Of a stretch of 64,000 nucleotides of DNA, positions 1 through 64,000 are shown one piece after another. The notes beneath the pieces are model-generated. The model made no database searches. It was given only the letters and a program-made list of their open reading frames with translations, and was not told where the DNA came from. Position 1 is the first letter of the stretch. The number at the start of each line of letters is the position of its first letter. Made by a program: the position numbers and the translations under genes. The DNA lies in contig JAGVGM010000277.1 in NCBI GenBank assembly GCA_020057065.1, positions 1,794 through 65,793 of the forward strand, in the 5' to 3' direction. Origin of the DNA: Thermodesulfovibrionia bacterium (lineage in GTDB: Bacteria; Nitrospirota; Thermodesulfovibrionia; UBA6902).

Positions 1-2
1 TT

Positions 3-2159
3 AAGAAGTTGCAGGGCAGAACTGAAGATCTGATAAATATTTATCTGAAGATTATTGAGACGGATCCAAATGATATGAATGCGCACCTGGATCTGGGATT
101 TACTTACCTGCAAGGTAAAAAAATTGGGCTGGCAGAAAGTATATCGGATAAGATGCAGAAAGCGCGCAAGGACAATGCGGAGGCTTTATATTTAAAGGGT
201 GCAGTACGCTTAAACCAGGGGAAGATCGAAGAGGCCCTGGCTTTGCTTCAGAAATCTCTGAAGATCAAGGCATTGCCTGGAACATATTACTTTCTCGGGC
301 TCTGCCGTTTTGAAAATGGAGATTTGGAACAGGCGACAGGTGATTTCCAGAAAGTGATAGACCTGAGACCGGATATGATACAGCCACGTTTGCTGCTGAC
401 TGCAATACATTTAAAGAAAGGGCGTCCTGAAGAAGCGGAAAAAGAAGCTAAAAAGGCATTAAGCATTGATGACAAAAATGCAGTTGCACATAATCTGCTT
501 GGAAGTGTTTATCTGGCCCAGGGCAAAGGCGATATGGCAATGGAAGAATTTGACAGAGCCCTTGAGCTTAACCCTCAGCTTGTTGACGCCCACATCAAAA
601 AAGGAACGATCAGTTTAGAGTCAGGAAATGATCAAATGGCTGAGACAGAGTTCTTAAATGCTGTAAAAATCGCGCCTGAGGTGCTTAACATCAGGATTAT
701 GCTTGCCAAATACTACATCAAGCGTGAAAAATTTCATGAGGCTGTCAATATACTAAAGCAGGGCTTGAAAGGCAATGAAAGTGATGCGGTTATTTACAAT
801 ATTATTGGAGCAGCGTATCTTGGCGCCAAGGATATGGAAAACAGCAGGCAAAACTTTGAGAAAGCGATATCTGCTAATCCAAAAATATTTCTTCCGTATT
901 ATAATTTGGCCCTTCTGTATCTTAACAAGGGTGAGAAAGAAATGGCGGTAAAAGAATACAAGAAAATTCTTGATATTGATAAAAGAAATGTTGCTGCATT
1001 GCTTATGCTGGCAAAGGTTATGGATGCTGATAAGAAAGATAAAGAAGCTCTTTCTTTTTACATGAAAGCAAAAGAGACGGGAGAAGAGATCGCATATTTG
1101 TCGCTTGCCGGATATTATCAGGCAAAAAGTGATGATAAACAGGCGCTGAAAGTTCTTCATGAAGCATTAAGCTTCGACCCCAGATATAAACATGCCAAAG
1201 AGATGATCGGGCGTCTATTAATTAGCGAAAAGAACTATAAGGAAGCCATTTTGGTGTCTAAAGACTTAAAGGAATCATCCCCCGAAATGGGCGCTGAAAT
1301 GACAGCGGATGTATATATGGCGATGGGAGAATATGATAAAGCCGTAAATGAAATGAAAGGTTTATTGATCAAGGATAACAAGAGGATAGATATCTTAGTG
1401 AAGATAGTTAACCTATACATAAAAAAGAAAGATTTTATAAATGCCGAGAAAACAGCAAGAGATATTATTTCTTCGAAACCTCAAGGCGATGCGGGTTATC
1501 TGATCCTGTCTTCAGTATATATGGAAAACCATCAGTTCAGGGAAGCTCTTGACGCTGTAAAAAAGGCACTGGAGCTGAATCCGGGGAATATAGAGACTCG
1601 GGCGGCTATCGGCAGGATCTATATATCTATGAAAGAGCTTCAGAAAGCGAGTGAGATTTTCGAAGAACTCGAAAGATCAACCCCAAAATATGTGCCGGCT
1701 TTTTTTTATCAGGCGCAGATTCTGGAGCAGAAGGGCCAAAAGAAAGATGCAGCAGAAAAATATAATGAATTATTGAAGTTATCTCCAAATTATGCACCTG
1801 CGCTCAATAATCTGGCATATTTATTTATAGAAGGATATGGTCCAATTGATAAGGCAGTAGAAATGTCTCAGAAAGCAAAAAAGTTAATGCCCGGTGACGG
1901 GGGTACAACAGATACTTTGGGATGGGCACTGTATCATGCCGGCAAATATGACGAAGCTTTAACATATTTGATAGAGGCCACATATTATCTGCCTGGTGAA
2001 CCCGCGGTCAGGTATCATCTGGCGCTTGTGTATCTGAAAAAAGGCATACAGGACAAAGCTGAGGAACAATTGAAAAATTCAATTCGTTTGGGGCGGATTT
2101 CTCCTTTTTCTGAGTTGCAGGAGGCACAGGCAAATCTTTCAGGAATGAAAAAGAAATAA
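3..2159 (+). CDS. prsT: PEP-CTERM system TPR-repeat protein (PrsT-like); 5' end cut by the window edge
   Basis: The frame is open back to nt 3. It encodes more than 700 aa of consecutive TPR units. It lies directly upstream of the initiating sugar transferase, as in type-1 exosortase loci. Confidence 0.75.
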   Translation, partial: KKLQGRTEDLINIYLKIIETDPNDMNAHLDLGFTYLQGKKIGLAESISDKMQKARKDNAEALYLKGAVRLNQGKIEEALALLQKSLKIKALPGTYYFLGLCRFENGDLEQATGDFQKVIDLRPDMIQPRLLLTAIHLKKGRPEEAEKEAKKALSIDDKNAVAHNLLGSVYLAQGKGDMAMEEFDRALELNPQLVDAHIKKGTISLESGNDQMAETEFLNAVKIAPEVLNIRIMLAKYYIKREKFHEAVNILKQGLKGNESDAVIYNIIGAAYLGAKDMENSRQNFEKAISANPKIFLPYYNLALLYLNKGEKEMAVKEYKKILDIDKRNVAALLMLAKVMDADKKDKEALSFYMKAKETGEEIAYLSLAGYYQAKSDDKQALKVLHEALSFDPRYKHAKEMIGRLLISEKNYKEAILVSKDLKESSPEMGAEMTADVYMAMGEYDKAVNEMKGLLIKDNKRIDILVKIVNLYIKKKDFINAEKTARDIISSKPQGDAGYLILSSVYMENHQFREALDAVKKALELNPGNIETRAAIGRIYISMKELQKASEIFEELERSTPKYVPAFFYQAQILEQKGQKKDAAEKYNELLKLSPNYAPALNNLAYLFIEGYGPIDKAVEMSQKAKKLMPGDGGTTDTLGWALYHAGKYDEALTYLIEATYYLPGEPAVRYHLALVYLKKGIQDKAEEQLKNSIRLGRISPFSELQEAQANLSGMKKK

Positions 2160-2163
2160 GTTT

Positions 2164-3537
2164 ATGAAGAATCTATCTGCATCAAAAAGCATCTTGCTGA
2201 TCGCCGGAGACATACTAATCTCCATGCTATCGGTTTATGCGGGAACATATTTAAGATTATATGTTTATCCTGTGGAACTGAATAGATATTTCCCATTAAT
2301 GCCAAAGGCAGCATTATTCGCTTTTCTCGTAATAAGTATATATTTTTTCGTGGATCTTTATGATGTAGAGAAAAACGACGGGAAAAAAGAATTATTTTCA
2401 AAAATATTTCTTGCGAATCTTGTTGCTATTATGATAACCGGCGCATTTTATTATTTTATTCCTGATGTTCAGCTTGGGAGGGGTATCTTATTTTTATCCT
2501 TCAGCATTACCGTGATATTCAGCATATTCTGGCATATAGTTTATGGAAAAATCTTGAAACTTCCGGTTATTTCGAGCAGAGTTCTGGTACTCGGTACCGG
2601 CCAGATCGCACAAACGATGGGTAATCTAATGCTCAGGAATAATAACGGACTTACATTGGCTGGTTATGTCAACTGTTCCGGTGAAGCAGTTCATGTTCCC
2701 AGAGAGAATATAGTCGGTAATGGGAATGAATTGCTCGAATTAGCGACAAGGGAAAAAGCGCAGAAAATTGTTGTTTCTCTTTCTGAAAGAAGAGGTACAT
2801 TCCCTGTCAGGGAAGTGCTTAACTGCAAATTGCAGGGAATAGATATTATCGATGGATTGTCTTTTTATGAACAGATAACCGGGAAATTACTTATTGAGAA
2901 CATGAATCCAAGCCACCTGATCTTCTCTGATGGATTCAGAGTGACCGTTATCCGCCGTTATTTAAAACGTCTGTTTGACTTATTTTTTGCGATTACAGGC
3001 ATTATTTTCTCAATACCCTTGTTGCTCATTATTCCTGTTTTGATAAAACTTGAATCAAAAGGCCCGGTCCTTTTCAGGCAGAGACGTGTTGGAGAAGGTG
3101 AGAAGAGTTTTGCGCTATATAAATTCAGGACCATGCTTGATGGAGCTGAGGAAAAAACAGGTCCTGTGTGGTCCAGGGAAGGCGATAACCGGATAACGAA
3201 AATAGGGAAATTCCTTCGACGGACGCGTTTTGATGAAATTCCCCAGTTGTTTAATGTTATTCTTGGTGTAATGAGTTTTGTCGGCCCAAGACCGGAAAGG
3301 CCTTTCTTTGTTGACTCATTAAAGAAACAAATACCCTATTACTCGGAAAGACATTGCATTAAGCCCGGGATTACAGGATGGGCACAGGTAAAATATGAAT
3401 ATGGCGACTCAATTGAAGATACTATTGAAAAACTGAGATATGACCTCTATTATATAAAATATCAGGCGTTTTCTCTTGACCTCCTTATAGTGCTGGATAC
3501 AATTAAAGTTGTCTTTTTTGGCAAGGGAGGAAGATAG
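2164..3537 (+). CDS. Polyprenyl-phosphate glycosyl-1-phosphate transferase (initiating sugar transferase, EpsB/WbaP-like)
   Basis: N-terminal TM helices plus a C-terminal bacterial sugar transferase domain (RLFDLFFAITGIIFSIPLLLII, KGPVLFRQRRVG, YKFRTM, DEIPQLFNVILGVMSFVGPRPERP). Confidence 0.9.
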   Translation: MKNLSASKSILLIAGDILISMLSVYAGTYLRLYVYPVELNRYFPLMPKAALFAFLVISIYFFVDLYDVEKNDGKKELFSKIFLANLVAIMITGAFYYFIPDVQLGRGILFLSFSITVIFSIFWHIVYGKILKLPVISSRVLVLGTGQIAQTMGNLMLRNNNGLTLAGYVNCSGEAVHVPRENIVGNGNELLELATREKAQKIVVSLSERRGTFPVREVLNCKLQGIDIIDGLSFYEQITGKLLIENMNPSHLIFSDGFRVTVIRRYLKRLFDLFFAITGIIFSIPLLLIIPVLIKLESKGPVLFRQRRVGEGEKSFALYKFRTMLDGAEEKTGPVWSREGDNRITKIGKFLRRTRFDEIPQLFNVILGVMSFVGPRPERPFFVDSLKKQIPYYSERHCIKPGITGWAQVKYEYGDSIEDTIEKLRYDLYYIKYQAFSLDLLIVLDTIKVVFFGKGGR

Positions 3538-3576
3538 AAGTATATTATATTAAAGAATATTTCAATTTTATCCGAA

Positions 3577-4410
3577 ATGAGAACAATTGGAGGGAATGTG
3601 AAGAAGAAGTTTATTTTCTATATTATAGTGTTTTTGTTGTTTTCAGTTAATGTTTTTGCGAAAGATTACGTAATTGGAGATGGGGACAAGCTTCAGATAT
3701 CTGTTTGGGGCAATCCTGAGATCAGCGTTGAAGACGCTGTTGTCAGACCTGACGGAAAGATATCTATCCCGGCAATAGGTGATGTAAAAGCGTCCGGGTT
3801 GACGCCAATGGAGTTGACCGATGTGCTTTCAAGAGAAATAACCAAAGTGGTGAAAACTCCCATTGTTACCGTGATAGTAAAAGAAATGAAAAATTACAGG
3901 ATATTTGTTTTGGGGAGAGGAGTCGTTGCAGGAGTTCAAACACTTACGAAGGAGACGACACTTCTTGAGTTTCTGTCACAATTGGGTTCTTTGGCAAATG
4001 CCGATCTGGGGAATGCATATCTTGTAAGAGACAAGAAGATGATAAAAAAAGATTTTTACAAGTTATACGAGAAGGTTGACTTTAGCCAGGATATAGTCCT
4101 TGAACCTAACGACATGCTGTTTATCCCGGACAATTTTGAGAATAGGATAATTGTTGTCGGTGAAATTAAACAACCTGCTGTTATCATTACTTATAGAGAG
4201 GGAACGACATTTTTAGATGTGATTTTAACAGTCGGAGGCTTCACCGAGTTTGCAGCCGAAAATGATGTGGAGATCTTAAGAAAAAAAGAAAATGGCGAGA
4301 GAACAAGGATAGTTATCAGGGCGAAAGATTTAATGAAAAAAGGAGATATAACTAAAAATATCCCGATGATGCCAGGTGACTATGTTGTTGTAAAAGAAAG
4401 TTTGTTTTAG
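3577..4410 (+). CDS. Polysaccharide export protein (Wza/EpsA-like)
   Basis: Signal peptide, and a Poly_export-type motif (YVIGDGDKLQISVWGNPE...VRPDGKISIPAIGDVKASGLTPMEL). An alternative start at GTG 3598 is preceded by GGAGGG. Confidence 0.85.
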   Translation: MRTIGGNVKKKFIFYIIVFLLFSVNVFAKDYVIGDGDKLQISVWGNPEISVEDAVVRPDGKISIPAIGDVKASGLTPMELTDVLSREITKVVKTPIVTVIVKEMKNYRIFVLGRGVVAGVQTLTKETTLLEFLSQLGSLANADLGNAYLVRDKKMIKKDFYKLYEKVDFSQDIVLEPNDMLFIPDNFENRIIVVGEIKQPAVIITYREGTTFLDVILTVGGFTEFAAENDVEILRKKENGERTRIVIRAKDLMKKGDITKNIPMMPGDYVVVKESLF

Positions 4411-4443
4411 CATTAGACTTTACAGTTCAGGAGATATTAAGAC

Positions 4444-6009
4444 ATGGAAGAAAAAGTAGAGCTGGATATAAAAAAATACTGGCGAATAATAGTCGGCAGA
4501 AGGCATATATTCATTGCAGTTGCGCTGAGCTGCATATCCGTTATAGTTTGGGGAAGCTTTTTTCTCCCCAAGATATACGAGGCTAAATCAACCGTTATGA
4601 TTGAAAGAAACATTATCAACAGTCTGGTCAAGAATTTAGCTATACCGGTGACGCTGGATGAAAGACTGAATGTGCTTTCCAATATAATGACAAGCAGACA
4701 GATCATCTTAAAGGTGATAGATGATCTTGATCTTAATGTAAAGAGCGGGAAACAGACAGATATTGAAAACCTTGTACAGAATTTCCAAAATGAAACCAAG
4801 ATCAAGATGACTAAATCCGTCACTAAAAAAGATTCGACGGACTGGTTTTCCGTCACTTACAAAGACAAAAACCCGAAGCTCGCAAGAGATTTTATCAACA
4901 CGCTGGTCAGACGTTATGTTGAAGATAACCTGTCGGCAAAGAAAGAGGAATCTTTCGAGGCCAATAAATTTCTTATGGAGCAGAGGAACTTTTTTCAGGC
5001 GAAAATAGATGCCGCAGAGGTGAAGATACTTGAATTCAGAAGAAGCAGGGGCATTTTTATAGCCCTCGATGAAAAGGCAGTGGTTGGAGAGATAAAAGCA
5101 GCTGAGGAGAATATCGAGGCCATAGGACTTCAAAGGATGGAGCTGCAGGCCAGGAAGAACATGACGGAAAAACAGCTTAAAGAGGAGAAGCCATACACAG
5201 TGGCGATGCTTGGCAAGACAAAAGGGGAGTCTTTGAATGACAGACTGCTATCGCTTCAGAATAAGTTTAACGATCTGCTGGTAAGATACACAGAAAACTA
5301 TCCCGAGGTTATTAAGGTGAAGGCGGAAATCGAAATATTGAAAAAACAGATACAGGCCAGCTCCTCACCGGAAGCAAGCTCGCAGGGGATGCAGGGCTCT
5401 GAGACTGAAATGACAACCCTGAATCCGTTTCACCAGAAACTTAAGGAAGAGCTTGCAAAGATTGACCTTGAGCTTGCGGCGCTTGCAGCGAAAGAAAAAC
5501 ATTTAATAGCCGCCATTGTTACGAAGAAGAGGTATCTGAGCGATATCCCCCTTGATAAGAAAAACCTTGCTGATCTTGAGAGAGAGAGGGACACATACAA
5601 GAAGATAGAGGACGAGCTTGTTGTGAAGCTCGGGCAGAGTGAAGTTTCCAAACAGATGGAGATAGAGGACAAGACGGAGACTTTTCGGGTAATAGATCCT
5701 GCTATTTTACCGACTAAGCCTGTAAGTCCCAACAGGGTTTTAATTATTCTTGCGGGTTTTTTGGGAGGAATTGCCGCAGGATTCGGAACGGTGCTTCTGC
5801 TTGATAACTTTGATAGTTCGATGAAAACGGTCGACCAACTCAAAAAGGATTTCAGAATGCCTGTTCTCGCCGTGATCCCGCAGATCGTTACCGACGAGGA
5901 GGTAAACAAAATGAGAAAAATGGACCGGAAGGTTTACGCCATTTCTTTGGCATACCTTTCAATAATAGGTATTCTTTTTCTAAAAGAAGCTATTGCTATG
6001 TTCCTGTAA
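4444..6009 (+). CDS. Polysaccharide chain-length determinant (Wzz/GumC-like PCP)
   Basis: N- and C-terminal TM helices flank a long coiled-coil periplasmic region. AGGAG precedes the ATG. It is paired with the downstream BY-kinase-like ATPase. Confidence 0.85.
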   Translation: MEEKVELDIKKYWRIIVGRRHIFIAVALSCISVIVWGSFFLPKIYEAKSTVMIERNIINSLVKNLAIPVTLDERLNVLSNIMTSRQIILKVIDDLDLNVKSGKQTDIENLVQNFQNETKIKMTKSVTKKDSTDWFSVTYKDKNPKLARDFINTLVRRYVEDNLSAKKEESFEANKFLMEQRNFFQAKIDAAEVKILEFRRSRGIFIALDEKAVVGEIKAAEENIEAIGLQRMELQARKNMTEKQLKEEKPYTVAMLGKTKGESLNDRLLSLQNKFNDLLVRYTENYPEVIKVKAEIEILKKQIQASSSPEASSQGMQGSETEMTTLNPFHQKLKEELAKIDLELAALAAKEKHLIAAIVTKKRYLSDIPLDKKNLADLERERDTYKKIEDELVVKLGQSEVSKQMEIEDKTETFRVIDPAILPTKPVSPNRVLIILAGFLGGIAAGFGTVLLLDNFDSSMKTVDQLKKDFRMPVLAVIPQIVTDEEVNKMRKMDRKVYAISLAYLSIIGILFLKEAIAMFL

Positions 6010-6031
6010 GGAATATCGGGAGAGGAAATAA

Positions 6032-6838
6032 ATGAGCAGGATTGAAGAAGCATTGGAAAAAGCAAAAAAAATAAGAGAGGTGGAACTTCGTGAAACAGCA
6101 AGTTCAAAAGATGTTTTCAGGAAGGTTGAATCCAGAAAGGTTGATAATCAGTATGTTATCACAATGACTAACCCTGACTCGCCTGTTGCAGAGGAATATA
6201 GAAGGCTGAAATCAATGCTTATCCGGGAGACAAAACCGGACTTTCTTAATACGGTCATGGTTACAAGTTCTATTGAAAGAGAAGGTAAAAGCATTACATC
6301 TTTAAATCTTGCGATAACGCTCGCACAGGAGATTGACCATACTATCCTTCTTATTGATGCGGATCTCAGAAGGCCAATGTTGCATGAGTATCTCGGGATC
6401 GAAGTTAAGTACGGACTTTCCGATTATTTAACTCAGGATATTGATATAGAAAAAGTATTAGTAAAGACAGGCATCGGCAATCTTATATTATTGCCTGCCG
6501 GGCATTCCGTTGAAAATCCGGCGGAACTGCTTTCTTCCCAGAAGATGAAAGATCTTGTGAACGAAGTTAAGCATCGTTACATGGACAGATATGTTATTAT
6601 TGACACACCACCGATCTTGCAGTTTGCTGACGCTATTTCAATAGGGTCACTTGTCGATGGGGTTGTTTTTGTTGTAAAAGAAGCAACTGCACAAAAGAAG
6701 TCAATTGAGAATGCATTGAATTTAATAAAGGACTTGAAGATCTTAGGGATTGTATTTAACTGTGCAAGCGTAGACAATCTTGATGGTCATTACTCAAAAT
6801 ACTATTATTACAATAAAAAAAAGAAAAAAGGGGGGTAG
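6032..6838 (+). CDS. BY-kinase-like ATPase (EpsG-like tyrosine autokinase of the PEP-CTERM locus)
   Basis: Walker A-like SSIEREGKS, Walker A' LLIDADLRRP, Walker B VIIDTPP, and a C-terminal Tyr cluster YSKYYYYNKKKKKGG. Confidence 0.8.
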   Translation: MSRIEEALEKAKKIREVELRETASSKDVFRKVESRKVDNQYVITMTNPDSPVAEEYRRLKSMLIRETKPDFLNTVMVTSSIEREGKSITSLNLAITLAQEIDHTILLIDADLRRPMLHEYLGIEVKYGLSDYLTQDIDIEKVLVKTGIGNLILLPAGHSVENPAELLSSQKMKDLVNEVKHRYMDRYVIIDTPPILQFADAISIGSLVDGVVFVVKEATAQKKSIENALNLIKDLKILGIVFNCASVDNLDGHYSKYYYYNKKKKKGG

Positions 6839-6840
6839 GA

Positions 6841-8094
6841 ATGAAAAATATCATATGTCTTTGTTCATTGGCAGTAGCGTTGTTTGCAAATGTTAGCTCT
6901 TCAATTGCTAAAGTTGATATAACCCCGAGTGTTACTTTAAGGGAAGAATATAACGATAATTTATTTCTGACAGAATCAGCTGAAGAATTTGATTATATAA
7001 CAAAGATATCTCCTGGCATCTTAATTGAATATTCTCCAGGCAGTTCATTGGACCTCAGTCTTGATTATCGTCTCGACTTCAGATTTTACAGCCGGAACAG
7101 CAAGTATAATGATACGAGTCTAAAAGACACTCAAAACGTCAACTTTAAGGCACAGGCAAGACCGTTGAGCAGAGTTTTTATTGATGTATTTGATATCTAC
7201 AAAAGAGTTCCGATTGATATTAGAAGAAAATATGCTTCCGGGAATGATTTCCAAAATATGACAGAAAGTAATGTATTTACAATTTCTCCTTATATAACAA
7301 CCCCTTTGTCGTCTACTCTCTCAACAACCTTGGGATATACATATAACAATAATTGGTATGGCAGTAAGGAAAACACTGATTCGGAAAGCCATGCAGCTTT
7401 TTTAGAGCTTACCAATAGGTTTTCATCTAAATTGTCCGGAGAATTAAAGTATGACTTTTACAAATACCTTCCGGGTGAGCATAAAACTTCTAAGTTTATT
7501 GAAGATTATGGTAAACACAGCGGTTCCATAGGGTTAACCTATCAGATAGGACCAAGCTTAACAATAAATGGACAAGCAGGAAAATCATATTTTAATTTCG
7601 AGACCAGAGATAATAAGCAAGATAATTTCTGGAATATTAATGCTGATTACAATATTAAGAAGAGTACATCTTTAGGAGCAGGGTATAGCACCACTTTGAA
7701 AGATTCATCTACTTTGGGAGCATACAAAAGCCGTAGAATTGATATGTATTTTAAAACAGAAACACCAATAAAACTATCAATAAATCCGTATCATTCACGT
7801 GATGAATATTCAGGTAATGATAGAAAAGATACAATCACTGGAATTAATGCCAATATTGTATTCCCTTTGACCAAGAAAATAGACCTTTTATGCGACGGGC
7901 TATGGGAAAGACAGAAATTTCAGCCTAAAGATGAAAAGGTTAATAAATATTCAGCAGGGCTATCCCTGGATTACAAGTACAGGGAGAAATTAACAGCCAG
8001 TCTTGGTTATAAGTACGATGGCAGGGATTCAAATATAGATACAAATAGTTTTACCAATAACATCATCTTCTTACAGGCTAAAGTGGTTTTTTAG
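6841..8094 (+). CDS. Outer-membrane beta-barrel protein associated with PEP-CTERM loci
   Basis: Signal peptide MKNIICLCSLAVALFANVSSSIA, an amphipathic beta-strand pattern rich in Y/N/S/T, and a terminal aromatic residue (...QAKVVF). Confidence 0.7.
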   Translation: MKNIICLCSLAVALFANVSSSIAKVDITPSVTLREEYNDNLFLTESAEEFDYITKISPGILIEYSPGSSLDLSLDYRLDFRFYSRNSKYNDTSLKDTQNVNFKAQARPLSRVFIDVFDIYKRVPIDIRRKYASGNDFQNMTESNVFTISPYITTPLSSTLSTTLGYTYNNNWYGSKENTDSESHAAFLELTNRFSSKLSGELKYDFYKYLPGEHKTSKFIEDYGKHSGSIGLTYQIGPSLTINGQAGKSYFNFETRDNKQDNFWNINADYNIKKSTSLGAGYSTTLKDSSTLGAYKSRRIDMYFKTETPIKLSINPYHSRDEYSGNDRKDTITGINANIVFPLTKKIDLLCDGLWERQKFQPKDEKVNKYSAGLSLDYKYREKLTASLGYKYDGRDSNIDTNSFTNNIIFLQAKVVF

Positions 8095-8103
8095 GCAACC
8101 AAG

Positions 8104-9300
8104 ATGTATGAAAGACATTTTTCATTTAAACATAAACCGTTTGATTTAGTCCCTAATCCGGACTTTCTCTTTTTAAGCAGTACCCATCAGAAAGCTATTA
8201 CTTACCTTGATTACGGTATAAAGGAAAAGATCGGTTTTATCCTGCTGACAGGCGAGATCGGTTCTGGCAAGACAACAATAATCCGGAATCTTATTAAGAG
8301 TCTGAACGGTTCATTTAAACTTTCAAGAATCCATAATACAAAAATATCCTCTGAGCAGCTTATATCAATGGTCAATGAAGATTTTGGCCTGAATATCGAG
8401 GGCAAAAATAAAACAAGATTGTTGAGCGAATTAAATGTGTTTCTTGTTGAGCAGTATTCAAGGAAATTTCAGACTATATTGCTGATTGACGAGGCGCAGA
8501 ATCTTTCACCGGATTTATTGGAGGAAATAAGACTTCTTTCCAATCTTGAGACCGACAGGGCCAAACTTCTTCAGATAATACTCGTAGGACAGCCGGATTT
8601 AAAGAAGACCCTTATGCTTCCTGAATTAATGCAATTGCGGCAGCGCATTAACATCTCCTATCATATTGCGCCTCTGACAGTCGATGAGACAGCAAAATAT
8701 ATAAAGCATCGTCTTACTGTTGCCGGAAACCCTGAGGCTATAAAGTTTGATGAGGATATGCTGCCGCTTATCTATCAATTCAGTAGAGGTATTCCGAGAC
8801 TGATAAATATCCTATGCGATTTTGCACTGCTTACCGCTTTTGTTGAGGGGAAAAAAGAAGTAACCGTTGACATTATGCGGGAAGTTGAAAAAGATCTTGA
8901 AAAGAACAATTACTGGAACGGATCTGAGGTTCAGGAGGCGGGAAAATTTAAGGAACAAGACCTGTTGAGCGTAATTGGGGATATTCCGCTAAGGATATAC
9001 AAACTCGAAGATATTGTAAAAAATAATCTTCAGGAGATTTTTTCTGTAAAGGAAAAAATTATTCAATTAGATGGGTATATGTCCAGGTCAAGTAATGGTC
9101 GGAAGGATATTCAAATAAACGAACTTTATGAACGTATATCCAGGCTCGAGAGTATGTTTTCTGATATAACCTCAATGAAGGAAAGTGATGACTCCTTTAC
9201 AGGAAATGATAAGACTGAAAAGTTAAACAATGTATCAGAACAGATTGAGATTTTAACAGATACAATCAGTAACTTGAACAAAAAAATAAAGAATCAGTAA
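8104..9300 (+). CDS. AAA ATPase, ExeA/EpsE-like (PEP-CTERM locus subfamily)
   Basis: Walker A GEIGSGKTT, Walker B LLIDEAQNL, and a conserved position after the OM barrel gene. Confidence 0.8.
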   Translation: MYERHFSFKHKPFDLVPNPDFLFLSSTHQKAITYLDYGIKEKIGFILLTGEIGSGKTTIIRNLIKSLNGSFKLSRIHNTKISSEQLISMVNEDFGLNIEGKNKTRLLSELNVFLVEQYSRKFQTILLIDEAQNLSPDLLEEIRLLSNLETDRAKLLQIILVGQPDLKKTLMLPELMQLRQRINISYHIAPLTVDETAKYIKHRLTVAGNPEAIKFDEDMLPLIYQFSRGIPRLINILCDFALLTAFVEGKKEVTVDIMREVEKDLEKNNYWNGSEVQEAGKFKEQDLLSVIGDIPLRIYKLEDIVKNNLQEIFSVKEKIIQLDGYMSRSSNGRKDIQINELYERISRLESMFSDITSMKESDDSFTGNDKTEKLNNVSEQIEILTDTISNLNKKIKNQ

Positions 9301-9516
9301 CAAAATTCATCTCTTGTCCTGTTAAATTTTAAAAATTTGACGCATTAACCAAATGAGAGAAGGTCTATTAATTGTCAAAATGTTACTGAGAAGGCGGAGC
9401 ATTGCCAAATCACACAAAATAATATATCTGGTATAAGCTTATACACATTCTCATCTGCTGTTTAATGGTAGCTTTCGTTTAATTAATGCAACGTAAAAAG
9501 TTTTGTTACAGTTTCT

Positions 9517-9567
9517 AAAATCTCCCCTAACCCCTCTTTGTCAAAGAGGGGGATGAAGGGGGATTTT
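9517..9567. repeat. Nested palindrome, family 1 (solo unit)
   Basis: AAAATCTCCCCTAACCCCTCTTTG/TCAAAGAGGGGGATGAAGGGGGATTTT. The outer arms AAAATC-C4 / G5-ATTTT enclose the inner hairpin CCCCTCTTTG/CAAAGAGGGG. Confidence 0.85.
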
Positions 9568-9630
9568 GTAATTTTATTTGTTACGTTTGTATTAGTTATA
9601 TTTTTAGCTGCTGCAGAATTATCCCACAAT

Positions 9631-10500
9631 ATGGCAAATGATATATTAAATTATATGACGATAGATGTTGAAGATTATTATCATGTTTCTGCATTTGAAC
9701 ACGTCATAGGACCCGGGAAATGGGATAGTTACAACTCGAGGATCCTAGAGAATACAGCAGTTATCCTCGACTTGCTTGACAGGCAAAATGTCCATGCTAC
9801 TTTTTTTGTGCTTGGGTGGATAGCAGAGAAGTTCCCTCGTTTACTCAAAGAGATATATAACAGGGGTCACGAAATAGGATGTCACAGTTATTTCCACCGT
9901 TTAATATACAAGCTCTCACCTGAAGAATTTAAAGAAGATACAAGAAAAGCCAAAGACGTTCTTGAGCAAATTACCGGAAGTCCTGTCATGGGTTATCGCG
10001 CGCCGAGTTACTCAGTTACGAAAAATACTTTATGGGCGCTTGATATTTTAGAGGAACTTGGCTTCAGATATGATTCGAGCATATTCCCGATCATTCATGA
10101 CAGATACGGGATAGCGGGTTTCCCCCGTTTTATGTACAAATTCCCTGACAGGAGCATAATTGAATATCCGCTGACCACCTTCCTTCTGTTCGGGGTTAAT
10201 CTGCCTGTTTCCGGAGGGGGATATTTTCGATTATTCCCTTATTTCTTTACAAGAATGTTCTTGAAAAAAATCAACAGGAATGAAAAACAACCTTTTGTTT
10301 TTTACCTCCATCCATGGGAAATAGATCCTGATCAGCCGGTAATAAAAGGATCTGGCGTTATGTCGAGATTCAGACATTACAATAATCTTAAAAAAACAAC
10401 CGGCCGTTTTGAAAGATTGCTTAAGGATTTTAAATTCAGGCCGATCATCGACAACCGGGAAGAAAGAGTTAAGAGTCAGGAGTCAGGAGTCAGGAGTTAA
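9631..10500 (+). CDS. Polysaccharide deacetylase (CE4), PEP-CTERM locus subfamily
   Basis: MTIDVEDYYHV..., FFVLGWIAEKFP, HEIGCHSYFH and YRAPSYS. The ORF-track start at 9538 (TTG) lies inside the palindrome, so ATG 9631 is preferred. The C-terminus runs into a heptamer tandem repeat. Confidence 0.85.
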   Translation: MANDILNYMTIDVEDYYHVSAFEHVIGPGKWDSYNSRILENTAVILDLLDRQNVHATFFVLGWIAEKFPRLLKEIYNRGHEIGCHSYFHRLIYKLSPEEFKEDTRKAKDVLEQITGSPVMGYRAPSYSVTKNTLWALDILEELGFRYDSSIFPIIHDRYGIAGFPRFMYKFPDRSIIEYPLTTFLLFGVNLPVSGGGYFRLFPYFFTRMFLKKINRNEKQPFVFYLHPWEIDPDQPVIKGSGVMSRFRHYNNLKKTTGRFERLLKDFKFRPIIDNREERVKSQESGVRS

Positions 10501-10501
10501 G
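10466..10501. repeat. Short tandem repeat (AGTCAGG x3 flanked by GAGTTAAG)
   Basis: gagttaagagtcaggagtcaggagtcaggagttaag. It encodes the SQESGVRSQESGVRS tail of the deacetylase. Confidence 0.85.
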
Positions 10502-10522
10502 AAAAATAACATTCAACTTTTC

Positions 10523-11572
10523 ATGAACATCAGAATTGCTGACAATAATGACAGAGACAAGTGGGACAGTTATGTGCATGGTCAGCCGGACGCTTCTGCT
10601 TATCATCTTTTTGCGTGGAAGCTGGCGATTGAAAAAGCTTATTGCCATAAAACATATTATCTTTTAGCTGAAGAGAATGGCAAAGTAACAGGCATTCTTC
10701 CCTTAGTCTGTATGAAGCTGCCGTTTATTCAGGGCGCGCTCGTTTCTCTGCCTTTTTGTGATGTCGGTGATGTACTGGCAGAAGAAGAGGGAATAAGGGA
10801 AGAACTTATACGGGAGGCTATAACTTTAGCCGGGAGATTGAAGATCAGATATATAGAATTGAGAGGGCATTACCGCCGATCATCCTTTCAATATATAGAT
10901 TTGCCGGTGAATACACAGTCTCATAAAGTAAGGATGATGATGGACCTGCCAGGTTCCTCAGAGATGTTATGGGAAGGTTTCAGGGCGAAACTTCGGAGTC
11001 AGATACGCAAGGCTGAGAAGAACGGGTTGAGATTTGAATGGGGAGGAAGTGAGGATATTAATGGTTATTATGCTGTTTTCAGCCGTAATATGAGAGATCT
11101 TGGCTCGCCGGTTCATTCTAAAGAATGGTTTGATGTGATCTTGCGTCATTATGATAAAAATGTCCGTATGGGATTAGTCTATCAGCATAAGCAGTTGATC
11201 GGAGCGGGATTTATGTTAAGTGCGAATAAGACTGTCTCAATACCATGGGCCTCGACATTGCTGGAGTATAATAAACTTTCTCCGAATATGATGCTTTATT
11301 GGAAGTTTTTAAAATACGCCGCTGATTCCGGGTTTACAAAATTTGATTTTGGCAGATCTACGCCGGATGAAGGGACTTACAGGTTCAAGGAACAGTGGGG
11401 CGCTGAACCTGTACCGTTATACTGGAGTTTTATCAGTATTGACTGTACTGAAACCAGACCGAAGGCCTCTGCCGGTTCTGCAAGAAATACGGCAGCCCGA
11501 CTGTGGCAGAAACTGCCGCTTGGAGTCGCAAATTTTATAGGGCCTGTAATTAGAAAACATATCAGCTTATGA
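10523..11572 (+). CDS. FemAB-family protein, exosortase-locus associated
   Basis: ATG at 10523 (MNIRIADNNDRDKWDSYV...). The ORF-track upstream extension only translates the tandem repeat. The size and position (after the CE4 deacetylase) match the PEP-CTERM-associated FemAB family. Confidence 0.75.
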   Translation: MNIRIADNNDRDKWDSYVHGQPDASAYHLFAWKLAIEKAYCHKTYYLLAEENGKVTGILPLVCMKLPFIQGALVSLPFCDVGDVLAEEEGIREELIREAITLAGRLKIRYIELRGHYRRSSFQYIDLPVNTQSHKVRMMMDLPGSSEMLWEGFRAKLRSQIRKAEKNGLRFEWGGSEDINGYYAVFSRNMRDLGSPVHSKEWFDVILRHYDKNVRMGLVYQHKQLIGAGFMLSANKTVSIPWASTLLEYNKLSPNMMLYWKFLKYAADSGFTKFDFGRSTPDEGTYRFKEQWGAEPVPLYWSFISIDCTETRPKASAGSARNTAARLWQKLPLGVANFIGPVIRKHISL

Positions 11573-13992
11573 TCAAGTTCTTTGAAGTAACAGCCATTGT
11601 AATGTCCCTTGTGATCTGCTATATTTATTTCGGATATCCACTTCTCTTATTATTTTTAAGATACATCCTGCCTGAAAAGAAGTTAAACAAGAAAGAAATT
11701 TTTCCGGAAGTCAGCCTGCTTATTTCCTGTTTTAATGAAGAGGATGTGATCCGTGAAAAGCTGGAAAATGCGTTGTCGATCGATTATCCAAAAGATAAAC
11801 TGGAGATCGTCGTTATATCTGATGCCTCAACCGACCGGACGGATGATATCGTTCAGATGCACGCAGGAAAAGGCGTCCGGCTTATACGGCAGGCAGGAAG
11901 ACTGGGAAAGACCTCCGGACTTAATCTTGCCATTCCTCAAACAAAAGGCGAAATAATAGTATTTTCCGATGCCAATGCCATGTATCAGCCGGATGCTATC
12001 ATTAAACTGGTGCGTAACTTTAATGACAAAAAGATCGGTTATGTGGTAGGAGAAGCAAGATACAAAGATGTGGAACAGAGCCCGGCAGCGAAGAGTGAGT
12101 CGACTTACTGGAAGCTTGAGATAATGTTAAAGAAGATGGAAAGTCGTATACACTCTGTTGTCGGCGGCGACGGCGCGATCTATGCAATTCGCAGAGAGTT
12201 GTATGAGGAGCTGCTTGAGTCCGATATTAACGATTTTGTAAATCCACTGCAAATTATTCTGAAGGGATACCGCGGTGTGTATGAACCGGAAGCCATTTGC
12301 TGGGAGGAGACCGCAGGTAAATTTGAAAAAGAATACCAGAGAAAAATACGTATCATTAATCGAAGTTTCAGCGGGCTTTTGCGTGTAAGTTCCGTAATGA
12401 ATCCATTTAAAACCGGATTTTTCAGTATCGAGATCGTTTCACATAAATTCCTCCGCTGGTTCGCTTCGTTCTTTATCATTCTTCTGTCAATATCATGTTT
12501 TATCCTTGCCTTGTCCGGAATAGTATTTTATCAATGGATCACTGCATTTATTGTTCTGTTCTTGTGGCTTTCCTATTTGGGGCATTTACTGGACGAGAAC
12601 TATCATCTTAAGTTGTTTTATTATCCGTACTATTTTGTGCTCATGGGTATTGCTTCGATTGTGGGCTTGAGCAGGAGTTTAAGGGGTAAGATCCAAACGA
12701 CATGGCTGCCGGTCAGAACGGTTTTAGAAGAAAGCAGGACAGACGGTGGGTTAGCAAAGGTACTTGTTCATGCATGTTTTTTAATATCATTATGGTTTTT
12801 TCTGTTTTTTACCGGAAGAACTTTTAATGTTCCCTTATTAGCTGATAAAGTGACTTATATTGGAGCTGTCTTTATAATATTCTATGTTTATTTAGGGTAT
12901 CCCATAGTATTGAAATTTCTGTCAAGGAATTTCAATGAACCGATCCAAGGCGAAGAGATCCTGCCGCATGTAAAATTGCTTATATGCGCATATAACGAAG
13001 AAGAAGTGATCGAAAAAAAGATCATCAACAGTCTTGAAATAGATTATCCGTATGAGAGACTTAAAATAGCGATCGCATCAGATGGTTCAACAGACAGGAC
13101 CAATGAGATCGTAAGGCGATACTGCAGTGACCGTCTGGCGCTGTTCGAATATCCCGAACGCAGGGGAAAAGTGTCGGCCATTAATGAGACTGTCTCAAAA
13201 CTTCAGACTGAAATAATTGTCTTCTCGGATGCGAATACCATGTACAACAAAGATGCGATCAGGAAATTAGTGCGCCATTTCAATGACCCGTCTGTCGGGT
13301 CTGTAAGCGCTGATGTTATTCTCAGAAATGAAGAGACGATCTTCGGAAGCTCGGAGTCTTTATATTACCGGTATGAACGCTGGATACAGAAAAAAGAATC
13401 TGAGGTCGGCTCAATAATCGGCGCAGACGGAGGTATGTATGCTATAAGAAGGAGCCTGTTTGTGCCGCCTTCTCCTAATATAATCATCGATGATTTTGTT
13501 ATTTCGATGAATGTGGCGGTCAATGGCTACCGCATCGTATATGATCAGGAAGCCATAGGATATGAGCGGAACACCAATTCATATAAAGAAGAGTTCTTGC
13601 GTAAATCAAGAGTCATAGCAGGGGCCATTCAGTCTATCATACAAAAAGAGGGCGTCCCTTCAATAAAACAGAAAAAACTTTTTTTCTGTTATCTGTCCCA
13701 TAAATTTCTGCGCTGGATGATCCCTATAGTCCTGATTGTTTTATTAGTCGCAAATTTACGGCTGGTCATATTTTCGGAAGGACTGGTATATGATGTCAGT
13801 CTGTATTTGCAGAGCTTGTTTTATATCTTAGCGCTGATGCATCTTTTTCTTATTAATATAATCAAGAAAAGCAATATTAAACTATTTTCAATTCCATTTT
13901 ATTTCTGTCTGGTCAATAGCGCTGCATTGTACGGTATATACAAAGGCTTGTTCAATAAACAGTCCGTGAAATGGCAGAAGTTTCAAAGGTAA
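11569..13992 (+). CDS. Tandem-duplicated membrane GT2 glycosyltransferase (two complete TM-GT2-TM modules in one ORF)
   Basis: Module 1 has EVSLLISCFNEEDVI, VISDASTDRT, IVFSDANAMY and GGDGAIYAIRR. Module 2 has HVKLLICAYNEEEVI, IASDGSTDRT, IVFSDANTMY and GADGGMYAIRR. The ATGA start overlaps the femAB-like stop. Confidence 0.85.
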   Translation: MIKFFEVTAIVMSLVICYIYFGYPLLLLFLRYILPEKKLNKKEIFPEVSLLISCFNEEDVIREKLENALSIDYPKDKLEIVVISDASTDRTDDIVQMHAGKGVRLIRQAGRLGKTSGLNLAIPQTKGEIIVFSDANAMYQPDAIIKLVRNFNDKKIGYVVGEARYKDVEQSPAAKSESTYWKLEIMLKKMESRIHSVVGGDGAIYAIRRELYEELLESDINDFVNPLQIILKGYRGVYEPEAICWEETAGKFEKEYQRKIRIINRSFSGLLRVSSVMNPFKTGFFSIEIVSHKFLRWFASFFIILLSISCFILALSGIVFYQWITAFIVLFLWLSYLGHLLDENYHLKLFYYPYYFVLMGIASIVGLSRSLRGKIQTTWLPVRTVLEESRTDGGLAKVLVHACFLISLWFFLFFTGRTFNVPLLADKVTYIGAVFIIFYVYLGYPIVLKFLSRNFNEPIQGEEILPHVKLLICAYNEEEVIEKKIINSLEIDYPYERLKIAIASDGSTDRTNEIVRRYCSDRLALFEYPERRGKVSAINETVSKLQTEIIVFSDANTMYNKDAIRKLVRHFNDPSVGSVSADVILRNEETIFGSSESLYYRYERWIQKKESEVGSIIGADGGMYAIRRSLFVPPSPNIIIDDFVISMNVAVNGYRIVYDQEAIGYERNTNSYKEEFLRKSRVIAGAIQSIIQKEGVPSIKQKKLFFCYLSHKFLRWMIPIVLIVLLVANLRLVIFSEGLVYDVSLYLQSLFYILALMHLFLINIIKKSNIKLFSIPFYFCLVNSAALYGIYKGLFNKQSVKWQKFQR

Positions 13993-14042
13993 ATTGAAAA
14001 AGTTAAGAAGTATGTAAGCGATGAAACCAGGAAGTCAAAAAA

Positions 14043-15047
14043 GTGAAAAATAATTTTGCTATGCCGGCATTAAGCATAATAATCCCTATGAAAAATGAAG
14101 AGAATAATATCCGGTTGTGCCTGGAATCGATCCTGGCTAATTCTTTTCCGGGAGAAAAATATGAGATCATATGCGTTGATAATGGATCTTCCGACAGGAC
14201 AATTGAAGTTGCAAGGGAATATACAAAGAATGTTTATCAACTGCCCGATAAGACGATCAGCGCATTGAGAAATTACGGGGCGCAGAAGGCTCAGGGAGAG
14301 TATCTGGCATTTGTAGATTCCGACTGTGTGGCGGATAGATCCTGGATTAATGCAGCTTCCATTTATTTTGGGAATGAGCATATTGTCTGTTTTGGATCCA
14401 CTCCGGATATACCTGCAGATGCCACATGGGTGCAAAAGACATGGTATTTAAATAAGCAGATACGTGAGGATGTTCAACAGGTTGAATGGCTTGAGTCCAT
14501 GAACCTTTTTGTGAAAAGAGATGTATTTCTTGAGCTTGGCGGCTTCAATGAGAAACTTGTAACGTGCGAAGACGTGGACCTATGCTACCGGATAGGACAG
14601 AAATATAAGATCATCTCTGATAAAAGGATAAGGGTGGTGCATCTTGGTGAGGCAAGGACGTTGAGAGAGTTTTTCAAAAAAGAGATGTGGCGGGGCCAGG
14701 GCAATTTAGCCGGGGTAAGGGAGCATGGTTTAAAGCTGAAAGAGATCCCAAGCATTGCATTGCCGGTATATTATGCTTTACTGCCACTTGTCTTTTTTGG
14801 AACTATTGCTGCGTATGATTTTCTGACAGCGATGATCTTACTGATCATTATAGCAGTAATTCCTTCTGCTCTAATTTCAATATATATTGCTGTTAAGGCA
14901 TCAAAATACGATTATCTTTTTAAGGGAGCCGCCGTCTACCTGACATTCTTTATTGCAAGGGCGGTCTCCCTGGTCAGGTCAGCTATTTTCAATCAGAGCA
15001 TTAATTCGCAGGAGAGAAGCAAGAAAGAAGAGATCCTTCTGAAGTAA
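14043..15047 (+). CDS. GT2 glycosyltransferase with C-terminal TM segments
   Basis: SIIIPMKNEENNI, VDNGSSDRT and FVDSDC. Start is GTG 14043 or ATG 14061. Confidence 0.85.
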   Translation: MKNNFAMPALSIIIPMKNEENNIRLCLESILANSFPGEKYEIICVDNGSSDRTIEVAREYTKNVYQLPDKTISALRNYGAQKAQGEYLAFVDSDCVADRSWINAASIYFGNEHIVCFGSTPDIPADATWVQKTWYLNKQIREDVQQVEWLESMNLFVKRDVFLELGGFNEKLVTCEDVDLCYRIGQKYKIISDKRIRVVHLGEARTLREFFKKEMWRGQGNLAGVREHGLKLKEIPSIALPVYYALLPLVFFGTIAAYDFLTAMILLIIIAVIPSALISIYIAVKASKYDYLFKGAAVYLTFFIARAVSLVRSAIFNQSINSQERSKKEEILLK

Positions 15048-15081
15048 TTGACGTCTGCTGCCGATAAAATAATAAGGATCA

Positions 15082-16050
15082 ATGAAATCAGCAAAGGATT
15101 TATACCTGATCATCAGCATAGACGTTGAAGAGGATATGCCTAACTGGAAGGTGGAAAAGACTTTGACGCTCAGAAATATCCGGGGCCTTCCGCGTCTTCA
15201 GGAGACTTTTGACAGATACGGAGTCCGTCCGACCTATCTGCTTGATTATCCATATGCCGTAAATGCGGAGGCGGTGGAATATTTCTGCGGCATTATGGAT
15301 AAGTGTGAGATCGGAGCGCACCTGCATCCGTGGAATACCCCGCCGTTAACAGAAGATGAAGCAGGAGTAAATGAGTTCCCAAGCAATCTTACTTACGAGA
15401 GACAGTCTGCAAAACTGAAGACCGTTACGGACGAACTAACAAAGTCATTTGGGAAAGCCCCTACATCTTACCGCGCAGGCAGATTCGGTTTTAACAGGGA
15501 TACAAACGATATCCTTGAGAAACTGGGTTATCTTGTTGATTCAAGCGTTACCCCGATGGTTTCATGGAAGAATATCAACGGCCCGGACTTCACCGGATAT
15601 CCTTCAGCCCCTTTCTGGCTTGGCAGCGGAGAGAGCCGCCTGCTCGAAATTCCTGTGACGATCGGTTTAAACAGGAAAATACCCGCTGTTCTGGAAAAGG
15701 CATATCAGAGTATCCCGAAGTTTACGAGATTAAAAGGGTTGATGAGCAGGGACTATCTGAATCTCCTCGACATAATCTGGCTTTATCCCGTACTTTTTCA
15801 GGAGAATGACATGCTCTTTCTTGTAAATGCGATGCTGAGAAGATCCGAGAATGTCTTTAATGTTTTCTTTCATTCCAATGAGATAAGCGTCGGGGAGTCC
15901 ATTTACACTAAAACAGAGAAGGACCTTGAAGAATTTTACAGGCGTCTTGAGTTTTTTCTTGATCATATGGTCAACGAAAAGAATGCGAAAAGCGTGACCC
16001 TTACAGAGTACCGTTTTTTACATAAAGAATCGACAATACATACCGTATAG
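15082..16050 (+). CDS. Putative polysaccharide deacetylase-like protein (CE4-like, divergent)
   Basis: LIISIDVEEDMPNW, RPTYLLDYP, GAHLHPW and YRAGRFGF resemble a divergent CE4/WalW-type fold. The assignment is from motif recollection only. Confidence 0.5.
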   Translation: MKSAKDLYLIISIDVEEDMPNWKVEKTLTLRNIRGLPRLQETFDRYGVRPTYLLDYPYAVNAEAVEYFCGIMDKCEIGAHLHPWNTPPLTEDEAGVNEFPSNLTYERQSAKLKTVTDELTKSFGKAPTSYRAGRFGFNRDTNDILEKLGYLVDSSVTPMVSWKNINGPDFTGYPSAPFWLGSGESRLLEIPVTIGLNRKIPAVLEKAYQSIPKFTRLKGLMSRDYLNLLDIIWLYPVLFQENDMLFLVNAMLRRSENVFNVFFHSNEISVGESIYTKTEKDLEEFYRRLEFFLDHMVNEKNAKSVTLTEYRFLHKESTIHTV

Positions 16051-16061
16051 GAGGAAACAGA

Positions 16062-17741
16062 GTGAATATTTTAGGCATTTCAGCGCTGGACACTGATGCT
16101 ACAGCGGCATTGATCCAGGGAGACAGGATCACTTACAGCGCAGGAGAGGAACGATTTTCCCGTATAAAACAGCACACAGGTTTTCCAGCCGAGAGCGTCA
16201 GGTATGTCCTTGAGAGGGCGGGGCTCCGGCCCGGTGACATTGATATTGTGGCATATCCGTTTTATCCCTGGTACAAAGAGGCGCTGCTGATCTCAAAGGG
16301 ATTCCTGATAAATAACGTGTACAATCTTTTCCAGAATGATAATCTGAGATCGAAATTTTATCACTTTGCATACTATGTCAGATTTTGCAAAAACGCCTTC
16401 AGTGATCACAATAAATATCACAACGAACTCCTTGATAATCTTGGCAAACTGGGGCTGACTAAAAAATTAAAAAGGGTCGAGCATCATCTCTCTCATGCCG
16501 CATCGGCCTTCTATACATCCGGTTTTGAAGAAGCATTGATTGTAACTCTCGACGCTTATGGAAGCGAGCTCGCCGGCAGTATCAGCCTTGGCTCCACTCA
16601 GGGGATAAGGAAAGTACTTGACATCAGGTATCCGCATTCACTGGGTCTTTTCTATTCACAGGTTACTGAGGCACTGGGATTTAAACCCACAAGGCATGAG
16701 GGTAAAATAGTCGGTCTTGCCGCTTTTGGGAACCCCTCTATTTTGTTTGACGAGATATATAAAAGGTTCAACAGTTCCTCTTCCGGCTTTGCTTATATTT
16801 CCGGCTTGAACATGAAATACGCCAGAGAGCTGGCGAAGAAGTATCCGAGGGAAGAAATTGCCGCAGCATATCAGGCGGTGCTTGAAAAGGTAGTGACCGA
16901 CGTTGTTGCGGCATACGTCAGAAAATATAAACAGCAAAATGTTGTGCTGGCCGGCGGAGTGACCGCGAATGTTAAATTGAACCAGAGAGTTTTTGAGATA
17001 GACGGGGTAAAGAATATTTTTGTCTTTCCCAATATGGGTGATGGAGGAACAGGGGCCGGGGCCGCGTTATTCTGTGCTTCACAGGTCAATGGGAAGATGA
17101 GACCTTATAAATTGAAAGATGTTTATTTCGGTTCTTCATATACAGATGAAGAGATCAAATCGCAATTAGAAAAAGAAGGGCTCCGGTATGAATACTTTGA
17201 TGAGATCGAAAAGGAAATAGCAGCGCGAATAGCCCAGGGAAAAGTTGTGGCGAGGTTTAACGGCGCGATGGAATATGGGCCGAGGGCGCTCGGCAACAGG
17301 TCTGTTTTATATCATGCCAAAGATCCGAGCGTAAATGAATGGCTGAACAAACGGCTTGAGCGCACCGAGTTTATGCCTTTTGCGCCTGCAACGCTATATG
17401 AATTTGCGGAGAAGTGTTATATAAACATAAAAGGTGCGGAGCATGCCGCAACATTTATGACCATCACTTTTGACTGTACGGAGTATATGAAAAAGACCTC
17501 CCCCGCAGCGGTTCACATAGACGGCACAGCAAGACCCCAACTGGTGCATAAAGACATCAATCCGAGTTTTTACAAAATTATAAGTGAATACCACAAGCTC
17601 ACCGGAATTCCCAGCGTGATAAATACAAGTTTCAACATGCACGAAGAGCCGATCGTTTGTACCCCATATGACGCTATCAGAGCGTTCAAACTGGGCAGGC
17701 TTGAATATCTGGCGATCGGCAATTTCCTGGTGGAAGGCTAA
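16062..17741 (+). CDS. Carbamoyltransferase (NodU/CmcH family)
   Basis: MNILGISALDTDATAALIQGDRI..AGEERFSRIKQHTGFP, and C-terminal HIDGTARPQ and VINTSFNMHEEPIV. GTG start after GGAGGA. Confidence 0.9.
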   Translation: MNILGISALDTDATAALIQGDRITYSAGEERFSRIKQHTGFPAESVRYVLERAGLRPGDIDIVAYPFYPWYKEALLISKGFLINNVYNLFQNDNLRSKFYHFAYYVRFCKNAFSDHNKYHNELLDNLGKLGLTKKLKRVEHHLSHAASAFYTSGFEEALIVTLDAYGSELAGSISLGSTQGIRKVLDIRYPHSLGLFYSQVTEALGFKPTRHEGKIVGLAAFGNPSILFDEIYKRFNSSSSGFAYISGLNMKYARELAKKYPREEIAAAYQAVLEKVVTDVVAAYVRKYKQQNVVLAGGVTANVKLNQRVFEIDGVKNIFVFPNMGDGGTGAGAALFCASQVNGKMRPYKLKDVYFGSSYTDEEIKSQLEKEGLRYEYFDEIEKEIAARIAQGKVVARFNGAMEYGPRALGNRSVLYHAKDPSVNEWLNKRLERTEFMPFAPATLYEFAEKCYINIKGAEHAATFMTITFDCTEYMKKTSPAAVHIDGTARPQLVHKDINPSFYKIISEYHKLTGIPSVINTSFNMHEEPIVCTPYDAIRAFKLGRLEYLAIGNFLVEG

Positions 17742-17755
17742 AGGGACCCGGCGAA

Positions 17756-19255
17756 TTGCAAGAAGATTTAGGCAGTAAGACAAAATCCAGTCTGATCTGG
17801 AGTTCTTCTTTAAAGCTGGTGTTTCAGGTATATAAGTTTGCCGTAGCCATAGTTATTGCAAGGATCCTTGAACCCAAAGACTTCGGCATAATGGGGATCG
17901 CTTCCATGATAGTATTCTATGCAAACAGTTTAACAAATTTTGGTTTTAGCCGAGCGTTGATCTACAAGAAAGAAATAAATAAAGCACATATTAATTCAGT
18001 TTTCACTATTAATATGGTTGTCTCATTGGTTTTAACAATAATAACTTTTCTATTGTCCGGTAAGGTTGCCGGTTTTTTCAAGGTGCCTGAATTGACAAGT
18101 GTATTGTTGTTGTTGTCCAGTGTCTATATTATAACGAGTTTTTCTACTATACCGATGACGCTCTTAAAAAGAGGGCTGGATTTTAAGATACTGGCTTTGA
18201 ATGAATTATACAGGGGGATATTACAAACTATTGTAACGTTAGTCCTTGCACTTTTAGGTTTTCGTTATTGGGCTTTAATAACAGGACTTCTCTGTTCACA
18301 AGTATATGGGGTGATATATCTGCTTTACAAAGTGAGTTGGAAGCCGAAAATTGAGTTTGATCGTAATGCAATAAAAGAAATCTTTAATTTCGGTTTTTGG
18401 GACTTTGTACGAGCGCAGACATTTCAAGTTAATGAGTATGCAGACAAGTTTATTATAGGTAAATTTCTGGGTCCTGTACTTCTGGGATTTTATGATAAGG
18501 CATACTCAACTGTTGCTTTTCAAAAAAACAATTTTACTGCACAGGTCAATGCGGTCATGTTTTCTTCTTTTAGCAGGCTGGATCCGGAGACCAGCGGAAG
18601 GGTTAAAAAATATTTCAAAAAGGCCATATCGGCAACGGCCCTCGTTGTTTTCCCGGTTAATACGTATCTGGCTGTTCTATCCGCGCATTTTGTTGTTGTG
18701 CTGTTTGGCGATAAGTGGTCCCCCATGATAGTGCCGCTTGAGATCTTATCTGTTGCCTTTATGTTTAATTTTCTGAGCGGGCTGATTGCCAGTCTCAATA
18801 TTGGAACAGGCAGTTATTTAAAGCAGATCAAGGTTGATATTTCCTGTAACATTTTACTTATCATTATCTGTTTGTTGGCAGTTCAGAGGGGGATTGAATT
18901 TGTTGCTTCAGGTATTTTACTGATCTACACCCTGATATTTTTCCTGACATTTCAAATAACAAAAAGGACGACTGATGTAGGCTGGCATGATCTGATCGAA
19001 AGCGTTGCACCTGCCGTAATAGGTTCATTAGTTATGGCTTTCTTCGTATTGATTTTCAGAACAATAGTTTTTCACGAAGTAAACATGATAAATTTTTTAG
19101 CTATGAGTGCCATAGGCGGATTATCATATGTTTTAGCGGTATTTGTCCCTGATTATGCCGCTATCAGAGAACCGCGTGAACAAATTATGACCAGTTTGAG
19201 AAATTATCTAACAGTTCTTAAACGATTCCTGATGAATAAGCGGGGTAAATTATAA
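17756..19255 (+). CDS. wzx: Polysaccharide flippase (Wzx/MOP superfamily)
   Basis: 499 aa, roughly 12-14 predicted TM helices, typical N-terminal region. TTG start. Confidence 0.75.
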   Translation: MQEDLGSKTKSSLIWSSSLKLVFQVYKFAVAIVIARILEPKDFGIMGIASMIVFYANSLTNFGFSRALIYKKEINKAHINSVFTINMVVSLVLTIITFLLSGKVAGFFKVPELTSVLLLLSSVYIITSFSTIPMTLLKRGLDFKILALNELYRGILQTIVTLVLALLGFRYWALITGLLCSQVYGVIYLLYKVSWKPKIEFDRNAIKEIFNFGFWDFVRAQTFQVNEYADKFIIGKFLGPVLLGFYDKAYSTVAFQKNNFTAQVNAVMFSSFSRLDPETSGRVKKYFKKAISATALVVFPVNTYLAVLSAHFVVVLFGDKWSPMIVPLEILSVAFMFNFLSGLIASLNIGTGSYLKQIKVDISCNILLIIICLLAVQRGIEFVASGILLIYTLIFFLTFQITKRTTDVGWHDLIESVAPAVIGSLVMAFFVLIFRTIVFHEVNMINFLAMSAIGGLSYVLAVFVPDYAAIREPREQIMTSLRNYLTVLKRFLMNKRGKL

Positions 19256-20571
19256 TGGCGCTTAAGGCTATGGCATTTATGCTTATTTACGGTTTGGGTG
19301 TTCTGTCAGCTTTTTTTCTGGATCCAGCGTATGGTGTCTATACTTACATGTTTGTATATTTTTTATATTCCAAGAATCGGTACTGGAGCAGTGATGTTCC
19401 GGCCCTACAGTATTCTCTTATTATATCGTTAGTTCTCGCAGCCTCGTACATGGTACGATACAAAACTTATTCAAAAAACAAAATATTTGATGCGCCTCAA
19501 ACCAAATGGCTGCTACTGTTTGGAATAATAATGTTATTGACATGGCCAATTGCGGTTGATCATGCCGAACGTACAAAATGGATGGTGTTATATTGGAAAT
19601 ATATTTTGCTCTATATAATAATCGTTAAGACAATTGATTCTCCCTGGAAGTTTGAAGGGCTGATCGGCTCCTTTCTCATGGGCGCGTTTTATTGGGGATA
19701 TTTATGCAAGTTTATCGGCAGAGATTCGGAGGGCCGTGTGGAAAATGTCGGAGGGTCTGACGGGAATGACGCAAATACGACCGCTGCTGTTATAGTAGCG
19801 GCTGTCCCGTTTTTGATGTACTATCTTCTCAGGGGCAAGATGTGGCAAAAACTATTGGCCCTGTTTGCACTGGCATTTGTTTTAAACGCATTAATTCTGA
19901 TAAACAGCCGGGGGGCCTTTCTTGCTTTGGTTATATCGACATCCTATTATCTTTTCTTATTCATGAGAACAAAGACGGTGACAAAATTTATGAAGGCGGC
20001 CATCATGTTAATAGCCGCTTTTGTCTTTGGTTTGTTTATATTGTTATCCGATGATGTTTTTTGGGATCGTATGGGAACACTTGAAACATCTATTGATGCA
20101 TCAGTAAGTCAAGAAGGTCATGTTGAGAGAACTTACTACTGGTTTAAGACTTTTGATGTGTTGCAGGACTATCCTTTGGGCGTCGGCCCAAGGGGATATG
20201 AATGGCTGAGCTCGCAGTATATACCAAAGGCGTTTTTGAGCCGGACAACAAATACAAGGGCTGTTCACTCAACATATTTCGAGGTGCTTAGTGAATATGG
20301 GGTGCATGGTTTATTTTTGTTTATCGGAATTATTGTTGCAACTTTCAGATATTCAGGAAGATTAAAGAAGGCGCTTCTTAAAGAAGGCCGGTACGAGCCT
20401 TATTTCATGGCCATATCCCTGGAATCCGCCCTGTTGGCGTTTCTTGTTGCCGCCGGATTTATTGACAGGTTATATGCCGAAGTGTTTTACTGGCTGATAG
20501 GTTTTATAGCGGTCTTCGGGAACTGCTATAACGCGGGATCCGGTGACGCGACGGAAATTAAGGCAGTATGA
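19255..20571 (+). CDS. O-antigen ligase/Wzy-like polymerase, exosortase-associated type
   Basis: Polytopic membrane protein with a Wzy_C-like segment (LILINSRGAFLALVIS). TAATG overlap with wzx. Confidence 0.75.
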   Translation: MALKAMAFMLIYGLGVLSAFFLDPAYGVYTYMFVYFLYSKNRYWSSDVPALQYSLIISLVLAASYMVRYKTYSKNKIFDAPQTKWLLLFGIIMLLTWPIAVDHAERTKWMVLYWKYILLYIIIVKTIDSPWKFEGLIGSFLMGAFYWGYLCKFIGRDSEGRVENVGGSDGNDANTTAAVIVAAVPFLMYYLLRGKMWQKLLALFALAFVLNALILINSRGAFLALVISTSYYLFLFMRTKTVTKFMKAAIMLIAAFVFGLFILLSDDVFWDRMGTLETSIDASVSQEGHVERTYYWFKTFDVLQDYPLGVGPRGYEWLSSQYIPKAFLSRTTNTRAVHSTYFEVLSEYGVHGLFLFIGIIVATFRYSGRLKKALLKEGRYEPYFMAISLESALLAFLVAAGFIDRLYAEVFYWLIGFIAVFGNCYNAGSGDATEIKAV

Positions 20572-20574
20572 AAA

Positions 20575-21684
20575 ATGTCTAAAAAGAATATCCTTCACGT
20601 TATCCATTCGCTGGATGTCGGTGGGGCTGAAAGGCTTGTTTGCGATATTGCAAAGGGAACGGTAAAGGATATTTTTAATGTCATGATCTGCTGTCTGGAC
20701 CGGGTGGGCGCTTTAGGAGAGGAGCTTCAATTGGAAGGCTTCAGAGTGATGTCTCTCGAAAGAAAACCGGGCATTGACTGGAAGATGGTTTCCGAACTGA
20801 GAAAAATAATAGGAGAGTATGCAGTTGATATTGTTCATGCCCATCAATACACTTCGTTCTTTTACTCCTCTCTTGCAAGAAATATTAATGAAAGACCCCA
20901 CATAATATTCACGGAGCACGGCAGATTTTTCCCGGACAGGAAGAGCACTAAGCGGTATATTTTCAATCCCATCCTGCAGAGGTTCGCATCGGAAATTATC
21001 GCCATCTCGGAAGCGACAAAAGAGGCGATGGTGAAAAATGATAATTTCCCGAAGAAGAGAATTAAAGTTCTCTATAACGGTGTCAAGTTCAATTCAAAGA
21101 TCACGGACAGAAATCTAAAACGCCGCGAGCTAAATATATCGGAAGAGGACTTTGTAATAGCGACGGCAGCGAGGCTGGACTCCATAAAAAATTACAGCAT
21201 GCTGATAAGGATGATGAAGAGACTCTCTGTATCTGCCTCTGATATAAAACTGCTCATTGCGGGCAGCGGTTCAGAGTATGAAAAACTTGCCGGGGAAATA
21301 GACGCATTTAATCTTTCAGGACATGTGCGCTTATTAGGGCATCGCCGTGACGTGCCTGATATATTTCAGGCTTCGGACCTGTTTGTGCTCAGTTCTCTTA
21401 GCGAGGGCACATCGGTTACTTTACTGGAAGCTATGTACTCCGGCCTGCCAGCGGTTGTCACCAATGTCGGCGGCAATCCGGAGGTTGTTGAAAACGGGGT
21501 CACGGGTTTGCTTGTAAATAGCGATGATGATGAGGATATGGCTGAAAAGGCGCTCATTTTCTACAATGACAGGTCGAAGTTAAAAGGCTTCGGAGAGGCT
21601 GCAAGAATGAGGGCTCAAAGATTATTTTCTTTTGAGACAATGATGAAAAATTATGAAGACCTGTATTTGAAATATGCCAACTGA
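20575..21684 (+). CDS. GT4 glycosyltransferase (PEP-CTERM/EpsH1-associated sugar transferase type)
   Basis: HVIHSLDVGGAERLV and EGTSVTLLEAMYSGLPAVVTNVGGNPEVVENGVTG. Confidence 0.85.
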   Translation: MSKKNILHVIHSLDVGGAERLVCDIAKGTVKDIFNVMICCLDRVGALGEELQLEGFRVMSLERKPGIDWKMVSELRKIIGEYAVDIVHAHQYTSFFYSSLARNINERPHIIFTEHGRFFPDRKSTKRYIFNPILQRFASEIIAISEATKEAMVKNDNFPKKRIKVLYNGVKFNSKITDRNLKRRELNISEEDFVIATAARLDSIKNYSMLIRMMKRLSVSASDIKLLIAGSGSEYEKLAGEIDAFNLSGHVRLLGHRRDVPDIFQASDLFVLSSLSEGTSVTLLEAMYSGLPAVVTNVGGNPEVVENGVTGLLVNSDDDEDMAEKALIFYNDRSKLKGFGEAARMRAQRLFSFETMMKNYEDLYLKYAN

Positions 21685-22267
21685 TATAAAAAAAATCGCC
21701 AAGTCCATATTCAATTTAATCGTCAGGATTTTAATGCTGCCTCTCTATCTGATATATCTTATTTTGAGGATATTCATAGAAAAGGACAGCGTGTTTCATG
21801 GCTTTTCCCAGTTGTTCAGCCTCTTCCCGGGCATACCGGGCAACTATATGAGAAAAGAGTTTTACAGGATGACTCTGAAACATTGTGACAGCGAATGCGC
21901 CATATGTTTCGGGACCGTAATTTCGCACACAGATTCTGAAATAGGCAAGGGTGTTTATATAGGCCCCAATTGCAATCTCGGCACGGTAAAGCTGGAAGAT
22001 AACGTTACTCTTGGAAGCAATGTCCATATCCTTAGCGGTAAGCGACAGCATAACTTTTCTGATATAACAATTCCTGTACAGGATCAGCGCGGTATTTATG
22101 AGAAAGTCAGTATAGGGTCCGATACCTGGATCGGGAACTCTTCGGTGATCATGGCTAATATTGGCAAAAAATGTATTATCGGCGCTGGAAGCGTAGTCAC
22201 AAAGGAAATAGAAGATTATTCGATAGCAGCAGGCAATCCTGCAAGGGTTATCAGGAAGAGAGTTTGA
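21674..22267 (+). CDS. Hexapeptide-repeat (LbH) O-acetyltransferase, WcaF-like
   Basis: N-terminal TM helix, then left-handed beta-helix repeats (IGPNCNLG..LGSNVHIL..IGSDTWIGNSSVIM..IGAGSVV) and IAAGNPARVI. Confidence 0.8.
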   Translation: MPTDIKKIAKSIFNLIVRILMLPLYLIYLILRIFIEKDSVFHGFSQLFSLFPGIPGNYMRKEFYRMTLKHCDSECAICFGTVISHTDSEIGKGVYIGPNCNLGTVKLEDNVTLGSNVHILSGKRQHNFSDITIPVQDQRGIYEKVSIGSDTWIGNSSVIMANIGKKCIIGAGSVVTKEIEDYSIAAGNPARVIRKRV

Positions 22268-22347
22268 CCTGTATAATGCAGACATTGTTCGGTTGGTCTG
22301 GAAAGAATGTAGATAAGATATTATGAGTCAGGACAGCCTTAATGTTG

Positions 22348-22789
22348 CCCCCCCCTTTAGAAAAGGGGGGTAGGGGGGATTTGAAGACTTGTCAGGCAAC
22401 TATGCTTACTTACAATAAAAGATTAAAACCATTATCGAGAAGCCTAAGAAGCAATATGACTGATGCAGAGAGATTGCTGTGGTCAAAAATAAGAAGAAAG
22501 CAATTAAAAGGATTTCAATTTTACCGGCAGAAGGTTATTGGCAATTATATTGCTGATTTCTACTGCCCCGAATTAAAGCTGGTCATTGAAGTTGACGGCG
22601 GCCAACATTACAGTGCTGAAGGTAGGGAGAATGATCGTATGAGAGATGCTTACATGTCAGGAGCAGGGATAACTGTTGTAAGGTTTTCAGATAGAGATGT
22701 ATTGAAGGATCTCAAAGCTGTCCTGGAAGAAATATGGAAAAAATTATAATTATAAAATCCCCCTTCATCCCCCTTTTTCAAAGTGGGAG
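22348..22789 (+). mobile_element. Compact TIR-bounded unit carrying a DUF559 ORF (putative selfish/mobile element)
   Basis: Left arm 22348-22382 is CCCCCCCCTTTAGAAAAGGGGGGTAGGGGGGATTT. Right arm 22754-22789 is AAAATCCCCCTTCATCCCCCTTTTTCAAAGTGGGAG, whose reverse complement aligns with the left arm. The ORF starts 19 nt after the left arm and stops 4 nt before the right arm. Confidence 0.45.
22402..22749 (+). CDS. DUF559 endonuclease-domain protein (Vsr-like fold)
   Basis: ARSLRSNMTDAERLLWSKIRRKQLKGFQFYRQ..IADFYCPELKLVIEVDGGQHY. The ORF-track N-terminus (MLPPPLEKGGRGDL) is a translation of the palindrome, so ATG 22402 is preferred. Confidence 0.85.
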   Translation: MLTYNKRLKPLSRSLRSNMTDAERLLWSKIRRKQLKGFQFYRQKVIGNYIADFYCPELKLVIEVDGGQHYSAEGRENDRMRDAYMSGAGITVVRFSDRDVLKDLKAVLEEIWKKL

Positions 22790-22834
22790 ACAGAAATTAA
22801 CCCTCACTTTTATGCGAAGCCCCAATAACTAATT

Positions 22835-24718
22835 ATGTGCGGAATAACCGGAATATACAACTGTGGCAGTAAAGCGCCGGTAAGCGAAACTCTCTTAAGA
22901 GAAATGACAGGTGTTCTATCACATCGTGGTCCGGACGGTGAGGGTTTTTATTTTAATGGCAATATTGGTATGGGGCATAGAAGGTTGAGCATTATCGATC
23001 TGGAAGGCGGCTCGCAGCCGATTTATAATGAGAAAAAAGATATCGTTATAGTCTTCAATGGGGAAATTTACAATTTTCCTGAACTTAGAAAAGAACTCGT
23101 AAACAAGGGGCATGTTTTCTATACAAATACCGATACAGAGGCCATAGTCCACCTCTATGAAGATATGGGAGAGCGGTGTGTTGAAAAATTGCGCGGCATG
23201 TTTGCATTTGCATTGTGGGACAGCAGGAAGAAGAAGATGTTTCTTGCAAGGGACCGGGTCGGGAAGAAGCCTCTGTATTATTACTACGACAGAGAGAGGT
23301 TGGTCTTTGCATCAGAGCTGAAATCAATATTAATAGACAAAACTATCAAGAGAGAAATCTCGAACGAGGCTTTAACGGACTATCTCGTTTTTCTGTGTGT
23401 CATCGCTCCGAAAACCATTTTCAAGAACGTATATAAACTGAATGCAGGAAATATTCTGACCTGCGATCCAAATGGAATAAACATAAAAGAATACTGGGAC
23501 CTTCATCCGCAGATCAATGCATCGCTTGATGAAAATGCATATGCCGGGAGGCTTTTTGATATTTTAAAAGATGCTGTACAATGCCGTTTGATAAGTGACG
23601 TCTCTCTCGGTGCATTCCTGAGCGGGGGCATGGATTCAAGCACAGTCACCTGCCTGATGAGCGAGATCAAAAAGGATAAAGTGATAACCACATCCATTGG
23701 ATTCAGGGAGAAGGATTTTGACGAGTCCCATTATGCCCGGCTTGCGGCAAGGCATTTCTCTACCGAGCATCATGAAGAGATCGTTGAATCCAATGCAGTG
23801 GACCAGATAGATGAGATCATCTGGTTCTTGGACGAGCCTTTTGCCGATGCCTCGGCGATCCCTACATATGATCTTTCAAGGGCGGCAAGGAAACATGTAA
23901 AAGTTGCCTTAAGCGGAGACGGAGGGGATGAGATATTCGCCGGGTACAGGAGGTATTATTATGACAACCTTGAGAATAGGGTCAGGCATTTTATCCCTGC
24001 GATCATCCGCGCCACCCTGCTCAGGGGCGCAGCGGACATTTACCCGAAGGCTGAGTGGGTTCCGAGAATATTAAGGGCCAAGACCTTTCTTCAGAATTTA
24101 AGCTCAACGCAGGAGAGGAGCCATTTTAATTCGGTCTCAGCTTATAACGATCTTGAGAGAAATAGTATACTGAATCAAGATATGTTGCTGGCATTGAACG
24201 GTTACCATCCTTTTTCCGTCATGGAGGGATATTACAATAAGACAGGCGATGTGGATGATCTGACAAAAATATTGTATGTTGATTTCAAAACATATCTGCC
24301 TGACCGCATGCTCGTAAAGGTTGACAGGATGAGCATGGCAAATTCACTTGAGGTCAGGTGTCCTTTTCTGGATCACAAACTGCTTGAATTCGCCGCACAG
24401 ATGCCGTCCGCTCTGAAACTGAAGGGCAGGCAGGGAAAATATATCCTGAAAAAAACTATGGAGTCGAGGCTGCCCGGAGAGATAATTAACAGGTCCAAGA
24501 AAGGCTTTGACATACCTTTGGACCTCTGGTTCCGTACTGACTTAAAAAATAAGGCATATGACTGTATCTTCAGCCGTAATGCCTTTCTGAAAAATTATTT
24601 TAATTATGATTTTATCACCGGCATGTGGGACCAGCACCAGAAAGGGCAGAGAAACTGGGGACAGCATCTCTGGAGTTTGTACGTGCTTGAATTGTGGTCT
24701 AAGAGATTTCTGGATTGA
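22835..24718 (+). CDS. Asparagine synthase (glutamine-hydrolysing)-like amidotransferase, exosortase-associated
   Basis: N-terminal MCGITGIY nucleophile, PP-loop LSGGMDSS, 627 aa. Confidence 0.9.
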   Translation: MCGITGIYNCGSKAPVSETLLREMTGVLSHRGPDGEGFYFNGNIGMGHRRLSIIDLEGGSQPIYNEKKDIVIVFNGEIYNFPELRKELVNKGHVFYTNTDTEAIVHLYEDMGERCVEKLRGMFAFALWDSRKKKMFLARDRVGKKPLYYYYDRERLVFASELKSILIDKTIKREISNEALTDYLVFLCVIAPKTIFKNVYKLNAGNILTCDPNGINIKEYWDLHPQINASLDENAYAGRLFDILKDAVQCRLISDVSLGAFLSGGMDSSTVTCLMSEIKKDKVITTSIGFREKDFDESHYARLAARHFSTEHHEEIVESNAVDQIDEIIWFLDEPFADASAIPTYDLSRAARKHVKVALSGDGGDEIFAGYRRYYYDNLENRVRHFIPAIIRATLLRGAADIYPKAEWVPRILRAKTFLQNLSSTQERSHFNSVSAYNDLERNSILNQDMLLALNGYHPFSVMEGYYNKTGDVDDLTKILYVDFKTYLPDRMLVKVDRMSMANSLEVRCPFLDHKLLEFAAQMPSALKLKGRQGKYILKKTMESRLPGEIINRSKKGFDIPLDLWFRTDLKNKAYDCIFSRNAFLKNYFNYDFITGMWDQHQKGQRNWGQHLWSLYVLELWSKRFLD

Positions 24719-24763
24719 TTAATACGGTTTGTTCATAATCTATCTAAAGCAAAAAGAGACCAT

Positions 24764-25546
24764 ATGAAAAATAAATTCATTTTTATCGGGGGGCTGCACA
24801 GAAGCGGCACATCCGTATTTTTTCAATGCCTGCGGGATCATCCCATGATCAGCGGATTCCGGGACACGGGAGCATGGGAAGATGAAGGACAGCACCTGCA
24901 ATCCGTTTATCAGCCTGCGAAGTTTTATGGAGGGCCGGGGAGGTTCGGATTAAGAAAAGAGGCTCATCTGACGGAAGAGTCTAAATTGGTTTCCGATGAG
25001 AACAGGATAAGACTGTTCTCTGACTGGCAAAAGCACTGGGATATCAATAAGCCCTTCCTGCTTGAGAAATCCCCGCCGAACTTAATAATGACAAGATTTT
25101 TACAGGAAATGTTCCCTGACTCATATTTTCTTATAATAACAAGACACCCTGTTGCGGTCTCGTTTGCGACACAGAAGTTTGTAGGGGGCAGGGCCTCAAT
25201 TCATTCCATGCTCAGACACTGGCTGGTCTGTCATGAGATCTTCTGGAGAGACAGTCGGCATTTGAAGAATTTATATATACTTAGATACGAGGATTTTGTT
25301 AAGGACCCGTCCTTGTACCTGCAGAACATTTACTCATTTTTAGGAATAGACGGCTATAACACCGATCTGGAAGTCCGCGCCAATATCAATGACAGGTATT
25401 TTAAGAAATGGGAACAGTACAATAATAGCGTGATCAAAAAACCCTATACCAATTTCCTGAAATTGAAATTTGAGAGATCGGTTAACCGCTTTGGTTACAG
25501 CTTACATGACCTGAAAACCACAAAAGCGGAAAATGCATATTTCTAA
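24764..25546 (+). CDS. Sulfotransferase-family protein
   Basis: 5'-PSB-like FIGGLHRSGTS and 3'-PB-like IITRHPVAVSFA. Confidence 0.7.
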   Translation: MKNKFIFIGGLHRSGTSVFFQCLRDHPMISGFRDTGAWEDEGQHLQSVYQPAKFYGGPGRFGLRKEAHLTEESKLVSDENRIRLFSDWQKHWDINKPFLLEKSPPNLIMTRFLQEMFPDSYFLIITRHPVAVSFATQKFVGGRASIHSMLRHWLVCHEIFWRDSRHLKNLYILRYEDFVKDPSLYLQNIYSFLGIDGYNTDLEVRANINDRYFKKWEQYNNSVIKKPYTNFLKLKFERSVNRFGYSLHDLKTTKAENAYF

Positions 25547-25601
25547 TTTTGACTGTATCAGATTTTAATCCGTAACTACTTCAAGTGAAAACATAAAAGA
25601 T

Positions 25602-26435
25602 ATGCAAAAAGAAGATCGCACAATTGAACAACTTGAAAGGCATTATGTAATTGAAAAAGCTCTTGCCGATAAACTAAAAAAAGCGAGCCTTGAAGAAAGG
25701 AGATATCTCTATTCCGTCTTATATAGTGAACTTTTCAATAAAGTCCCTGATCATCCACAACTCACGCGAAAAGTTAATGAAAGCATGCGGTCAAAGCATG
25801 TTTCTTCTCAAATAAAAAAACTAATTCCATTATTAAGCGAAAAAATGACTTTTTTAGAATTGGGGGCAGGAGACTGTAGTTTGTCTTATGAGGTATCTAA
25901 ATATGTTAAGAAGGTGATCGCGGTAGATGTATCAGCTGATATAGCTAAATCAGATTTATTGCCATCAAATTTCGAGTTGATCATTTCTGATGGGTCGTCC
26001 GTCAATGTTCAACCAAATACTGTCGACATCGCTTATAGTAACCAACTTATGGAGCATCTGCATCCTGATGATGCTTTGATGCAATTGAAAAACATATACA
26101 AGACGCTTGTATCGGGTGGTATCTATATATGCATTACACCTCATCGATTTTTAGGGCCGCATGATATATCTGAGCATTTTGATAAAGTTGCCACCGGATT
26201 TCATCTCAAAGAGTATACATATTCAGAATTATACAAAATGTTTAAAAGTGCTGGTTTCTATAGAATCTATCCTGTCTTTAGTTTCAAAGGGAGGCACTTT
26301 AAATTACCTTTATGGCCTCATGTGATTTTGGAGAAAATGCTATATGTTTTGTTAATGTTTGTTTCTAGAAACATGAAAAGATCTCTTTCTCAAATGCGAC
26401 TTTTTGGGATTGAAATAATTGCAATAAAGCGATGA
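25602..26435 (+). CDS. Class I SAM-dependent methyltransferase
   Basis: Motif I FLELGAGDCS, then VIAVDVS and LMEHL. Confidence 0.75.
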   Translation: MQKEDRTIEQLERHYVIEKALADKLKKASLEERRYLYSVLYSELFNKVPDHPQLTRKVNESMRSKHVSSQIKKLIPLLSEKMTFLELGAGDCSLSYEVSKYVKKVIAVDVSADIAKSDLLPSNFELIISDGSSVNVQPNTVDIAYSNQLMEHLHPDDALMQLKNIYKTLVSGGIYICITPHRFLGPHDISEHFDKVATGFHLKEYTYSELYKMFKSAGFYRIYPVFSFKGRHFKLPLWPHVILEKMLYVLLMFVSRNMKRSLSQMRLFGIEIIAIKR

Positions 26436-26439
26436 ATTG

Positions 26440-28878
26440 ATGGATAACTTCAGTAAAATAGTGATCACCACTGAAGAAAGTGCCGGAATGGAACGTATCA
26501 TGGAGCCTGTAACTTTTGGGATTCCCTTTCCAAAGGGATATTTGAAGGAAAAAACACATTTAGGTATTTATGACTCAAAAGGCAATACGATCCCATTTCA
26601 AATAAAAATATTGTCTAACTGGCAAGAACAGAGTGTGAAATGGGCCTTGTTGGATATTCTTGTGAATTGTGAACCTAAATCAGCGGTTAATTATTACCTT
26701 ATTTTAAAAGATCAGCCATTTTTGGAAGAAGGACAACATTATGACTCGATAAAAATTGAAGAAAGTAATTCATCTATTACCATCGACACTGAAAAAGCAA
26801 TATTTATTATTGACAAGAAGACCTTTATGCCCTTTAGACAGGTAAATATTTCAGGAGTTAACGTTATTGACCAATCAAATTCCTGTATGATGCTCAAAGA
26901 CGAATTTAATAGAGAATATACCCCGAAAATTAAAAATATTAGCATTGAAACAAGAGGATTAATCAGAAGCACGGTCAAAGCGCAAGGTCAATTCGTATAT
27001 AAGGATGGATCCGTATTTTCTGATTTTCTTGCGAGAGCATCTTTTTATGCCGGGAAGAGATTCGCAAAAATAGACTTTACAATTAGAAATTCTAAAGCGT
27101 CTAAACACCCCGGTGGCTTATGGGACTTGGGAGATGAAGGGTCTATCTACTTTAAAGACCTGTCATTTAACTTTGCCCTGACTGAGAAAAAAGATATTTC
27201 CATATTCTGGAAAACTGAAATTAATGAAAAAGAAAGGCGTCTGAACAACGATAAAATAGAAATTTATCAGGATTCAAGTGGTGGAGTAAAATGGGACAGT
27301 CTGAACCATGTTAATAAGAACGGGAAAGTTATGAACTCTTTCAGAGGGTACAAGGTTTACTCAGTTGACTTACTGGAACAAGGATTCAGGGCTACTCCAA
27401 CAATAGTCGTTCAGTCGCAAAACAGAAAGATGGCGGCTACCCTGCAAAAATTCTGGCAAAACTCTCCTAAAGCAATAGAGGCTGAAAACAATTTATTAAC
27501 TTTAAGATTATTTCCACACCAGTACAACGACGTCTATGAACTTCAGGGCGGAGAACAAAAAACGCATACAATATTCCTGGTCTTTGGACATGATAACAAT
27601 GAAGATATAAATATAGACTGGGTACATGCCCCTCTTGTTGCAAAGGCGTCTCCTAATTGGTATGCAAAAACCGGTGCACATGGATATTTAGCTTCTGCTG
27701 CAGATAATAAAAATCCTGATTACCAGGCGTTGATTGAGCATGCTATTTTAGGGGACAAAAATTTCTTTGATCTGCGTGAGGAAGTAGATGAGTACGGATG
27801 GCGTAATTTTGGAGAAGTATATGCAGATCATGAGATCGTTAACTATAAAGGAGGCCGTTTTCCTTTTATATCACACTATAATAATCAGTATGATGTTATC
27901 AATGGCTGTATCTTGCAATATTTACGCTCGGGAGATATTAGATGGTATGATTTAATGACCGATCTTACAAAACATGTTATAGATATTGACATTTATCACA
28001 CAACTAAGGACAGGAATGCATTTAATAATGGCACGTTCTGGCATACAAATCATTTTATGCATGCTGAAACTTCTACTCATAGATCATTTTCTTGCAAGCA
28101 TCAAAACAACGAAAAAACTTATTCTTATGGAGGAGGGCCTTCACCGGAAAACTGTTATTCTACAGGCCTTCTTAATTATTATTATCTTACCGGTGAGGAG
28201 TTGGCCAAAGAAACAATTTTGGAGTTGTCTAAGTGGATATTAAGCCAGGACAAAATGGACAATAATCTTATTGGAATTATACGAGGAATTAAAAAAAGAA
28301 TATCATCATCATTAAATGAATTCTCAGGTTCTCCAACAAGAAGTCAGGCTAATATGCTTAATACATTGTTAGATGCTTTTGAACTAACTAATGATAGGGA
28401 ATATCTTTCAAAAGCAGAAAAGCTTATTAAAAAATTTATAAGTCCGGTTGATGATATTAACAGGTTTAATGAAAATGAAGTAATAAAATTCGGACACATT
28501 CTCTTTCTGCAATCATTAGGAAAATATCTTGACGTCAAAGAAGGTATGGATGAAAAAGACGACATGTATAATTATACTAAGAAAAGCTTCTTGTATCATG
28601 CAATGTGGATGTTAGATAATGAAGTGCCCTATAAGAAAATATTCCATAAACTTGATATCCCCAGTTCCACTTGGCCGGCACATGATGTGCGAAAAAGTGC
28701 TATCTTTAATTTTGCATATAAATATGCTGACGGACCTCTTAAGCATAAATTCAAGGCTAAGGCTGAATTTTTCTTTAATACAGCTATCAAAGATGTTTTA
28801 TCTTTTAGTGATGAGTCGATGTACTTTGTCCGCCCCTTGGCTGTTCTTATGCATTACGGTGTTATGCATATATATTAA
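26440..28878 (+). CDS. Large (812 aa) cytoplasmic-looking protein of unknown function; possibly a polysaccharide lyase/hydrolase-like beta-sandwich plus alpha/alpha-toroid
   Basis: Long uninterrupted ORF, 5 nt after the methyltransferase stop. No signal peptide or TM is visible. The fold suggestion rests only on a weak recollection of PcRGLX/YetA-like N-termini. Confidence 0.6.
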   Translation: MDNFSKIVITTEESAGMERIMEPVTFGIPFPKGYLKEKTHLGIYDSKGNTIPFQIKILSNWQEQSVKWALLDILVNCEPKSAVNYYLILKDQPFLEEGQHYDSIKIEESNSSITIDTEKAIFIIDKKTFMPFRQVNISGVNVIDQSNSCMMLKDEFNREYTPKIKNISIETRGLIRSTVKAQGQFVYKDGSVFSDFLARASFYAGKRFAKIDFTIRNSKASKHPGGLWDLGDEGSIYFKDLSFNFALTEKKDISIFWKTEINEKERRLNNDKIEIYQDSSGGVKWDSLNHVNKNGKVMNSFRGYKVYSVDLLEQGFRATPTIVVQSQNRKMAATLQKFWQNSPKAIEAENNLLTLRLFPHQYNDVYELQGGEQKTHTIFLVFGHDNNEDINIDWVHAPLVAKASPNWYAKTGAHGYLASAADNKNPDYQALIEHAILGDKNFFDLREEVDEYGWRNFGEVYADHEIVNYKGGRFPFISHYNNQYDVINGCILQYLRSGDIRWYDLMTDLTKHVIDIDIYHTTKDRNAFNNGTFWHTNHFMHAETSTHRSFSCKHQNNEKTYSYGGGPSPENCYSTGLLNYYYLTGEELAKETILELSKWILSQDKMDNNLIGIIRGIKKRISSSLNEFSGSPTRSQANMLNTLLDAFELTNDREYLSKAEKLIKKFISPVDDINRFNENEVIKFGHILFLQSLGKYLDVKEGMDEKDDMYNYTKKSFLYHAMWMLDNEVPYKKIFHKLDIPSSTWPAHDVRKSAIFNFAYKYADGPLKHKFKAKAEFFFNTAIKDVLSFSDESMYFVRPLAVLMHYGVMHIY

Positions 28879-29001
28879 GTGAAGTGTGCTTTATTATCTA
28901 ACATTATTAAATTAATAATAAGAGAAAATTCAAAGAAGGGAAGGTCATATTTGAACGAAAAACTGATTTATTGTTGATTTTTCCTACATCCAATTTCAAT
29001 T

Positions 29002-30069
29002 ATGATGAAGAAATATATTATTTCATTATCCTTAATGGGACTAAGTATATTAATAATTTTTTGCTCTGGCGAAGTTATGCTTAGATTGTTTGGATATTAT
29101 GGTGAAGCATCCTTGAGAATTTCCAATGCATATCCAGTTGATGATCCTATTATAAATTATCGATATAAACCTGGAAGTGTATATTCTATTGGAAACATTA
29201 AATATAAAATCAATAGTAATGGACTGCGAGACAATAATCATCATTTTCAGAAAGCAAATAATGTTTATCGTATTATGATGTTGGGAGATTCTGTTGCCGA
29301 AGGATATGGTGTAAATTTTGAGGAAACTGTTGGTAACCAGTTAGAAAAAATGATGAATTATAGAATCATGAGCCGTAAAGTTGAAGTTGTTAATATCGCT
29401 ATGTCCGGCTTAAATACCTATCAGGAAGCGCATCTTCTCCAGACAATAGGTATTAAGTATGCGCCTGATTTGATAATCCTTTGTTATGTTATGAATGATG
29501 CTGGAGAAAGTATTCGTTTTAAGAAAAATGAAAAAAGAAAGAAGTATTCTAAAATTAATTTGGTCAACTTAAGAATTCCAATATCGATTAAACATACATT
29601 GAAAAAATCAGCACTTATTTATTTTATCAAGAATAAAATTGATGCATTATTGTGGCAATTTAATATCAACGATTCTGATGATCCTTTCAATAGTATAAAG
29701 ACAGATTATTTCCAAAGTATTTACAGTGATGATAAAAAGTGGCATCAGGTACTGGAAGGATTTTCGACTATTTCTCAGATTGCAAAAGAACTGCATAGCG
29801 ATATAATAATGGTTATATTCCCAATAATGTATAACTTTGATAATTATGATTGGGCTAATATACACTCAAGAGTAAGACAAAGTGGAGAAGAACAAGGTTT
29901 TTATGTTCTAGATCTTCTATCTGAATATTCAAAATATTCAGTTAAAAGCCTGCGCTTAGAGAGAGGTGATTTTATCCATCCCAATAAAGAAGGACATCAA
30001 ATTGCTGCAACAGAACTACTTAAGTATATCAAAGAATATAATTTAATGAAAAATATTCATAGTGATTGA
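29002..30069 (+). CDS. SGNH/GDSL hydrolase-family protein with N-terminal membrane anchor
   Basis: Block I MLGDSVAEG, block II AMSGLNT, block III VMNDAG, block V DFIHPNKEGH. Confidence 0.8.
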   Translation: MMKKYIISLSLMGLSILIIFCSGEVMLRLFGYYGEASLRISNAYPVDDPIINYRYKPGSVYSIGNIKYKINSNGLRDNNHHFQKANNVYRIMMLGDSVAEGYGVNFEETVGNQLEKMMNYRIMSRKVEVVNIAMSGLNTYQEAHLLQTIGIKYAPDLIILCYVMNDAGESIRFKKNEKRKKYSKINLVNLRIPISIKHTLKKSALIYFIKNKIDALLWQFNINDSDDPFNSIKTDYFQSIYSDDKKWHQVLEGFSTISQIAKELHSDIIMVIFPIMYNFDNYDWANIHSRVRQSGEEQGFYVLDLLSEYSKYSVKSLRLERGDFIHPNKEGHQIAATELLKYIKEYNLMKNIHSD

Positions 30070-30225
30070 TTCTGCTATGTATATTAAGGACGTTTATACA
30101 AAAAAGGATGCTGCTCTTTAATAATAATATAAATCATGGTCTTTAAACTATTGTTGATGGTTGCTATTATAATTTATCTGAATGATATGAGAAAAAACAG
30201 ATAGCATGATGCCTTGTATTCTACT

Positions 30226-31347
30226 ATGAGCAAAATCAGGGTATTGCAGTTTGGCAGCAGTAATGAACTATTCGGGGCGGAACGATGGATATTAGCACTT
30301 GTCAGATATTGCAATCACAGCGAGGTTGAGAATACTATTTTCACGGTCAAAGATTCACCAACTGCGCGTATTGATCTGATAGACAGGGCCAAACAGATGG
30401 GCTTTAGTACGGATTTGGTGCATGCCAGAGGCCCTTTTGATCCGCGAGTTATCTTTCGTACTGCCGGGCTAATTAGAAAGCATAAGGCTGATATTATGCA
30501 CACCCACGGTTATAAATCGGATATTATCGGATATCTTGCCGCAAAGCTAACAGGCATCCCGGTTATCAGCACACCTCATGGTTCTGAATTGTCAAATAAT
30601 AGTAAAGCAAATTTATATCATAAACTTGACGATAAATTTCTAAAATGGGTAAATATGGTTGTACCTGTTTCCGAAGGATTGAAGGACGAATATCTCGTCA
30701 AAAAGCTAAAGCCGGAGAAAATTCAAGTAATAAAAAACAGCGTCGATATTTTAGAAGTGGAAGAGACTAAGCCTGACCGGAGTTTATTATCAATGAAGAA
30801 TGAAGGGAACATAAAGATCGTAGGTTATGTCGGGCAGTTGATCGAGAGAAAGGGCTTGCCGAATTTAATAAAGGCAATGGTAACCGTTGTTAAAACTCAC
30901 AGCGTCAAGTTGATCTTTGTCGGGGAAGGCCCTATGAGAGATAAACTGGTAAATATGGCTGCGGAGTACGGTCTTTCCGGCAGCGTTGAATTTCTTGGGT
31001 TCCGTCCGGATCGAATTGCGCTTATGAAGTGTTTTGATGTTTTTGTTCTTCCATCATATATTGAGGGTATTCCAAGAGTTATAATGGAAGCTATGGCCGC
31101 AAGAGTTCCCGTGATCGCTTCAGACATCCCCGGGATTCGTGAGATCGTGCATCACGACAAGACAGGCTGTTTGGTTTCCGTAGATTCACCTAACCTGCTG
31201 GCTAACTGCATTCTGCAAGTTATGAACGATACTCAAAAAGCCGAGCGTTTGAGCAATAGTGCCTTTGAGCATGTAAGACGTAATCATTCTGCTGAGAGAA
31301 TGGCACAGGAATATACAGAATTATATAGAAATATATTATGTTCTTAA
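30226..31347 (+). CDS. GT4 glycosyltransferase
   Basis: EGIPRVIMEAMAARVPVIASDIPGIREIVHHDKTGCLV. ATG 30226 is preferred over TTG 30214. Confidence 0.85.
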   Translation: MSKIRVLQFGSSNELFGAERWILALVRYCNHSEVENTIFTVKDSPTARIDLIDRAKQMGFSTDLVHARGPFDPRVIFRTAGLIRKHKADIMHTHGYKSDIIGYLAAKLTGIPVISTPHGSELSNNSKANLYHKLDDKFLKWVNMVVPVSEGLKDEYLVKKLKPEKIQVIKNSVDILEVEETKPDRSLLSMKNEGNIKIVGYVGQLIERKGLPNLIKAMVTVVKTHSVKLIFVGEGPMRDKLVNMAAEYGLSGSVEFLGFRPDRIALMKCFDVFVLPSYIEGIPRVIMEAMAARVPVIASDIPGIREIVHHDKTGCLVSVDSPNLLANCILQVMNDTQKAERLSNSAFEHVRRNHSAERMAQEYTELYRNILCS

Positions 31348-31377
31348 ATAAAAAGGTATAATTAAACAGGAGTAATT

Positions 31378-32673
31378 ATGTTGAATGTATTACTAATTAC
31401 AATTGATTCTTTAAGGCCGGATTTTCTTGGGTGTTACGGCAATGCGGAGAAATTGTCTCCCACTATAGACCTGCTGGCTGAAGAAGGGGTATTGTTTAAG
31501 TCGGTTATTTCCCAAGGACCGCGGACTCCTGAATCCTTCCCGGCACTGTTGTCAGGCCAATATACAAACAGGCACCTCGATCAATTTGAAAAACTTTCAG
31601 GAAAGAGAACAATGATATCAGAAATCTTGAAGGACAACGGTTATACCACGGCTGCGTTCCATTCGAGTCCATATGTTTCCAGGATAAAAGGTTTTGACAG
31701 GGGGTTTGATTATTTTAAAGATAATATTTTCATATTCAAGAAGACCATGAAAATGTATTGGATCAAAAAGGTGCTTACCCGTATTAAAACGATCTTTACA
31801 ATTCCCTATGTGCTTGGCAGTGTCATCAATAAACAGGTAGAGCGCTGGATTGCCGAAAACTCGAAGCCGCATTTTTTGTGGGTTCATTATATGGATGTGC
31901 ACGGACCTTATATTTCAAGAAAAGGATGGTATTTAAAAAACAGGCTCAAGGCTGGGATGCTCTGGCGAATATCCACTACTTATCCGAATCGTTTAAAGGA
32001 AGACCAAAAGCAATATCTAGTTCGATGCTATAAGGAAGAAATAACTCATGCTGATTCTTGCATTAAAGAACTGTTAGACCATGTAAACCTCGATAACACG
32101 ATTGTAATCTTAATGGCGGATCACGGCGAATTTATGGGAGAGCACGGTTTTTTTGGCCACCCCCCCTATTACTTGTATGATACGCTTTTAAAGATTCCGC
32201 TTATTATCAAATTTCCTGAAAGCATGAAGATAGGAAAGAAAAATATCGACAGGACGGTGCGGTCACTCGATGTTGTGCCTACGATTCTGGACATTTTAAA
32301 TATCAAACCCGAAGTGGGGATGGATGGCGAAAGCTTGCTGCCGCTTATGAAGGGAGATATGGATTCGTACGAATGTGACGTATTTGTCAGCGAAATATGG
32401 ACCAATCATCTCGCAATAAGAAAAGACAACTGGAAACTTATTTATTGGATGAAGGACGGCGTTAAGATTCTTAGGTTGTTTGATCTTTCCAAAGATCCCA
32501 AGGAATTGGTAAATTTGGCCGAAGAGAGACCGGATATTGTGAGAAAAATGGAGCAGCTTATTGCTAAGCATTTAAATAATATCAATGCGCCTTCAAAGGA
32601 TTTGGCGTCATTAAACTTTGAAACAGACAATGAAGAAGTTAAAGCAAAACTTAAAGCCTTAGGATATTTATAA
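31378..32673 (+). CDS. Sulfatase-like hydrolase/transferase (alkaline-phosphatase superfamily) lacking the formylglycine motif
   Basis: LLITIDSLRPD and MADHGEFMGEHGFFGH. The nucleophile region reads GPRTPESFPALLSG instead of C/S-x-P-x-R. Confidence 0.75.
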   Translation: MLNVLLITIDSLRPDFLGCYGNAEKLSPTIDLLAEEGVLFKSVISQGPRTPESFPALLSGQYTNRHLDQFEKLSGKRTMISEILKDNGYTTAAFHSSPYVSRIKGFDRGFDYFKDNIFIFKKTMKMYWIKKVLTRIKTIFTIPYVLGSVINKQVERWIAENSKPHFLWVHYMDVHGPYISRKGWYLKNRLKAGMLWRISTTYPNRLKEDQKQYLVRCYKEEITHADSCIKELLDHVNLDNTIVILMADHGEFMGEHGFFGHPPYYLYDTLLKIPLIIKFPESMKIGKKNIDRTVRSLDVVPTILDILNIKPEVGMDGESLLPLMKGDMDSYECDVFVSEIWTNHLAIRKDNWKLIYWMKDGVKILRLFDLSKDPKELVNLAEERPDIVRKMEQLIAKHLNNINAPSKDLASLNFETDNEEVKAKLKALGYL

Positions 32674-32691
32674 GTTCATATAAAAAACAAG

Positions 32692-33633
32692 ATGACAGAA
32701 AAAGATTTTCTTAAACCACTATCAGAAGTTAAACCCATTTTTGTAGTAGGATGCGGTCGCTCCGGCACTTCAATGCTTCTTAAAATTCTTAATCAGCACT
32801 CTTCAATAGCTATCCCCTCGGAATCTCATTTCCTGATTGATTATATGAAAAAACACGATAAGTATGAGACACTTGAGGATGATAGGGTTATCGAAAAGCT
32901 GTTCAGAGACATCTTAAATGAACCATTTGTAAAAGAGTTTAAAGCTAAATATAACATTCAGCAACTTGTTAAATCTGTAAAATCACGCACTTATGCCGGG
33001 GTGGTTAACGCCATTTATGACACCTACAGGCTCCAGCATAACAAAGCTAGATGGGGGGATAAAACACCACCTTATGTTCATTACATAAATGAAATTCTGA
33101 GGATATTCCCTGAATCCCAATTCATACATATTATAAGAGACGGCCGTGATTGTGCACTGTCTGTCATTGAACAACCCTGGGGGCCGAAAAATATTTTTAG
33201 ATCTGCTCTTATGTGGAAACGTGCTGTAACAGACGGTATGGAGCAGGGGAGAAAACTGCCTCCGTCGCAATACATCGAAATTAGGTATGAGAAAATACTC
33301 ACATCTCCAGCAGATGAGCTGGGGAGACTTTTTTTATTTCTTGATGAACCGTTAGGCAGTGACAAACTTAAGGCTATGGATTTTAAGAAGGGTAATTATT
33401 ATAAATGGAAACATAGAATGTCCGACAGAGATAAAAAAATATTTGAGAAAATAGCCGGGGATTTACTGGAAGAATTGGGCTATGAGAGAATTTATAATCC
33501 TGTAAATCCCTTGAATGCGTTCGAAAAGGCTTATTACAGTATTGATAATCGTGTTAGAACCGCTAAGAACATTATTTTTGACATACAAAGGGCTTGGAAA
33601 CTCAAATTTCATACGCCGAGAAACGTAGAATAA
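32692..33633 (+). CDS. Sulfotransferase-family protein
   Basis: 5'-PSB VVGCGRSGTSM and 3'-PB IIRDGRDCALS. Confidence 0.8.
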   Translation: MTEKDFLKPLSEVKPIFVVGCGRSGTSMLLKILNQHSSIAIPSESHFLIDYMKKHDKYETLEDDRVIEKLFRDILNEPFVKEFKAKYNIQQLVKSVKSRTYAGVVNAIYDTYRLQHNKARWGDKTPPYVHYINEILRIFPESQFIHIIRDGRDCALSVIEQPWGPKNIFRSALMWKRAVTDGMEQGRKLPPSQYIEIRYEKILTSPADELGRLFLFLDEPLGSDKLKAMDFKKGNYYKWKHRMSDRDKKIFEKIAGDLLEELGYERIYNPVNPLNAFEKAYYSIDNRVRTAKNIIFDIQRAWKLKFHTPRNVE

Positions 33634-33657
33634 TCTGACGACTGATGAGGTATTGAA

Positions 33658-35340
33658 ATGAAAAACAAAAAAGTTTTTATCATTGGTCTTGACGGACTGT
33701 CGTTCGAAATTCTTGATCAGGTAAGGCATAAATTTAACCTGATCAATATAAACCATATACTGGAGAGTGGGGCGTCAGGACATATGAAGTCGGTATTGCC
33801 GTATTCATCCGCGCCTAATTGGGCTTCTTTAAGCACCGGGGTCAATCCGGGGAAGCATGGATTTTACAGTTTTTACTTCCCCAGGGAAAATGCTTATGAG
33901 CATCAATTCCCTAATTCTACTCACATAAAATACAAGCGTGTCTGGGACCTGGTTGGAGAGTCGGGAAGAAAAGCGCTGGTAATTAATGTTCCCGGCACAT
34001 ATCCGCCCGATAAAATTAACGGTCATATGATTACGTGCATGCTGACGCCCGGGATAAACAGTGATTTCGGCTATCCTAATAACTTAGCCGATGAGATCAG
34101 AGAAAAGTTCCCTGACTATTCATTTGACATAAACTGGAAAGAATTTAAGGATGACAGAAAAGATCAGTTGGTGGATGCGCTCATCGGTTCGGCAAAAACA
34201 AGGAGGGATCTAATCAGGTATATGCTGGAAAAATACCCGGCGGATTTTAACATGATTGTCTTCACCGAGACAGACAGGCTTTTCCATTCAGCATTAAATT
34301 TGATCGATAAGAGACATCCGCTTTTTGATAAGGATGCTTCAGAAAAGAATATGGAAGGTATAGAAGAAATATTCAGGACTATAGATTCATTCATAGGGGA
34401 AGTTCTTACAAAGTACGCTGATAACTGTACTATTATCCTTATCTCAGATCACGGTTTTTCGCCGGCTTATAAAAAGGTCTACTTAAACAACTGGCTCTCG
34501 GAGCGCGGCCTTTTATCGATAAGGACAGAGGAAGCAGATAAGACGAAATTTTTTTTAAAGGCGGCTGTAAAAACTGTTTTTGGATTGTTTGGCATTACAG
34601 GTGAGAGAAGGATAAAGCTGCAGGACAAGTTGCTGCTCTTTCTGAGAGAGAGGAAAGGAATACCGATACTGGATAGTATCTCCAGGCCTCTTGCTAATAT
34701 AGCAGATTCTATGTCAAGGACCAACTGGGTGAAAACGAAAGCCTATTATTTGCAAGAGTGGGGGATCAGGATAAACTTGAAAGGCAGGGAGCCGCAGGGT
34801 ATTGTTGAGGAGAATGAGTATGAGCACCTTAGAGAAGAGATCATTCAGTCGATCATGAAGCTTGAAGACCCCGACAGTGGGAAGAGAATCATCAAGGAGG
34901 CTTTAAGGAGAGAAGATGTTTGTTCCGGCGAAGAATTTGCAAATGCGCCTGATATATTTTTGATCACTGAAGACTCACCCGGGTATGAGTTGACCTCCGC
35001 ACTGTCCTCAAAAAATATTTTTGACAAAATAGAAGGGAAGACAGGCGAGCACTCCTTGTACGGAATGTTTGCAATGAAAGGTGATAATGTTCAAAAAGGG
35101 TCGGTGGATAATATCTCAACGATCGACATCGTCCCCACTGTTTTATACGCATTTGGATTGCCGATACCTGATTATATCGACGGCAAGGTCATAACACAGA
35201 CCTTTACTGAAGAATTCCGGAAAAAGAATCAGGTGACCTATGGCGCTGATACTTCAAAAAAGGATGTTACTGAAGAAGAATTCAGCTCAGAGGATGAAGA
35301 AGCAATAAAAGACCGGCTAAAAGGGTTGGGATATTATTAG
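33658..35340 (+). CDS. Alkaline-phosphatase-superfamily protein (type I phosphodiesterase/nucleotide pyrophosphatase-like)
   Basis: VFIIGLDGLSFEILD, SSAPNWASLSTGVNPGKHG and ISDHGF. It is a paralog of 53237-54568. Confidence 0.75.
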   Translation: MKNKKVFIIGLDGLSFEILDQVRHKFNLININHILESGASGHMKSVLPYSSAPNWASLSTGVNPGKHGFYSFYFPRENAYEHQFPNSTHIKYKRVWDLVGESGRKALVINVPGTYPPDKINGHMITCMLTPGINSDFGYPNNLADEIREKFPDYSFDINWKEFKDDRKDQLVDALIGSAKTRRDLIRYMLEKYPADFNMIVFTETDRLFHSALNLIDKRHPLFDKDASEKNMEGIEEIFRTIDSFIGEVLTKYADNCTIILISDHGFSPAYKKVYLNNWLSERGLLSIRTEEADKTKFFLKAAVKTVFGLFGITGERRIKLQDKLLLFLRERKGIPILDSISRPLANIADSMSRTNWVKTKAYYLQEWGIRINLKGREPQGIVEENEYEHLREEIIQSIMKLEDPDSGKRIIKEALRREDVCSGEEFANAPDIFLITEDSPGYELTSALSSKNIFDKIEGKTGEHSLYGMFAMKGDNVQKGSVDNISTIDIVPTVLYAFGLPIPDYIDGKVITQTFTEEFRKKNQVTYGADTSKKDVTEEEFSSEDEEAIKDRLKGLGYY

Positions 35341-35369
35341 GAAAAAATTATTCAGATAACCGAGAGGGT

Positions 35370-35452
35370 AAATCCCTCCCTTTAAAAAAGGGGAGGTGAG
35401 GGGGGGATTTGAATCTATGATTAGACAAAATCTCCCCTTGCCACTCAAAAGC
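35370..35452. repeat. Family-1 palindrome pair without cargo (MITE-like)
   Basis: AAATCCCTCCCTTTAAAAAAGGGGAGGTGAGGGGGGGATTTGAA, then a 13-bp spacer, then a degenerate AAAATCTCCCCTTGCCACTCAAAAGC. Confidence 0.7.
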
Positions 35453-35685
35453 AAAAAAACTTTCGGAAATGACGGCAAATCTAGAAGGTTTAGTTGATTG
35501 AACGGATCTGTTATATTTTAGGAAAAGCTCAACAAAAATATAGGGTCTTCTTCAGTAGTTTCTTATAGCGGCAGGGATAAAACATAGTAAAGCCGAGTTG
35601 CAGACAACCTGGCTGTGCTACGAACGATGGGAATATGACAAATTGAAAAGGCAGAAGACTTTCAATTTGTTTACTGTTATGATAA

Positions 35686-36070
35686 CTTTTTGTAAATACT
35701 GCTTTTGCATTAGAATGCCAGATTATAGATCTTGCTCCACTCGGGAGTAACAATAGTTGGGTTAATGGAATTAAAAACCGTGGTCAGGTTGTTAGAGTGT
35801 ATGAAACCAGTACCAGCAATTGGAAATCTCAACATGCCTTTTTATTGAGTAATGGAGTGATGACGGACCTTATTAAACTTGAAGGTAATAATGATTGGAA
35901 TGATAATTGTAATGGATAGATCGTAGGGAGATCTATGAACGCAAACGGTGATGTACATGTAGTCATATGTTAGCCAACTGTTGTGCCAGAACCGATAAAC
36001 TCTATATTTTTTGCTATTGGCGGAACACTCTTGGCAGACAGAAGGTTACTGAAGTGCAGAAGTAAAAAAA
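35686..36070 (+). pseudogene. Decayed HAF-repeat / PEP-CTERM protein gene remnant
   Basis: Frame 1 reads ...IIDLAPLGSNNSWVNGIKNRGQVVRVYETSTSNWKSQHAFLLSNGVMTDLIKLEGNNDWNDNCNG*IVGRSMNANGDVHVVIC*PTVVPEPINSIFFAIGGTLLADRRLLK. There are two in-frame TAG stops and no N-terminal part. Confidence 0.6.
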
Positions 36071-36155
36071 GCATAATCGGTTACGTGAAAATATTAATAA
36101 TGCCTCTCTATTTTCTTATCAGATAAAAATTGTTTAGAGACAACGTACAAATTAT

Positions 36156-37106
36156 ATGAAAGAAACTCTGGGGGGTAAAGTAGTCGTTTCTTTCGTAATA
36201 CCTGCTTTTAACGAGGAAGGTTTTATCAGAGAGGCCATCCAGTCAATTAAGTTGTATTCCCCGAATTATAAGTACCAGATTGTTGTTGTAGACAATGGTT
36301 CAACTGACAAAACATCTGATAAGGCTGAGGCAGAGAACGTTATCCTTATTAAACAAGCAAGAACTACCATCGCATCAGCAAGAAACAGGGGAGCCCGGAT
36401 GTTTGAAGGAGAAGTACTCGTTTTTTTAGATGCTGATGTAGCTGTGACGTCCACGTGGCAAAAGGAAATAGATAAAACCGTAGAACAGATTTTAAAAGAA
36501 CCGCTTATTGTTACCGGTTCCAGATGTGGTGTTAAAAATGAAAAGAACTGGATTGCGCGTTTCTGGTTTCTCAGGATGGTGAATAATAAATTTAACTACA
36601 TAAATTCCGGTCATTTGATCACCTCTCGAAAGCTGTTTGATCATGTCGGAGGATTTAGTGAGGAGCTTCATACTGCGGAGGATTATGACTTTTGCGTAAA
36701 AGCGAAACAGGCTGGAGCTGAAATTATCAATAACCAAAAACTTTATGTTATACACTACGGGTATCCTGAAACAATAAAAGATTTCATTGTTCGGGAAAGA
36801 TGGCATGGTTCGGAGGATTTTAAAAATTTACATAATATAATGAAATCTAAAACAGCTTTGATCGCAATTATAAATATTATCTTGATGATCAGTTTTATTG
36901 TTATAGCGGTTTCAAAGGGCAGTATCTTTTATTTTTTGCCTTATTTGGGGGCAATATATATTTTGTCCGGGTCGTCAACTCTTATTAAATTTGGGTTTGG
37001 GAACCTTATTATATTTTCGATTACTTCTCTAATCTATACTTTCTACTACCTTGGTAGATCATTAGCTTTTATTGATAGGATTACGAAACCATTAGCACTG
37101 AAATAG
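36156..37106 (+). CDS. GT2 glycosyltransferase with C-terminal TM segments
   Basis: VSFVIPAFNEEGFI, VVDNGSTDKT and FLDADV. Confidence 0.85.
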   Translation: MKETLGGKVVVSFVIPAFNEEGFIREAIQSIKLYSPNYKYQIVVVDNGSTDKTSDKAEAENVILIKQARTTIASARNRGARMFEGEVLVFLDADVAVTSTWQKEIDKTVEQILKEPLIVTGSRCGVKNEKNWIARFWFLRMVNNKFNYINSGHLITSRKLFDHVGGFSEELHTAEDYDFCVKAKQAGAEIINNQKLYVIHYGYPETIKDFIVRERWHGSEDFKNLHNIMKSKTALIAIINIILMISFIVIAVSKGSIFYFLPYLGAIYILSGSSTLIKFGFGNLIIFSITSLIYTFYYLGRSLAFIDRITKPLALK

Positions 37107-37288
37107 TCGATAAAAAATACTACGTAGGAGAGATAATACCCCTTTGTAATATAAATCACATTCTTTCAGAGAAAATTGTTATATTCTATAAATGAAGGAG
37201 TAAAACAATAGGAAGTAGAAGGATAGCATTATTGAGATATTGAAGCTAATCTGATAAAACCGCGCTGTTATTTGAAGGAGGCACGAAA

Positions 37289-38335
37289 ATGATAGTAAGA
37301 CTTATAAACAATCTGAACAGACTAAATAAAAACTGGATGACAAATTCTTTCATCATGGGCATTATCAGTCTCTTTGTTTTATCTGCCAATCCACTCACTG
37401 CTGGGGTAATTTTTGAGGATGATTTCAATGCTTGGAGTGATTATACTTTCACACAAACAGTCACCTCTGAAAGTTGTTCAAGTCCATGTAGTAGTATCCC
37501 CGCAAAATGGTGGGGTGTCCGTAGTCAAGGCACGGTTTTAGATCCAAATACAAAAAATACAATATATATTGAGTCAACTAATGCAAGAAGTGGTAAGTGT
37601 TTTACACATTGGCAGGAAGCTAATATAAATTCAGGAGGTTGGCAATCAGGCGGGACATTAAGTACAGTATTTAATTATCAATCGGAAGTTTATGCAAGGG
37701 CATATTACAAGTTTCAGCCTGACTGGCGTTGGTGGCAGAATGGGGGCAATTCTCCTATGTTAAAGATGTTGAGAATTGTAAACTATGAATCTGATGATGC
37801 AGCTCCTTGGTCTGATGCTACAGGAAGCTTTGAAACTCTGACAAGGCCAAGAATAATTTTGCAATTAGTTAGGTGGAATAAGGGACTAAGTCCGGTTGGC
37901 TTCAATTTTTCTATCAAGTATTCAGATGACACTAACGGTTCTGGCGATTGGACAGAGAACATACAGAACCCAAAGGGAGGAGGCGACTGTATATGGTCTG
38001 AACCCGGTTGCCCGGGCGATGGTAATTGGCACAGTTGGGAGCTTTATGTCAAACTGAATAATCCGGCAGGTGTGGCGAATGGTGAGTTGAAATTTTGGTA
38101 TGATGGTATTCTTGTTTCAACAAAGAAGAATCTTAACTGGATAACCTCTGGTAGTATTACGGATACCACAAGTATGTGGAATTCTGTATCAATAGGTGGC
38201 AATGATTTTAATCCATATTCTGACAATGCGGAGCAGTGGTATGCAATAGATGATCTCGTTATCAGTACTACCTACATCGGCCCTGACGGTTTTTCGGATA
38301 AAATACCACCGGATAAACCATTCTTAAAGCCATAA
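37289..38335 (+). CDS. Secreted beta-jelly-roll (concanavalin A-like) protein, possible polysaccharide lyase/glycanase
   Basis: AAGGAGG sits 6 nt upstream of the ATG. There is a hydrophobic signal segment. GNWHSWELYVKLN..ANGELKFWYDGILV and WYAIDDLVIS are typical of lectin/lyase jelly rolls. The function is inferred. Confidence 0.55.
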   Translation: MIVRLINNLNRLNKNWMTNSFIMGIISLFVLSANPLTAGVIFEDDFNAWSDYTFTQTVTSESCSSPCSSIPAKWWGVRSQGTVLDPNTKNTIYIESTNARSGKCFTHWQEANINSGGWQSGGTLSTVFNYQSEVYARAYYKFQPDWRWWQNGGNSPMLKMLRIVNYESDDAAPWSDATGSFETLTRPRIILQLVRWNKGLSPVGFNFSIKYSDDTNGSGDWTENIQNPKGGGDCIWSEPGCPGDGNWHSWELYVKLNNPAGVANGELKFWYDGILVSTKKNLNWITSGSITDTTSMWNSVSIGGNDFNPYSDNAEQWYAIDDLVISTTYIGPDGFSDKIPPDKPFLKP

Positions 38336-38365
38336 CTATAACAAAATTTGGAAGGACTGGCTTAA

Positions 38366-38404
38366 TTAGCAGGTTGCCAAGAAGATTTTCTGGCAACCTG
38401 CTAA
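38366..38404 (+). terminator. Perfect 14-bp stem hairpin after the jelly-roll gene
   Basis: TTAGCAGGTTGCCA-gaagattttc-TGGCAACCTGCTAA. The downstream T-tract is imperfect. Confidence 0.5.
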
Positions 38405-38468
38405 GTTGTTGTTAAATATATCCCACTTTTAAATAGTCCAGTATATTTGGATATTTTCTATAAACAAG

Positions 38469-38849
38469 TTGCCTCTGATAATACAACTCATTTTTCTCTT
38501 CATCTTCTTCCCAATAGTTGTTCCTGGTACATACGCTGAAACCGCAAAATTCCCTGTAACCCGCGACGTATGGCTCTCAGCATATCCCGGTGAAGAGAAC
38601 TTCAATATGGGCGCTTCGCCGAAGCTGAAGCTCAAGGGGATTCAGGAGATGGCGATACTGGATTTTGATCTGTCCCAACTAAAAGGTAAAAAGATCGAGA
38701 GCGCGAGATTATATATGTGTAACGCAAGCAAAAACAATAAACTGAGAAGGATCGGGATATCCACTGTTAGAGTAGCTAACTTTATAGAAGATCATATCTT
38801 ACCAATCAAAAATAATTACGCAAATAAAATAATCCCTGTTATACTATAA
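38469..38849 (+). pseudogene. 5' fragment (about 100 codons) of a paralog of the 927-aa secreted protein gene
   Basis: nt 38529-38768 align with 39623-39862 (80 codons, 6 aa differences). Homology ends abruptly after ...RRIGISTV, and the frame stops 27 codons later. Confidence 0.65.
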
Positions 38850-39342
<493 letters not shown>

Positions 39343-39402
39343 GTGAAACTCCCTTTGCCTTGAGGTGAGTTGTTTCACTGTCTTAAAAACATAAATGAAG
39401 CG

Positions 39403-39488
39403 TAACCCCTCAGTTATGGGGGGATTGGACTGTCCCCCTCTTTGAAAAAGAGGGGGGTAATAACCACCCGTAACTGAAGGGTTATAAT
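39403..39488. repeat. Composite nested palindrome (family-1 core flanked by GTAACCC..GGGTTA(T/C) arms)
   Basis: GCGTAACCCCTCAGTTATGGGGGGATTGGACTGTCCCCCTCTTTGAAAAAGAGGGGGGTAATAACCACCCGTAACTGAAGGGTTATAATGC. Confidence 0.8.
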
Positions 39489-39565
39489 GCAGTTTCATTT
39501 TTTAGAGTTTTTTACACCTTCCTAAATAAAGCAATTCAAGTTTATTCTCCCTGTAATTATTTTAT

Positions 39566-42349
39566 ATGACATCCAAAATAGCTAAATTCTTTCTTTTTAT
39601 TATTCTTGCATCTGCGACTTATACATACGCGGAAACCGTAAAGCTCAATGTGACCAGAGACGTATGGCTCTCAGCATATCCAGGTGAAGAGAACTTCAAT
39701 ATGGGCGTTTCGCCGAAGCTGAAGCTCAAGGGTATTCAGGAGATGGCGATACTGGATTTTGATCTTTCACAACTGAAAGGGAAGAAGATAGAAAGTGCCA
39801 GACTGTATATTTGTAATGCAGCCAAAAACAATAAGCTGAGAAGGATCGGGATATCTACGGTTGCTTCCGACTGGGTTGAAGGCAGTTCAAGAGATTATTC
39901 AATTGACAAAATCGGCAAAGGCGCTGCATTCCTTTACTCAAGCTATAAAGAAAAAAGATGGGCTGGAGAGGGTTCTGATCTGACCGATGTGACGATGGGC
40001 AGCGGAAACACCCGGCAGCATCATACAGAGTTGCGAAGGGAAAACGGCATGTGGTGGTCTGTTGACATTGACCCGGAATTGCTTTACGCCCTGATATTAA
40101 ACAAGTCCCATGGGCTTCTTGTGATGGATGAATCAGGTCAGACAATGGTCAATAATTTTATATATTCAAAAGAATCAAAAGACTCATTGCCATATCTTGA
40201 GGTCGCCTATTCAAAGGCCGGGACAAAGAAGCCGCAGAAGCTTGACGCCAAATTATTACCGTCGCCTGAAAATGCTCATATGGAGTCCGGCGCTTTGGTA
40301 TTGAGGGTTCCGATTAAAGAGGATATCTTTGCCTTTGATGTATTCATTAATGATAAGGAAGCTCCTCTATGGAGGATCCCAAAACCGGGTCCGGTCAATT
40401 CCGTTCAGGAAATAATAATAGACTGGCTCCCGCCTGAGAAAAAAACAGATATCAAAATAATGGCCGTAAATGAACTTGGTCAAAGATCAGAACCGGTGTC
40501 TGTGAGTGGTTATGCGTCAAAGGCATTGTCGAGGATTGCTATTCACAACACCCCCACCCCCCTTGATAGGGGGGAAGATTTAAGAAAGGCCACGCTTCTA
40601 AGGGTGTGGGCATTGCCTGATATTGTCAAGATAGACCCTGTCAGCGGTAATGTGTTGTCAGAGACAGTATCTTCAGGATTTGATCATGCAAATACGATAT
40701 GGACCGAGAGTAAAAAAGAGATAAATCTCGTTGCGTTAAGGGGAGAGGTCATAGGATTTCAGTTATGTATTGAATCGGGCAATAAACTATTTGATGAACT
40801 GGAAATTAAAATGCCGGAATTGGCAAGTAATAATAAAAAGCTGATATCTGCGAAGCAGTTTTCCATGTATCAGGTGCATTACCTGAAGGTAAAAGAAAAA
40901 TGGTATCCGGAGATAGCCATTCCCATGAAGGACGGCAAAATAATCATGAAGGCAGAACAAAGACCTGTAAAAGATCAAAAGAATCAATTGATATACATTG
41001 ATCTTTCCATTCCTTCCCAGACAGATGCAGGGCTTTACAAAGGGGATATTCTTGTTCTAGGAAATGGGATCGTTGAGGAGACGCTTCATATTGATCTGAA
41101 GGTGGCTGATGTATTAATGCCCAAAAAACTTTCATTTGTTCCCGAATTAAATATGTATAACGGACCGGATAAAGCCGGAACAGAGAGGTTTTATCAGGCA
41201 CACCAAATAGCGCGCGAACATCGGACCGTTATTAACAGGGTCCCGTATAATCAGAACGGGACGGTTCACAATGATATGATCCCGAAGATCTCATATTCAA
41301 ATGACGGAAAGGTTGAGATCGACTGGACAGATTATGATCGAAGATTAGGTCCTTTATTTGACGGCTCGGTATTTTCTGCCGGGGAAAGAAGAGGGATGCC
41401 TGTTGAAAAGTTCTATCTCCCTTTTTTTGAGAACTGGCCGGCTCAGTTAGCGCCGAATTATAATTATGGATATGAAGGAGCAAAAACTAAGGAAGCAATT
41501 TCAAAACATGCAATGGATGCCCCGCCGGTGAATGATGCATTCACGTCAAAGTACAGGGAAAATTTCATTGAAGTAGTTAAGAAATTTAAGAAACATTTTG
41601 AAGATAAAGGCTGGGATCAGCCCGAATTTCAATTCTATCTTAATAATAAGCCGCGCTGGAAAGGCTCCTCTTCATGGTGGGATCTGGATGAGCCTGTGTC
41701 GTATGATGACTGGATGGCCTTAAAGTTCTACGGATCTCTCTTTAAACAGGCAACAGTGGATACACCTTTAAAGTTTATTTTCAGAGCGGATATCTCAAGG
41801 CCCCGGTGGCAGCATGACTGGCTGAACGGGCTGTTGGACAGGATGTATGTGCAGGACGAGGCGTTTTATAATTACACGGACAAAGTGCGTCAAATGAAAA
41901 AGACGGGGAAGATCAATTATTCCGTCTACGGCTCACTTAATAACATTGAATCATCAAATCAAAATACCGTATTCTGGTGCGTCAGGTCTTTTGCAGAAGG
42001 CGCTGATGGAGTGTTGCCCTGGCAGAGCCTGGGCGGGGCAAAGGCCTTTACAATACCCGACAGGAACGCCCTGATCATTGATGCAAGGGAACAGCTGGAT
42101 ATTGACTGGGTTGTCAGCCTCCGTGTGAAGGCTTTGCGAAGAGGTCAGCAGGATGCAGAGCTGCTGGGCCTGATAGAGAAGAAGTACGGTTATAACCGGG
42201 AGCAGATCCGTGATCTTGTTAACAGGTATTTTGAGACAGTTAAGCTTTCAGGGAATAATGACGACATGAATACAACAATAGATACTGCCAGAATGGATAA
42301 TTTCAGAAAGATCCTGATTGAAATGCTGGAACATGAAAGAAACAGATAA
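39566..42349 (+). CDS. Secreted 927-aa protein: N-terminal DNRLRE-like domain and C-terminal DUF4091-like putative glycoside-hydrolase region
   Basis: Signal peptide MTSKIAKFFLFIILASATYTYA. AILDFDLSQLKGKKIESARLYICNA resembles the DNRLRE pattern. The C-terminal ...GADGVLPWQSLGG...VSLRVKALRRGQQDAELL resembles DUF4091. Domain names are from recollection. Confidence 0.6.
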   Translation: MTSKIAKFFLFIILASATYTYAETVKLNVTRDVWLSAYPGEENFNMGVSPKLKLKGIQEMAILDFDLSQLKGKKIESARLYICNAAKNNKLRRIGISTVASDWVEGSSRDYSIDKIGKGAAFLYSSYKEKRWAGEGSDLTDVTMGSGNTRQHHTELRRENGMWWSVDIDPELLYALILNKSHGLLVMDESGQTMVNNFIYSKESKDSLPYLEVAYSKAGTKKPQKLDAKLLPSPENAHMESGALVLRVPIKEDIFAFDVFINDKEAPLWRIPKPGPVNSVQEIIIDWLPPEKKTDIKIMAVNELGQRSEPVSVSGYASKALSRIAIHNTPTPLDRGEDLRKATLLRVWALPDIVKIDPVSGNVLSETVSSGFDHANTIWTESKKEINLVALRGEVIGFQLCIESGNKLFDELEIKMPELASNNKKLISAKQFSMYQVHYLKVKEKWYPEIAIPMKDGKIIMKAEQRPVKDQKNQLIYIDLSIPSQTDAGLYKGDILVLGNGIVEETLHIDLKVADVLMPKKLSFVPELNMYNGPDKAGTERFYQAHQIAREHRTVINRVPYNQNGTVHNDMIPKISYSNDGKVEIDWTDYDRRLGPLFDGSVFSAGERRGMPVEKFYLPFFENWPAQLAPNYNYGYEGAKTKEAISKHAMDAPPVNDAFTSKYRENFIEVVKKFKKHFEDKGWDQPEFQFYLNNKPRWKGSSSWWDLDEPVSYDDWMALKFYGSLFKQATVDTPLKFIFRADISRPRWQHDWLNGLLDRMYVQDEAFYNYTDKVRQMKKTGKINYSVYGSLNNIESSNQNTVFWCVRSFAEGADGVLPWQSLGGAKAFTIPDRNALIIDAREQLDIDWVVSLRVKALRRGQQDAELLGLIEKKYGYNREQIRDLVNRYFETVKLSGNNDDMNTTIDTARMDNFRKILIEMLEHERNR

Positions 42350-43166
42350 AATAAACATTACTTCAACAATATTATTCCTGTGTGCCATGGGATTCCTGTA
42401 CTGGAAAACTGTCCTTGGAATGGTCCACGACTGGTATATAGATGAGAACTACTCTCACGGATTCCTTATACCGGTAATATCGGGCTATTTTTACTGGCAG
42501 ATGAGGGATAGAGTAAGATCTATTGAAAAAACCCGGTCCGTTTCCGGTCTCTTTATATTGCTTTTCGGGATGAGCATATTTCTTGTCGGTTATCTTGCAG
42601 GTGAACAGTTTACAATGAGGTTTTCGATGCTTATTGTAGCGGCCGGCGCCATAGTATTTGCTTACGGAATGGAAATTTTTAAAGCAATATCGTTCCCTTT
42701 ACTCTACCTCATATTTATGATCCCTCTGCCATATATACTTTATGATTCGGTAGCATTTCCTTTAAAACTTCTTGTATCAAAAGTCTCGGTAGAGTTTTTA
42801 TCATTTATAGGGATCCTTGTTATGCGGGAAGGCAATATTATACATCTTGCCAGTACAACGCTTGAGGTGGCGGATGCATGCAGCGGCATCAGATCTATTA
42901 TATCCCTGCTTGCGTTATCAACAGCCATTGCTTATTTAACCCAAAAAGGATGGATCAAAAGAGTAATACTTATTGTTCTTGCGGTTCCAATCGCTGTATT
43001 CGTGAATTCTATCAGGGTCATTGTCACCGGTATTCTTGCAGAAAAATATGGCGCAGCGGCGGCAGAGGGTTTCTTTCATGAGTTTGCGGGCCTTGTGATA
43101 TTTGGCATTGCGATAGTAATGCTGATTTCATCGGCGGTCATTATGGGAAAGATGAATAGAAAATAA
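42333..43166 (+). CDS. xrtA: Exosortase (EpsH/XrtA-like)
   Basis: Polytopic membrane protein with catalytic-type motifs ADACSGIRS, VNSIRV and FFHEFAG. ATG 42333 overlaps the upstream stop (42347-42349) by 17 nt. Confidence 0.9.
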   Translation: MKETDKINITSTILFLCAMGFLYWKTVLGMVHDWYIDENYSHGFLIPVISGYFYWQMRDRVRSIEKTRSVSGLFILLFGMSIFLVGYLAGEQFTMRFSMLIVAAGAIVFAYGMEIFKAISFPLLYLIFMIPLPYILYDSVAFPLKLLVSKVSVEFLSFIGILVMREGNIIHLASTTLEVADACSGIRSIISLLALSTAIAYLTQKGWIKRVILIVLAVPIAVFVNSIRVIVTGILAEKYGAAAAEGFFHEFAGLVIFGIAIVMLISSAVIMGKMNRK

Positions 43167-43168
43167 AT

Positions 43169-43280
43169 AGTTAAGGAGTTGCGAGTTAAGGAGTTAAGGA
43201 GTTCTGAAGTTATAGGAGTTATAATAAAAGAGAGGTGTTTAATTGACTCCATAACTCTACAACTCCTAAACTCCTGAACT
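43169..43280. repeat. Inverted arrays of GGAGTT-periodic 8-mers (long imperfect hairpin) between xrt and epsI
   Basis: The left arm is agttaaggagttgcgagttaaggagttaaggagttctgaagttataggagttat. The right arm is actccataactctacaactcctaaactcctgaact. Confidence 0.8.
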
Positions 43281-43288
43281 AATTAATC

Positions 43289-43915
43289 ATGAATAAAAGA
43301 ATACTGATAGCAGCGGGCATCATATTGTTGTTTGCAATATATATAAGGACAGGCTCTTTCCATGAAGTGGTTCCTTTAAAGAAAGCACTGGATGACTTTC
43401 CGCTTGTATGGAAAGGATGGGAGGGCAATAAAAACTTTTTTGATGCGATTATACTTGACAGATTAAGGGCTGACGAATATATGTCGAGAGAATACGTTAA
43501 GGGAGCTGACAGGATTCAGCTGTATGTCGGTTATTACAGCTCACAAAAAGAAGGGGCCCAGATCCATTCCCCCAAGCATTGTTTGCCGGGAAGCGGGTGG
43601 TTTAAGGTTTATGAGAAAAATAAAATATTGGACATTGAAAATACAGATAAAATAAATTATATTGAAGCGTTATATCAAAAAGGCTCTGAAAAAAAGCTTT
43701 TCATATATTGGTATAAAATGAAGGACGTTTATATTACTAATGATTATATTTTAAAGTTGTATATGATCATCAACTCTTTAAAATACAGGAGGAACGATGC
43801 CGCTTTTTTAAGGTTTTCAACGCCGGTCACTAAAAATGTTGAAGATGCTGAGAATGTGATTGAAAGCGCCATGAGAGATCTTCTTCCGTTACTTAAGGAC
43901 CATTTGCCGGAATGA
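43289..43915 (+). CDS. epsI: EpsI-family exosortase-associated protein
   Basis: N-terminal TM, then LYVGYYSSQKEGAQIHSPKHCLPGSGW. Confidence 0.85.
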   Translation: MNKRILIAAGIILLFAIYIRTGSFHEVVPLKKALDDFPLVWKGWEGNKNFFDAIILDRLRADEYMSREYVKGADRIQLYVGYYSSQKEGAQIHSPKHCLPGSGWFKVYEKNKILDIENTDKINYIEALYQKGSEKKLFIYWYKMKDVYITNDYILKLYMIINSLKYRRNDAAFLRFSTPVTKNVEDAENVIESAMRDLLPLLKDHLPE

Positions 43916-43939
43916 ATTAATTATTTATAAGGAAAAAAC

Positions 43940-44551
43940 ATGAAAGAAAATAATGTTATATGGGATGACAGGTATGTAAAGAGGGAGGAACGAAACCGTC
44001 TGAACAATCATAAAAGCGGTTTTGTCTTGCTCACCGGACTTTCAGCATCCGGAAAATCTACGATTGCCCATCACGTAGAGAGAGAACTTTTTGATGATGG
44101 TATTCATGCATATGTCCTTGACGGTGACAATATAAGACATGGCCTGAACAGTAATTTGACCTTTAGCAGGGAAGACAGAAAAGAAAACCTTAGAAGGATA
44201 GTTGAAGTGTCCAAACTTTTTGTAGATGCCGGGATTATCGTCTTCGGCGCTTTTATCTTCCCGTACTCAGAGGATAGAGAATATATAAAAAAGCGTTTTG
44301 AAGGTGATAACTTTCTTGAAATATATGTAAAGTGTTCTATTGAATTATGTGAAAAGCGTGATCCTAAGGGTCAATATCAAAAAGCAAGAGCAGGAATTAT
44401 AAAGAACTATACAGGTATTTCTTCTCCCTACGAAGAACCCCAAAACCCTGATCTTGTTATAGATACGGAAGTAGCCGATATTGAGAATTCAGTCCGGATG
44501 ATTACATATCTTCTTACAAAGAAAAAAATATTAGCTGTTGATAAAATTTAA
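43940..44551 (+). CDS. cysC: Adenylyl-sulfate (APS) kinase
   Basis: FVLLTGLSASGKSTIA, LDGDNIRHGLNSNLTFSREDRKENLRR and ISSPYEEP. Confidence 0.92.
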   Translation: MKENNVIWDDRYVKREERNRLNNHKSGFVLLTGLSASGKSTIAHHVERELFDDGIHAYVLDGDNIRHGLNSNLTFSREDRKENLRRIVEVSKLFVDAGIIVFGAFIFPYSEDREYIKKRFEGDNFLEIYVKCSIELCEKRDPKGQYQKARAGIIKNYTGISSPYEEPQNPDLVIDTEVADIENSVRMITYLLTKKKILAVDKI

Positions 44552-44557
44552 GACTGT

Positions 44558-44610
44558 AAAAAAACCCCCCTATCAAAATGAGCTTAATGCCCCATTAGAT
44601 AGGGGTTTTT
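44558..44610. terminator. Bidirectional hairpin between convergent cysC and the FN3 protein gene
   Basis: AAAAAAACCCCCCTATC...GATAGGGGTTTTT. An 8-bp GC-rich stem is flanked by an A-run and a T-run. The loop is about 23 nt, which is long. Confidence 0.5.
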
Positions 44611-44615
44611 ACTAT

Positions 44616-46487
44616 TTATTTCTTGATCTTGACAGACATTACATCATAGTAATATGTTTCAGGGTCTATCGAGCCGTTCTTATTTGTATCAACCCCAAAG
44701 TAAAGGTTATATAAACCCTTTGGTAATCCTTTCATTTTCAGCGTCTCAACACTGACCGTATTAACAAGTGGTTTCTGATCATACTGTAAAATGCCAAGCC
44801 GCCATCTTTCAGACAGAGTGTCATAGTAGTACCAGTTATTTTTTCTTTCTAACAGCACCCACCATTCGGCATCAATCCCCTCATAACTTTCAGGATTAAG
44901 CTGTAATTCTATTTCAGCCGTTTTACCTTTTCTCAATTTAATAAAATCATCTGAACCGTTAACCTTAATTTCAGGTGCGGGATTTATAATATCAGTGCCG
45001 GGCCCTGTTAGGGGAATAGTAAATGCTGGGGTATTTGGATCATTGGAGTTAATTAAAAGATCTGCGCTCTTTGACCCCTCTGCAGCAGGCTGGAAAACTA
45101 TATCAAGCATACACGACTCCGCAGGTTGTAGTGTTTGATTGGTGCAACTATTGGTGTTTAATGTGAAACTGCCAGCATCTGCCCCAATAACACTAATGGC
45201 ATTTATGGATAGCTCTTGCACGCCTGTATTTGAGATCAAAATTGTTTGTTTTGAGGATGGCTCCATTATTGTACTTGAAAACTCAAGTTGAGTTGGTTGA
45301 CAGGTTACCCAGACATTATCAAGTGCCCAGAACTCATTGGTTGAATTGCCCGTATAACTGAATCTTATCTTTGCGTTATCAGTATCTGCAGCATCGCTTA
45401 TATCAATGGTTTTCCAGTTCGGGTCCGGATACCCATCTCTTAACGGCATGTTGACAGTATTTGTCCAGTTAGATCCTCCGTCATCACTGATATTGATTTC
45501 GACATTGCCGTTTATCAGATGACGCTGGTTGCTGAATGCAAGTTCAACGCTATTACAGGATGTGGTATCCAATACCGGGGTTATCAGTTCATCGGTCCCT
45601 GTCATTGTGCAGGATGAATCTGCTATTGCGAACGGTGCAACAAATGGAGAACTTATGGTCTTTTCACAAGGATTATCTGTATTCCAGTTACCAGCTTTTT
45701 CCCAGGTGTTTGGTATTCCACCTGAGAAATCCTCACTTAACAGCACTTTGCTTACACTAATGGCAGATGTGCATCCTTCGTCAACCTGACCATTACAGTT
45801 GTTGTCTGATCCGTCACATACTTCAGCGGTTGGCGTATAGGGATTGCAAGTATTAATTAGTTGACCACTTGTACATTGCTGAGTCCCTGTGGAGGAGCAA
45901 GCCCCTACACCGCAGATAGTAGTTGATGGTACAAACCCCTCATCAACCTGGCCGTTGCAGTTATCATCTGTTCCATTACAAATGGTATCCGGAGCGCCGG
46001 GGTTAATAATAGCGTTGTTATCATTACAGTCATTGCCTGCTGTTGTCTGGCATCCTGCCGGTTGACAGCCTGTTCCGGTACAGGTGCCGTCAGTTGATGA
46101 ACTTATGTAACCATCATTGTCTTTATCGCAGTAGTAACTTATTGCAGTAATAGTTGTACTTATTTCATTGGAAGCAATGCTTTGATTGCCGCTCGTATCA
46201 TATGCAGTTATAGCAAAATAGTATGAAGATCCGGCTGAAAGATCTGTGATTGTGTAGCTTGTTACATTGCCGGCATCATTACTTTGAGTATAATTTCCTG
46301 AGATTAGGCCATAGTAGACTCTATAGCCTGCCAGGTCTCTCAAAGGCGTACCGTCAGCATTTGTGGTTGGGGGGGTCCAGGAAAGGGTTATATTTGTTGC
46401 GAATAGAACGGAAGCGCTAAAAAGGCTTATCAGAAAAAATATGAACCCGAAATATACTCTTTTATGTTTTGTGTATGTTTTTGACAT
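44616..46487 (-). CDS. Secreted multidomain protein (FN3, Cys-rich putative metal-binding repeats, lectin-like domain, choice-of-anchor-D/ASH-like domain)
   Basis: Signal anchor, then an FN3-like domain (ITLSWTPPTTNADGTPL..GYRVYYG). There are two C..DCNDNN..INPGA..CNG.DDNCNGQVDEG-type repeats. ILISNTGVQELSINAISVIGADAGSF is typical of choice-of-anchor D. Confidence 0.7.
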   Translation of the reverse strand: MSKTYTKHKRVYFGFIFFLISLFSASVLFATNITLSWTPPTTNADGTPLRDLAGYRVYYGLISGNYTQSNDAGNVTSYTITDLSAGSSYYFAITAYDTSGNQSIASNEISTTITAISYYCDKDNDGYISSSTDGTCTGTGCQPAGCQTTAGNDCNDNNAIINPGAPDTICNGTDDNCNGQVDEGFVPSTTICGVGACSSTGTQQCTSGQLINTCNPYTPTAEVCDGSDNNCNGQVDEGCTSAISVSKVLLSEDFSGGIPNTWEKAGNWNTDNPCEKTISSPFVAPFAIADSSCTMTGTDELITPVLDTTSCNSVELAFSNQRHLINGNVEINISDDGGSNWTNTVNMPLRDGYPDPNWKTIDISDAADTDNAKIRFSYTGNSTNEFWALDNVWVTCQPTQLEFSSTIMEPSSKQTILISNTGVQELSINAISVIGADAGSFTLNTNSCTNQTLQPAESCMLDIVFQPAAEGSKSADLLINSNDPNTPAFTIPLTGPGTDIINPAPEIKVNGSDDFIKLRKGKTAEIELQLNPESYEGIDAEWWVLLERKNNWYYYDTLSERWRLGILQYDQKPLVNTVSVETLKMKGLPKGLYNLYFGVDTNKNGSIDPETYYYDVMSVKIKK

Positions 46488-46549
46488 GGCCCTTGCCCTC
46501 CGTCACTTTTTCCGAGCCAGGAAACAGGCCGATAACCATGTCAAGCGCT

Positions 46550-46635
46550 GTTTCTTCGGCAGCCTGGCCATCCCAATACTGCGGGATCCGCGGCTTTGTG
46601 CCCCCCGGTTACCCGGGGTTTACCGTTTCGGAAAC
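46550..46635 (-). ncRNA. Candidate c-di-GMP-I (GEMM-I-like) riboswitch aptamer in the 5' leader
   Basis: A GC-rich island in AT-rich intergenic DNA. The RNA reads GUUUCCGAAACGGUAAACCCCGGGUAACCGGGGGGCACAAAGCCGCGGAUCCCGCAGUAUUGGGAUGGCCAGGCUGCCGAAGAAAC. The layout is GGUAAA, a 6-bp stem with a GUAA (GNRA) loop, GGCACAAAGCC, then a second hairpin. This mirrors the remembered Vc2 GGGCAAA-stem(GAAA)-GGACGCAAAGCC-stem. Confidence 0.4.
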
Positions 46636-46932
46636 ATATTTTTATGTACTCTTATTAATAGAATAATTGAAAAAGCCTTTTACAGCAGTGATCCATATCA
46701 CGAAATATGTCGATTTTTTTTACTACCGCAGGAAAGGTTTACAATTTAGTCCTTAAGTGAAAAATCTTATAAAATTAAGAGGTTAAGGTATTTACAGTGT
46801 GTGTTATTATTTTTTTATAGAAGAATTATGTCGAATTAATTTACATAATAATAAAAAATACAATAAGGACAAAAAAACGGGCAAAGCTAAATAAACTAAT
46901 ATTATCAGCATGTTATGGTAATATTTGAGAAT

Positions 46933-46948
46933 TGGCATATATATTGCT
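46933..46948 (+). promoter_or_regulatory. Sigma-54 (-24/-12) promoter of the first PEP-CTERM gene
   Basis: TGGCAT-ATATA-TTGCT has exact GG-N10-GC spacing and ends 70 nt before ATG 47019. Confidence 0.75.
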
Positions 46949-47018
46949 TTAAACAAATATAGAAAACAAAAAAAATAATTCAATATAAAATTGAAAATTA
47001 AAAAAGGAGGATGTAACA

Positions 47019-47654
47019 ATGAATAAAATAGTAAAAATCTTATTAGTCTTAGTAGCTGTAATAGGTATAATGGGAGTTCAGCCAGCTAATGCTGTTCCTA
47101 CCCTTACATTAACAAGTGGTGCATTTTCATTCACAATTACTGATGAAGGAATTGGGGATTTGACCACTGGTGCGGGTGCTATGACTTTTAGTGGCGCAGT
47201 TGGCGACTTTATTGTTAACGTATCAACAGGCATCACAAAGCCGGTTCTGGGTTCTGCGAGCATGCCTTGGATGGATCTTAATTCAGTTAATGTATCATCA
47301 AAAGCTGCCACATTAGAAATTTGGTTCGATGATTCAGGATTTACCTATAACGGTGGTTTGATAATGAACGTAGGCGGTACATTCCAGAACACAGCAACAT
47401 TCGAAACCCGTGTTAATGGAACAACGATCAGTTCCCTTATTTTAGGTCCTGGACCAGCTGCTGGTACAACTGGCGGTGCTGCGTCACTGACGTCCTCTGA
47501 CACGCTGACTTTATACACTAATATCAATCATTTAAAAGCTGGCGCTACAAGCTTTGACCAGGAAGTTGTAACACCTGAACCAAGTACATTATTGCTCCTG
47601 GGTTCGGGTCTGGTAGGCGCTGCATTCTACGCAAGACGCAGAAAAGTAAAATAG
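47019..47654 (+). CDS. PEP-CTERM sorting-domain secreted protein
   Basis: Signal peptide, and a C-terminal VTPEPSTLLLLGSGLVGAAFYARRRKVK. AAGGAGG precedes the start. Confidence 0.92.
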   Translation: MNKIVKILLVLVAVIGIMGVQPANAVPTLTLTSGAFSFTITDEGIGDLTTGAGAMTFSGAVGDFIVNVSTGITKPVLGSASMPWMDLNSVNVSSKAATLEIWFDDSGFTYNGGLIMNVGGTFQNTATFETRVNGTTISSLILGPGPAAGTTGGAASLTSSDTLTLYTNINHLKAGATSFDQEVVTPEPSTLLLLGSGLVGAAFYARRRKVK

Positions 47655-47678
47655 CTCATAAGTTAACAATATAAAAAA

Positions 47679-47712
47679 GGCGGTTGCAAATTTTTGCAAC
47701 CGCCTTTTTTTT
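47679..47712 (+). terminator. Rho-independent terminator
   Basis: GGCGGTTGCAAATTTTTGCAACCGCC followed by T8. Confidence 0.85.
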
Positions 47713-48011
47713 GGTGCACCCGGCACTGGCGGCAACTTGGCGATGGAATATTATAGTATAGACTTGGTAGAGAGAACCATCAGCTGAAGGCAAGCGTGTG
47801 TTCATTGTTTTTTTCAAAAGATTGAAGGCCTGAACCTGTCAGTGGGCAGGAACCGATATTATTTCAGAATTTAGCAGCTACATCGAGAGACGCCCTTTTA
47901 GTAGGAAAAAGTTTACAGTTAGTGTCGTAATAATTTACATAAATTAAGAAACAAAAAACTGTAAAAATAAAATAATGTTCTTTATCAATATGTTATTGTG
48001 TCTTATTGGGG

Positions 48012-48027
48012 TGGCATGTAAATTGCA
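48012..48027 (+). promoter_or_regulatory. Sigma-54 (-24/-12) promoter of the second PEP-CTERM gene
   Basis: TGGCAT-GTAAA-TTGCA ends 70 nt before ATG 48098. Confidence 0.75.
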
Positions 48028-48097
48028 TTTACATATAAACAGTAAAGCAAATAAAAATTCAATTATGAAATTGATAAATAAACAGGAGGATTAAAAA

Positions 48098-48757
48098 ATG
48101 AAAAATATAAGCAAGATTCTAATTATTGCGTTCGCACTATCTATACTGATTGGTATTCAATCTGTGTACGCAATCCCGACTCTTCAATTGAAGAGTGGTG
48201 CAACTACAAAGACGATTGCTGATGGGAGCATTTTAGACGCTAATTCTGAAGCAGGTGTAGTTACTTACATTGGTGCGGTTGGCATTTTCAATCTTAATGT
48301 AACAACAGGAGTTACCAAGCCAGCGCTTGGTTCTGCTACATTACCAGATTTGGATCTGAATTCAGTAGACCTAAACTCAAGTGGAGCCGGAACTCTTAAG
48401 ATATTATTTACTGACGACAATTTCGGTCCGTATACCGGTGGATTTCTATTCAATGTAGGCGGCACTACCAATAATAATACTGTTGGGTTCAAGGCTTATG
48501 TTGATTCTGTACAAATTGTAGATTTAGGGACATTTGGTGGCAGTGGCTCACAGGCATTTAGTGGCAGTGGTTCTGGCGGTAATGGAGTCTATTTAAATCC
48601 ATTTACATTAACCACTGAAGCTACGATCACAACTACTGGTAGATCCAATGTCAGTTTTGATGCAGAACTTGTTACACCGGAACCGAGCACAATAATGCTC
48701 TTAGGCTCAGGTTTAATTGGCGCTGCTATTTACGCAAGACGCAGAAAAATAAAATAG
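48098..48757 (+). CDS. PEP-CTERM sorting-domain secreted protein (paralog of 47019-47654)
   Basis: Signal peptide, and a C-terminal VTPEPSTIMLLGSGLIGAAIYARRRKIK. The core GAVG.F..NV.TG.TKP.LGSA is shared with the paralog. Confidence 0.92.
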   Translation: MKNISKILIIAFALSILIGIQSVYAIPTLQLKSGATTKTIADGSILDANSEAGVVTYIGAVGIFNLNVTTGVTKPALGSATLPDLDLNSVDLNSSGAGTLKILFTDDNFGPYTGGFLFNVGGTTNNNTVGFKAYVDSVQIVDLGTFGGSGSQAFSGSGSGGNGVYLNPFTLTTEATITTTGRSNVSFDAELVTPEPSTIMLLGSGLIGAAIYARRRKIK

Positions 48758-48783
48758 CTTATTAGACATATAATAATAAAAAA

Positions 48784-48816
48784 GGCTTTTGCAGAATTTT
48801 GCAAAAGCCTTTTTTT
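48784..48816 (+). terminator. Rho-independent terminator
   Basis: GGCTTTTGCAGAATTTTGCAAAAGCC followed by T7. Confidence 0.85.
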
Positions 48817-48861
48817 CTTCATCTAACAGGATGTTTCAGCATACTGTTAACGCTTTACTTA

Positions 48862-49566
48862 CTACAATTTAATATTTAGATCTTTTTGCAGAAAAGCCGG
48901 ATTCAGGCGGATAAATTTGTTCTTTTGAATGGTTATTTCTCCGGAATTTTTCCATTTATCCAAAATCCTTGTAACGGACTCCCGGGTCATTCCTGTCATT
49001 TCGGCAATATCCTGATGAGTAAGTTTGATGTTTAATGTTATCCCCTCTGAGGATTTTTTCCCATATTCATCTGAAAGCATAAGAAGCAGCATTTTTGTCC
49101 GTTGTGAAGCGTTATTGAAATTTAATAACTGTATTGTGTCCCAGGACTTACGCAGACGGGTACAAAATATTTTCAGCAAGCTTATCATTACTTTGTTTTG
49201 AGCTGATAAAATTGAATAGAAATCTTTTTTAGAAATGATGGCGACAAGGGAATCCTCTGTAGCTATTACAGAGGCCGGGGTTGTTTTGCCGTCGATCAAT
49301 GACATCTCCCCAAAGAACTCACCCGCTTGATGTACTGCAAGAATTATCTCTTTGCCGTCTTCTGTCATACGCACGGCTTTTACTTTGCCGAACAAAATAA
49401 TATACATGAATTCATTGGTATCTTCCTCGTAGAGGATTGTTTCGTGCTTTTTAAATTTTTTGACAATTAATTTTGTTATGAGATGTTCTATTTCCTTATC
49501 AGACAATGATGAGAAAAGCTGAATTTTCTTAAGAAATTCATTTTTATTATTAAAATTGTTTTGCAC
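48862..49566 (-). CDS. Crp/Fnr-family transcriptional regulator
   Basis: cNMP-binding domain (GEFFGEMSLIDG..TPASVIA) and a C-terminal HTH (LTHQDIAEMTGMTRESVTRIL). Confidence 0.88.
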   Translation of the reverse strand: MQNNFNNKNEFLKKIQLFSSLSDKEIEHLITKLIVKKFKKHETILYEEDTNEFMYIILFGKVKAVRMTEDGKEIILAVHQAGEFFGEMSLIDGKTTPASVIATEDSLVAIISKKDFYSILSAQNKVMISLLKIFCTRLRKSWDTIQLLNFNNASQRTKMLLLMLSDEYGKKSSEGITLNIKLTHQDIAEMTGMTRESVTRILDKWKNSGEITIQKNKFIRLNPAFLQKDLNIKL

Positions 49567-49798
49567 TAGCTTTTCCCCTTAAGTTTTTCTGGTATTAAAT
49601 AGAACCTTTTTATAAAGTCAGATCAAGTGTTCTTCCTGCTTCTGTTTTCCGAAATAAACTGCCGGACATATATAACATGCACAAAATAGGTCATGTAAAA
49701 AGATGATAACATAGCTTTTGAAAAATCAAAAGGGATTTTATTTGCAATCTTCGTTTCATTTTCGTGAAGGATGGTAGCTGCCTTCTCTTTATTAGATA

Positions 49799-49989
49799 GG
49801 GTAACGCTAATTCCCCCTTTGAAAAAGGGGCTGGGCTCCCGTTGCTGCGAAGCATTGCAACGGGAAGCAGGGGGATTTTGTAATAAAAATATTCATCAAA
49901 AAATCTCCCCTAACCCCTGCTTAAGGCACCTACTGTTGGTCTTTTTCAAAGAGGGGAATTAAATACGCCACCCTTCACTGAAGGGTTAC
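49799..49989. repeat. Composite cargo-less family-1 element with nested secondary palindromes
   Basis: TTCCCCCTTTGAAAAAGGGG, an insert (CCCGTTGC..GCAACGGG), GGGGGATTTTG, a 19-bp spacer, AAAATCTCCCCTAACCCC, another insert, then TTTTTCAAAGAGGGGAA. It is flanked by GGGTAACG ... CCACCCTTCACTGAAGGGTTAC. Confidence 0.8.
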
Positions 49990-50057
49990 ACGACAACTAT
50001 AAGACTGGAGGAGAAATACTAAAAAGCTATAAAAAGGTTATAATTTTATATTAAGCG

Positions 50058-52127
50058 ATGATAACATTTATATTTTCAATAATTACAGCTATTGTTGCAA
50101 TTGTCATAGCTTTTGTAGTTTTTCTTAAGAGATACAACCGTCTTTCTCATATAGCGTTTTTTGTAAGCATGCTTTCGACAGCATTTGTGATCTTTGGGGA
50201 TTCAATGTGCATGCTTAATCCTGAATCTATAATTCTCTGGAAGAGATTTGTATTTATAGTTGAGGCGTTGATGGCCACTTCATGGCTTTTATTTGCCATG
50301 AGTTTTGCTCGTGCTGATTATTGGCATGTTGTTAGCAAGTTCTCCAAGCTTCTATTAATGTTATCCCCTCTTTTTGCATATTTTTTTATTGCTATACCGA
50401 TTGAAAATTTCTTTCTTTCTCCCGATTCCGAGTTCAGGAATGAAAAGATTCTTTTCTTGGGGAACACTGGATATGTATTCAACCTTCTGCTTCTTCTCTA
50501 TTCTGTTGTATCAATTATTAATTTAGAGACAACGTTGAGAAGTTCTTCTGGAGTTAACAAGTGGCAAATTAAATATACTGTTATGGGGGCAGGCGGCATT
50601 ATTGCATTTAATATTTTTTATTATAGCTACGCTCTCCTTTATCGTTCAATTAACATGGACTTATTACCGGTAAGGGATGGAATTGTTCTTGTTTCAAATA
50701 TGGTTATAGGATTTTCAATTCTCAGGCACAAGGCGATGGATGTTGAAGTTGCTATATCACGAAATATATTGTTCAGATCGCTAAGTATTTTTATTGTAGG
50801 ATTTTACCTGCTTGGACTTGGGTTAATAGGCGAAGGGATGAGGTATTTGGGTCCGAGAGCTGGTACGAATATTACGATCTTTCTGGGTTTCATTGGCGCT
50901 ATCGTGGTCCTGACAATTATTCTTTCAGAACAATTGCGAAGGAAAGCAATAGTTTTTATTCACAAGAATTTTTATAGTTACAAGTATGATTACAGGGAAC
51001 AGTGGCTGAGTTTTACACAGCGTATTTCTTTAAAAAACGATTTTGATGAATTATTGGGATCGATAGCTGAAGGTTTTAAGGAAGCAATAGGTTCAACAGG
51101 AGCGGCAATATGGTTGAAGGGCAGGGATAATAAGGAATATGTATGTGTTAAGGTTTTGGAAACAAATATTGTTAAGGCTGCTCCGGGCAGCAGGCTTATA
51201 GAATTTCTTCAGAATAAAAAATGGATCTTAAATGTCCATGATAATGAATGTAAAACAGTTGTGTCTGACAATAAGGAATTTATCGAAAAGACCGGAGCAT
51301 CTCTTATAGTTCCTCTTATTCATATTGACAGGCTTATTGGTTTTATTATTCTCAGGGAGAGCCTTGCCGAGAATGAATATAATTATGAGGACTTTGATTT
51401 GCTTAAGACGCTGGCCAAACAGGCGTCCCTGGCAATTGTGAATACACAGCTTGCTGATGAGCTGATAGAGGCAAAAGAAATGGAGGCGATGGGAAGATTA
51501 TCATCGTTCATAATACATGATCTCAAGAATTCAGCCTCTATGCTTTCAATGATAGCACAAAATTCAGAAGAGCATATTGATAATCCGGATTTCCAGAGAG
51601 ATGCGATGCGGGCGGTATCTAATACCTCAGAAAAAATCAGGGGTATTATAGATAAATTGAAAAACCTGCCGATTAAAGCAGAACTGCACCTCAAATATTA
51701 TGATCTGTGTGAGTGCGTTAAGTCAGCTATTGCTCAGGTTGGTTTAAATGGAAAAGCGAATTTGTCTTATAAAGAAATTGAAAACGTAAGTACAAAATTC
51801 GATAATGAAGAACTTTCAAAGGTTATTATTAATCTCATAATGAATGCATTTGATGCAACCGGGATGAAGGGCGAAATAAAAATATCCACCGGCACTGAAA
51901 ATGGCGCTGCTTTCATCAGAGTTTCTGATAATGGATGCGGGATGTCAACTGATTTTATAGATAGAAATTTATTCAGGCCGTTCCAAACTACAAAGAAAAA
52001 AGGGCTTGGAATAGGTCTTTATCAATGTAAGACAATTATAGAGGCCCATTCTGGTAGAATGTTAGTAGAGAGTCAAGAGGGTAGGGGAACTGAATTTATA
52101 ATTTACTTGCCCATAATTTCGCATTGA
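50058..52127 (+). CDS. prsK: PEP-CTERM system sensor histidine kinase (PrsK-like)
   Basis: Multi-TM N-terminus, a GAF-like middle region, H-box SSFIIHDLKNS, and HATPase motifs NLIMNAFDA, DNGCGM and GLGIGLYQCK. Confidence 0.88.
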   Translation: MITFIFSIITAIVAIVIAFVVFLKRYNRLSHIAFFVSMLSTAFVIFGDSMCMLNPESIILWKRFVFIVEALMATSWLLFAMSFARADYWHVVSKFSKLLLMLSPLFAYFFIAIPIENFFLSPDSEFRNEKILFLGNTGYVFNLLLLLYSVVSIINLETTLRSSSGVNKWQIKYTVMGAGGIIAFNIFYYSYALLYRSINMDLLPVRDGIVLVSNMVIGFSILRHKAMDVEVAISRNILFRSLSIFIVGFYLLGLGLIGEGMRYLGPRAGTNITIFLGFIGAIVVLTIILSEQLRRKAIVFIHKNFYSYKYDYREQWLSFTQRISLKNDFDELLGSIAEGFKEAIGSTGAAIWLKGRDNKEYVCVKVLETNIVKAAPGSRLIEFLQNKKWILNVHDNECKTVVSDNKEFIEKTGASLIVPLIHIDRLIGFIILRESLAENEYNYEDFDLLKTLAKQASLAIVNTQLADELIEAKEMEAMGRLSSFIIHDLKNSASMLSMIAQNSEEHIDNPDFQRDAMRAVSNTSEKIRGIIDKLKNLPIKAELHLKYYDLCECVKSAIAQVGLNGKANLSYKEIENVSTKFDNEELSKVIINLIMNAFDATGMKGEIKISTGTENGAAFIRVSDNGCGMSTDFIDRNLFRPFQTTKKKGLGIGLYQCKTIIEAHSGRMLVESQEGRGTEFIIYLPIISH

Positions 52128-52223
52128 TCAAAATGCAGAAAGTGTAAAATATCATATAAAGTATTTTAAGGCTTCTACCGAATAATGACTAATGGTAAAA
52201 GCAAAAACAACTATTGATCAAGA

Positions 52224-52356
52224 GAGGCTTTTGCAAAAGTCTTAGTTTGTCATTCCCGAGGTCTTTATCGGGAATCCAGTATTCTTTAAAAACAGTGCCT
52301 TCTGGATTCCCGTTTTCACGGGAATGACAGATAAGCTATACTTTTGCAAGAGCCTC
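52224..52356. repeat. Nested palindrome, family 2 (GTCATTCCCG...CGGGAATGAC type)
   Basis: The outer arms are GAGGCTTTTGCAAAAG / CTTTTGCAAGAGCCTC. The inner parts are TGTCATTCCCGAGGTCTTTATCGGGAATCCAG and CTGGATTCCCGTTTTCACGGGAATGACA. Confidence 0.85.
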
Positions 52357-52412
52357 AAGTTTGAATAAAATTTATTATTTACCAATAACCAACCAACAAA
52401 AAAGGAGAAACA

Positions 52413-53237
52413 ATGGATATAAAAGATAGAGAAATGCTAATGGCGATGAACATTGAAGACAAGATCACTCAGTCCAAGAAGGTCATAAAAGAGGCTATAG
52501 AGAAATTCGGGACGGAGAAATTAGCGGTAGCATGGACCGGAGGCAAGGACAGCACAACAATGACATGGTTGTTTAGAGAGGCATGTAAGGATCTGGGAGC
52601 GCCGATGCCTAAAATTATGTTCATTGATGAGGGATATGTATTTGAAGAGATCTGGGATATTGTAAATAAACTGAAAAAAGAATGGGATCTTAATGTGGTA
52701 ATTTCAAAGAATACGGATGTAAGTGATAAGGCAAAGAATATCGGGGACATGATCAAGGTAAACAGTCTTGATGAGCGCAACAGAAGTGAAATTGTTAAGC
52801 TTGGTTTTGAAGGAGAGGAATTTCCGTTTGAGCCTGAATCTTTTGTCGGCAATCATTTAATGAAGACTGTTGCAATGAATGTCTTTCTGGAGGATAATGA
52901 TATACAGGCCCTTGCAACCGCTATCAGATGGGATGAACAGACAGCACGCATTGCCGAAACATATTTCAGCCCGAGAAGCAACCCGCCGCATACAAGGATA
53001 CAGCCCATTTTACATTTTAAGGAGAGGGATATCTGGAACTTTATTTTTGAATATAAGGTTCCTTTCTGTGTTTTATACAACGAGGGGTACCGGTCGCTCG
53101 GTGCAAAAGGTTCTACAGTTAAATTGTCTGACATCCCGGCATGGGAGCAGGATCTCGAAAATACGACTGAAAGGGCCGGACGCGGACAAAATAAGGAAGA
53201 AGTCATGGGTAAGCTGAGAGATTTGGGTTATATGTAA
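52413..53237 (+). CDS. CysD-like PP-loop protein (PAPS reductase/ATP sulfurylase small-subunit family)
   Basis: PP-loop AVAWTGGKDSTT, YRSLGA, and a C-terminal TERAGRGQNKEEVMGKLRDLGYM resembling the CysD tail (ER.GR..D....ME..K..GYF). There is no CysH-type ECGLH. Confidence 0.7.
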   Translation: MDIKDREMLMAMNIEDKITQSKKVIKEAIEKFGTEKLAVAWTGGKDSTTMTWLFREACKDLGAPMPKIMFIDEGYVFEEIWDIVNKLKKEWDLNVVISKNTDVSDKAKNIGDMIKVNSLDERNRSEIVKLGFEGEEFPFEPESFVGNHLMKTVAMNVFLEDNDIQALATAIRWDEQTARIAETYFSPRSNPPHTRIQPILHFKERDIWNFIFEYKVPFCVLYNEGYRSLGAKGSTVKLSDIPAWEQDLENTTERAGRGQNKEEVMGKLRDLGYM

Positions 53238-54568
53238 TGTTTAATTTTCTCAAAAAAAAATTAAAAGAGAGCAAAGTTATTGTGCTCGGCATTGACGGGG
53301 TGCCCTGCAGTTTGTTGAAACGGTTTATCAGGCAAGGGCTGATGCCGAATCTTGAGAGCCTTGTTCAAAAGGGTACGCTTACTGACATGACTGCATCGAT
53401 TCCTGATGTTTCATCCACTTCATGGACAACGTTTATGACAGGTGTAAATCCGGGAAGGCACGGTATATATGGCTTTATGGAACTGGAAAAGGGAACATAT
53501 CAGTGGCGGTTTCCAAATTCTAATGATGTTAAAAGCGAGACCTTATGGGAGATAGCCGGCAAATACAATAAAAAAAGTATAGTGATTAACGTGCCGTCTA
53601 CTTACCCTGCAAAGGCATTAAACGGAATACTCACAGCAGGTTTTGTTGCGCTGGATCTGAAAAAAGCAACTTATCCTGAATCGGCTTATGAATATCTGAA
53701 AAGCATTGGATACAGGATGGATGTCGATACAAAAAAGGCTCAGCAATCATTAGAAGCCCTGGCTGCGGACATTGAAGAGACGTTTGTTATAAGGAAGAAC
53801 GCTATACTGCATTTTCTGGACAAGCAGGAGTGGGATCTTTTTATCGGGGTTATAACTGAGACCGATCGTTTACACCACTATCTTTGGATCGCCCTTGAAG
53901 ACGAGAGACATCCATTGCATAATTTCTTTCTTGATTTTTACAGAAAATTGGATATATTTATTGGTGAGATTTATAAGAGAGCTAGTGATGATATTTCACT
54001 CGTTATGTTGTCTGACCATGGCGCCACAGCAATAAAACAGGAAATATATTTAAATGCCTGGCTAAAGGAGAAAGGATATCTGAAATTCAAAAAAGAAAAT
54101 CCGGATACATTTGATGATATGCATGATGAAAGTAAAGTCTTTGTTCTTGATCCTGCAAGATTCTATATTCATTCCAGGAGAAAGTATCCTCGGGGCAATG
54201 TTGATGAAAATGAGTATGATGTCATAAGGCAAAAGCTCAAAGAAGATCTTTTGTCTTTGACCGTTCAGGGGGAAAAAGTCATAAAGACCGTATTGTTTAA
54301 AGAGGAGTTGTATCATGGTAATTTATACGATGAGGCCCCTGACCTTGTTGCAGTATCCTTTGAAGGTTATGATTTAAAGGGTTCGATCAATAAGTCTCAA
54401 ATATCAGGTAAGGGTTTTCTTACAGGTGGACATACAAGAGAAGATGCTTTCTTATATATTAACAGGAAGATAAATTCAACAAATATTAATATAGTAGATA
54501 TTGGCCCTACTATAATGTCGTTTCTTAAAATTGAAGAAAGCACTTTTGACGGAAAAATATTAATTTAA
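53237..54568 (+). CDS. Alkaline-phosphatase-superfamily protein (nucleotide pyrophosphatase/phosphodiesterase-like)
   Basis: VIVLGIDGVPCSLL, SSTSWTTFMTGVNPGRHG and LSDHG. TAATG overlap with the CysD-like gene. Confidence 0.75.
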   Translation: MFNFLKKKLKESKVIVLGIDGVPCSLLKRFIRQGLMPNLESLVQKGTLTDMTASIPDVSSTSWTTFMTGVNPGRHGIYGFMELEKGTYQWRFPNSNDVKSETLWEIAGKYNKKSIVINVPSTYPAKALNGILTAGFVALDLKKATYPESAYEYLKSIGYRMDVDTKKAQQSLEALAADIEETFVIRKNAILHFLDKQEWDLFIGVITETDRLHHYLWIALEDERHPLHNFFLDFYRKLDIFIGEIYKRASDDISLVMLSDHGATAIKQEIYLNAWLKEKGYLKFKKENPDTFDDMHDESKVFVLDPARFYIHSRRKYPRGNVDENEYDVIRQKLKEDLLSLTVQGEKVIKTVLFKEELYHGNLYDEAPDLVAVSFEGYDLKGSINKSQISGKGFLTGGHTREDAFLYINRKINSTNINIVDIGPTIMSFLKIEESTFDGKILI

Positions 54569-54604
54569 TATTCTGATTTAAGAAATATTATCAAAATATA
54601 TAAA

Positions 54605-55996
54605 ATGAAACCATTATTGATGATCGAAGACAACCCTGACATACAGACACAGATGAAGTGGGGCTTTAACAAAGAGTATGATATTGTCCTGGCTTCAGAC
54701 AGAATTACAGCCCTTAAGTTATTTAAAAAGAAACATATTCCTGTTGTCACACTCGATTTAGGACTTCCCCCTGATGAGAATGATGCCAGCGAGGGGCTGT
54801 TATGTCTTCGTGAAATATTACTTGAGGCTCCACAGACCAAGGTAATTATAGTAACAGGTAATGATGACAGGGAGAACGCCCTTAAGGCTATTCATTTAGG
54901 CGCCTATGATTACTATCTAAAACCTGTAAAAATCGCTGAACTTAATGCAATTATTCAACGGGCTTACTATCTTTATGAGATAGAAAATGAAAATAGTAAA
55001 TTGCATATAATGTTAGAGCATGAGGTCGGATACGCAGGTATGATAGGTCAGAGTCAGGAAATGCAGAAAATATTTGATACTATTCATAAGGTCGCTTCGA
55101 CCGATGCAACAATATTAATTACCGGAGAAAGCGGTACGGGCAAAGAACTGGTTGCACAGGCTATTCATGAGAAGAGCTTAAGAAAAAAGGGTCCGTTTAT
55201 AGCGATTAATTGCGGTGCGATACCTGAGACCCTTCTCGAATCTGAGCTTTTTGGTCATGAAAAGGGCGCCTTTACAGGCGCCTATGCCCAGCAGAATGGC
55301 AAATTTGAATATGCGGACAAAGGAACCCTTTTTCTTGATGAGATTGCTGAAATGTCTCCGAGTCTTCAGGCCAAACTTTTAAGATTCCTGCAGGAAAGAA
55401 AGATTCAGCGGGTCGGCGGCAGAAATGATATAGAAATTAATACACGGGTTATTGCTGCGACAAATATTGACTTGACCGCTGCAATGAAAGAAGGTGGATT
55501 TCGTGAAGATCTTTTTTACAGGATAAGTGTTATTTCAATTAATGTACCGCCTTTAAAAGAAAGAGGGAATGATATACGCCTGCTTGCTAATGCATTTCTT
55601 GAAAGATATAAGGTAATGTTCAAAAAGAAGATCAAGGGATTCAGCAATAAAGCGCTTGAAGCAATTGAGAACTATGCCTGGCCCGGCAATGTACGGGAAC
55701 TTGAAAACAAACTGCAGAAAGCAGTCATTACAGCAGACTCTAACATAATAGAACCCTACCATTTGGGTTTGGAAGAACAATCGGAGATAGACAGAGAGAA
55801 TCTGAAGAAAAGATATGAGGGTGTCACTTTAAAAGAGGCCCGTAAAAAACTTGAAAAGGATCTGATCGCAAGTGTGGTTAAAAGGCACAATGGGAATATA
55901 AAAAGGGCATCCGAAGAATTGGGTGTCAGCAGGCCAACATTGTATGATCTGATCGACAAATATAAACTTCCTATTAAGGACGAATTGAAGGATTAG
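54605..55996 (+). CDS. prsR: Sigma-54-dependent response regulator (PrsR-like, NtrC family)
   Basis: Receiver domain (LDLGLPPD), AAA+ domain (GESGTGKE, ESELFGHEKGAFTGA), and a C-terminal Fis-type HTH (ASEELGVSRPTLYDLI). Confidence 0.92.
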   Translation: MKPLLMIEDNPDIQTQMKWGFNKEYDIVLASDRITALKLFKKKHIPVVTLDLGLPPDENDASEGLLCLREILLEAPQTKVIIVTGNDDRENALKAIHLGAYDYYLKPVKIAELNAIIQRAYYLYEIENENSKLHIMLEHEVGYAGMIGQSQEMQKIFDTIHKVASTDATILITGESGTGKELVAQAIHEKSLRKKGPFIAINCGAIPETLLESELFGHEKGAFTGAYAQQNGKFEYADKGTLFLDEIAEMSPSLQAKLLRFLQERKIQRVGGRNDIEINTRVIAATNIDLTAAMKEGGFREDLFYRISVISINVPPLKERGNDIRLLANAFLERYKVMFKKKIKGFSNKALEAIENYAWPGNVRELENKLQKAVITADSNIIEPYHLGLEEQSEIDRENLKKRYEGVTLKEARKKLEKDLIASVVKRHNGNIKRASEELGVSRPTLYDLIDKYKLPIKDELKD

Positions 55997-56130
55997 AACT
56001 GGCTTGAGGATCAATTTAAAAAAGAATCTATATTTTCCGCTTATTTATACTAAATACTAACAAATCTGTTGCGATTATGTATAATACTAAAGTTCAAAAG
56101 TATAGAAATCCTTTTGCATTATAAATCCAT

Positions 56131-56217
56131 GCCGGAGTGGCGGAATTGGTAGACGCAAGGGACTTAAAATCCCTCGTCAGCAATGGCGTACCGGTTCGAG
56201 TCCGGTCTTCGGTACCA
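56131..56217 (+). tRNA. tRNA-Leu (anticodon UAA), class II with a long variable arm; CCA encoded
   Basis: Acceptor GCCGGAG/CTTCGGT, anticodon stem AGGGA/TCCCT with loop CTTAAAA, and T-arm ACCGG-TTCGAGT-CCGGT. Confidence 0.9.
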
Positions 56218-56310
56218 TAAATAATTAGAAATTAAAAATTATGAACGAGTAATTAAGGAAATTATCTCCTCAATGGGTCTTTATAATTACTCATTGTTCA
56301 TTATTAATCG

Positions 56311-56832
56311 TCAGGTGCTTTCCTTGAAGACGGAAATATAAGGCAGATTCCTGAACTTGTTATCATAATCAAGCCCGTATCCTACAATATAAAAATCGGG
56401 GATCTCGAAACCTATATAATCCAGTTTAAGCTCAGTTTTTCTCCGTGATTTCTTGTCAAGGAAAGTGCAGGTTCTTAAAGAAGCGGGATTTCTTGCAAGA
56501 AGCATCTCCTGGATGTACTTTAAAGTAAGACCCGAATCTACTATATCTTCTATGAGCAGCACATGTTTTGCTTTAATATCTTCTCTCAGGTCTGCATGGA
56601 TTTTAATATCCCCGGAAGTTTGTATTTTTATATAACTTGACGCTATGATGAAATCAATATTCATCGGCACCTGGATGTGCCTGACGAGATCTGAGAAAAA
56701 TATAAAAGCACCCCTTAGTATACCTACGGCTAAAATTTCTTTGCCTTCGTAATCCTCTGATATTATTGCTGCGAGTTCTTTTACTTTCTTCTGGATCTGT
56801 TCAACGGTCAGGAGCGGTTTGCCAATTACCAT
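56311..56832 (-). CDS. hpt: Hypoxanthine phosphoribosyltransferase
   Basis: 173 aa, with PRPP motif VLLIEDIVDSGLT and GILRGAFIFFSDL. Confidence 0.9.
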   Translation of the reverse strand: MVIGKPLLTVEQIQKKVKELAAIISEDYEGKEILAVGILRGAFIFFSDLVRHIQVPMNIDFIIASSYIKIQTSGDIKIHADLREDIKAKHVLLIEDIVDSGLTLKYIQEMLLARNPASLRTCTFLDKKSRRKTELKLDYIGFEIPDFYIVGYGLDYDNKFRNLPYISVFKEST

Positions 56833-57025
56833 GTATTATTCCTTTCTATTAGTCAGGAGCAGTTTTGAAATATTATATATCTTAATGCATAAGATTTCAT
56901 TAATTTTATCATTTAAGACGAGGTGGCAGCAAGGCAATTTATTTACGGAATGCACAGAATAACCGTTGGATTTTAAAAACGATTTAGTGCTATACTACCA
57001 CTTAATTTTTTTTTGCAAGGAGACG

Positions 57026-59326
57026 TTGTTGAATAAAGCCTTCTCGTTTGTGGATCAACCGCTAAAAACTCTAAATAAATGTTGCGAATTGATCATATTG
57101 TCTTTATTAATAGTGACCTTTCCGCTGTATGCTTTCGCTGAGTCCGGTCCGTCAATTAAGTCCATCGAGATACAGGGGAACAGGAAAGTCAGCAGTGAGG
57201 CAATATATTCAAAATTGAAAAGCAAAGTAGGAGATAACTTTTCAGAAAATCTTGTTCAGGACGATATACAGAAATTATACAGCATTGGATATTTTGATGA
57301 CATCAGTGTTGACATTGATTCGTTTGAAGGAGGGGTCAAGCTTGTCTATTTTTTCAAAGAAAAACCAACTATTACCAGTATAGATTTTCAGGGTAATAAA
57401 GAATTTGAAGCCAAGGACCTGAAGGAAAAGATAACGTTGACGTCAGGGGCCGTTGCCAATTTGCCTCTCATTCAGGATAACGCACAAAAAGTCATTTCTT
57501 TCTATCAGTCGGAAGGATACTGGCTTGTCAGCGTGCTGCCGGTAATCAGGGAAACCTCAAAAGATGCCGTAGCCCTGACTTTTCAGATTGATGAGGGGCC
57601 CAAGGTTGTGATCAAGGATATAGTGATCGAAGGCAATAAGATCGTTCCTGAAAAGGACATCAAAAAAGCTATGGAGACAAAGGAGAGATGGCTGTTCTCA
57701 TTTATCACCGGATCGGGACTGTATAAAAAAGATCAGATCAGAGGAGATATTGAAAGGATCAAGGAACTTTATCTTAATAAGGGCTTCCTTCATATTGCGG
57801 TCTCAGAACCTGAGATTTCCCTTAGTCAGGACAAGGAAGAGCTTTCTATTAAAATATCAGTATCTGAAGGGGATCAATATAAGGTCGGCAGTCTGAACGT
57901 TAAAGGCAATTCCGTATTTACTGATTCAGAACTTCTTCAGAAATTAAAAATTGCTTCCGGGCAGATTTTCAGCCGGAGCGTATTAAGAACAGACATAGAC
58001 AATATTCTGGACCTCTATATGGAAAAGGGTTACGCGCTTTGTGACGTCAATCCGCTGGTTGATGTCAATGAACTTGAAAAAATCGCAAATATTACCTTTT
58101 CTGTTACTGAAGGGGATATATTCAGGATAGGAATGATCGAGATCTCCGGAAATGCAAAAACCCGCGATAAAGTCATCAGGAGGGAAATAAGACTGGACGA
58201 AGGCGACATATTTAACAAGAAACTTCTAACGAGGAGTTTTCAGAGAATAAATAACCTCAATTTTTTCGAGAACGTTGATATTGCGCCGTCTCCGCGTCCG
58301 GCAGAGAAACTTGTCGATCTTAAAGTCAACGTAAAGGAAAAAATGACCGGTATGTTAAGTATCGGCGGCGGATACAGTTCAGTTGATAAATTTATGGTAA
58401 TGGGAGAAGTTACCCAGGCGAACCTTTTCGGTAAGGGCCTGTATCTTAAATTTAAAGCTGACTTTAGTGCGATAAGGACCAATTATAATATTTCACTCAG
58501 GGATCCATGGTTTATGGATAAACCTGTCTCTGCATCGATCGGTCTTTATAATGATACTTTTCAATATCCGGATTATGATAAGAAAGCGACGGGAGGGTCC
58601 GTAGGATTTGGGAAAGAGCTGTCTGAATATGTTCAGGGTAATATTACATATGACCTTGAAAGGGTTAGTATTACGAACATATCAAGAAATGCCTCAGATA
58701 TTATTCAAGAGCAGGAAGGCATAAGGGTCACAAGCAGCATAAGTCCCTCAATCTCGAAAGATACACGTGATAATTATCTGGATCCCTCAAGCGGGTACAG
58801 AAACTCCCTTTACTTAACTATCGCAGGTCTTGGAGGTGACAACTATTTTGTAAAGGAGGTCCTTGATTCTGTAGGATATTTTCCTTTCAAATGGGATACC
58901 ACCTTCAGTTTACGCGGACGCCTTGGTCTGGCAGCCGGCTATGCCGGCAAAAAACTTCCTCTTTATGAAAGATTCTATGTCGGCGGTATTAATACTGTCA
59001 GGGGGCTTAGCTTTGGTGAAGCCGGCCCAAAGGATGAAAATGGCGACGAGATAGGTGGAAATGTGGAAGCGATATTTAACGCTGAATTTATATTCCCGTT
59101 AGTATCAGATGTTAAGCTGAAAGGGCTTACATTCTTTGATTATGGCGCTTCCTTTGATAAGGATGTTACGAAGTATTCCCTGAAAGATATGAGGCCGACA
59201 GCCGGTTTCGGCTTCAGATGGTTGTCGCCATTTGGGCCGATAAGACTTGAGTGGGGATTTAATCTGGATCCGAGGGAGAATGAAAGCAAAAGTAAACTCG
59301 AATTCTCAATAGGAGGATTATTTTAA
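57026..59326 (+). CDS. bamA: Outer membrane protein assembly factor BamA
   Basis: Five POTRA-like repeats (IKSIEIQGNRKVS..., ITSIDFQGNKEF..., IKDIVIEGNKIV..., VGSLNVKGNSVF..., IGMIEISGNAKTRD) plus an Omp85 barrel ending ...EFSIGGLF. The TTG start at 57026/57029 follows AAGGAG. The ORF-track start is 56966. Confidence 0.9.
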   Translation: MLNKAFSFVDQPLKTLNKCCELIILSLLIVTFPLYAFAESGPSIKSIEIQGNRKVSSEAIYSKLKSKVGDNFSENLVQDDIQKLYSIGYFDDISVDIDSFEGGVKLVYFFKEKPTITSIDFQGNKEFEAKDLKEKITLTSGAVANLPLIQDNAQKVISFYQSEGYWLVSVLPVIRETSKDAVALTFQIDEGPKVVIKDIVIEGNKIVPEKDIKKAMETKERWLFSFITGSGLYKKDQIRGDIERIKELYLNKGFLHIAVSEPEISLSQDKEELSIKISVSEGDQYKVGSLNVKGNSVFTDSELLQKLKIASGQIFSRSVLRTDIDNILDLYMEKGYALCDVNPLVDVNELEKIANITFSVTEGDIFRIGMIEISGNAKTRDKVIRREIRLDEGDIFNKKLLTRSFQRINNLNFFENVDIAPSPRPAEKLVDLKVNVKEKMTGMLSIGGGYSSVDKFMVMGEVTQANLFGKGLYLKFKADFSAIRTNYNISLRDPWFMDKPVSASIGLYNDTFQYPDYDKKATGGSVGFGKELSEYVQGNITYDLERVSITNISRNASDIIQEQEGIRVTSSISPSISKDTRDNYLDPSSGYRNSLYLTIAGLGGDNYFVKEVLDSVGYFPFKWDTTFSLRGRLGLAAGYAGKKLPLYERFYVGGINTVRGLSFGEAGPKDENGDEIGGNVEAIFNAEFIFPLVSDVKLKGLTFFDYGASFDKDVTKYSLKDMRPTAGFGFRWLSPFGPIRLEWGFNLDPRENESKSKLEFSIGGLF

Positions 59327-59332
59327 TATTTA

Positions 59333-59348
59333 GCTGACAGCTGTCAGC
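59333..59348. repeat. 16-bp perfect palindrome GCTGACAGCTGTCAGC between bamA and skp
   Basis: Read directly from the sequence. Related GCTGA(C/T)(A/C)G arrays occur at 63592-63677. Confidence 0.85.
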
Positions 59349-59375
59349 CATTAGCTAATTTTATAGGGAGGTTTT

Positions 59376-59912
59376 ATGAAAAGAGCAGTTTTAATGGCGG
59401 TTGTATTATTGTTTATGTTTGCATTAGGAGCACAGGCGGCGGATCTGAAGATTGGTTATGTGGATTTAAACAAGGCGCTGAATGAATCGGATGCAGGTAA
59501 AAAGGCGGTGAAAACGTTAGAAGAAATATTCAAGACCAAGCAGGCTGTAATAGATGAAAAACAGAAGGAAATCAGGAAGCTTGATGAAGAACTGGCGAAA
59601 CAGACCTCTATACTTAACCCTGATGCCTTGAAAGGAAAACGTGAAGATTTCGAAAGGCTCAAAAGAGATTTTCAGAGAATGATAAAAGATTCTGAAGAAG
59701 AGGTCGAAAAAAAGCGGGCTGATTTTATGGATCGCATAATTAAAGAACTCAGTGAAACCATCAGGAAAACCGGTGAAGAGGAAGGTTATGCAGTGATCCT
59801 TGAAAAAAATGAAGCCGGCTTGATTTATTCTTCTGAAAAATTGGATCTAACGGACAAGATTGTTAAGAAGTACAATGAAGCATCGAAGGCTGAAAAGAAG
59901 AGTGATAAGTAG
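59376..59912 (+). CDS. skp: OmpH/Skp-family periplasmic chaperone
   Basis: Signal peptide, a K/E-rich coiled-coil, and the conserved position between bamA and lpxD. Confidence 0.88.
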   Translation: MKRAVLMAVVLLFMFALGAQAADLKIGYVDLNKALNESDAGKKAVKTLEEIFKTKQAVIDEKQKEIRKLDEELAKQTSILNPDALKGKREDFERLKRDFQRMIKDSEEEVEKKRADFMDRIIKELSETIRKTGEEEGYAVILEKNEAGLIYSSEKLDLTDKIVKKYNEASKAEKKSDK

Positions 59913-59936
59913 TAAAAAGATTTTTATGGCTCTCAT

Positions 59937-60941
59937 ATGAAACTCAAAGAATTAGCATACCTCATTGGCGGCAAGGTTTCAGGCAGTCAGGAAATTGAGA
60001 TCACGGGCGCAGCCGGGATAACTGATGCAAAACATGGAGACATTACCTTCCTTGCCGGCAAAAAACATTTAGGGGATATTTTAAATACAAAGGCCTCGGC
60101 CGTAATTGCAAAAGAGGAGATAGAAGGATTGTCAGCGAGTATCCTTGTCTCTGACAACCCCTATTTTACATTTGCCCGTGCATTGGAAGTTTTTCACGTA
60201 AAACCTTTTAAACCCATAGGGATCAGCGATAAGGCAACTGTTTGTACCGGTGCAAGTATTGGCAAAGACGTTTCAATTTATCCGAATGTTTATATAAGCA
60301 GCAATGCTGTTATAGGCTTAAGGGTCATATTATATCCAGGGGTATTTATTGGTGAGGGGACATCGATCAGCGATGACTCAATTATCTATCCTAACGCAAC
60401 TATAAGAGAGAATGTGAAGATAGGCAGGAAAGTAATAGTACATGCAGGCGCTGTTATAGGCGCTGATGGTTTTGGATACATATTTGAAAAGGGAACGCAC
60501 TATAAAATACCGCAAGTCGGCGGAGTGATAATTGGAGACAATGTGGAGATAGGTGCAAATGTTACCATAGATAGAGCAACAACCGGGAATACAGTTATAG
60601 GTTCAGGGACAAAGATAGACAACCTGGTTCAGATCGGTCATAACGTTAACATAGGCAAAAATTGTCTAATGCTCGGGCAGGCGGGTATATCCGGCAGTGT
60701 GGAGATGGGTAATGGGGTTATTCTCGCGGGGCAGGTCGGAGTGAGAGACCATGTAAAAATAGGCAATGGCGTTATGGTAGGCTCTCAATCAGGCATAGCC
60801 GGTGATATAGCAGATAACCAGATATATTCCGGAAGTCCCGCTATTCCGCATAAAACATGGCTTAGGGCGCAAAGTATTTATTCAAAACTGCCTGAGTATA
60901 TTAAACGCTTGCATGAAATTGAGAGGAAGATTGATAAATAA
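59937..60941 (+). CDS. lpxD: UDP-3-O-acylglucosamine N-acyltransferase
   Basis: MKLKELAYLIGG..., LbH hexapeptide repeats and GFGY. It lies within lpxD-fabZ-lpxA synteny. Confidence 0.92.
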   Translation: MKLKELAYLIGGKVSGSQEIEITGAAGITDAKHGDITFLAGKKHLGDILNTKASAVIAKEEIEGLSASILVSDNPYFTFARALEVFHVKPFKPIGISDKATVCTGASIGKDVSIYPNVYISSNAVIGLRVILYPGVFIGEGTSISDDSIIYPNATIRENVKIGRKVIVHAGAVIGADGFGYIFEKGTHYKIPQVGGVIIGDNVEIGANVTIDRATTGNTVIGSGTKIDNLVQIGHNVNIGKNCLMLGQAGISGSVEMGNGVILAGQVGVRDHVKIGNGVMVGSQSGIAGDIADNQIYSGSPAIPHKTWLRAQSIYSKLPEYIKRLHEIERKIDK

Positions 60942-60946
60942 TATAT

Positions 60947-60975
60947 GTAGGGGCGGGTTTTAAACCCGCCCCTAC
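60947..60975. repeat. REP-like perfect hairpin GTAGGGGCGGGT-TTTA-AACCCGCCCCTAC
   Basis: A 12-bp GC-rich stem sits inside the lpxD-fabZ intercistronic gap with no T-tract after it. Confidence 0.85.
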
Positions 60976-61001
60976 AAGTTGAAACAAGGAGGGATATTAA
61001 C

Positions 61002-61442
61002 ATGTTGGACTGTCTTGAAATTCAAAAGATACTGCCGCACAGATTTCCCTTTCTTCTGGTCGACAGGATTATTGACTTGCAGCCAGGGGAAAAAGCTGTC
61101 GGCATTAAAAACGTGACGATCAATGAACCTTTTTTTCAGGGCCACTTCCCTAATTATCCGATCATGCCCGGCGTTCTGATCGTGGAGGGCATGGCCCAGG
61201 TAGCCGGGATTCTCGCTTTTCATTCAGGCACAAAAGGCAATATGGTGTACTTCATGAGTATTGAAAAGGCTAAATTCAGAAAACCTGTGGTTCCGGGGGA
61301 TCAATTACGTTTTGAGGTCCGGATGCTTCAGCATAGAAACAATGTTTGGAAATTCTCTGCTGAGGCCTTTGTTGAAGAAAAACTTGTTGCGGAGGCGGAA
61401 TTTACTGCAATGGTATCAGGAGAGGGGTTGACAAATGGCTAA
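61002..61442 (+). CDS. fabZ: 3-hydroxyacyl-ACP dehydratase FabZ
   Basis: [14 protein letters not shown] and [26 protein letters not shown]. Confidence 0.95.
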
Positions 61443-62214
61443 AACCAGGATTCACCCAACAGCAATTGTAGCTCCAGATGCAAAACTTTCAGACGGTGTG
61501 GAGATTGGTCCTTATTGTATTATTGGCGATAATGTGAAGATCGGCAAGAACACCACGCTTGCCGCACACGTTGTCATTGAAGAGGCGGAAATCGGTCAAA
61601 ACTGCAATGTGTATCCATTCACCTCAATAGGTCTTCCACCGCAGGACAGCAGATATAAGGGGGAGAAAACAAAAGTCAAGATCGGCGATGACAATATCAT
61701 AAGAGAATACATAACAATACATCGCGCCTCTGTCAGTGGAGACGGAGTCACAAGAATAGGAAATAATAATTTTTTAATGGCTTATGTGCATATAGCCCAT
61801 GATTGCCACGTTGGAAACAATATTATTATGGCAAATGCAACTACGCTTGCGGGACATGTAGTGGTGGAGGACTTTGCATTTATCGGCGGACACGTAGCAG
61901 TTCACCAGTTTGCACGGATAGGGGCGCATTCAATGATAGGCGGTTTCAGCGCTATACCGCAGGACATCCCTCCATATACAACAGCCGCCGGTGAGAGGGC
62001 CAAGCTTTACGGGTTGAATACTGTTGGGCTTAAAAGGCGTAATTTTTCTGATGCAACGATCAGCGACCTGAAAAAGGCATATAAAATATTGTTCCGCAGC
62101 AAGCATACCCTGAAAGAAGCGATAGACAAGGTCAAACATGATTTGGGTCAGTCGGAGGAAGTTAAAAACTTCATCAAGTTCATAGAAAAAAATAAAAGAG
62201 GTATATGCCGGTAA
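61435..62214 (+). CDS. lpxA: Acyl-ACP--UDP-N-acetylglucosamine O-acyltransferase
   Basis: IHPTAIV..., LbH repeats, [10 protein letters not shown] and [10 protein letters not shown]. Confidence 0.95.
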
Positions 62215-63059
62215 AGACAGGGGACAGGGGACAGGAGTCAGGGTTTACTTTAGGGCTCATTGCCGGAATGGGCGGGCTGCCAAGAGCGATAGCTTCGGAG
62301 GCGAGAAGGATGGGCTGCAGAGTCGTTGGAATTGCGCTTCAACCTCTTGCCGATGAATCTCTGAAGCCCTTTGTAGATGATTTTTATAAAATAAATATCG
62401 GGCGTTTAGGGGGATTGATCTCCCTGCTGAAAAAGCTCTCGATCACAAATGCAGTTATGGCAGGAAAAGTACCAAAGGAAATTTTATATAAACACAAAAC
62501 CAGCATCATCCCGGACATAAAAGCCGTTAAACTTTTTTTTTCATTAAAGAACCGCTCAGACGACACTATTATGAGTGCGGTTGTGCATGAGCTCGAAAAG
62601 AACGGTATCAAACTCCGTAACACTACGGAATTCACAAAAGATCTTTTGGCCTCTGCAGGAGTGTTGACTAAGAAAAAACCAACAAAAGATGAATTAAGGG
62701 ATATCGAATTCGGCTTTGAAATAGCCAAAGAAATAGGTCGGCAGGACATCGGGCAGACAGTGGTTGTGAAGGACCTGGCCGTAATGGCGGTCGAAGCGAT
62801 AGAAGGTACGGATGAAGCTATAAAACGGGGCGGAAGCCTCGCAAAAAAAGATGCTGTTGTTGTAAAGGTCAGCAAGCCGAAGCAGGACCTGCGTTTTGAC
62901 GTCCCTGTTGTCGGCACGGATACACTTCGCTCCATGAAAGCAGCTTCAGCAAAGATTTTAGCGCTTGAAGCAGAGAAATGCATCATTATTGACAAAGAGA
63001 TGTTTATTAAAGAGGCTGATAAAGAGGGGATGGTCGTTGTTGGCATTAAGTTTGAATAA
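62205..63059 (+). CDS. lpxI: UDP-2,3-diacylglucosamine diphosphatase LpxI (DUF1009)
   Basis: LGLIAGMGGLP and GQTVVVKDLAVMAVEAIEGTDEAIKRGG. The first roughly 13 codons translate a GACAGGG tandem repeat. Confidence 0.85.
   Translation: MPVKTGDRGQESGFTLGLIAGMGGLPRAIASEARRMGCRVVGIALQPLADESLKPFVDDFYKINIGRLGGLISLLKKLSITNAVMAGKVPKEILYKHKTSIIPDIKAVKLFFSLKNRSDDTIMSAVVHELEKNGIKLRNTTEFTKDLLASAGVLTKKKPTKDELRDIEFGFEIAKEIGRQDIGQTVVVKDLAVMAVEAIEGTDEAIKRGGSLAKKDAVVVKVSKPKQDLRFDVPVVGTDTLRSMKAASAKILALEAEKCIIIDKEMFIKEADKEGMVVVGIKFE
62216..62243. repeat. Short tandem repeat (GACAGGG x3 then AGTCAGG)
   Basis: gacaggggacaggggacaggagtcaggg. It lies inside the lpxI 5' end. Confidence 0.8.
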
Positions 63060-63091
63060 TTACATTAGAAGTTTTAAGGAGGAGAAATATA

Positions 63092-63589
63092 ATGGCGGAT
63101 GAACATTCGTTCGATGTTGTAAGTAAAGTCGATCTGCAGGAGGTCTCCAATGCCGTTCAGCAGGCATTAAAGGAAATGGGACAGCGGTTTGATTTCAGGG
63201 GGAGCAAAAGCAATATTGAACTCGACAAAACAAAAAATGAAATTCTTCTCACATCCGATGATGAATACAGGCTGAAAAGCGTTATTGATATGCTGCAGAG
63301 CAAACTTATAAAAAGGCAGGTGCCTTTGAAGGCATTGAGCTATGGAAAAGTTGAGCCCGCGGCGTCAAACACCGTGAAGCAGATCATAACCCTTCAACAG
63401 GGCATTCCAACCGAAAAAGCCAAAGAGATCGTGAAGATCATCAAGGATACAAAGCTCAAGGTCCAGTCTGAAATACAGAAGGACCAGTTACGCATCAGGG
63501 CCAAGAAGATAGATGACCTCCAGGCAGTAATGAAGATTTTGAAGGAGAAAGATATGGAAGTTCATATTGATTTTGTGAATTACAGGTAA
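63092..63589 (+). CDS. yajQ: YajQ-family nucleotide-binding protein (UPF0234)
   Basis: SFDVVSKVDLQEVSNAVQQALKEMGQRFDFRGS, 165 aa. Confidence 0.9.
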   Translation: MADEHSFDVVSKVDLQEVSNAVQQALKEMGQRFDFRGSKSNIELDKTKNEILLTSDDEYRLKSVIDMLQSKLIKRQVPLKALSYGKVEPAASNTVKQIITLQQGIPTEKAKEIVKIIKDTKLKVQSEIQKDQLRIRAKKIDDLQAVMKILKEKDMEVHIDFVNYR

Positions 63590-63591
63590 AA

Positions 63592-63677
63592 TAGCTGTCA
63601 GCTATCAGCAGCTTAGATTAATTGATTATGTTGTTTTTGAAAATTAACTGAAAGCTGATCGCTGATTGCTGATAGCT
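63592..63677. repeat. Inverted GCTGATMGC-type oligomer arrays forming a long imperfect hairpin between convergent genes
   Basis: The left arm is TAGCTGTCAGCTATCAGCAGCT. The right arm is AGCTGATCGCTGATTGCTGATAGCT. Confidence 0.75.
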
Positions 63678-63687
63678 CTTTCTCATT

Positions 63688-64000
63688 TCATGAGATGGCG
63701 TCCCATACGGGCTTCTCGATAAATCGGGAAAGTGTTTGGGCGTCTTCACGCAGTTTACTCTCATTGCCGTGATCAACTACATTGATGCGCTTGCCGTCCT
63801 TCAGAATGAGATTTAACTCATAGCTGCGATAAGTATCATTGTCACTGCGGCAATTCTCAGCAACAAGCTGAAGCGCATGAATTTCCTCAAGCCTGGCAAA
63901 ATACTTCATCGTATTATTGTTAAAGTCCTTGTCCGGGTCTGTTCTGCCTTTCCAGAAGGATGCCTTTCTCTTGTCAAAAACAATGGGTGCAGTGAAATAG
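63688..64000 (-). CDS. Hypothetical protein; N-terminus probably beyond the window
   Basis: The minus-strand frame stays open from the ORF-track Met (63909) to the window end (...YFTAPIVFDKRKASFWKGRTDPDKDFNNNTMKYF...). No family was recognised. Confidence 0.5.
   Translation of the reverse strand, partial: YFTAPIVFDKRKASFWKGRTDPDKDFNNNTMKYFARLEEIHALQLVAENCRSDNDTYRSYELNLILKDGKRINVVDHGNESKLREDAQTLSRFIEKPVWDAIS

Follow-up and report, generated by a model that had tools for sequence, protein, structure and literature searches.

The DNA analysed here (the window) is a 64,000-nucleotide stretch of a Thermodesulfovibrionia bacterium contig (JAGVGM010000277.1). Its eps operon, which concerns a sugar polymer, is interrupted between the genes for a hexapeptide acetyltransferase and an AsnB-like protein, and the interruption contains a DUF559 gene flanked by two palindromic arms and, further out, by a second pair of inverted repeats. 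Related palindromes without the gene lie at three other sites. The features are as follows.

22291–22823, + strand: probable mobile element, 533 bp, decayed, ISL3-type and non-autonomous, between the hexapeptide acetyltransferase and AsnB-like genes
22291–22316, + strand: left outer terminal inverted repeat (TIR), degenerate, GGTTGGTCTGGAAAGAATGTAGATAA (consensus of the relatives GGCTCATCGTGnAAGAGTGTGGGTAA), placed from alignments and the TIR table
22348–22382, + strand: left arm, C8-TTT-AG-AAAA-G6-TA-G6-ATTT, consisting of a hairpin, TA and the mirror block G6ATTT
22402–22749, + strand: intact gene for a predicted DUF559 (YcjD-family, Vsr/EDxHD-fold) endonuclease of 115 aa (Pfam PF04480, PDB 3HRL)
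22754–22789, − strand: right arm, AAAATCCCCC-TTCAT-CCCCC-TTTTT-C-AAAGTGGGAG, in block form AAAATCCCCC-TTCAT-CCCCCTTTTTCAAAGTGGGAG
22797–22823, − strand: right outer TIR, TTAACCCTCACTTTTATGCGAAGCCCC (reverse complement GGGGCTTCGCATAAAAGTGAGGGTTAA), placed from alignments and the TIR table
9517–9567, no strand assigned: complete palindrome standing alone (outer-left arm, hairpin, outer-right arm), with triplex potential on both strands
35324–35452, + strand: gene-less decayed copy with left-end remnants, the left arm (35370–35410), a 16-nt spacer and the outer-left block of the right arm (35427–35437)
49813–49956, + strand: two arms without a gene, separated by 20 nt, each interrupted by unrelated DNA (49836–49867 and 49920–49940)

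The DUF559 ORF is separated from the left arm by 19 nt and from the right arm by 4 nt, as an earlier note on this DNA had described, and its 115-codon product matches PF04480 (E 7.9e-35, profile positions 2–108 of 109), PDB 3HRL (E 3e-20) and, under that family's equivalog cut-off, NCBIfam PRK09767 (E 2e-20). In the AF2 model of the protein (pLDDT 89), Foldseek ranked 3HRL first (TM 0.86) and the catalytic domain of the homing endonuclease I-Bth0305I next (3R3P; prob 1.0, TM 0.75); judged from the model, the closest structural neighbour of known function, after the uncharacterised 3HRL, is thus a homing endonuclease. Within the motif D52..E63-x-D65-G-x-Q-H69, the residues D52, E63, D65 and H69 are invariant among 28 sequences. 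By Pfam domain, fold and acidic/His residues, the product is a predicted DUF559/Vsr-like PD-(D/E)XK nuclease, and a clade dN/dS of 0.13 indicates that the gene is under strong purifying selection. The protein shares its catalytic fold, conserved acidic/His motif and Pfam clan with Vsr and the EDxHD/Vsr-like homing endonucleases (I-Bth0305I, PDB 3R3P), but differs from I-Bth0305I in having neither an intron or intein host nor a large DNA-binding domain. NGO0050 (PDB 3HRL) and E. coli YcjD are direct, uncharacterised family members, and arm-like motifs adjoin both genes. A profile search of the window protein gave no match to an HUH family, and PADLOC returned only weak partial matches to the nuclease domains of DpdF and a methyl-directed REase, indicating that the DUF559 unit is not a known defence system.

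The left arm is a potential intrastrand purine-motif triplex on the coding strand, and the right arm, its inverted partner, is triplex-capable on the bottom strand. In the formal triplex test, which required consecutive pyrimidine, complementary purine and mirror purine blocks with a stem of at least 6–8 and short loops, the window arms showed the three blocks with 8 triads and loops of 2–7 nt. The arm motif GGGGG-N2-8-GGGGGATTT occurs four times in the window versus 0 in 100 shuffles. Repeats of this kind, known as BoxC, PIT or triplex repeats, have been recognised since the early 1990s and occur in hundreds of bacterial genomes. The arms are pyrimidine-purine-mirror-purine motifs of this described class and not a new repeat type (PMC4666352). 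They share with BoxC/PIT/TM and TMECO the order of C-block, loop, G-block, loop and mirror G-block with short loops, the occurrence as single motifs and closely spaced inverted pairs, and a high conservation across distant bacteria, while the G5/C5-ATTT variant of the window differs in sequence from TMECO (Holder et al. 2015, PMC4666352). Triplex formation has been seen in vitro for E. coli TMECO oligonucleotides only and is not supported in vivo, and PIT elements have neither promoter nor terminator activity in E. coli (PMC4666352). An Rfam scan of the window arms returned no RNA family, and in a promoter/terminator scan T-runs did not come after the arms, which are therefore not intrinsic terminators.

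The earlier note had described a 442-bp unit (22348–22789) ending in ~35-bp TIRs with their own hairpins. The hairpins and the inverted repeat are present, with the two arms pairing over 33 nt at 73% complementarity, but they are an inner layer and not the termini. Conserved sequence runs ~57 nt upstream and ~34 nt downstream past the 442-bp unit, up to the outer TIRs, and homology with independent copies (two in L083, others in L001, L004, L017 and elsewhere) starts at 22291 and stops at 22823. The sole ORF inside these limits is the 115-aa DUF559 gene; a transposase is absent. The TIR tips of the window copy are degenerate (GGTTGGTCTGG / GGGGCTTCGCA) and no target duplication is recognisable in its flanks (cattgttc versus aataacta), so its ISL3 nature rests on homology to better-preserved copies. 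The proposed insertion into the eps operon was borne out by two orthologous loci (L169, L170), in which the acetyltransferase stop codon overlaps the AsnB start codon. Since there is no intergenic DNA at the insertion position, these loci serve as the empty site that the earlier note had suggested looking for; they have neither the DUF559 gene nor repeats, and the site itself contains no arm pair.

In relatives, the outer repeats read GGCTCTTCG..GTGGGTAA and are flanked at many different sites by exact 8-bp AT-rich target duplications (for example ATAATTTT, AAAATTTT, ATGAATAA, TGAATTTA, AAAAAATT, ATAAATTA and AAATTTTG). Published ISL3 inverted repeats likewise begin GGCTCTTCG (PMC6305408, PMC11448079), and ISL3 direct repeats are 8 bp. 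ISL3-type TIRs were present on both sides in 17 of 142 copies, nine of which have a target duplication matching at 8/8 positions and three at 7/8; the combination of TIR and target duplication was observed 10 times, compared with 0–3 times when flanks from different loci were paired. The other 125 copies, mostly from more distant clades, lack ISL3 ends. The L083 copy at 9960–10482 is intact, the homology shared by the two L083 copies on one contig begins exactly at GGCTCATCGTG, and the elements of L094, L095 and L102 are 98–99% identical at three different sites in one metagenome. These ISL3-ended relatives are 523–603 bp long and have no transposase. Transposase-bearing ISL3 elements with near-identical TIRs exist: GGGTCTTCGCGGATCAGTGTGGGT adjoins the C-terminus of an ISL3 transposase in L165, L167 and L168, and an ISRta1-like element has the ends GGTTCTTCG and an 8-bp duplication. 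By tblastn, we found no ISL3 transposase in the window or in ~0.9 Mb of flanks fetched for all loci, and the matching transposase fragments derive from unrelated, GC-rich contigs. As it has no transposase of its own, the window clade is most likely non-autonomous and moved by an ISL3 transposase supplied in trans. The view of the element as an autonomous parent is not supported, as the one mobility signature observed, an outer TIR plus a target duplication of 8 bp (9 of 17 TIR-bearing copies), is of the ISL3 DDE type.

The clade resembles ISL3 insertion sequences and their MITEs or mobile insertion cassettes (ISArsp7; the Microcystis ISL3-derived MITE, PMC11448079) in the TIR start GG(C/G)TC(T/A)TCG and the 8-bp AT-rich target duplications, and the MITEs also in the small size and the lack of a transposase. 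It differs from a typical MITE in carrying a selected protein-coding cargo and its own internal inverted palindromes, and the window copy further differs from ISL3 MITEs in being decayed and without its cognate transposase in the window or the ~0.9 Mb of flanks. A blastn plasmid search with a whole intact element returned short arm-like matches only and no annotated IS. Among copies without ISL3 ends, no consistent target duplications were found at the outer hairpin edges. The flanks of these copies tend to end in ..TAAT and to begin with AAT... Two apparent cases of transposition were rejected: protein P0087, present on 35 contigs, represents a single stable locus of one widespread organism, and the tandem copies in L054 arose by a segmental duplication extending into the neighbouring gene.

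The arrangement of gene plus arms reaches far beyond the window clade. Among 155 homologous copies from many phyla, an upstream arm was found in 99–101 and a downstream arm in 110–111, in one fixed polarity; the opposite polarity occurred in 2 and 11, respectively, and the background was 0.005 per window, a >100-fold enrichment. The two flanks form an inverted repeat in 82% of the 155 copies versus 5.6% of control windows, and the triplex motif was detected in 101 and 111 of the 155 homologue flanks versus 0 of 122 controls. Six to seven of eight cultured isolates have the same layout, including Deinococcus, Picosynechococcus PCC 7002, S. meliloti, Sphingomonas (between sufB and sufC) and Pseudanabaena. 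The earlier note's question of whether DUF559 homologues carry flanking arms is thus answered in the affirmative, far above chance, across phyla and in isolates. Arm sequences differ by gene lineage. One and the same non-coding arm, AAAATCTCCCCTAACCCCTCTTT.., is common to Nitrospirota, Chlorobiota, Thermodesulfobacteriota, Smithella, Zixibacteria and others, and the arms of a gammaproteobacterial homologue (L077) and the alphaproteobacterial one of S. meliloti match the TMECO consensus itself. The gene always lies exactly between the outer-right and outer-left blocks, which in its absence make up a palindromic junction. Homology between copies often breaks off at the outer hairpin edges, ~55 nt on the upstream and ~45 nt on the downstream side. 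The start codon of many clades comes 5–9 nt after the outer-right block and the stop codon overlaps the outer-left block, while the spacing to the start codon in the window clade is 19–24 nt. A literature search found no publication linking DUF559 to palindromes, in agreement with the earlier note.

The same motifs are also dispersed by the dozen without any gene. The three gene-less sites of the window are as the earlier note had described, with small corrections to the coordinates and spacers (arms 16 nt apart in 35370–35437, 20 nt apart in 49813–49956). The palindrome at 9517–9567 is a dispersed member of the arms' repeat family without ISL3 ends. In the copy at 35324–35452, which contains a TM site (35374–35407) and aligns to the gene-deleted element with z = 13.9, the right hairpin is lost and the 16-nt spacer resembles the 3′ end of the DUF559 gene; the pair at 49813–49956 aligns more weakly to the element (z = 4.5–7.2). 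Overall, we found 24 gene-less arm pairs with spacers of 11–49 nt. As the earlier note had anticipated, gene-deleted derivatives of the gene-bearing unit exist (L105:1768–1945 and an array in L089); L105 keeps both ends of the coding sequence, showing that at least some gene-less units are deletions. The small solo palindromes have neither ISL3 ends nor target duplications, and members of the family have inserted in many places, even within DUF559 coding sequences (L001, L009). When orthologous loci were compared in pairs, none showed a clean repeat insertion polymorphism, and no locus was found at which an arm pair is occupied in one genome and empty in another.

In E. coli, the ycjD stop codon lies within a triplex-type arm, which is followed by a canonical BoxC. 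The earlier note had proposed correlating palindrome number with DUF559 presence, and within E. coli the raw difference is strong, with a median of 17 BoxC-like sites in genomes with ycjD versus 3 in those without (p = 2e-9), but it follows the phylogroups, and we therefore rejected it as proof. A link finds no support in the only independent contrast that is visible. O157:H7 keeps ~12 BoxC-like sites without ycjD, and ycjD-positive genomes with a longer allele have 9–12, like their ycjD-negative relatives.

Taken as a whole, these observations are best explained if the window element is an old, immobilised copy of a small transposable element that is non-autonomous and has ends of the ISL3 family, an explanation that we consider likely. 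Its cargo is a conserved cassette, the DUF559 gene between inverted BoxC/PIT-type palindromes. The element inserted between two eps genes whose translation is coupled in relatives. Transposition of the clade would depend on an ISL3 DDE transposase acting in trans, and the cassette of gene and arms would be the older unit. The nuclease may nick or cut its own flanking triplex/hairpin motifs and their dispersed copies, allowing the cassette to persist, and host recombination may then copy the arms, sometimes with the gene, elsewhere, in a homing-like spread among repeats. The dispersed palindromes may thus be mobilised by the predicted nuclease. The model of the earlier note, in which the nuclease is itself an autonomous REP/RAYT-like mobiliser and the dispersed G5/C5 palindromes are its MITE-like offspring, appears rather unlikely to us. 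It would account for the fixed-polarity arms in many phyla, arm sequences that change with the gene lineage, the AAAATCTCCCCTAACCCCTCTTT.. arm that occurs in several phyla as if travelling with the gene, the gene-deleted derivatives, the purifying selection and the medians of 17 and 3 BoxC-like sites. However, the sole insertion signature is ISL3-type, the solo palindromes lack both target duplications and TIRs, and the site numbers in O157:H7 and the longer-allele genomes do not fit. To our knowledge, no PD-(D/E)XK nuclease rejoins DNA, so that a DUF559 nuclease of this type could not perform strand transfer by itself.

It is also unlikely, somewhat more so, that the gene is a free-standing homing endonuclease gene parasitising pre-existing arm pairs, in which case the gene-less pairs would be targets and not descendants. 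About as unlikely is the route this would take, a cut at the junction of an empty pair (..G5ATTT-spacer-AAATC5..) and copying in by recombination with the ~35-nt arms as homology. The structural similarity to the I-Bth0305I catalytic domain (prob 1.0, TM 0.75), the position of the gene exactly between blocks that otherwise form a palindromic junction, the 24 gene-less pairs and the frequent end of homology at the outer hairpin edge speak for homing, but the arms are short for RecA-dependent copying, no occupied/empty polymorphism was found at one locus, and L105 is a deletion and not a target. Alternatively, the arms could regulate in cis the expression of a nuclease gene that may be toxic; they would then be inherited with the gene for this control and be unrelated to mobility. 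The two outer blocks are complementary, and their position in many clades, 5–9 nt before the start and overlapping the stop, is compatible with such a role; that the upstream G-run overlaps the site of ribosome binding and could base-pair with the downstream C-run in the mRNA is, like the regulatory explanation as a whole, quite improbable, given the 19–24-nt spacing in the window clade, the dozens of motifs without a gene, the lack of an Rfam match and the inactivity of PIT elements as promoters or terminators in E. coli (PMC4666352). A secondary adjacency, in which palindromic repeats inserted by chance beside a resident housekeeping gene, draws on the wide insertion of these palindromes, even into DUF559 coding sequences, and is effectively refuted by the polarity bias (99:2 and 110:11, >100-fold over background), the joint transfer of gene and arms within elements flanked by target duplications, and the orthologous locus without gene or repeats.

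BoxC/PIT/triplex repeats are conserved in distant bacteria and mark unstable loci, and no gene explaining their origin or spread has been published; Holder et al. 2015 reported neither a mobility gene nor a functional tie to neighbouring genes (PMC4666352). In contrast to that work, one gene family is here consistently bracketed by an inverted motif pair. This gives the long-unexplained repeats a candidate partner enzyme and, as a selected nuclease gene is almost always boxed in this way, makes the question of their origin directly testable. The association spans uncultured Nitrospirota, E. coli ycjD, S. meliloti and Picosynechococcus PCC 7002 and can thus be studied in model organisms. We tentatively suggest, as a possibility on the doubtful side, that DUF559/YcjD-family nucleases are dedicated partner enzymes of these repeats, the nuclease counterpart of REP-RAYT. 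If so, the arm-boxed gene would be seeded into genomes through horizontal transfer, in the present case carried along by ISL3 ends, and cutting at the motifs would drive both their spread and the genome instability reported at such sites. As with REP/REPIN and RAYT (TnpA_REP), inverted copies of a genome-dispersed palindromic repeat that varies with the gene lineage lie on both sides of one small gene. Unlike RAYT, the protein is a predicted Vsr-fold PD-(D/E)XK-type nuclease and not an HUH Y1 transposase, and therefore would not religate; the gene is also spread horizontally and sometimes present in several copies, and its nuclease activity is a prediction.

The window clade further suggests that a selected cargo gene can be carried across phyla by ISL3-type miniature elements. 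In addition, the arms affect protein annotation: the annotated 135-aa form of the window protein starts MLPPPLEKGGRGDL, which is the left arm translated. As the earlier note had suspected for N-termini, the Pro/Gly-rich extensions of annotated DUF559 proteins, C-terminal ones included, are translated arms and thus a systematic annotation artefact.

The window copy is firmly supported as a decayed ISL3-type non-autonomous element, and its cargo, equally firmly, as a conserved cassette in which a nuclease gene lies between triplex-type palindromes (the arms). On re-reading the window, we could confirm the sequence description of 22348-22789 in the earlier note, which had proposed this interval as the autonomous parent of the dispersed palindromes, and all of the gene-less arm sites it listed are present. 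The two arms form a 33-nt inverted repeat with 73% complementarity and enclose a single ORF, whose ATG at 22402 gives a 115-aa product matching DUF559 over its full length (PF04480, E 8e-35). The 135-aa database version starts at 22342 and is translated through the left arm (MLPPPLEKGGRGDL); as the note had suspected for the N-terminal ones, the extensions of annotated DUF559 homologues (PPLEKGGRGDL, PPFRKGGQGGFE, SLKNPPSSPFFKGG) are arms in translation. Four matches to the arm pattern G5-N2-8-G5ATTT lie in the window, versus 0 in 100 shuffles.

Features of the window
22348-22382, left arm, C8-TTT-AG-AAAA-G6-TA-G6-ATTT
22754-22789, right arm, AAAATCCCCC-TTCAT-CCCCC-TTTTT-C-AAAGTGGGAG
46555-46634, minus strand, c-di-GMP-I riboswitch (61 bits), unrelated to the element
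56131-56214, plus strand, tRNA gene, unrelated to the element

Each arm has a pyrimidine block, the purine block complementary to it and a mirror copy of that purine block, with a loop after each of the first two (CCCCCTTT-AGAA-AAGGGGGG-TA-GGGGGGAT). This layout defines a class II potential intrastrand triplex, a repeat named BoxC, then PIT elements and then TM/TMECO (PMC4666352). These motifs are conserved in >260 genomes, occur singly or as inverted pairs at close spacing, and mark unstable loci, and a mobility gene was never found near them (PMC4666352). A formal triplex test of the window gave five triplex-capable sites versus 0.35 expected.

In the orthologous eps loci of two relatives, the genes for Wzy, GT4, a hexapeptide acetyltransferase and an AsnB-like protein follow in the same order as in the window. 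In both, the AsnB start and the acetyltransferase stop overlap, while the window has 567 bp there; the empty site sought by the earlier note was present in 2/2 relatives, neither having intergenic DNA at the element position. This comparison shows that the window element is an insertion between the acetyltransferase and AsnB-like genes.

As a whole unit, however, 22348-22789 proved too small, as flank alignment of the closest relatives showed conservation past both arms. In L083, a locus whose contig carries two copies at a distance of 6 kb, the homology starts exactly at GGCTCATCGTGTAAGAGTGTGGGT; on its right side the first copy ends in the inverse, ACCCACACTCTTACACTAAGACCC, and the octamer ATAATTTT adjoins it at both ends. 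We screened the 139 copies that had both flanks, blind to the end sequence, for terminal inverted repeats combined with exact 8-bp duplications. The screen gave 10 hits, against 0-3 in total when flanks of different loci were paired, and yielded seven such cases with L083-type termini. A targeted scan found both ISL3-type termini in 17/142 copies, all from a clade whose identity to the window protein is 67-83%; their target duplications, all AT-rich, are 8/8 in nine and 7/8 in three. Three elements from one metagenome (L094, L095 and L102) are 98-99% identical and occupy three sites with three distinct duplications. Published ISL3 inverted repeats start with GGCTCTTCG and are accompanied by 8-bp direct repeats (ISArsp7, PMC6305408; Microcystis ISL3 elements and their MITE, PMC11448079). 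A pattern scan of viral contigs returned GGGTCTTCGCGGATCAGTGTGGGT with the end of an ORF on its inner side, ..RSAYGYRDEDYLRLKII.., which matches the C-terminus of annotated ISL3 transposases (tblastn); one of the matched elements, ISRta1-like, has GGTTCTTCG.. ends and a AAAAAAAA duplication. The relatives' termini and 8-bp duplications are thereby recognizable as hallmarks of ISL3-family insertion sequences. Because these termini are conserved in the relatives, the window element is placed at 22291-22823 (533 bp). Its own termini are degenerate and no duplication is left, therefore it is an old copy.

An ISL3 transposase would mobilize the element in trans; tblastn found none near the elements. 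The gene-palindrome association of the earlier note is real, but the mobility signature belongs to a different enzyme family, so that "autonomous parent" is only partly supported. The association is apparently undescribed, a literature search that reached few subscription journals having returned nothing on it.

The low dN/dS (median 0.13 over 555 pairs in the window clade), the invariant residues D52, E63, D65 and H69, and the fold of the AF2 model (pLDDT 89) predict a functional DUF559 gene. The best match of the model is 3HRL, followed by the homing endonuclease I-Bth0305I (catalytic domain) and, after it, by PvuRts1I and AbaSI (nuclease domains). The nuclease may act on its own arms. The copy with flanks nearest to the window copy (L048:2728-3073) is frameshifted and therefore a pseudogene.

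We sampled 155 homologous copies from genome and metagenome collections, including Nitrospirota, Thermodesulfobacteriota, Nitrospinota, Chlorobiota, Elusimicrobiota, Bacillota, Zixibacteria, Dehalococcoidia, Patescibacteria and Geobacteraceae, many of them from MAGs, whose taxonomic labels may be wrong.

Repeats flanking DUF559 genes; loci were chosen by gene presence, and the densities describe a biased sample of genomes
Significant inverted repeat, 70 nt upstream versus 90 nt downstream: DUF559 flanks 82%, same-locus control windows 5.6%
Upstream arm (hairpin plus outer G-run): 99 copies, reverse polarity 2
Downstream arm (outer C-run plus hairpin): 110 copies, reverse polarity 11
Background rate of either arm type: 0.005 per window
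Triplex criterion, upstream arm: 101/155 versus 0/122 controls
Triplex criterion, downstream arm: 111/155 versus 0/122 controls

In distant members the architecture is constant while the arm sequence varies, with TMECO-like arms in Stahlbacteria, Glaesserella and Methylomonas. Of eight cultured isolates in an independent sample from a plasmid collection, six to seven had this layout. The cassette is general.

Cultured isolates with the cassette layout
Deinococcus
Picosynechococcus PCC 7002, pAQ6
S. meliloti, pSymB
Sphingomonas parapaucimobilis, plasmid NZ_CP155753.1 112360-113177
Pseudanabaena
Photobacterium (partial layout)

The Sphingomonas cassette (L177) lies between sufB and sufC of the Fe-S cluster assembly operon, and its lineage-specific arms are perfect.

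In E. coli K-12 (L164, NC_000913.3 1351150-1351850), the ycjD stop codon lies inside a truncated BoxC-type arm, and ~40 nt of the ycjD 3' end is repeated downstream, followed by a canonical BoxC/TMECO. The gene is present in 3377/5426 complete E. coli genomes; phylogroups A, B1 and C have it in the sapF-fabI interval, which in other groups is taken up by the eefRABCD efflux operon (PMC12817139). Among 60 evenly spaced genomes, the median number of BoxC-like sites is 17 with ycjD versus 3 without (p = 2e-9), a difference that follows phylogroup and is a lead, not proof. By lineage, ycjD-positive A/B1/C-type genomes have ~14-26 sites, O157:H7-type genomes 9-13 (12 in O157:H7, which is without ycjD) and ST131/B2-type genomes 1-4 (ST131 1-3); ycjD-positive genomes with a longer allele have 9-12.

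Gene-less arm pairs number 24 in the fetched loci. The unit at L105:1768-1945 retains ~60 nt of the CDS start and ~15 nt of the CDS end, and is therefore a true internal deletion. Window 35324-35452 aligns with the gene-deleted element, starting at its left end (z = 13.9), and 49813-49956 aligns more weakly. At the latter, an unrelated 32-nt hairpin (CTCCCGTTGC..GCAACGGGAAG, 49836-49867) separates the hairpin of one arm from its outer G-run, and a second insert of 21 nt (49920-49940) interrupts the partner arm. Gene-less units also form an array in L089; it is long (5355-8132) and has a DUF559 copy on either side on the same contig, its units sharing an 11-nt junction (GGGGGATTTGAG|ATTATAAAATCTCCCC) with degenerate G-rich half-hairpins interleaved.

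The solo palindromes had no ISL3 ends. In two diverged homologues, a complete palindrome of this family, 45 nt long, lies in frame inside the DUF559 CDS (3168-3212 in both L001 and L009), immediately 5' of the catalytic E-x-D-G motif and replacing ~15 nt. Its position is identical in the two and its orientation opposite, which suggests that the small palindromes insert or flip by a site-specific mechanism that leaves no TSD. A ~615-bp segment made up of the cassette and the 5' portion of the next gene downstream is repeated in tandem (L054:2250-3550); this locus with arms has thus undergone a segmental duplication. Between the otherwise orthologous L126 and L129, the latter carries a ~840-nt insertion (595-1488) immediately upstream of the DUF559 cassette.

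Follow-up and report, generated by a model that had tools for sequence, protein, structure and literature searches.

The 64,000-nt stretch of DNA analysed here (hereafter, the window) carries an XrtA/PEP-CTERM exopolysaccharide (EPS) locus with a probable add-on sulfation module, the predicted product being a sulfated exopolysaccharide. Since two sulfotransferases (ST1 and ST2) and an adenylyl-sulfate (APS) kinase, CysC, are encoded within the XrtA cluster, the host probably makes such a polymer. The whole PrsT-to-PrsR locus was found in the window. Most marker families of the XrtA/PEP-CTERM set were detected, most of them above the curated NCBIfam cutoffs and all on one strand (plus, as for every feature given below). 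PrsT, the XrtA/PEP-CTERM TPR lipoprotein (9..2159; TIGR02917, 434 bits versus a cutoff of 312), spans model positions 206-896 only, as its N-terminal part is cut off by the window edge. The core XrtA-type EPS assembly block follows (2164..22267; Pfam and NCBIfam XrtA/PEP-CTERM-specific models, the latter mostly above cutoff) and encodes in order: (i) the priming glycosyltransferase EpsB_2, an export protein, a chain-length determinant, a tyrosine autokinase, a TIGR03016 outer-membrane protein, an ATPase, and a polysaccharide deacetylase; and then (ii) a FemAB-family protein, GT2 enzymes, a weak deacetylase-like protein (322 aa), a carbamoyltransferase, a Wzx flippase, a Wzy_C-domain protein, an stp2-like GT4, and a hexapeptide acetyltransferase. 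The exosortase was assigned to XrtA (42318..43166; TIGR03109, 224.6 bits versus 208; Exosortase_EpsH E-value 6e-77), with the XrtD, XrtW, and XrtB models all below their cutoffs, and is followed by EpsI (43289..43915; TIGR02914, 122 bits versus 42.8). Two PEP-CTERM proteins (47019..47654 and 48098..48757; Pfam PEP-CTERM E-values 2.9e-07 and 3.6e-07) each have a sigma-54-like element, a -24/-12 element at 46933-46948 for the first and one at 48012-48027 for the second. The regulators are the sensor histidine kinase PrsK (50058..52127; TIGR02916, 537 bits versus 300) and PrsR, a sigma-54-dependent PEP-CTERM-box response regulator (54605..55996; TIGR02915, 628 bits versus 503). The host is an uncultured Nitrospirota from groundwater, and its nearest relatives are groundwater and sediment MAGs that carry the names Nitrospirae, Nitrospiraceae, or Thermodesulfovibrionia.

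The initial annotation had singled out four ORFs by short motifs, and all four were present in the translations with the motifs quoted; their family matches go far past what chance would give. Two of these had been read as sulfotransferase-fold proteins with PAPS-binding motifs, with HMM profiling proposed as a check, and this reading held: ST1 (24764..25546; 260 aa) and ST2 (32692..33633; 313 aa) matched Sulfotransfer_3 at E-values of 1.7e-22 and 3e-36 (81.2 and 126.2 bits versus the Pfam cutoff of 27). ST1 carries GGLHRSGTS and ITRHPVAVS, while ST2 carries GCGRSGTSM and IIRDGRDCALS. Near-invariant residues of ST1 among 61 family members include H12-R13-S14-G15, E41, K102, and R127; those invariant or near-invariant in ST2 among 65 family members include G20, R23-S24-G25-T26, E44, D123-K124, R149-D153, and S157. 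The 5′-PSB loop (HRSGTS in ST1, GRSGTS in ST2), the Glu base (E41/E44), the Lys (K102/K124), and the 3′-PB Arg-Ser were found to align with their counterparts in TPST and CurM. AF2 models were of high confidence (pLDDT 93.3 for ST1 and 93.8 for ST2, pTM 0.90 for both), and all 50 PDB matches listed by Foldseek for each protein were PAPS-type sulfotransferase-fold proteins, the best for ST2 being TPST, the CurM sulfotransferase, Stf1/9, HS 3-OST, and NDST. No signal peptide or transmembrane segment was detected in either protein, consistent with a cytoplasmic location. Thus, ST1 and ST2, which belong to different sulfotransferase subfamilies, are genuine and probably active PAPS-dependent sulfotransferases. 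The ST1 family takes in cyanobacterial sulfotransferases at 51-55% identity.

It is the genomic context that points to a carbohydrate acceptor for ST1 and ST2. Among solved structures, the closest act on protein tyrosine or on polyketides rather than on carbohydrates (TM-score of about 0.55-0.65, identity 17-25%). That tyrosylprotein sulfotransferases are the best PDB matches in both sequence and structure would suit a role for one or both proteins as TPST- or RaxST-like enzymes modifying PEP-CTERM or other secreted proteins. However, few members reachable by Sulfotransfer_3-type queries have been solved, TPSTs among them, and the identity is just 17-25%; no acidic cluster with a Tyr occurs in either PEP-CTERM protein of the window, homologs of both sulfotransferases occur in glycan clusters showing no PEP-CTERM proteins, and ST1 is translationally coupled in relatives to a carbohydrate-enzyme-like gene; we therefore regard tyrosine sulfation as extremely improbable. 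In the window, ST1 and ST2 are surrounded by glycosyltransferases and by the Wzx and Wzy_C-domain genes on one strand with short gaps. ST2-like genes in metagenomes likewise lie in glycan clusters, adjoining genes for GT4, GT2, Wzx, carbamoyltransferase, AsnB, and further sulfotransferases, in some cases with CysC as well. The two enzymes could instead act on another acceptor (LPS O-antigen or core, a glycolipid, or a small molecule) and merely be located inside the EPS locus, a view to which the faint match of ST2 to the NoeE model (28 bits versus a cutoff of 500) lends some color. Their same-strand placement between EPS glycosyltransferases, the retention of this embedding in relatives at 55-65% identity, and the tie of cysC to xrtA-epsI all argue against it and leave it very unlikely.

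The initial annotation had also placed an APS kinase immediately after xrt/epsI, and the gene in question, cysC (43940..44551), was confirmed as the last of an xrtA-epsI-cysC unit. Its product scored well above cutoff on two models (NF003013, 265.2 bits versus 163; TIGR00455, 240.1 bits versus 138.7), matched the Pfam APS_kinase family at an E-value of 7.7e-63, and retains an intact P-loop (GLSASGKST); CysC is thus identified as a genuine APS kinase, the enzyme that makes PAPS. As cysC starts only 24 nt past the epsI stop, co-transcription of xrtA-epsI-cysC is probable. A terminator-like hairpin with a T-tract at 44589..44606, 38 nt past the cysC stop codon, was detected by consensus scan only. 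By contrast with the dedicated sulfate-activation and transfer route first proposed for this region, Pfam and NCBIfam profiles identified no ATP sulfurylase (Sat or CysDN), sulfate transporter, or CysQ-type PAP phosphatase among the scanned ORFs of the window. The part of that proposal running from APS through PAPS to the acceptor (CysC, ST1, and ST2) stands, but no gene of the window covers the conversion of sulfate into APS; the encoded route is therefore not self-contained, and its PAPS supply would depend on genes beyond the window.

A fourth ORF, between prsK and prsR (52413..53237; 274 aa), had been assigned to this route as a CysD-like protein, an assignment that we reject. The protein has a PAPS_reduct domain (E-value 4.3e-27) and a PP-loop (TGGKDS), but it fell below the cutoffs of all CysD models (80.4 bits versus 195 for NF003587, 51.2 versus 413 for NF009214, and 51.2 versus 396.6 for TIGR02039), and its best-ranked PDB match is a eukaryotic FAD synthase domain. 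No match to CysN or a translational GTPase was found among the scanned ORFs of the window. The gene is instead one half of a conserved two-gene cassette, the other half encoding a Phosphodiest/NPP-like protein (53237..54568; 443 aa; Pfam E-value 1.9e-49). This cassette recurs in L167, L168, and L169 and is found in unrelated settings that have no cysC, sulfotransferases, or EPS genes; the PAPS_reduct-like gene was found in none of 80 other XrtA loci. Its resemblance to CysD thus appears to be at the superfamily level only, and we judge it to lie outside the sulfation route and not to be the ATP sulfurylase of the pathway. With this gene located 8 kb downstream of cysC, one might suppose that it encodes a PAPS reductase, that cysC serves ordinary assimilatory sulfate reduction, and that adjacency to epsI is incidental. 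Thioredoxin-dependent PAPS/APS reductases are marked by an ECGLH-type C-terminal Cys motif (EC[GS][LI]H). This motif was present in 0 of 120 homologs, and the protein scored below the CysH cutoffs (55 bits versus 154 and 50.5 versus 165). Furthermore, L168 and other loci have the PAPS_reduct-like gene but no cysC. The cysC gene lies beside epsI in the relatives with sulfotransferases and in L008 (upstream region not visible) and is missing from the other 77 surveyed loci. An assimilatory role is accordingly rated as highly improbable.

An AsnB-type amidotransferase gene (22835..24718; TIGR03108, 740.6 bits, slightly below the 816.9 cutoff; Asn_synthase E-value 1.7e-103) immediately precedes ST1, both here and in L004 and L170, two divergent relatives. 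Downstream of ST1 are a SAM-dependent methyltransferase gene (25602..26435; GC 35%; Pfam Methyltransf_11/25/23), missing from the corresponding position in both relatives, and a gene for a PcRGLX-like three-domain protein (26437..28878; 813 aa; PcRGLX_1st and PcRGLX_2nd above cutoff) with weak (alpha/alpha)-toroid matches in its C-terminal half and no detected signal peptide. In the relatives, the PcRGLX-like gene overlaps the ST1 stop codon (by 8 nt in L004, by 14 nt in L170), and ST1 is there translationally coupled to this carbohydrate-enzyme-like gene. A GDSL-family esterase or acyltransferase gene (29002..30069; GC 30%; Pfam Lipase_GDSL_2) is missing from both syntenic blocks, and a GT4 glycosyltransferase gene (30214..31347; Glycos_transf_1 E-value 8e-41) is kept in both, after the PcRGLX-like gene and ahead of the ST2 module.

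ST2 is flanked by two enzymes of putative accessory role that are conserved in relatives. The first is a sulfatase-like protein of the alkaline-phosphatase superfamily (31378..32673; Pfam Sulfatase E-value 2e-41) with the C-terminus LKALGYL and no detected signal peptide. It was considered as a type I (formylglycine) sulfatase and rejected, as no C/S-x-P-x-R formylglycine (FGly) motif was found; R-T-P-E-S aligns where the choline-sulfatase 7oz8 has S-T-P-A-R, and the motif is also lost in both L004 counterparts (ortholog and paralog). The second is a cytoplasmic Phosphodiest/NPP-like protein (33658..35340; 560 aa; Pfam Phosphodiest E-value 4.5e-40) kept downstream of the sulfotransferase block, with a C-terminal tail (RLKGLGYY) shared by its orthologs in L004, L005, and L170. 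One may speculate that the two proteins handle PAP/PAPS or transfer phospho-substituents. Further downstream are a GT2 glycosyltransferase gene (36156..37106; Glycos_transf_2 E-value 2.9e-23) and a gene for a secreted 927-aa protein with DNRLRE and GH123_N-like domains by profile (39566..42349), which is kept directly upstream of xrtA in four relatives (L007, L008, L009, and L012) at 51-62% identity.

Co-occurrence of sulfotransferases and cysC, which the initial annotation had suggested surveying, was examined in 80 other XrtA loci, with flanks viewed to 10 kb only. The cysC gene was found directly after epsI in three of the 80 (L007, L008, and L012) and was missing in the other 77; CysC orthologs at the matching position were 84% identical in L007 and 76% in L008. 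Sulfotransferases were found in two of the 80, both among the three cysC-bearing loci, all of which are from close Nitrospirota relatives. In the third, L008, the region upstream is not visible. Two other close relatives (L009 and L168) had neither cysC nor sulfotransferases. Thus, cysC and sulfotransferases co-vary across XrtA loci, in loci that are few and phylogenetically related. The arrangement is also conserved in the closest relatives: the order of sulfotransferase, GH123-like protein, XrtA, EpsI, and CysC is repeated in L007 and L012, and the order from AsnB through ST1, the PcRGLX-like protein, and GT4 to Phosphodiest is repeated in L004 and L170, both of which carry ST1 orthologs, at 55-65% identity.

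The Haft-type TIGRFAM/NCBIfam set that describes the canonical XrtA/PEP-CTERM EPS locus comprises PrsT, EpsB_2, export protein, chain-length determinant, tyrosine kinase, ATPase, deacetylase, FemAB, amidotransferase, XrtA, EpsI, PrsK, and PrsR. The window has in common with it most of the marker families, two PEP-CTERM substrates, and the PrsK/PrsR sigma-54 regulators. It differs in having two sulfotransferases, an APS kinase appended to xrtA-epsI, the FGly-less sulfatase-like protein, and the NPP-like proteins, for none of which was an NCBIfam XrtA-associated model returned. Sulfation had been thought to fall outside the classical description of such loci; our findings agree, as the additions are missing from 77-78 of the 80 other XrtA loci and no paper was found in which exosortase/PEP-CTERM loci are connected to sulfotransferases or to APS kinase. 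Rhizobial Nod factors are decorated by NodH/NoeE sulfotransferases with PAPS from NodPQ, which includes an ATP sulfurylase, together with NodB, NodU, and NodS, and the acceptor is a lipo-chitooligosaccharide signal rather than a polymer. The window shares with this system a deacetylase, a carbamoyltransferase, a methyltransferase, a sulfotransferase, and a dedicated PAPS supply in kind; its matches to the NodU, NodB, and NoeE models are weak and all far below cutoff.

Two polysaccharide clusters also offer parallels. In Synechocystis PCC 6803, the synechan (xss) cluster directs synthesis of a sulfated EPS and, like the window, is of Wzx/Wzy type with two sulfotransferases of distinct subfamilies (PMC8205485). 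However, that system is from another phylum, the main text of the synechan paper mentions no exosortase, PEP-CTERM component, or APS kinase, and sulfation is chemically shown there but only predicted for the Nitrospirota locus (PMC8205485). In Vibrio sp. KMM 8419, whose capsule is chemically proven to be sulfated, one polysaccharide cluster holds PAPS-synthesis genes together with sulfotransferases, and the authors put this pairing forward as the hallmark of a sulfated polysaccharide pathway (PMC11641403). The Vibrio cluster has a full cysNDC and ABC-transporter (Kps) export (PMC11641403), whereas the window has cysC alone and Wzx plus XrtA-type export; measured against this hallmark, sulfotransferases and cysC are present in the window but the part of PAPS synthesis that falls to ATP sulfurylase is not. 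In light of these documented clusters (PMC8205485, PMC11641403) and of many further sulfotransferase-bearing polysaccharide clusters seen in metagenomes, the view that sulfated bacterial EPS are uncommon is overstated. No earlier description was found of the combination of an exosortase locus with sulfotransferases and an APS kinase for XrtA clusters, although cyanobacteria and Vibrio already provide examples of sulfotransferase-bearing polysaccharide clusters of other kinds.

We propose that APS would be supplied by an ATP sulfurylase encoded elsewhere in the genome, outside the window, and that CysC would phosphorylate it to PAPS. ST1 and ST2 would then place sulfate from PAPS on two positions of a lipid-linked oligosaccharide repeat unit at the cytoplasmic face, ahead of flipping by Wzx. 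The sulfated units may be polymerised by the Wzy_C-type protein and the polymer exported by the XrtA-type machinery (chain-length determinant, tyrosine kinase, export protein, and outer-membrane protein). Further modifications predicted for this glycan are carbamoylation, acetylation, methylation, amidation, and N-deacetylation. A different fate for the sulfated glycan is conceivable, in which the Wzy_C/O-ligase-like protein attaches it to PEP-CTERM proteins; in place of free EPS, the product would be sulfated, proteoglycan-like glycoproteins that XrtA anchors or releases. The best NCBIfam match of the Wzy_C-domain protein is indeed a 'putative O-glycosylation ligase, exosortase A system-associated', the locus has two PEP-CTERM proteins with sigma-54-like promoters, and sulfated glycoconjugates rather than pure polysaccharides have been reported from granular-sludge EPS (PMC10483923). 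Yet the ligase match, at 119 bits, is below the cutoff of 188, and the locus encodes a full polymer-export set (chain-length determinant, tyrosine kinase, and export protein), such that we consider glycoprotein sulfation unlikely and favor a sulfated exopolysaccharide.

In a broader and distinctly doubtful reading, a clade of subsurface Nitrospirota would build, by way of the exosortase, a sulfated GAG- or proteoglycan-like matrix, with glycans polymerised or ligated onto PEP-CTERM proteins and served by an undescribed cytoplasmic accessory module. That module would include the FGly-less sulfatase-like protein, the NPP-like phosphodiesterases with a common C-terminal L-G-Y-[LMYF] tail, and the PcRGLX-like toroid enzyme coupled to ST1, and would act in PAPS/PAP handling or in remodelling of sulfated sugars. 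If true, such a matrix would provide a genetic basis, so far missing, for the polymers chemically detected as 'sulfated GAG-like' in anaerobic granules and biofilms.

The XrtA/PEP-CTERM locus, the exosortase A-associated exopolysaccharide (EPS) cluster, was found by profile searches to fill the forward strand of the window from 9 to 55996. Its regulator and assembly genes (+) are ordered PrsT, the priming glycosyltransferase EpsB_2, an export protein, a chain-length determinant, a tyrosine autokinase, a TIGR03016 outer-membrane protein, an ATPase, a polysaccharide deacetylase and a FemAB-family protein; these are followed by glycan synthesis genes (+) for GT2 enzymes, a carbamoyltransferase, Wzx, a Wzy_C-domain protein, an stp2-like GT4 and an acetyltransferase, and by a small insert, a DUF559 gene. 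Next on the same strand are (i) the ST1 segment, encoding an AsnB-type amidotransferase, the sulfotransferase ST1, a methyltransferase, an 813-aa PcRGLX-like protein, a GDSL protein and a GT4; and (ii) the ST2 segment, encoding a sulfatase-like protein, the sulfotransferase ST2, a 560-aa Phosphodiest protein and a GT2. Two secreted-protein genes lie between the ST2 segment and the exosortase unit of XrtA, EpsI and CysC (+), in which XrtA scored 224.6 bits against a cutoff of 208 for its specific model. Downstream are a gene convergent with cysC for a 623-aa secreted protein (44616-46487, −), two PEP-CTERM protein genes, a Crp-family regulator (−) and the 3′ regulators PrsK, PAPS_reduct-like gene, 443-aa Phosphodiest protein and PrsR (+). 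Beyond a tRNA-Leu, housekeeping genes were identified (BamA, Skp, LpxD, FabZ, LpxA and LpxI). Judging by the names of homologs (Nitrospirae, Nitrospiraceae or Thermodesulfovibrionia MAG), the host is an uncultured member of the Nitrospirota; read-set matches came from groundwater and sediment metagenomes.

The initial annotation had combined two sulfotransferases, an APS kinase and a CysD-like protein into a dedicated sulfation route. The four ORFs (24764-25546, 32692-33633, 43940-44551 and 52413-53237) are present, and every motif quoted for them was found in the translations, including GGLHRSGTS and ITRHPVAVS in ST1 (24764-25546) and GCGRSGTSM and IIRDGRDCALS in ST2 (32692-33633). Both sulfotransferases were matched by the Sulfotransfer_3 profile (E 1.7e-22 for ST1 and 3e-36 for ST2), and the two belong to different subfamilies, since their similarity is confined to the P-loop region. 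Family alignments revealed invariant or near-invariant positions at H12-R13-S14-G15, E41, E101-K102-S103-P104 and R127-H128-P129 in the ST1 family, and at G20, R23-S24-G25-T26, E44-S45(-H46), D123-K124-T125-P126, R149-D150-G151-R152-D153 and S157 in the ST2 clade; by alignment, the conserved positions match the PAPS 5′-phosphosulfate loop, catalytic Glu, Lys and 3′-phosphate Arg/Ser of TPST and the CurM ST. The database gene call for ST1 is a 233-aa protein starting at M28, which would lose the P-loop; the 260-aa ORF was taken as correct because homologs align from its first residues. AlphaFold models (pLDDT 93.3 for ST1 and 93.8 for ST2; pTM 0.90) carry a predicted PAPS site in both proteins, and for each protein all 50 listed Foldseek matches to the PDB were of the PAPS-type sulfotransferase fold, including among these TPST1/2, CurM/OLS ST, Stf0/1/9, heparan-sulfate 3-OSTs and NDST. 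The initial annotation would have been refuted by models without PAPS binding, and this was not the outcome. Tyrosine sulfation by ST1 and/or ST2 was considered as an alternative and is very unlikely. Neither sequence was found to have a signal peptide, consistent with action on the lipid-linked repeat unit in the cytoplasm, the compartment that offers PAPS.

The APS kinase placed directly after epsI was likewise upheld: CysC (43940-44551) has the GLSASGKST motif and all APS-kinase hallmarks (APS_kinase E 7.7e-63), and exceeded the NCBIfam adenylyl-sulfate kinase cutoffs (265 versus 163 bits and 240 versus 139 bits). As cysC starts 24 nt past epsI and is followed by a terminator-like hairpin (44589-44606) and then by a convergent gene, it seems to close an xrtA-epsI-cysC unit, which we infer to be co-transcribed. 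An assimilatory role for cysC is very improbable.

The fourth member of the proposed route did not hold up. The 274-aa ORF at 52413-53237 has a TGGKDS PP-loop and matched PAPS_reduct (E 4.3e-27), yet scored under every CysD and CysH cutoff, lacks a CysN partner (no CysN match among the window ORFs scanned) and has a context unrelated to sulfation; its assignment as CysD was thus ruled out. Its best PDB sequence matches were to the PAPS-reductase-like domain of eukaryotic FAD synthase, followed by PAPS reductase and then CysD, and the reductase Cys motif was found in none of 120 homologs. These homologs are unusually conserved, with 70-96% identity across Nitrospirota MAGs. Together with a gene of about 445 aa of the Phosphodiest family, the gene forms a two-gene cassette in the window (52413-54568) and in three other loci (L167, 8001-10182; L168, 10001-12177; and L169, 984-3151), and the PAPS_reduct-like gene was also detected in L002 (10001-10825). 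The cassette adjoins acyl-CoA-ligase-like and Mla genes in L167 and has mreBCD nearby in L169, while in L168 it is flanked by the prsK and prsR of an XrtA locus with neither cysC nor a sulfotransferase in view. A Nitrospira contig has the order prsK, PAPS_reduct-like gene, prsR with EPS genes not nearby, and another genome has the gene amid housekeeping genes. Overall, the prsK-prsR placement was seen in three contigs, two of them with the Phosphodiest partner, and the gene was found at none of 80 surveyed XrtA loci, though 44 of these include prsK. Based on the scores, missing partner and context, the PAPS_reduct-like gene has no tie to sulfation, and the window consequently lacks a gene for converting sulfate to APS. 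Thus, the transfer and APS-kinase steps of the earlier interpretation were retained, and its CysD/ATP-sulfurylase step was not.

The placement of the sulfotransferases was conserved in relatives. In L004, whose ST2 is 65% identical, the order is GT4, acetyltransferase, AsnB, ST1, PcRGLX-like, GT4, two sulfatase-like genes, ST2 and Phosphodiest. A MAG contig of GCA_020723105.1 (L170/L007) carries a run of carbamoyltransferase, Wzx, Wzy, GT4, acetyltransferase, AsnB, ST1, PcRGLX-like, GT4 and Phosphodiest and, after an interval, an ST2-like gene, a GH123-like gene, XrtA, EpsI and CysC. Other XrtA loci were surveyed in species-representative genomes (80 loci with flanks of up to 10 kb, mostly from Nitrospirota, Desulfuromonadales/Geobacter and other Desulfobacterota) by a scan with a 12-sequence XrtA alignment, an earlier one of 60 sequences being too diverse. 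Only three of the 80 had cysC 3′ of epsI (L007, L008 and L012), and only two had sulfotransferases (L007 and L012), with one marginal match in L051; neither was seen in L009 and L168, which are close relatives. The cysC gene and the sulfotransferase genes thus come and go as a set, which supports a functional link in a sample that is small, phylogenetically clustered and limited to flanks of up to 10 kb. For ST1, ST2 and cysC, the analysis shows their identity and intactness as well as a conserved placement and co-variation.

ST2-like genes were also examined in 80 metagenomic loci, where their neighbors were GT4, GT2, more sulfotransferases, Wzx, carbamoyltransferase and AsnB, with cysC in two; another contig has a Wzx/Wzy cluster with three sulfotransferases. 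These neighborhoods indicate that sulfotransferases in glycan clusters are widespread in uncultured bacteria. An acceptor other than EPS is quite improbable for ST1 and ST2. One soil metagenome contig (identical loci L099 and L101, 30-16817) encodes FemAB, PrsT, PrsR and PrsK, with these PEP-CTERM markers adjoining a GT4, an ST2-like sulfotransferase (35% identity) and a Wzy_C-like gene; XrtA was not detected within the sequence covered. This contig is likely a second, unrelated case of sulfation genes in a PEP-CTERM locus.

Taken together, we consider it probable that the locus directs the synthesis of a sulfated EPS in four steps: (i) an ATP sulfurylase presumably encoded elsewhere would supply APS; (ii) CysC would convert APS to PAPS; (iii) ST1 and ST2 would sulfate the lipid-linked repeat unit, the putative acceptor, in the cytoplasm; and (iv) the sulfated unit would pass to Wzx, Wzy_C-type polymerization and XrtA-type export. 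That sulfated glycans are instead carried on PEP-CTERM proteins, two of which are encoded here, is unlikely, though less so than the other alternatives.

Accessory enzymes adjoin the sulfotransferases. The sulfatase-like protein upstream of ST2 (31378-32673) was considered as a classical, desulfating heparan-Sulf-like editing enzyme and rejected, as it has no signal peptide and has lost the formylglycine motif (R-T-P-E-S versus S-T-P-A-R in choline-sulfatase), which is also missing from its L004 ortholog and one L004 paralog. Downstream of ST2, the 560-aa NPP-like protein (33658-35340) is cytoplasmic and kept in L004 and L170, and returned no matches in a PDB search. A C-terminal tail, L-[KR]-x-L-G-Y-[LMYF]-stop, is common to the sulfatase-like, NPP-like and PAPS_reduct-like proteins, families unrelated to each other, and to the L004 and L170 orthologs; it reads LGYM in all 120 PAPS_reduct-like homologs and might serve these proteins as a shared signal for docking or recognition. 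In L004 and L170, the stop codon of ST1 falls within the PcRGLX-like gene, and in the window a low-GC methyltransferase gene is inserted between the two genes. Assignment of the 813-aa PcRGLX-like protein as a C5-epimerase was rejected: C5-epim_C was borderline (22.8-24 bits versus 23.3) and not reproduced in three orthologs, which gave only generic (alpha/alpha)-toroid matches, and a PDB sequence search with the protein found nothing. The methyltransferase, PcRGLX-like and GDSL genes form a low-GC patch (25602-30069; 30-35% versus about 40% for the locus), and neither the methyltransferase nor the GDSL gene occurs in the syntenic L004 and L170 blocks, pointing to a recent insertion of additional decoration genes.

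A c-di-GMP-I riboswitch (46555-46634, −; RF01051, 61.2 bits, E 1.6e-9) lies in the 5′ leader of the gene for the 623-aa protein, which has fn3, MopE-type metal-binding-motif and Ig-like domains, and a c-di-GMP-I-GGC riboswitch occupies the same place before its ortholog in L007 (13948-14027, −). Sigma-54-type −24/−12 elements (TGGCAT-N5-TTGC, one mismatch each) were found on the forward strand at 46933-46948 and 48012-48027, each about 70 nt upstream of one PEP-CTERM gene, and at 22539-22554, 280 nt upstream of the asnB-ST1 block and inside the DUF559 ORF. The scan gave 24 matches in the window against a shuffle mean of 26, a total not above chance; of these, only the sites at the two PEP-CTERM genes are suggestive, and they fit PrsR control. 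Scans for sigma-70 promoters and terminators were uninformative except for the hairpin 3′ of cysC and near-perfect 16-17-bp palindromic hairpins with A/T-run flanks, one 3′ of each PEP-CTERM gene (47673-47710 and 48778-48815), which look like bidirectional terminators.

Directly 5′ of xrtA, 39566-42349 encodes a 927-aa secreted protein with DNRLRE and GH123_N-like domains, kept in that position in the close relatives L007, L008, L009 and L012 (51-62% identity); the protein is possibly a clade-specific glycosidase that processes EPS. Through a 241-nt direct repeat (38528-38768 and 39622-39862, 88% identical), the GH123-like gene has its 5′ end duplicated, and ORF 38469-38849 is the orphaned N-terminal copy. 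A BrnT-toxin gene (38853-39128, Pfam 6e-28) lies between the repeats, together with an 88-aa ORF that overlaps it. The Phosphodiest and GT2 genes are separated by 816 nt (35341-36155) in which no long ORF occurs. A 40-aa ORF in this gap (35797-35919), containing HAFLLSNGVMTDLIKLEG, resembles a HAF-type extracellular repeat and may be the remnant of a decayed PEP-CTERM protein gene.

The locus is a variant that joins two known kinds, an XrtA EPS locus and a sulfotransferase-bearing polysaccharide cluster; to date it is known from a small clade of Nitrospirota and probably from the soil PEP-CTERM locus. Our literature search found no paper linking a sulfotransferase or APS kinase with an exosortase or PEP-CTERM. 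The general idea of sulfotransferase-bearing clusters is already known: the synechan cluster has two sulfotransferases (PMC8205485), and a capsule cluster of Vibrio KMM 8419 has cysNDC with sulfotransferases, a pairing its authors regard as a hallmark of sulfated polysaccharide synthesis (PMC11641403). Sulfated polysaccharides were stated in 2021 to be unreported outside cyanobacteria (PMC8205485). Sulfated glycoconjugates are common in granular-sludge EPS, where the responsible genes have been elusive, sulfotransferase matches in dominant genera few and the bacterial pathways called poorly known (PMC10483923). New polysaccharide sulfotransferases are sought-after tools (PMC11641403).

Sulfated extracellular polymers are known chemically from granular sludges and microbial mats, and ST1 and ST2 in an XrtA/PEP-CTERM locus, with the apparent xrtA-epsI-cysC unit, provide a concrete, conserved genetic template that could serve metagenome mining for sulfated-EPS producers. 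The locus would tie sulfation to the PEP-CTERM system, which has been implicated in the formation of flocs and biofilms. Cultured Thermodesulfovibrio are sulfate reducers; by analogy, if the host reduces sulfate, it would have plentiful APS and need no more than a lone cysC. If the host reduces or assimilates sulfate via APS, a single cysC may suffice to divert APS to matrix sulfation, a cheap route.

Follow-up and report, generated by a model that had tools for sequence, protein, structure and literature searches.

A candidate c-di-GMP-I riboswitch with a predicted translational OFF platform in the leader of a secreted FN3-type protein gene of a Thermodesulfovibrionia bacterium

The DNA analyzed here (the window; 64,000 nt) belongs to a Thermodesulfovibrionia (Nitrospirota) MAG of 4.16 Mb in 377 contigs, and from the genes it carries the window reads as an XrtA/PEP-CTERM exopolysaccharide locus. 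The features discussed are collected in Table 1. The gene of main concern encodes a 623-aa protein with a signal peptide, an FN3 domain, two MopE-type Cys-rich metal-binding motifs, a Reelin-B/MAM-like domain and a choice-of-anchor D Ig-like domain; the C-terminal 123 residues gave no significant Pfam match. Its closest named relative (68% identity) is from a Thermodesulfovibrionia MAG, and more distant matches were found in "Nitrospirae bacterium" MAGs. The structured element described below ends 67 nt from the ATG of this gene and lies in its 5′ UTR.

Table 1. Positions of the genes, RNA elements and promoter elements discussed (window coordinates).
Feature	Position	Strand	Remarks
Exosortase	42318-43166		
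EpsI	43289-43915		
APS kinase	43940-44551		
Regulated gene, 623-aa secreted protein	44616..46487	-	Pfam and NCBIfam domains
Initiation region	46481..46501	-	SD GGAGGG 46501-46496; ATG 46487-46485; segment predicted to be sequestered, GGCCAUGUCAA, 46491-46481
CGGAAAAAG	46506..46514	-	Degenerate remnant of terminator 3′ half, no U-tract
CUGUUUCC	46520..46527	-	3′ strand of the alternative hairpin; in relatives the terminator 5′ half
Anti-start-codon segment UUGACAUGGUU	46534..46544	-	Perfect complement of 46491-46481
Switching sequence GAAACAG	46548..46554	-	P1 3′ strand or 5′ strand of antiterminator-type hairpin; invariant in 10/10 leaders
c-di-GMP-I (GEMM-I) aptamer including extended closing helix P1	46550..46635	-	Rfam match proper 46555-46634
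Predicted -10 hexamer TATTCT	46660..46665	-	T1, A2 and T6 invariant in 10 leaders
Predicted CRP-type operator GTGATATGGATCAC (GTGA-N6-TCAC)	46688..46701	-	Centered at about -41.5 from the predicted start
PEP-CTERM proteins, two genes	47019-47654 and 48098-48757	+	
Crp/Fnr-family regulator	48862..49566	-	cNMP_binding and HTH_Crp_2 domains
PrsK	50058-52127		
PrsR	54605-55996		
YajQ/DUF520 gene	63092-63589		End of lpxD-lpxA-lpxI cluster, 16 kb from the riboswitch

The whole window was scanned against Rfam 15 at gathering thresholds, which returned two matches, one tRNA and one RF01051 (c-di-GMP-I). The latter runs on the minus strand from 46634 to 46555 and was untruncated (model positions 1-87), with a score of 61.2 bits (gathering score, 35) and an E-value of 1.6e-9 calculated for the whole 64-kb window versus 4227 families. 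The score is 26 bits over the curated threshold and was the same when the entire genome was searched. The closing helix P1 is formed by GUUUC (46635-46631) and the CG that follows it, paired with CG-AA-GAAAC (46558-46550). It encloses a first hairpin with a 6-bp stem (CCCCGG/CCGGGG) and a GUAA tetraloop at 46612-46609, a junction reading GGCACAAAGCC, and a second, bulged helix, P2 (GGAUCCC...GGGAU-GG-CC). The order of elements is thus GU/AC, AAA, CCCCGG-GUAA-CCGGGG, an AAA linker and P2 with one C.A mismatch; P2 has in addition a C.U mismatch at its apex. The inner 2-bp stem of P1 is G-C/U-A in place of G-C/C-G, a compensated change. An alignment to the Rfam consensus placed canonical residues at the ligand-contact positions, namely G46624 (G20), A46597 (A47) and C46559 (C92); the numbers in parentheses follow Vc2. 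The 11-nt tetraloop receptor is absent and a 2-nt bulge lies near the base of P2. All four structural features (P1, the 6-bp hairpin with its GNRA cap, the junction string and the bulged second hairpin) had been pointed out in an earlier sequence-only reading of this DNA, which quoted the minus-strand leader (46642-46470) correctly and proposed a GEMM-I element ahead of a secreted FN3/Cys-rich protein gene. An Infernal search against RF01051, with its full-length match and the c-di-GMP-type contact nucleotides, bore that identification out.

The match and its features are far beyond chance expectation. Thirty-four aptamers of the clade were aligned with MAFFT and the Rfam-derived structure was projected onto the alignment; 87.9% of cells were paired compared with 72.6% in shuffled alignments and 35-47% in slid controls with the partners moved by 1-3 columns. 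Twenty-five of the 28 pairs varied on both sides, and the observed values were reached by none of 500 shuffles. All close relatives have the same P1 extension and the same switching sequences, so that for these strands the comparison shows conservation and no covariation. By every testable feature the element is assigned to the c-di-GMP-I class, and to its receptor-less GYRA subtype. As an overall explanation we consider it probable that positions 46635-46550 (minus strand) form a functional c-di-GMP-I aptamer in the 5′ leader of the secreted-protein gene, and the contact nucleotides make c-di-GMP very likely as its ligand.

Twenty GGDEF-domain matches were found in the host genome, which argues that the organism makes c-di-GMP. 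The same genome has three GEMM-I elements. GEMM-I was found in 32 of 41 related genomes, with 15 copies in one of them. At no fewer than 16 loci, spread over 13 genomes, a homologue of the FN3-led secreted protein is preceded by a GEMM-I element at a distance of about 200 nt or less. One of these homologues is a paralogue in the host genome itself, on contig C205. Its aptamer scores 73.8 bits, the highest of the three and about 12 bits above that of the window. The third host element (G000:C314:749-824, minus strand; L003) precedes a gene with paired CXXCH and cytochrome c7-like motifs, presumably a multihaem cytochrome. A tRNA-Sec gene (RF01852, 74 bits) was seen at L013 473-566, about 1 kb upstream of a GEMM-I element of genome G021. 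The one clade member with a GAAA loop (L004) carries a receptor-like P2 of the form CCUAAG...UAAGG. In the searchable literature library no paper was found linking GEMM-I with Thermodesulfovibrionia, Thermodesulfovibrio or Nitrospirae.

The expression platform was compared in ten leaders from seven genomes: the window copy, two orthologues and seven copies of the paralogue type. All ten share, without any change, both GAAGAAACAG, which is the 3′ half of the extended P1, and a downstream segment, GCCUGUUUC. In seven of the nine relatives GCCUGUUUC is followed by a loop, its partner GGAAACAGGC and 5-7 U residues, which is a textbook intrinsic terminator. The segment between the P1 3′ strand and GCCUGUUUC, which reads CUGGUnnUUACCUCC in most leaders, is complementary to the Shine-Dalgarno and start region. 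A helix between this post-aptamer segment and the ribosome-binding region was predicted in 10/10 leaders, at -16 to -27 kcal/mol and with z-scores of -1.7 to -4.6 relative to shuffles. The partner sequences of this masking helix differ in the divergent leaders (G021C41, G007C98 and G020C56), in effect a covariation of the helix as a whole. The sequence GAAACAG has two alternative partners, the 5′ GUUUC of P1 and a downstream CUGUUUC, and the antiterminator formed with the latter also encloses the anti-SD segment, as in the free fold of the C205 paralogue. The terminator and the masking helix both lie clear of the aptamer and the antiterminator strand GAAACAG alone overlaps it, so a P1 locked by ligand would favor both of these structures, the behavior of an OFF switch. 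Two leaders from genome G006 also lack the U-tract and have their hairpin set directly against the SD; terminator-less platforms thus recur in the family.

Compared with its terminator-bearing relatives, the window leader has deletions of 13 and 15 alignment columns, which have taken the anti-SD segment and the distal 3′ half of the terminator with its U-tract. No terminator-like site was found in 46300-47100, and an intrinsic terminator in the window leader was discarded, the U-tract being deleted in the alignment. In the exact place of the lost anti-SD segment lies UUGACAUGGUU, which forms an 11-bp helix with GGCCAUGUCAA over the start codon. The duplex was calculated at -20.5 kcal/mol with a few extra pairs and at -16.2 kcal/mol for its core. 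The loss of the U-tract and the anti-SD segment, together with the gain of the start-codon helix, suggests that the window copy works at translation only, a reading to which we give about an even chance. The window copy would then be an OFF switch at translation, descended from one that acted on both transcription and translation.

Region 46636-46470 was folded without constraint, to represent the ligand-free state, and with the aptamer enforced, to represent the ligand-bound state. The minimum free energies were -63.5 and -58.3 kcal/mol, respectively, and this gap of 5 kcal/mol would be well within the binding energy of a ligand of nanomolar or tighter affinity. In the free fold GAAACAG (46554-46548) pairs with CUGUUUC (46527-46521); the hairpin is extended by GCU:GGC and UGAC:GUUA and buries UUGACAUGGUU. 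The freed 5′ P1 strand, UUUCCGA, pairs with UCGGAAA of the CGGAAAAAG region (P0 pairing). The probability of being unpaired was about 0.5 for the SD and about 0.4 for the AUG in the free fold, versus 0.04 and 0.00 with the aptamer enforced, when a long helix forms over the start region. A local SD/AUG hairpin masks about half of the ensemble even in the predicted ON state. When successively longer prefixes were folded, P1 formed first (88-105 nt) and was displaced at 117 nt as CUGUUUC emerged. On these nearest-neighbor energies and the assumed order of folding, on which the call of polarity rests, we somewhat favor a switch that turns expression off when ligand is bound. The sequence-only reading had already proposed an alternative pairing downstream of the aptamer and a platform built on it. 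The core of that pairing, GAAACAG:CUGUUUC, is the one seen in the unconstrained MFE fold and invariant in the ten leaders; the proposed extension CUGGC:GCCAGG is window-specific, not conserved and about 4 kcal/mol worse than the optimum, and was dropped. The switching strand is indeed shared with P1, while CUGUUUCC is not a direct mask of the start region, that part falling to the separate helix UUGACAUGGUU:GGCCAUGUCAA.

In an alignment of the 110 nt preceding the aptamer in the same ten leaders, GTGAT-N4-(A/C)TCAC-N-G was invariant in all of them, with unconserved flanks. A TAnnnT hexamer follows this box at 22 nt in the window and at 22-23 nt across the 10/10 leaders. From this spacing transcription is predicted to start near 46653; with the start about 7 nt past the hexamer, the box is centered at -41.5. 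Class II CRP/FNR promoters have their box at this distance. GTGA-N6-TCAC occurs 30 times in the 4.16-Mb genome, compared with about 58 expected from composition, and the strict form GTGAT-N4-ATCAC only twice. The other strict box (G000:C98:6799, minus strand) has the same 22-nt spacing to a -10 sequence TATCAT and precedes, with a 164-nt leader in which no GEMM-I match was found, the gene for a 643-aa secreted protein with MopE repeats.

The Crp/Fnr-family regulator encoded in the window has a CRP-type recognition helix, RESVTR. An orthologue with 94% identity lies directly upstream of the riboswitch and the FN3 gene, in the same direction, in another genome (G002:C9/L033), and the regulator also adjoins FN3-type genes in G004 and G006. 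In the window the two PEP-CTERM genes sit between the regulator and its presumed target, and the adjacency in G002:C9/L033 makes the pair look like an insertion. Whether this protein is the activator at the GTGA-N6-TCAC box we judge to be evenly balanced, on box conservation, the recognition helix and gene neighborhood. In an alignment made by eye it lacks the Arg-Ser pair of the cAMP phosphate pocket (GKTTPAS versus GQERSA in E. coli CRP). A second Crp-like paralogue (G000:C85:7761-8434; 43% identity, one in-frame TAA) is directly followed by GTGACAACCGTCAC, 22 nt, TAnnnT and the gene for an 878-aa secreted protein, and no riboswitch was found there. The sequence-only reading had named a Crp/Fnr and a YajQ-family gene in the window and pointed out that members of both families bind c-di-GMP in Xanthomonas. 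Both are present, and the Crp-like gene is apparently linked to the leader through the conserved box; the YajQ/DUF520 gene, 16 kb distant in the lpx cluster, shows no link to the riboswitch.

The mechanism proposed is as follows. Transcription would start near 46653 from the class II CRP-type promoter, with the Crp-like regulator (48862-49566) at the box. Without ligand, the weak P1 (GUUUCCG with CG-AA-GAAAC) would be displaced once CUGUUUC had been transcribed; the GAAACAG:CUGUUUC hairpin would extend inward through GCU:GGC and UGAC:GUUA and bury UUGACAUGGUU, the freed 5′ strand would pair with CGGAAA, and the ribosome-binding site, held in a weak local hairpin, would be translated. With c-di-GMP bound, P1 would be locked and the alternative hairpin blocked, so that UUGACAUGGUU could form its helix with GGCCAUGUCAA over the start codon and shut translation off. 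The bound ligand would decide the outcome in the interval between formation of P1 and its displacement at 117 nt, and pairing of UUGACAUGG with its partner strand is a predicted requirement for control. Most paralogues and orthologues would in addition use this logic to drive the intrinsic terminator that the window copy has lost.

The polarity of this scheme has a rival, in which the element is a real c-di-GMP sensor that acts as an ON switch, or tunes expression through RNA stability or Rho, and does not repress translation. Many GEMM elements are ON switches because the terminator overlaps the aptamer; Weinberg et al. (2007; PMC1950547) counted 78 of 322 elements with a terminator predicted to overlap it. 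As c-di-GMP commonly induces genes for matrix components and adhesins, repression of an adhesin-like secreted protein is contrary to expectation, and the SD and AUG remain about half masked in the free fold. Against this, neither the terminator of the relatives nor the start-codon helix of the window overlaps the aptamer. The overlap is confined to GAAACAG, and locking P1 can therefore only favor the terminator or the sequestering helix, for which reason we regard the ON reading as unlikely. A further reading takes the window copy as a decaying relic in which aptamer control was lost after the deletions and the Crp-type promoter alone regulates. The two deletions relative to relatives, the missing terminator, the two P2 mismatches and the lower score (61.2 versus 73.8 bits for the paralogue) would suit such a relic. 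All ligand-contact nucleotides and both switching strands are nevertheless intact, a new and perfect 11-bp complement of the start region stands exactly where the anti-SD segment was lost, and the two G006 leaders lack the U-tract too; decay thus seems very unlikely, and a retained OFF switch is the reading we prefer.

The choice of ligand was considered against the variant families of the class. With permissive thresholds RF03167 (c-di-GMP-I-GGC) came first by E-value on the window, yet its score of 56.8 bits is below its gathering score of 59. The RF03167 consensus reads GCGAAg where the parental family reads GCAAAg at the A47 junction site, and the window carries the parental A; RF03167 was rejected for the window on both counts. 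What the "GGC" label stands for we presume from the consensus lines of the two Rfam models. Every one of the 34 clade aptamers has A at position 47. Clan competition in Rfam gave the RF03167 label to L001, L005, L007, L008, L010-L013, L019, L025, L028, L033, L039 and L040, all of which have the parental A at position 47, so the labels are a side-effect of clan competition and indicate no variant ligand; the RF03167 gathering score does not set them apart from the canonical GEMM-I elements of this clade. The cGAMP-sensing GEMM-Ib type, with A at position 20, was ruled out for the window by the G at 46624. One relative, L014 1501-1580 (minus strand; G036:C130), does carry the mark of cGAMP-selective GEMM-Ib, an A in place of G20 (GAUAAG-A-GC-AAA), and is the sole one among the 34 aligned clade aptamers. 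We know of no report of the GEMM-Ib signature beyond Geobacter and its relatives. In L015, L019, L025 and L026 (aptamers at about 1500-1590), all 5′ of FN3-type genes, U replaces C at position 92 (GUCGAAG), and L015 was labeled RF03168 ("UAU") by Rfam although its position 20 is G. That the window aptamer senses another cyclic dinucleotide, for example 3′,3′-cGAMP, or a ligand like that of an orphan variant, might be argued from the RF03167 score and labels and from these substituted relatives, but with G20, A47 and C92 in the window copy, RF03167 under its gathering score and its diagnostic G found in none of the 34 clade members, this reading is highly improbable.

The closest known counterpart of the window aptamer is the GEMM-I form with a GYRA tetraloop and no receptor, which was described by Weinberg et al. 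(2007; PMC1950547). Shared with the RF01051 form of this kind are the two-hairpin architecture, the AAA linker, G20/A47/C92, the GNRA (GUAA) loop, the 2-nt bulge near the P2 base and the place in a 5′ UTR before a gene for an extracellular protein. The host lineage, Thermodesulfovibrionia, and the U-A in place of C-G as inner P1 pair set the window element apart. Geobacter GEMM-Ib, RF03167 (GGC) and RF03168 (UAU) have the same fold and belong to the same Rfam clan, CL00126, and, as in Geobacter, one of the three GEMM elements of the host precedes a multihaem cytochrome; the window differs from GEMM-Ib and RF03167 in having G and not A at position 20 and A and not G at position 47.

The Vc2 aptamer (Vibrio cholerae tfoY leader) and the Cd1 aptamer (Clostridioides difficile flgB leader) are GEMM-I OFF switches, of which Cd1 uses a terminator and Vc2 acts on translation. 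The junction between P1 and G20 is 1 nt shorter in the window than in Vc2. The predicted loss of expression with ligand is alike, the terminators of the paralogues resembling Cd1 and the window copy being predicted to act on translation like Vc2. Unlike either of them, a single leader in this family carries both a terminator and a helix masking the ribosome-binding site, of which the window copy keeps the helix only, and the target is a secreted FN3/MopE/choice-of-anchor-D protein and not a motility or competence gene. The predicted promoter is comparable to class II CRP/FNR promoters such as E. coli galP1, in that the box would replace the -35 element, with 22 nt from TCAC to the predicted -10 hexamer. 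The regulator has an R-E-x-x-x-R recognition helix and, in the alignment by eye, lacks the Arg-Ser of the cAMP pocket, and here such a promoter would be joined to a riboswitch.

Taken together, promoter and leader allow a wider proposal, which we put forward as decidedly improbable in its entirety. It holds that a two-input circuit is conserved across Thermodesulfovibrionia, in which a Crp-like activator, perhaps responsive to c-di-GMP like Xanthomonas Clp or sensing another nucleotide, would fire the class II promoter, and the transcript would then be subject to veto by a c-di-GMP OFF riboswitch. The window copy would in that case show how two small deletions, offset by a new anti-start-codon helix, recently turned a dual platform into one that is translational alone. 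If the circuit is true, it would give feed-forward or pulse-generating control of the secreted FN3/MopE metal-binding protein family.

New here are the lineage in which the element occurs, the family of proteins that it precedes and the way in which its platform has changed locally; knowledge of the riboswitch class itself is unchanged. The ten leaders form a natural series, with a terminator and masking of the ribosome-binding site in most and masking alone in the window and G006 copies, which may be useful for studying how expression platforms evolve. The findings would extend the c-di-GMP-I regulon to Thermodesulfovibrionia, an uncultured sulfate-reducing lineage of Nitrospirota, and point to the secreted FN3/MopE/choice-of-anchor-D family beside the XrtA/PEP-CTERM locus as surface factors under c-di-GMP control. 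Such control would give a functional handle on proteins that are otherwise unannotated.
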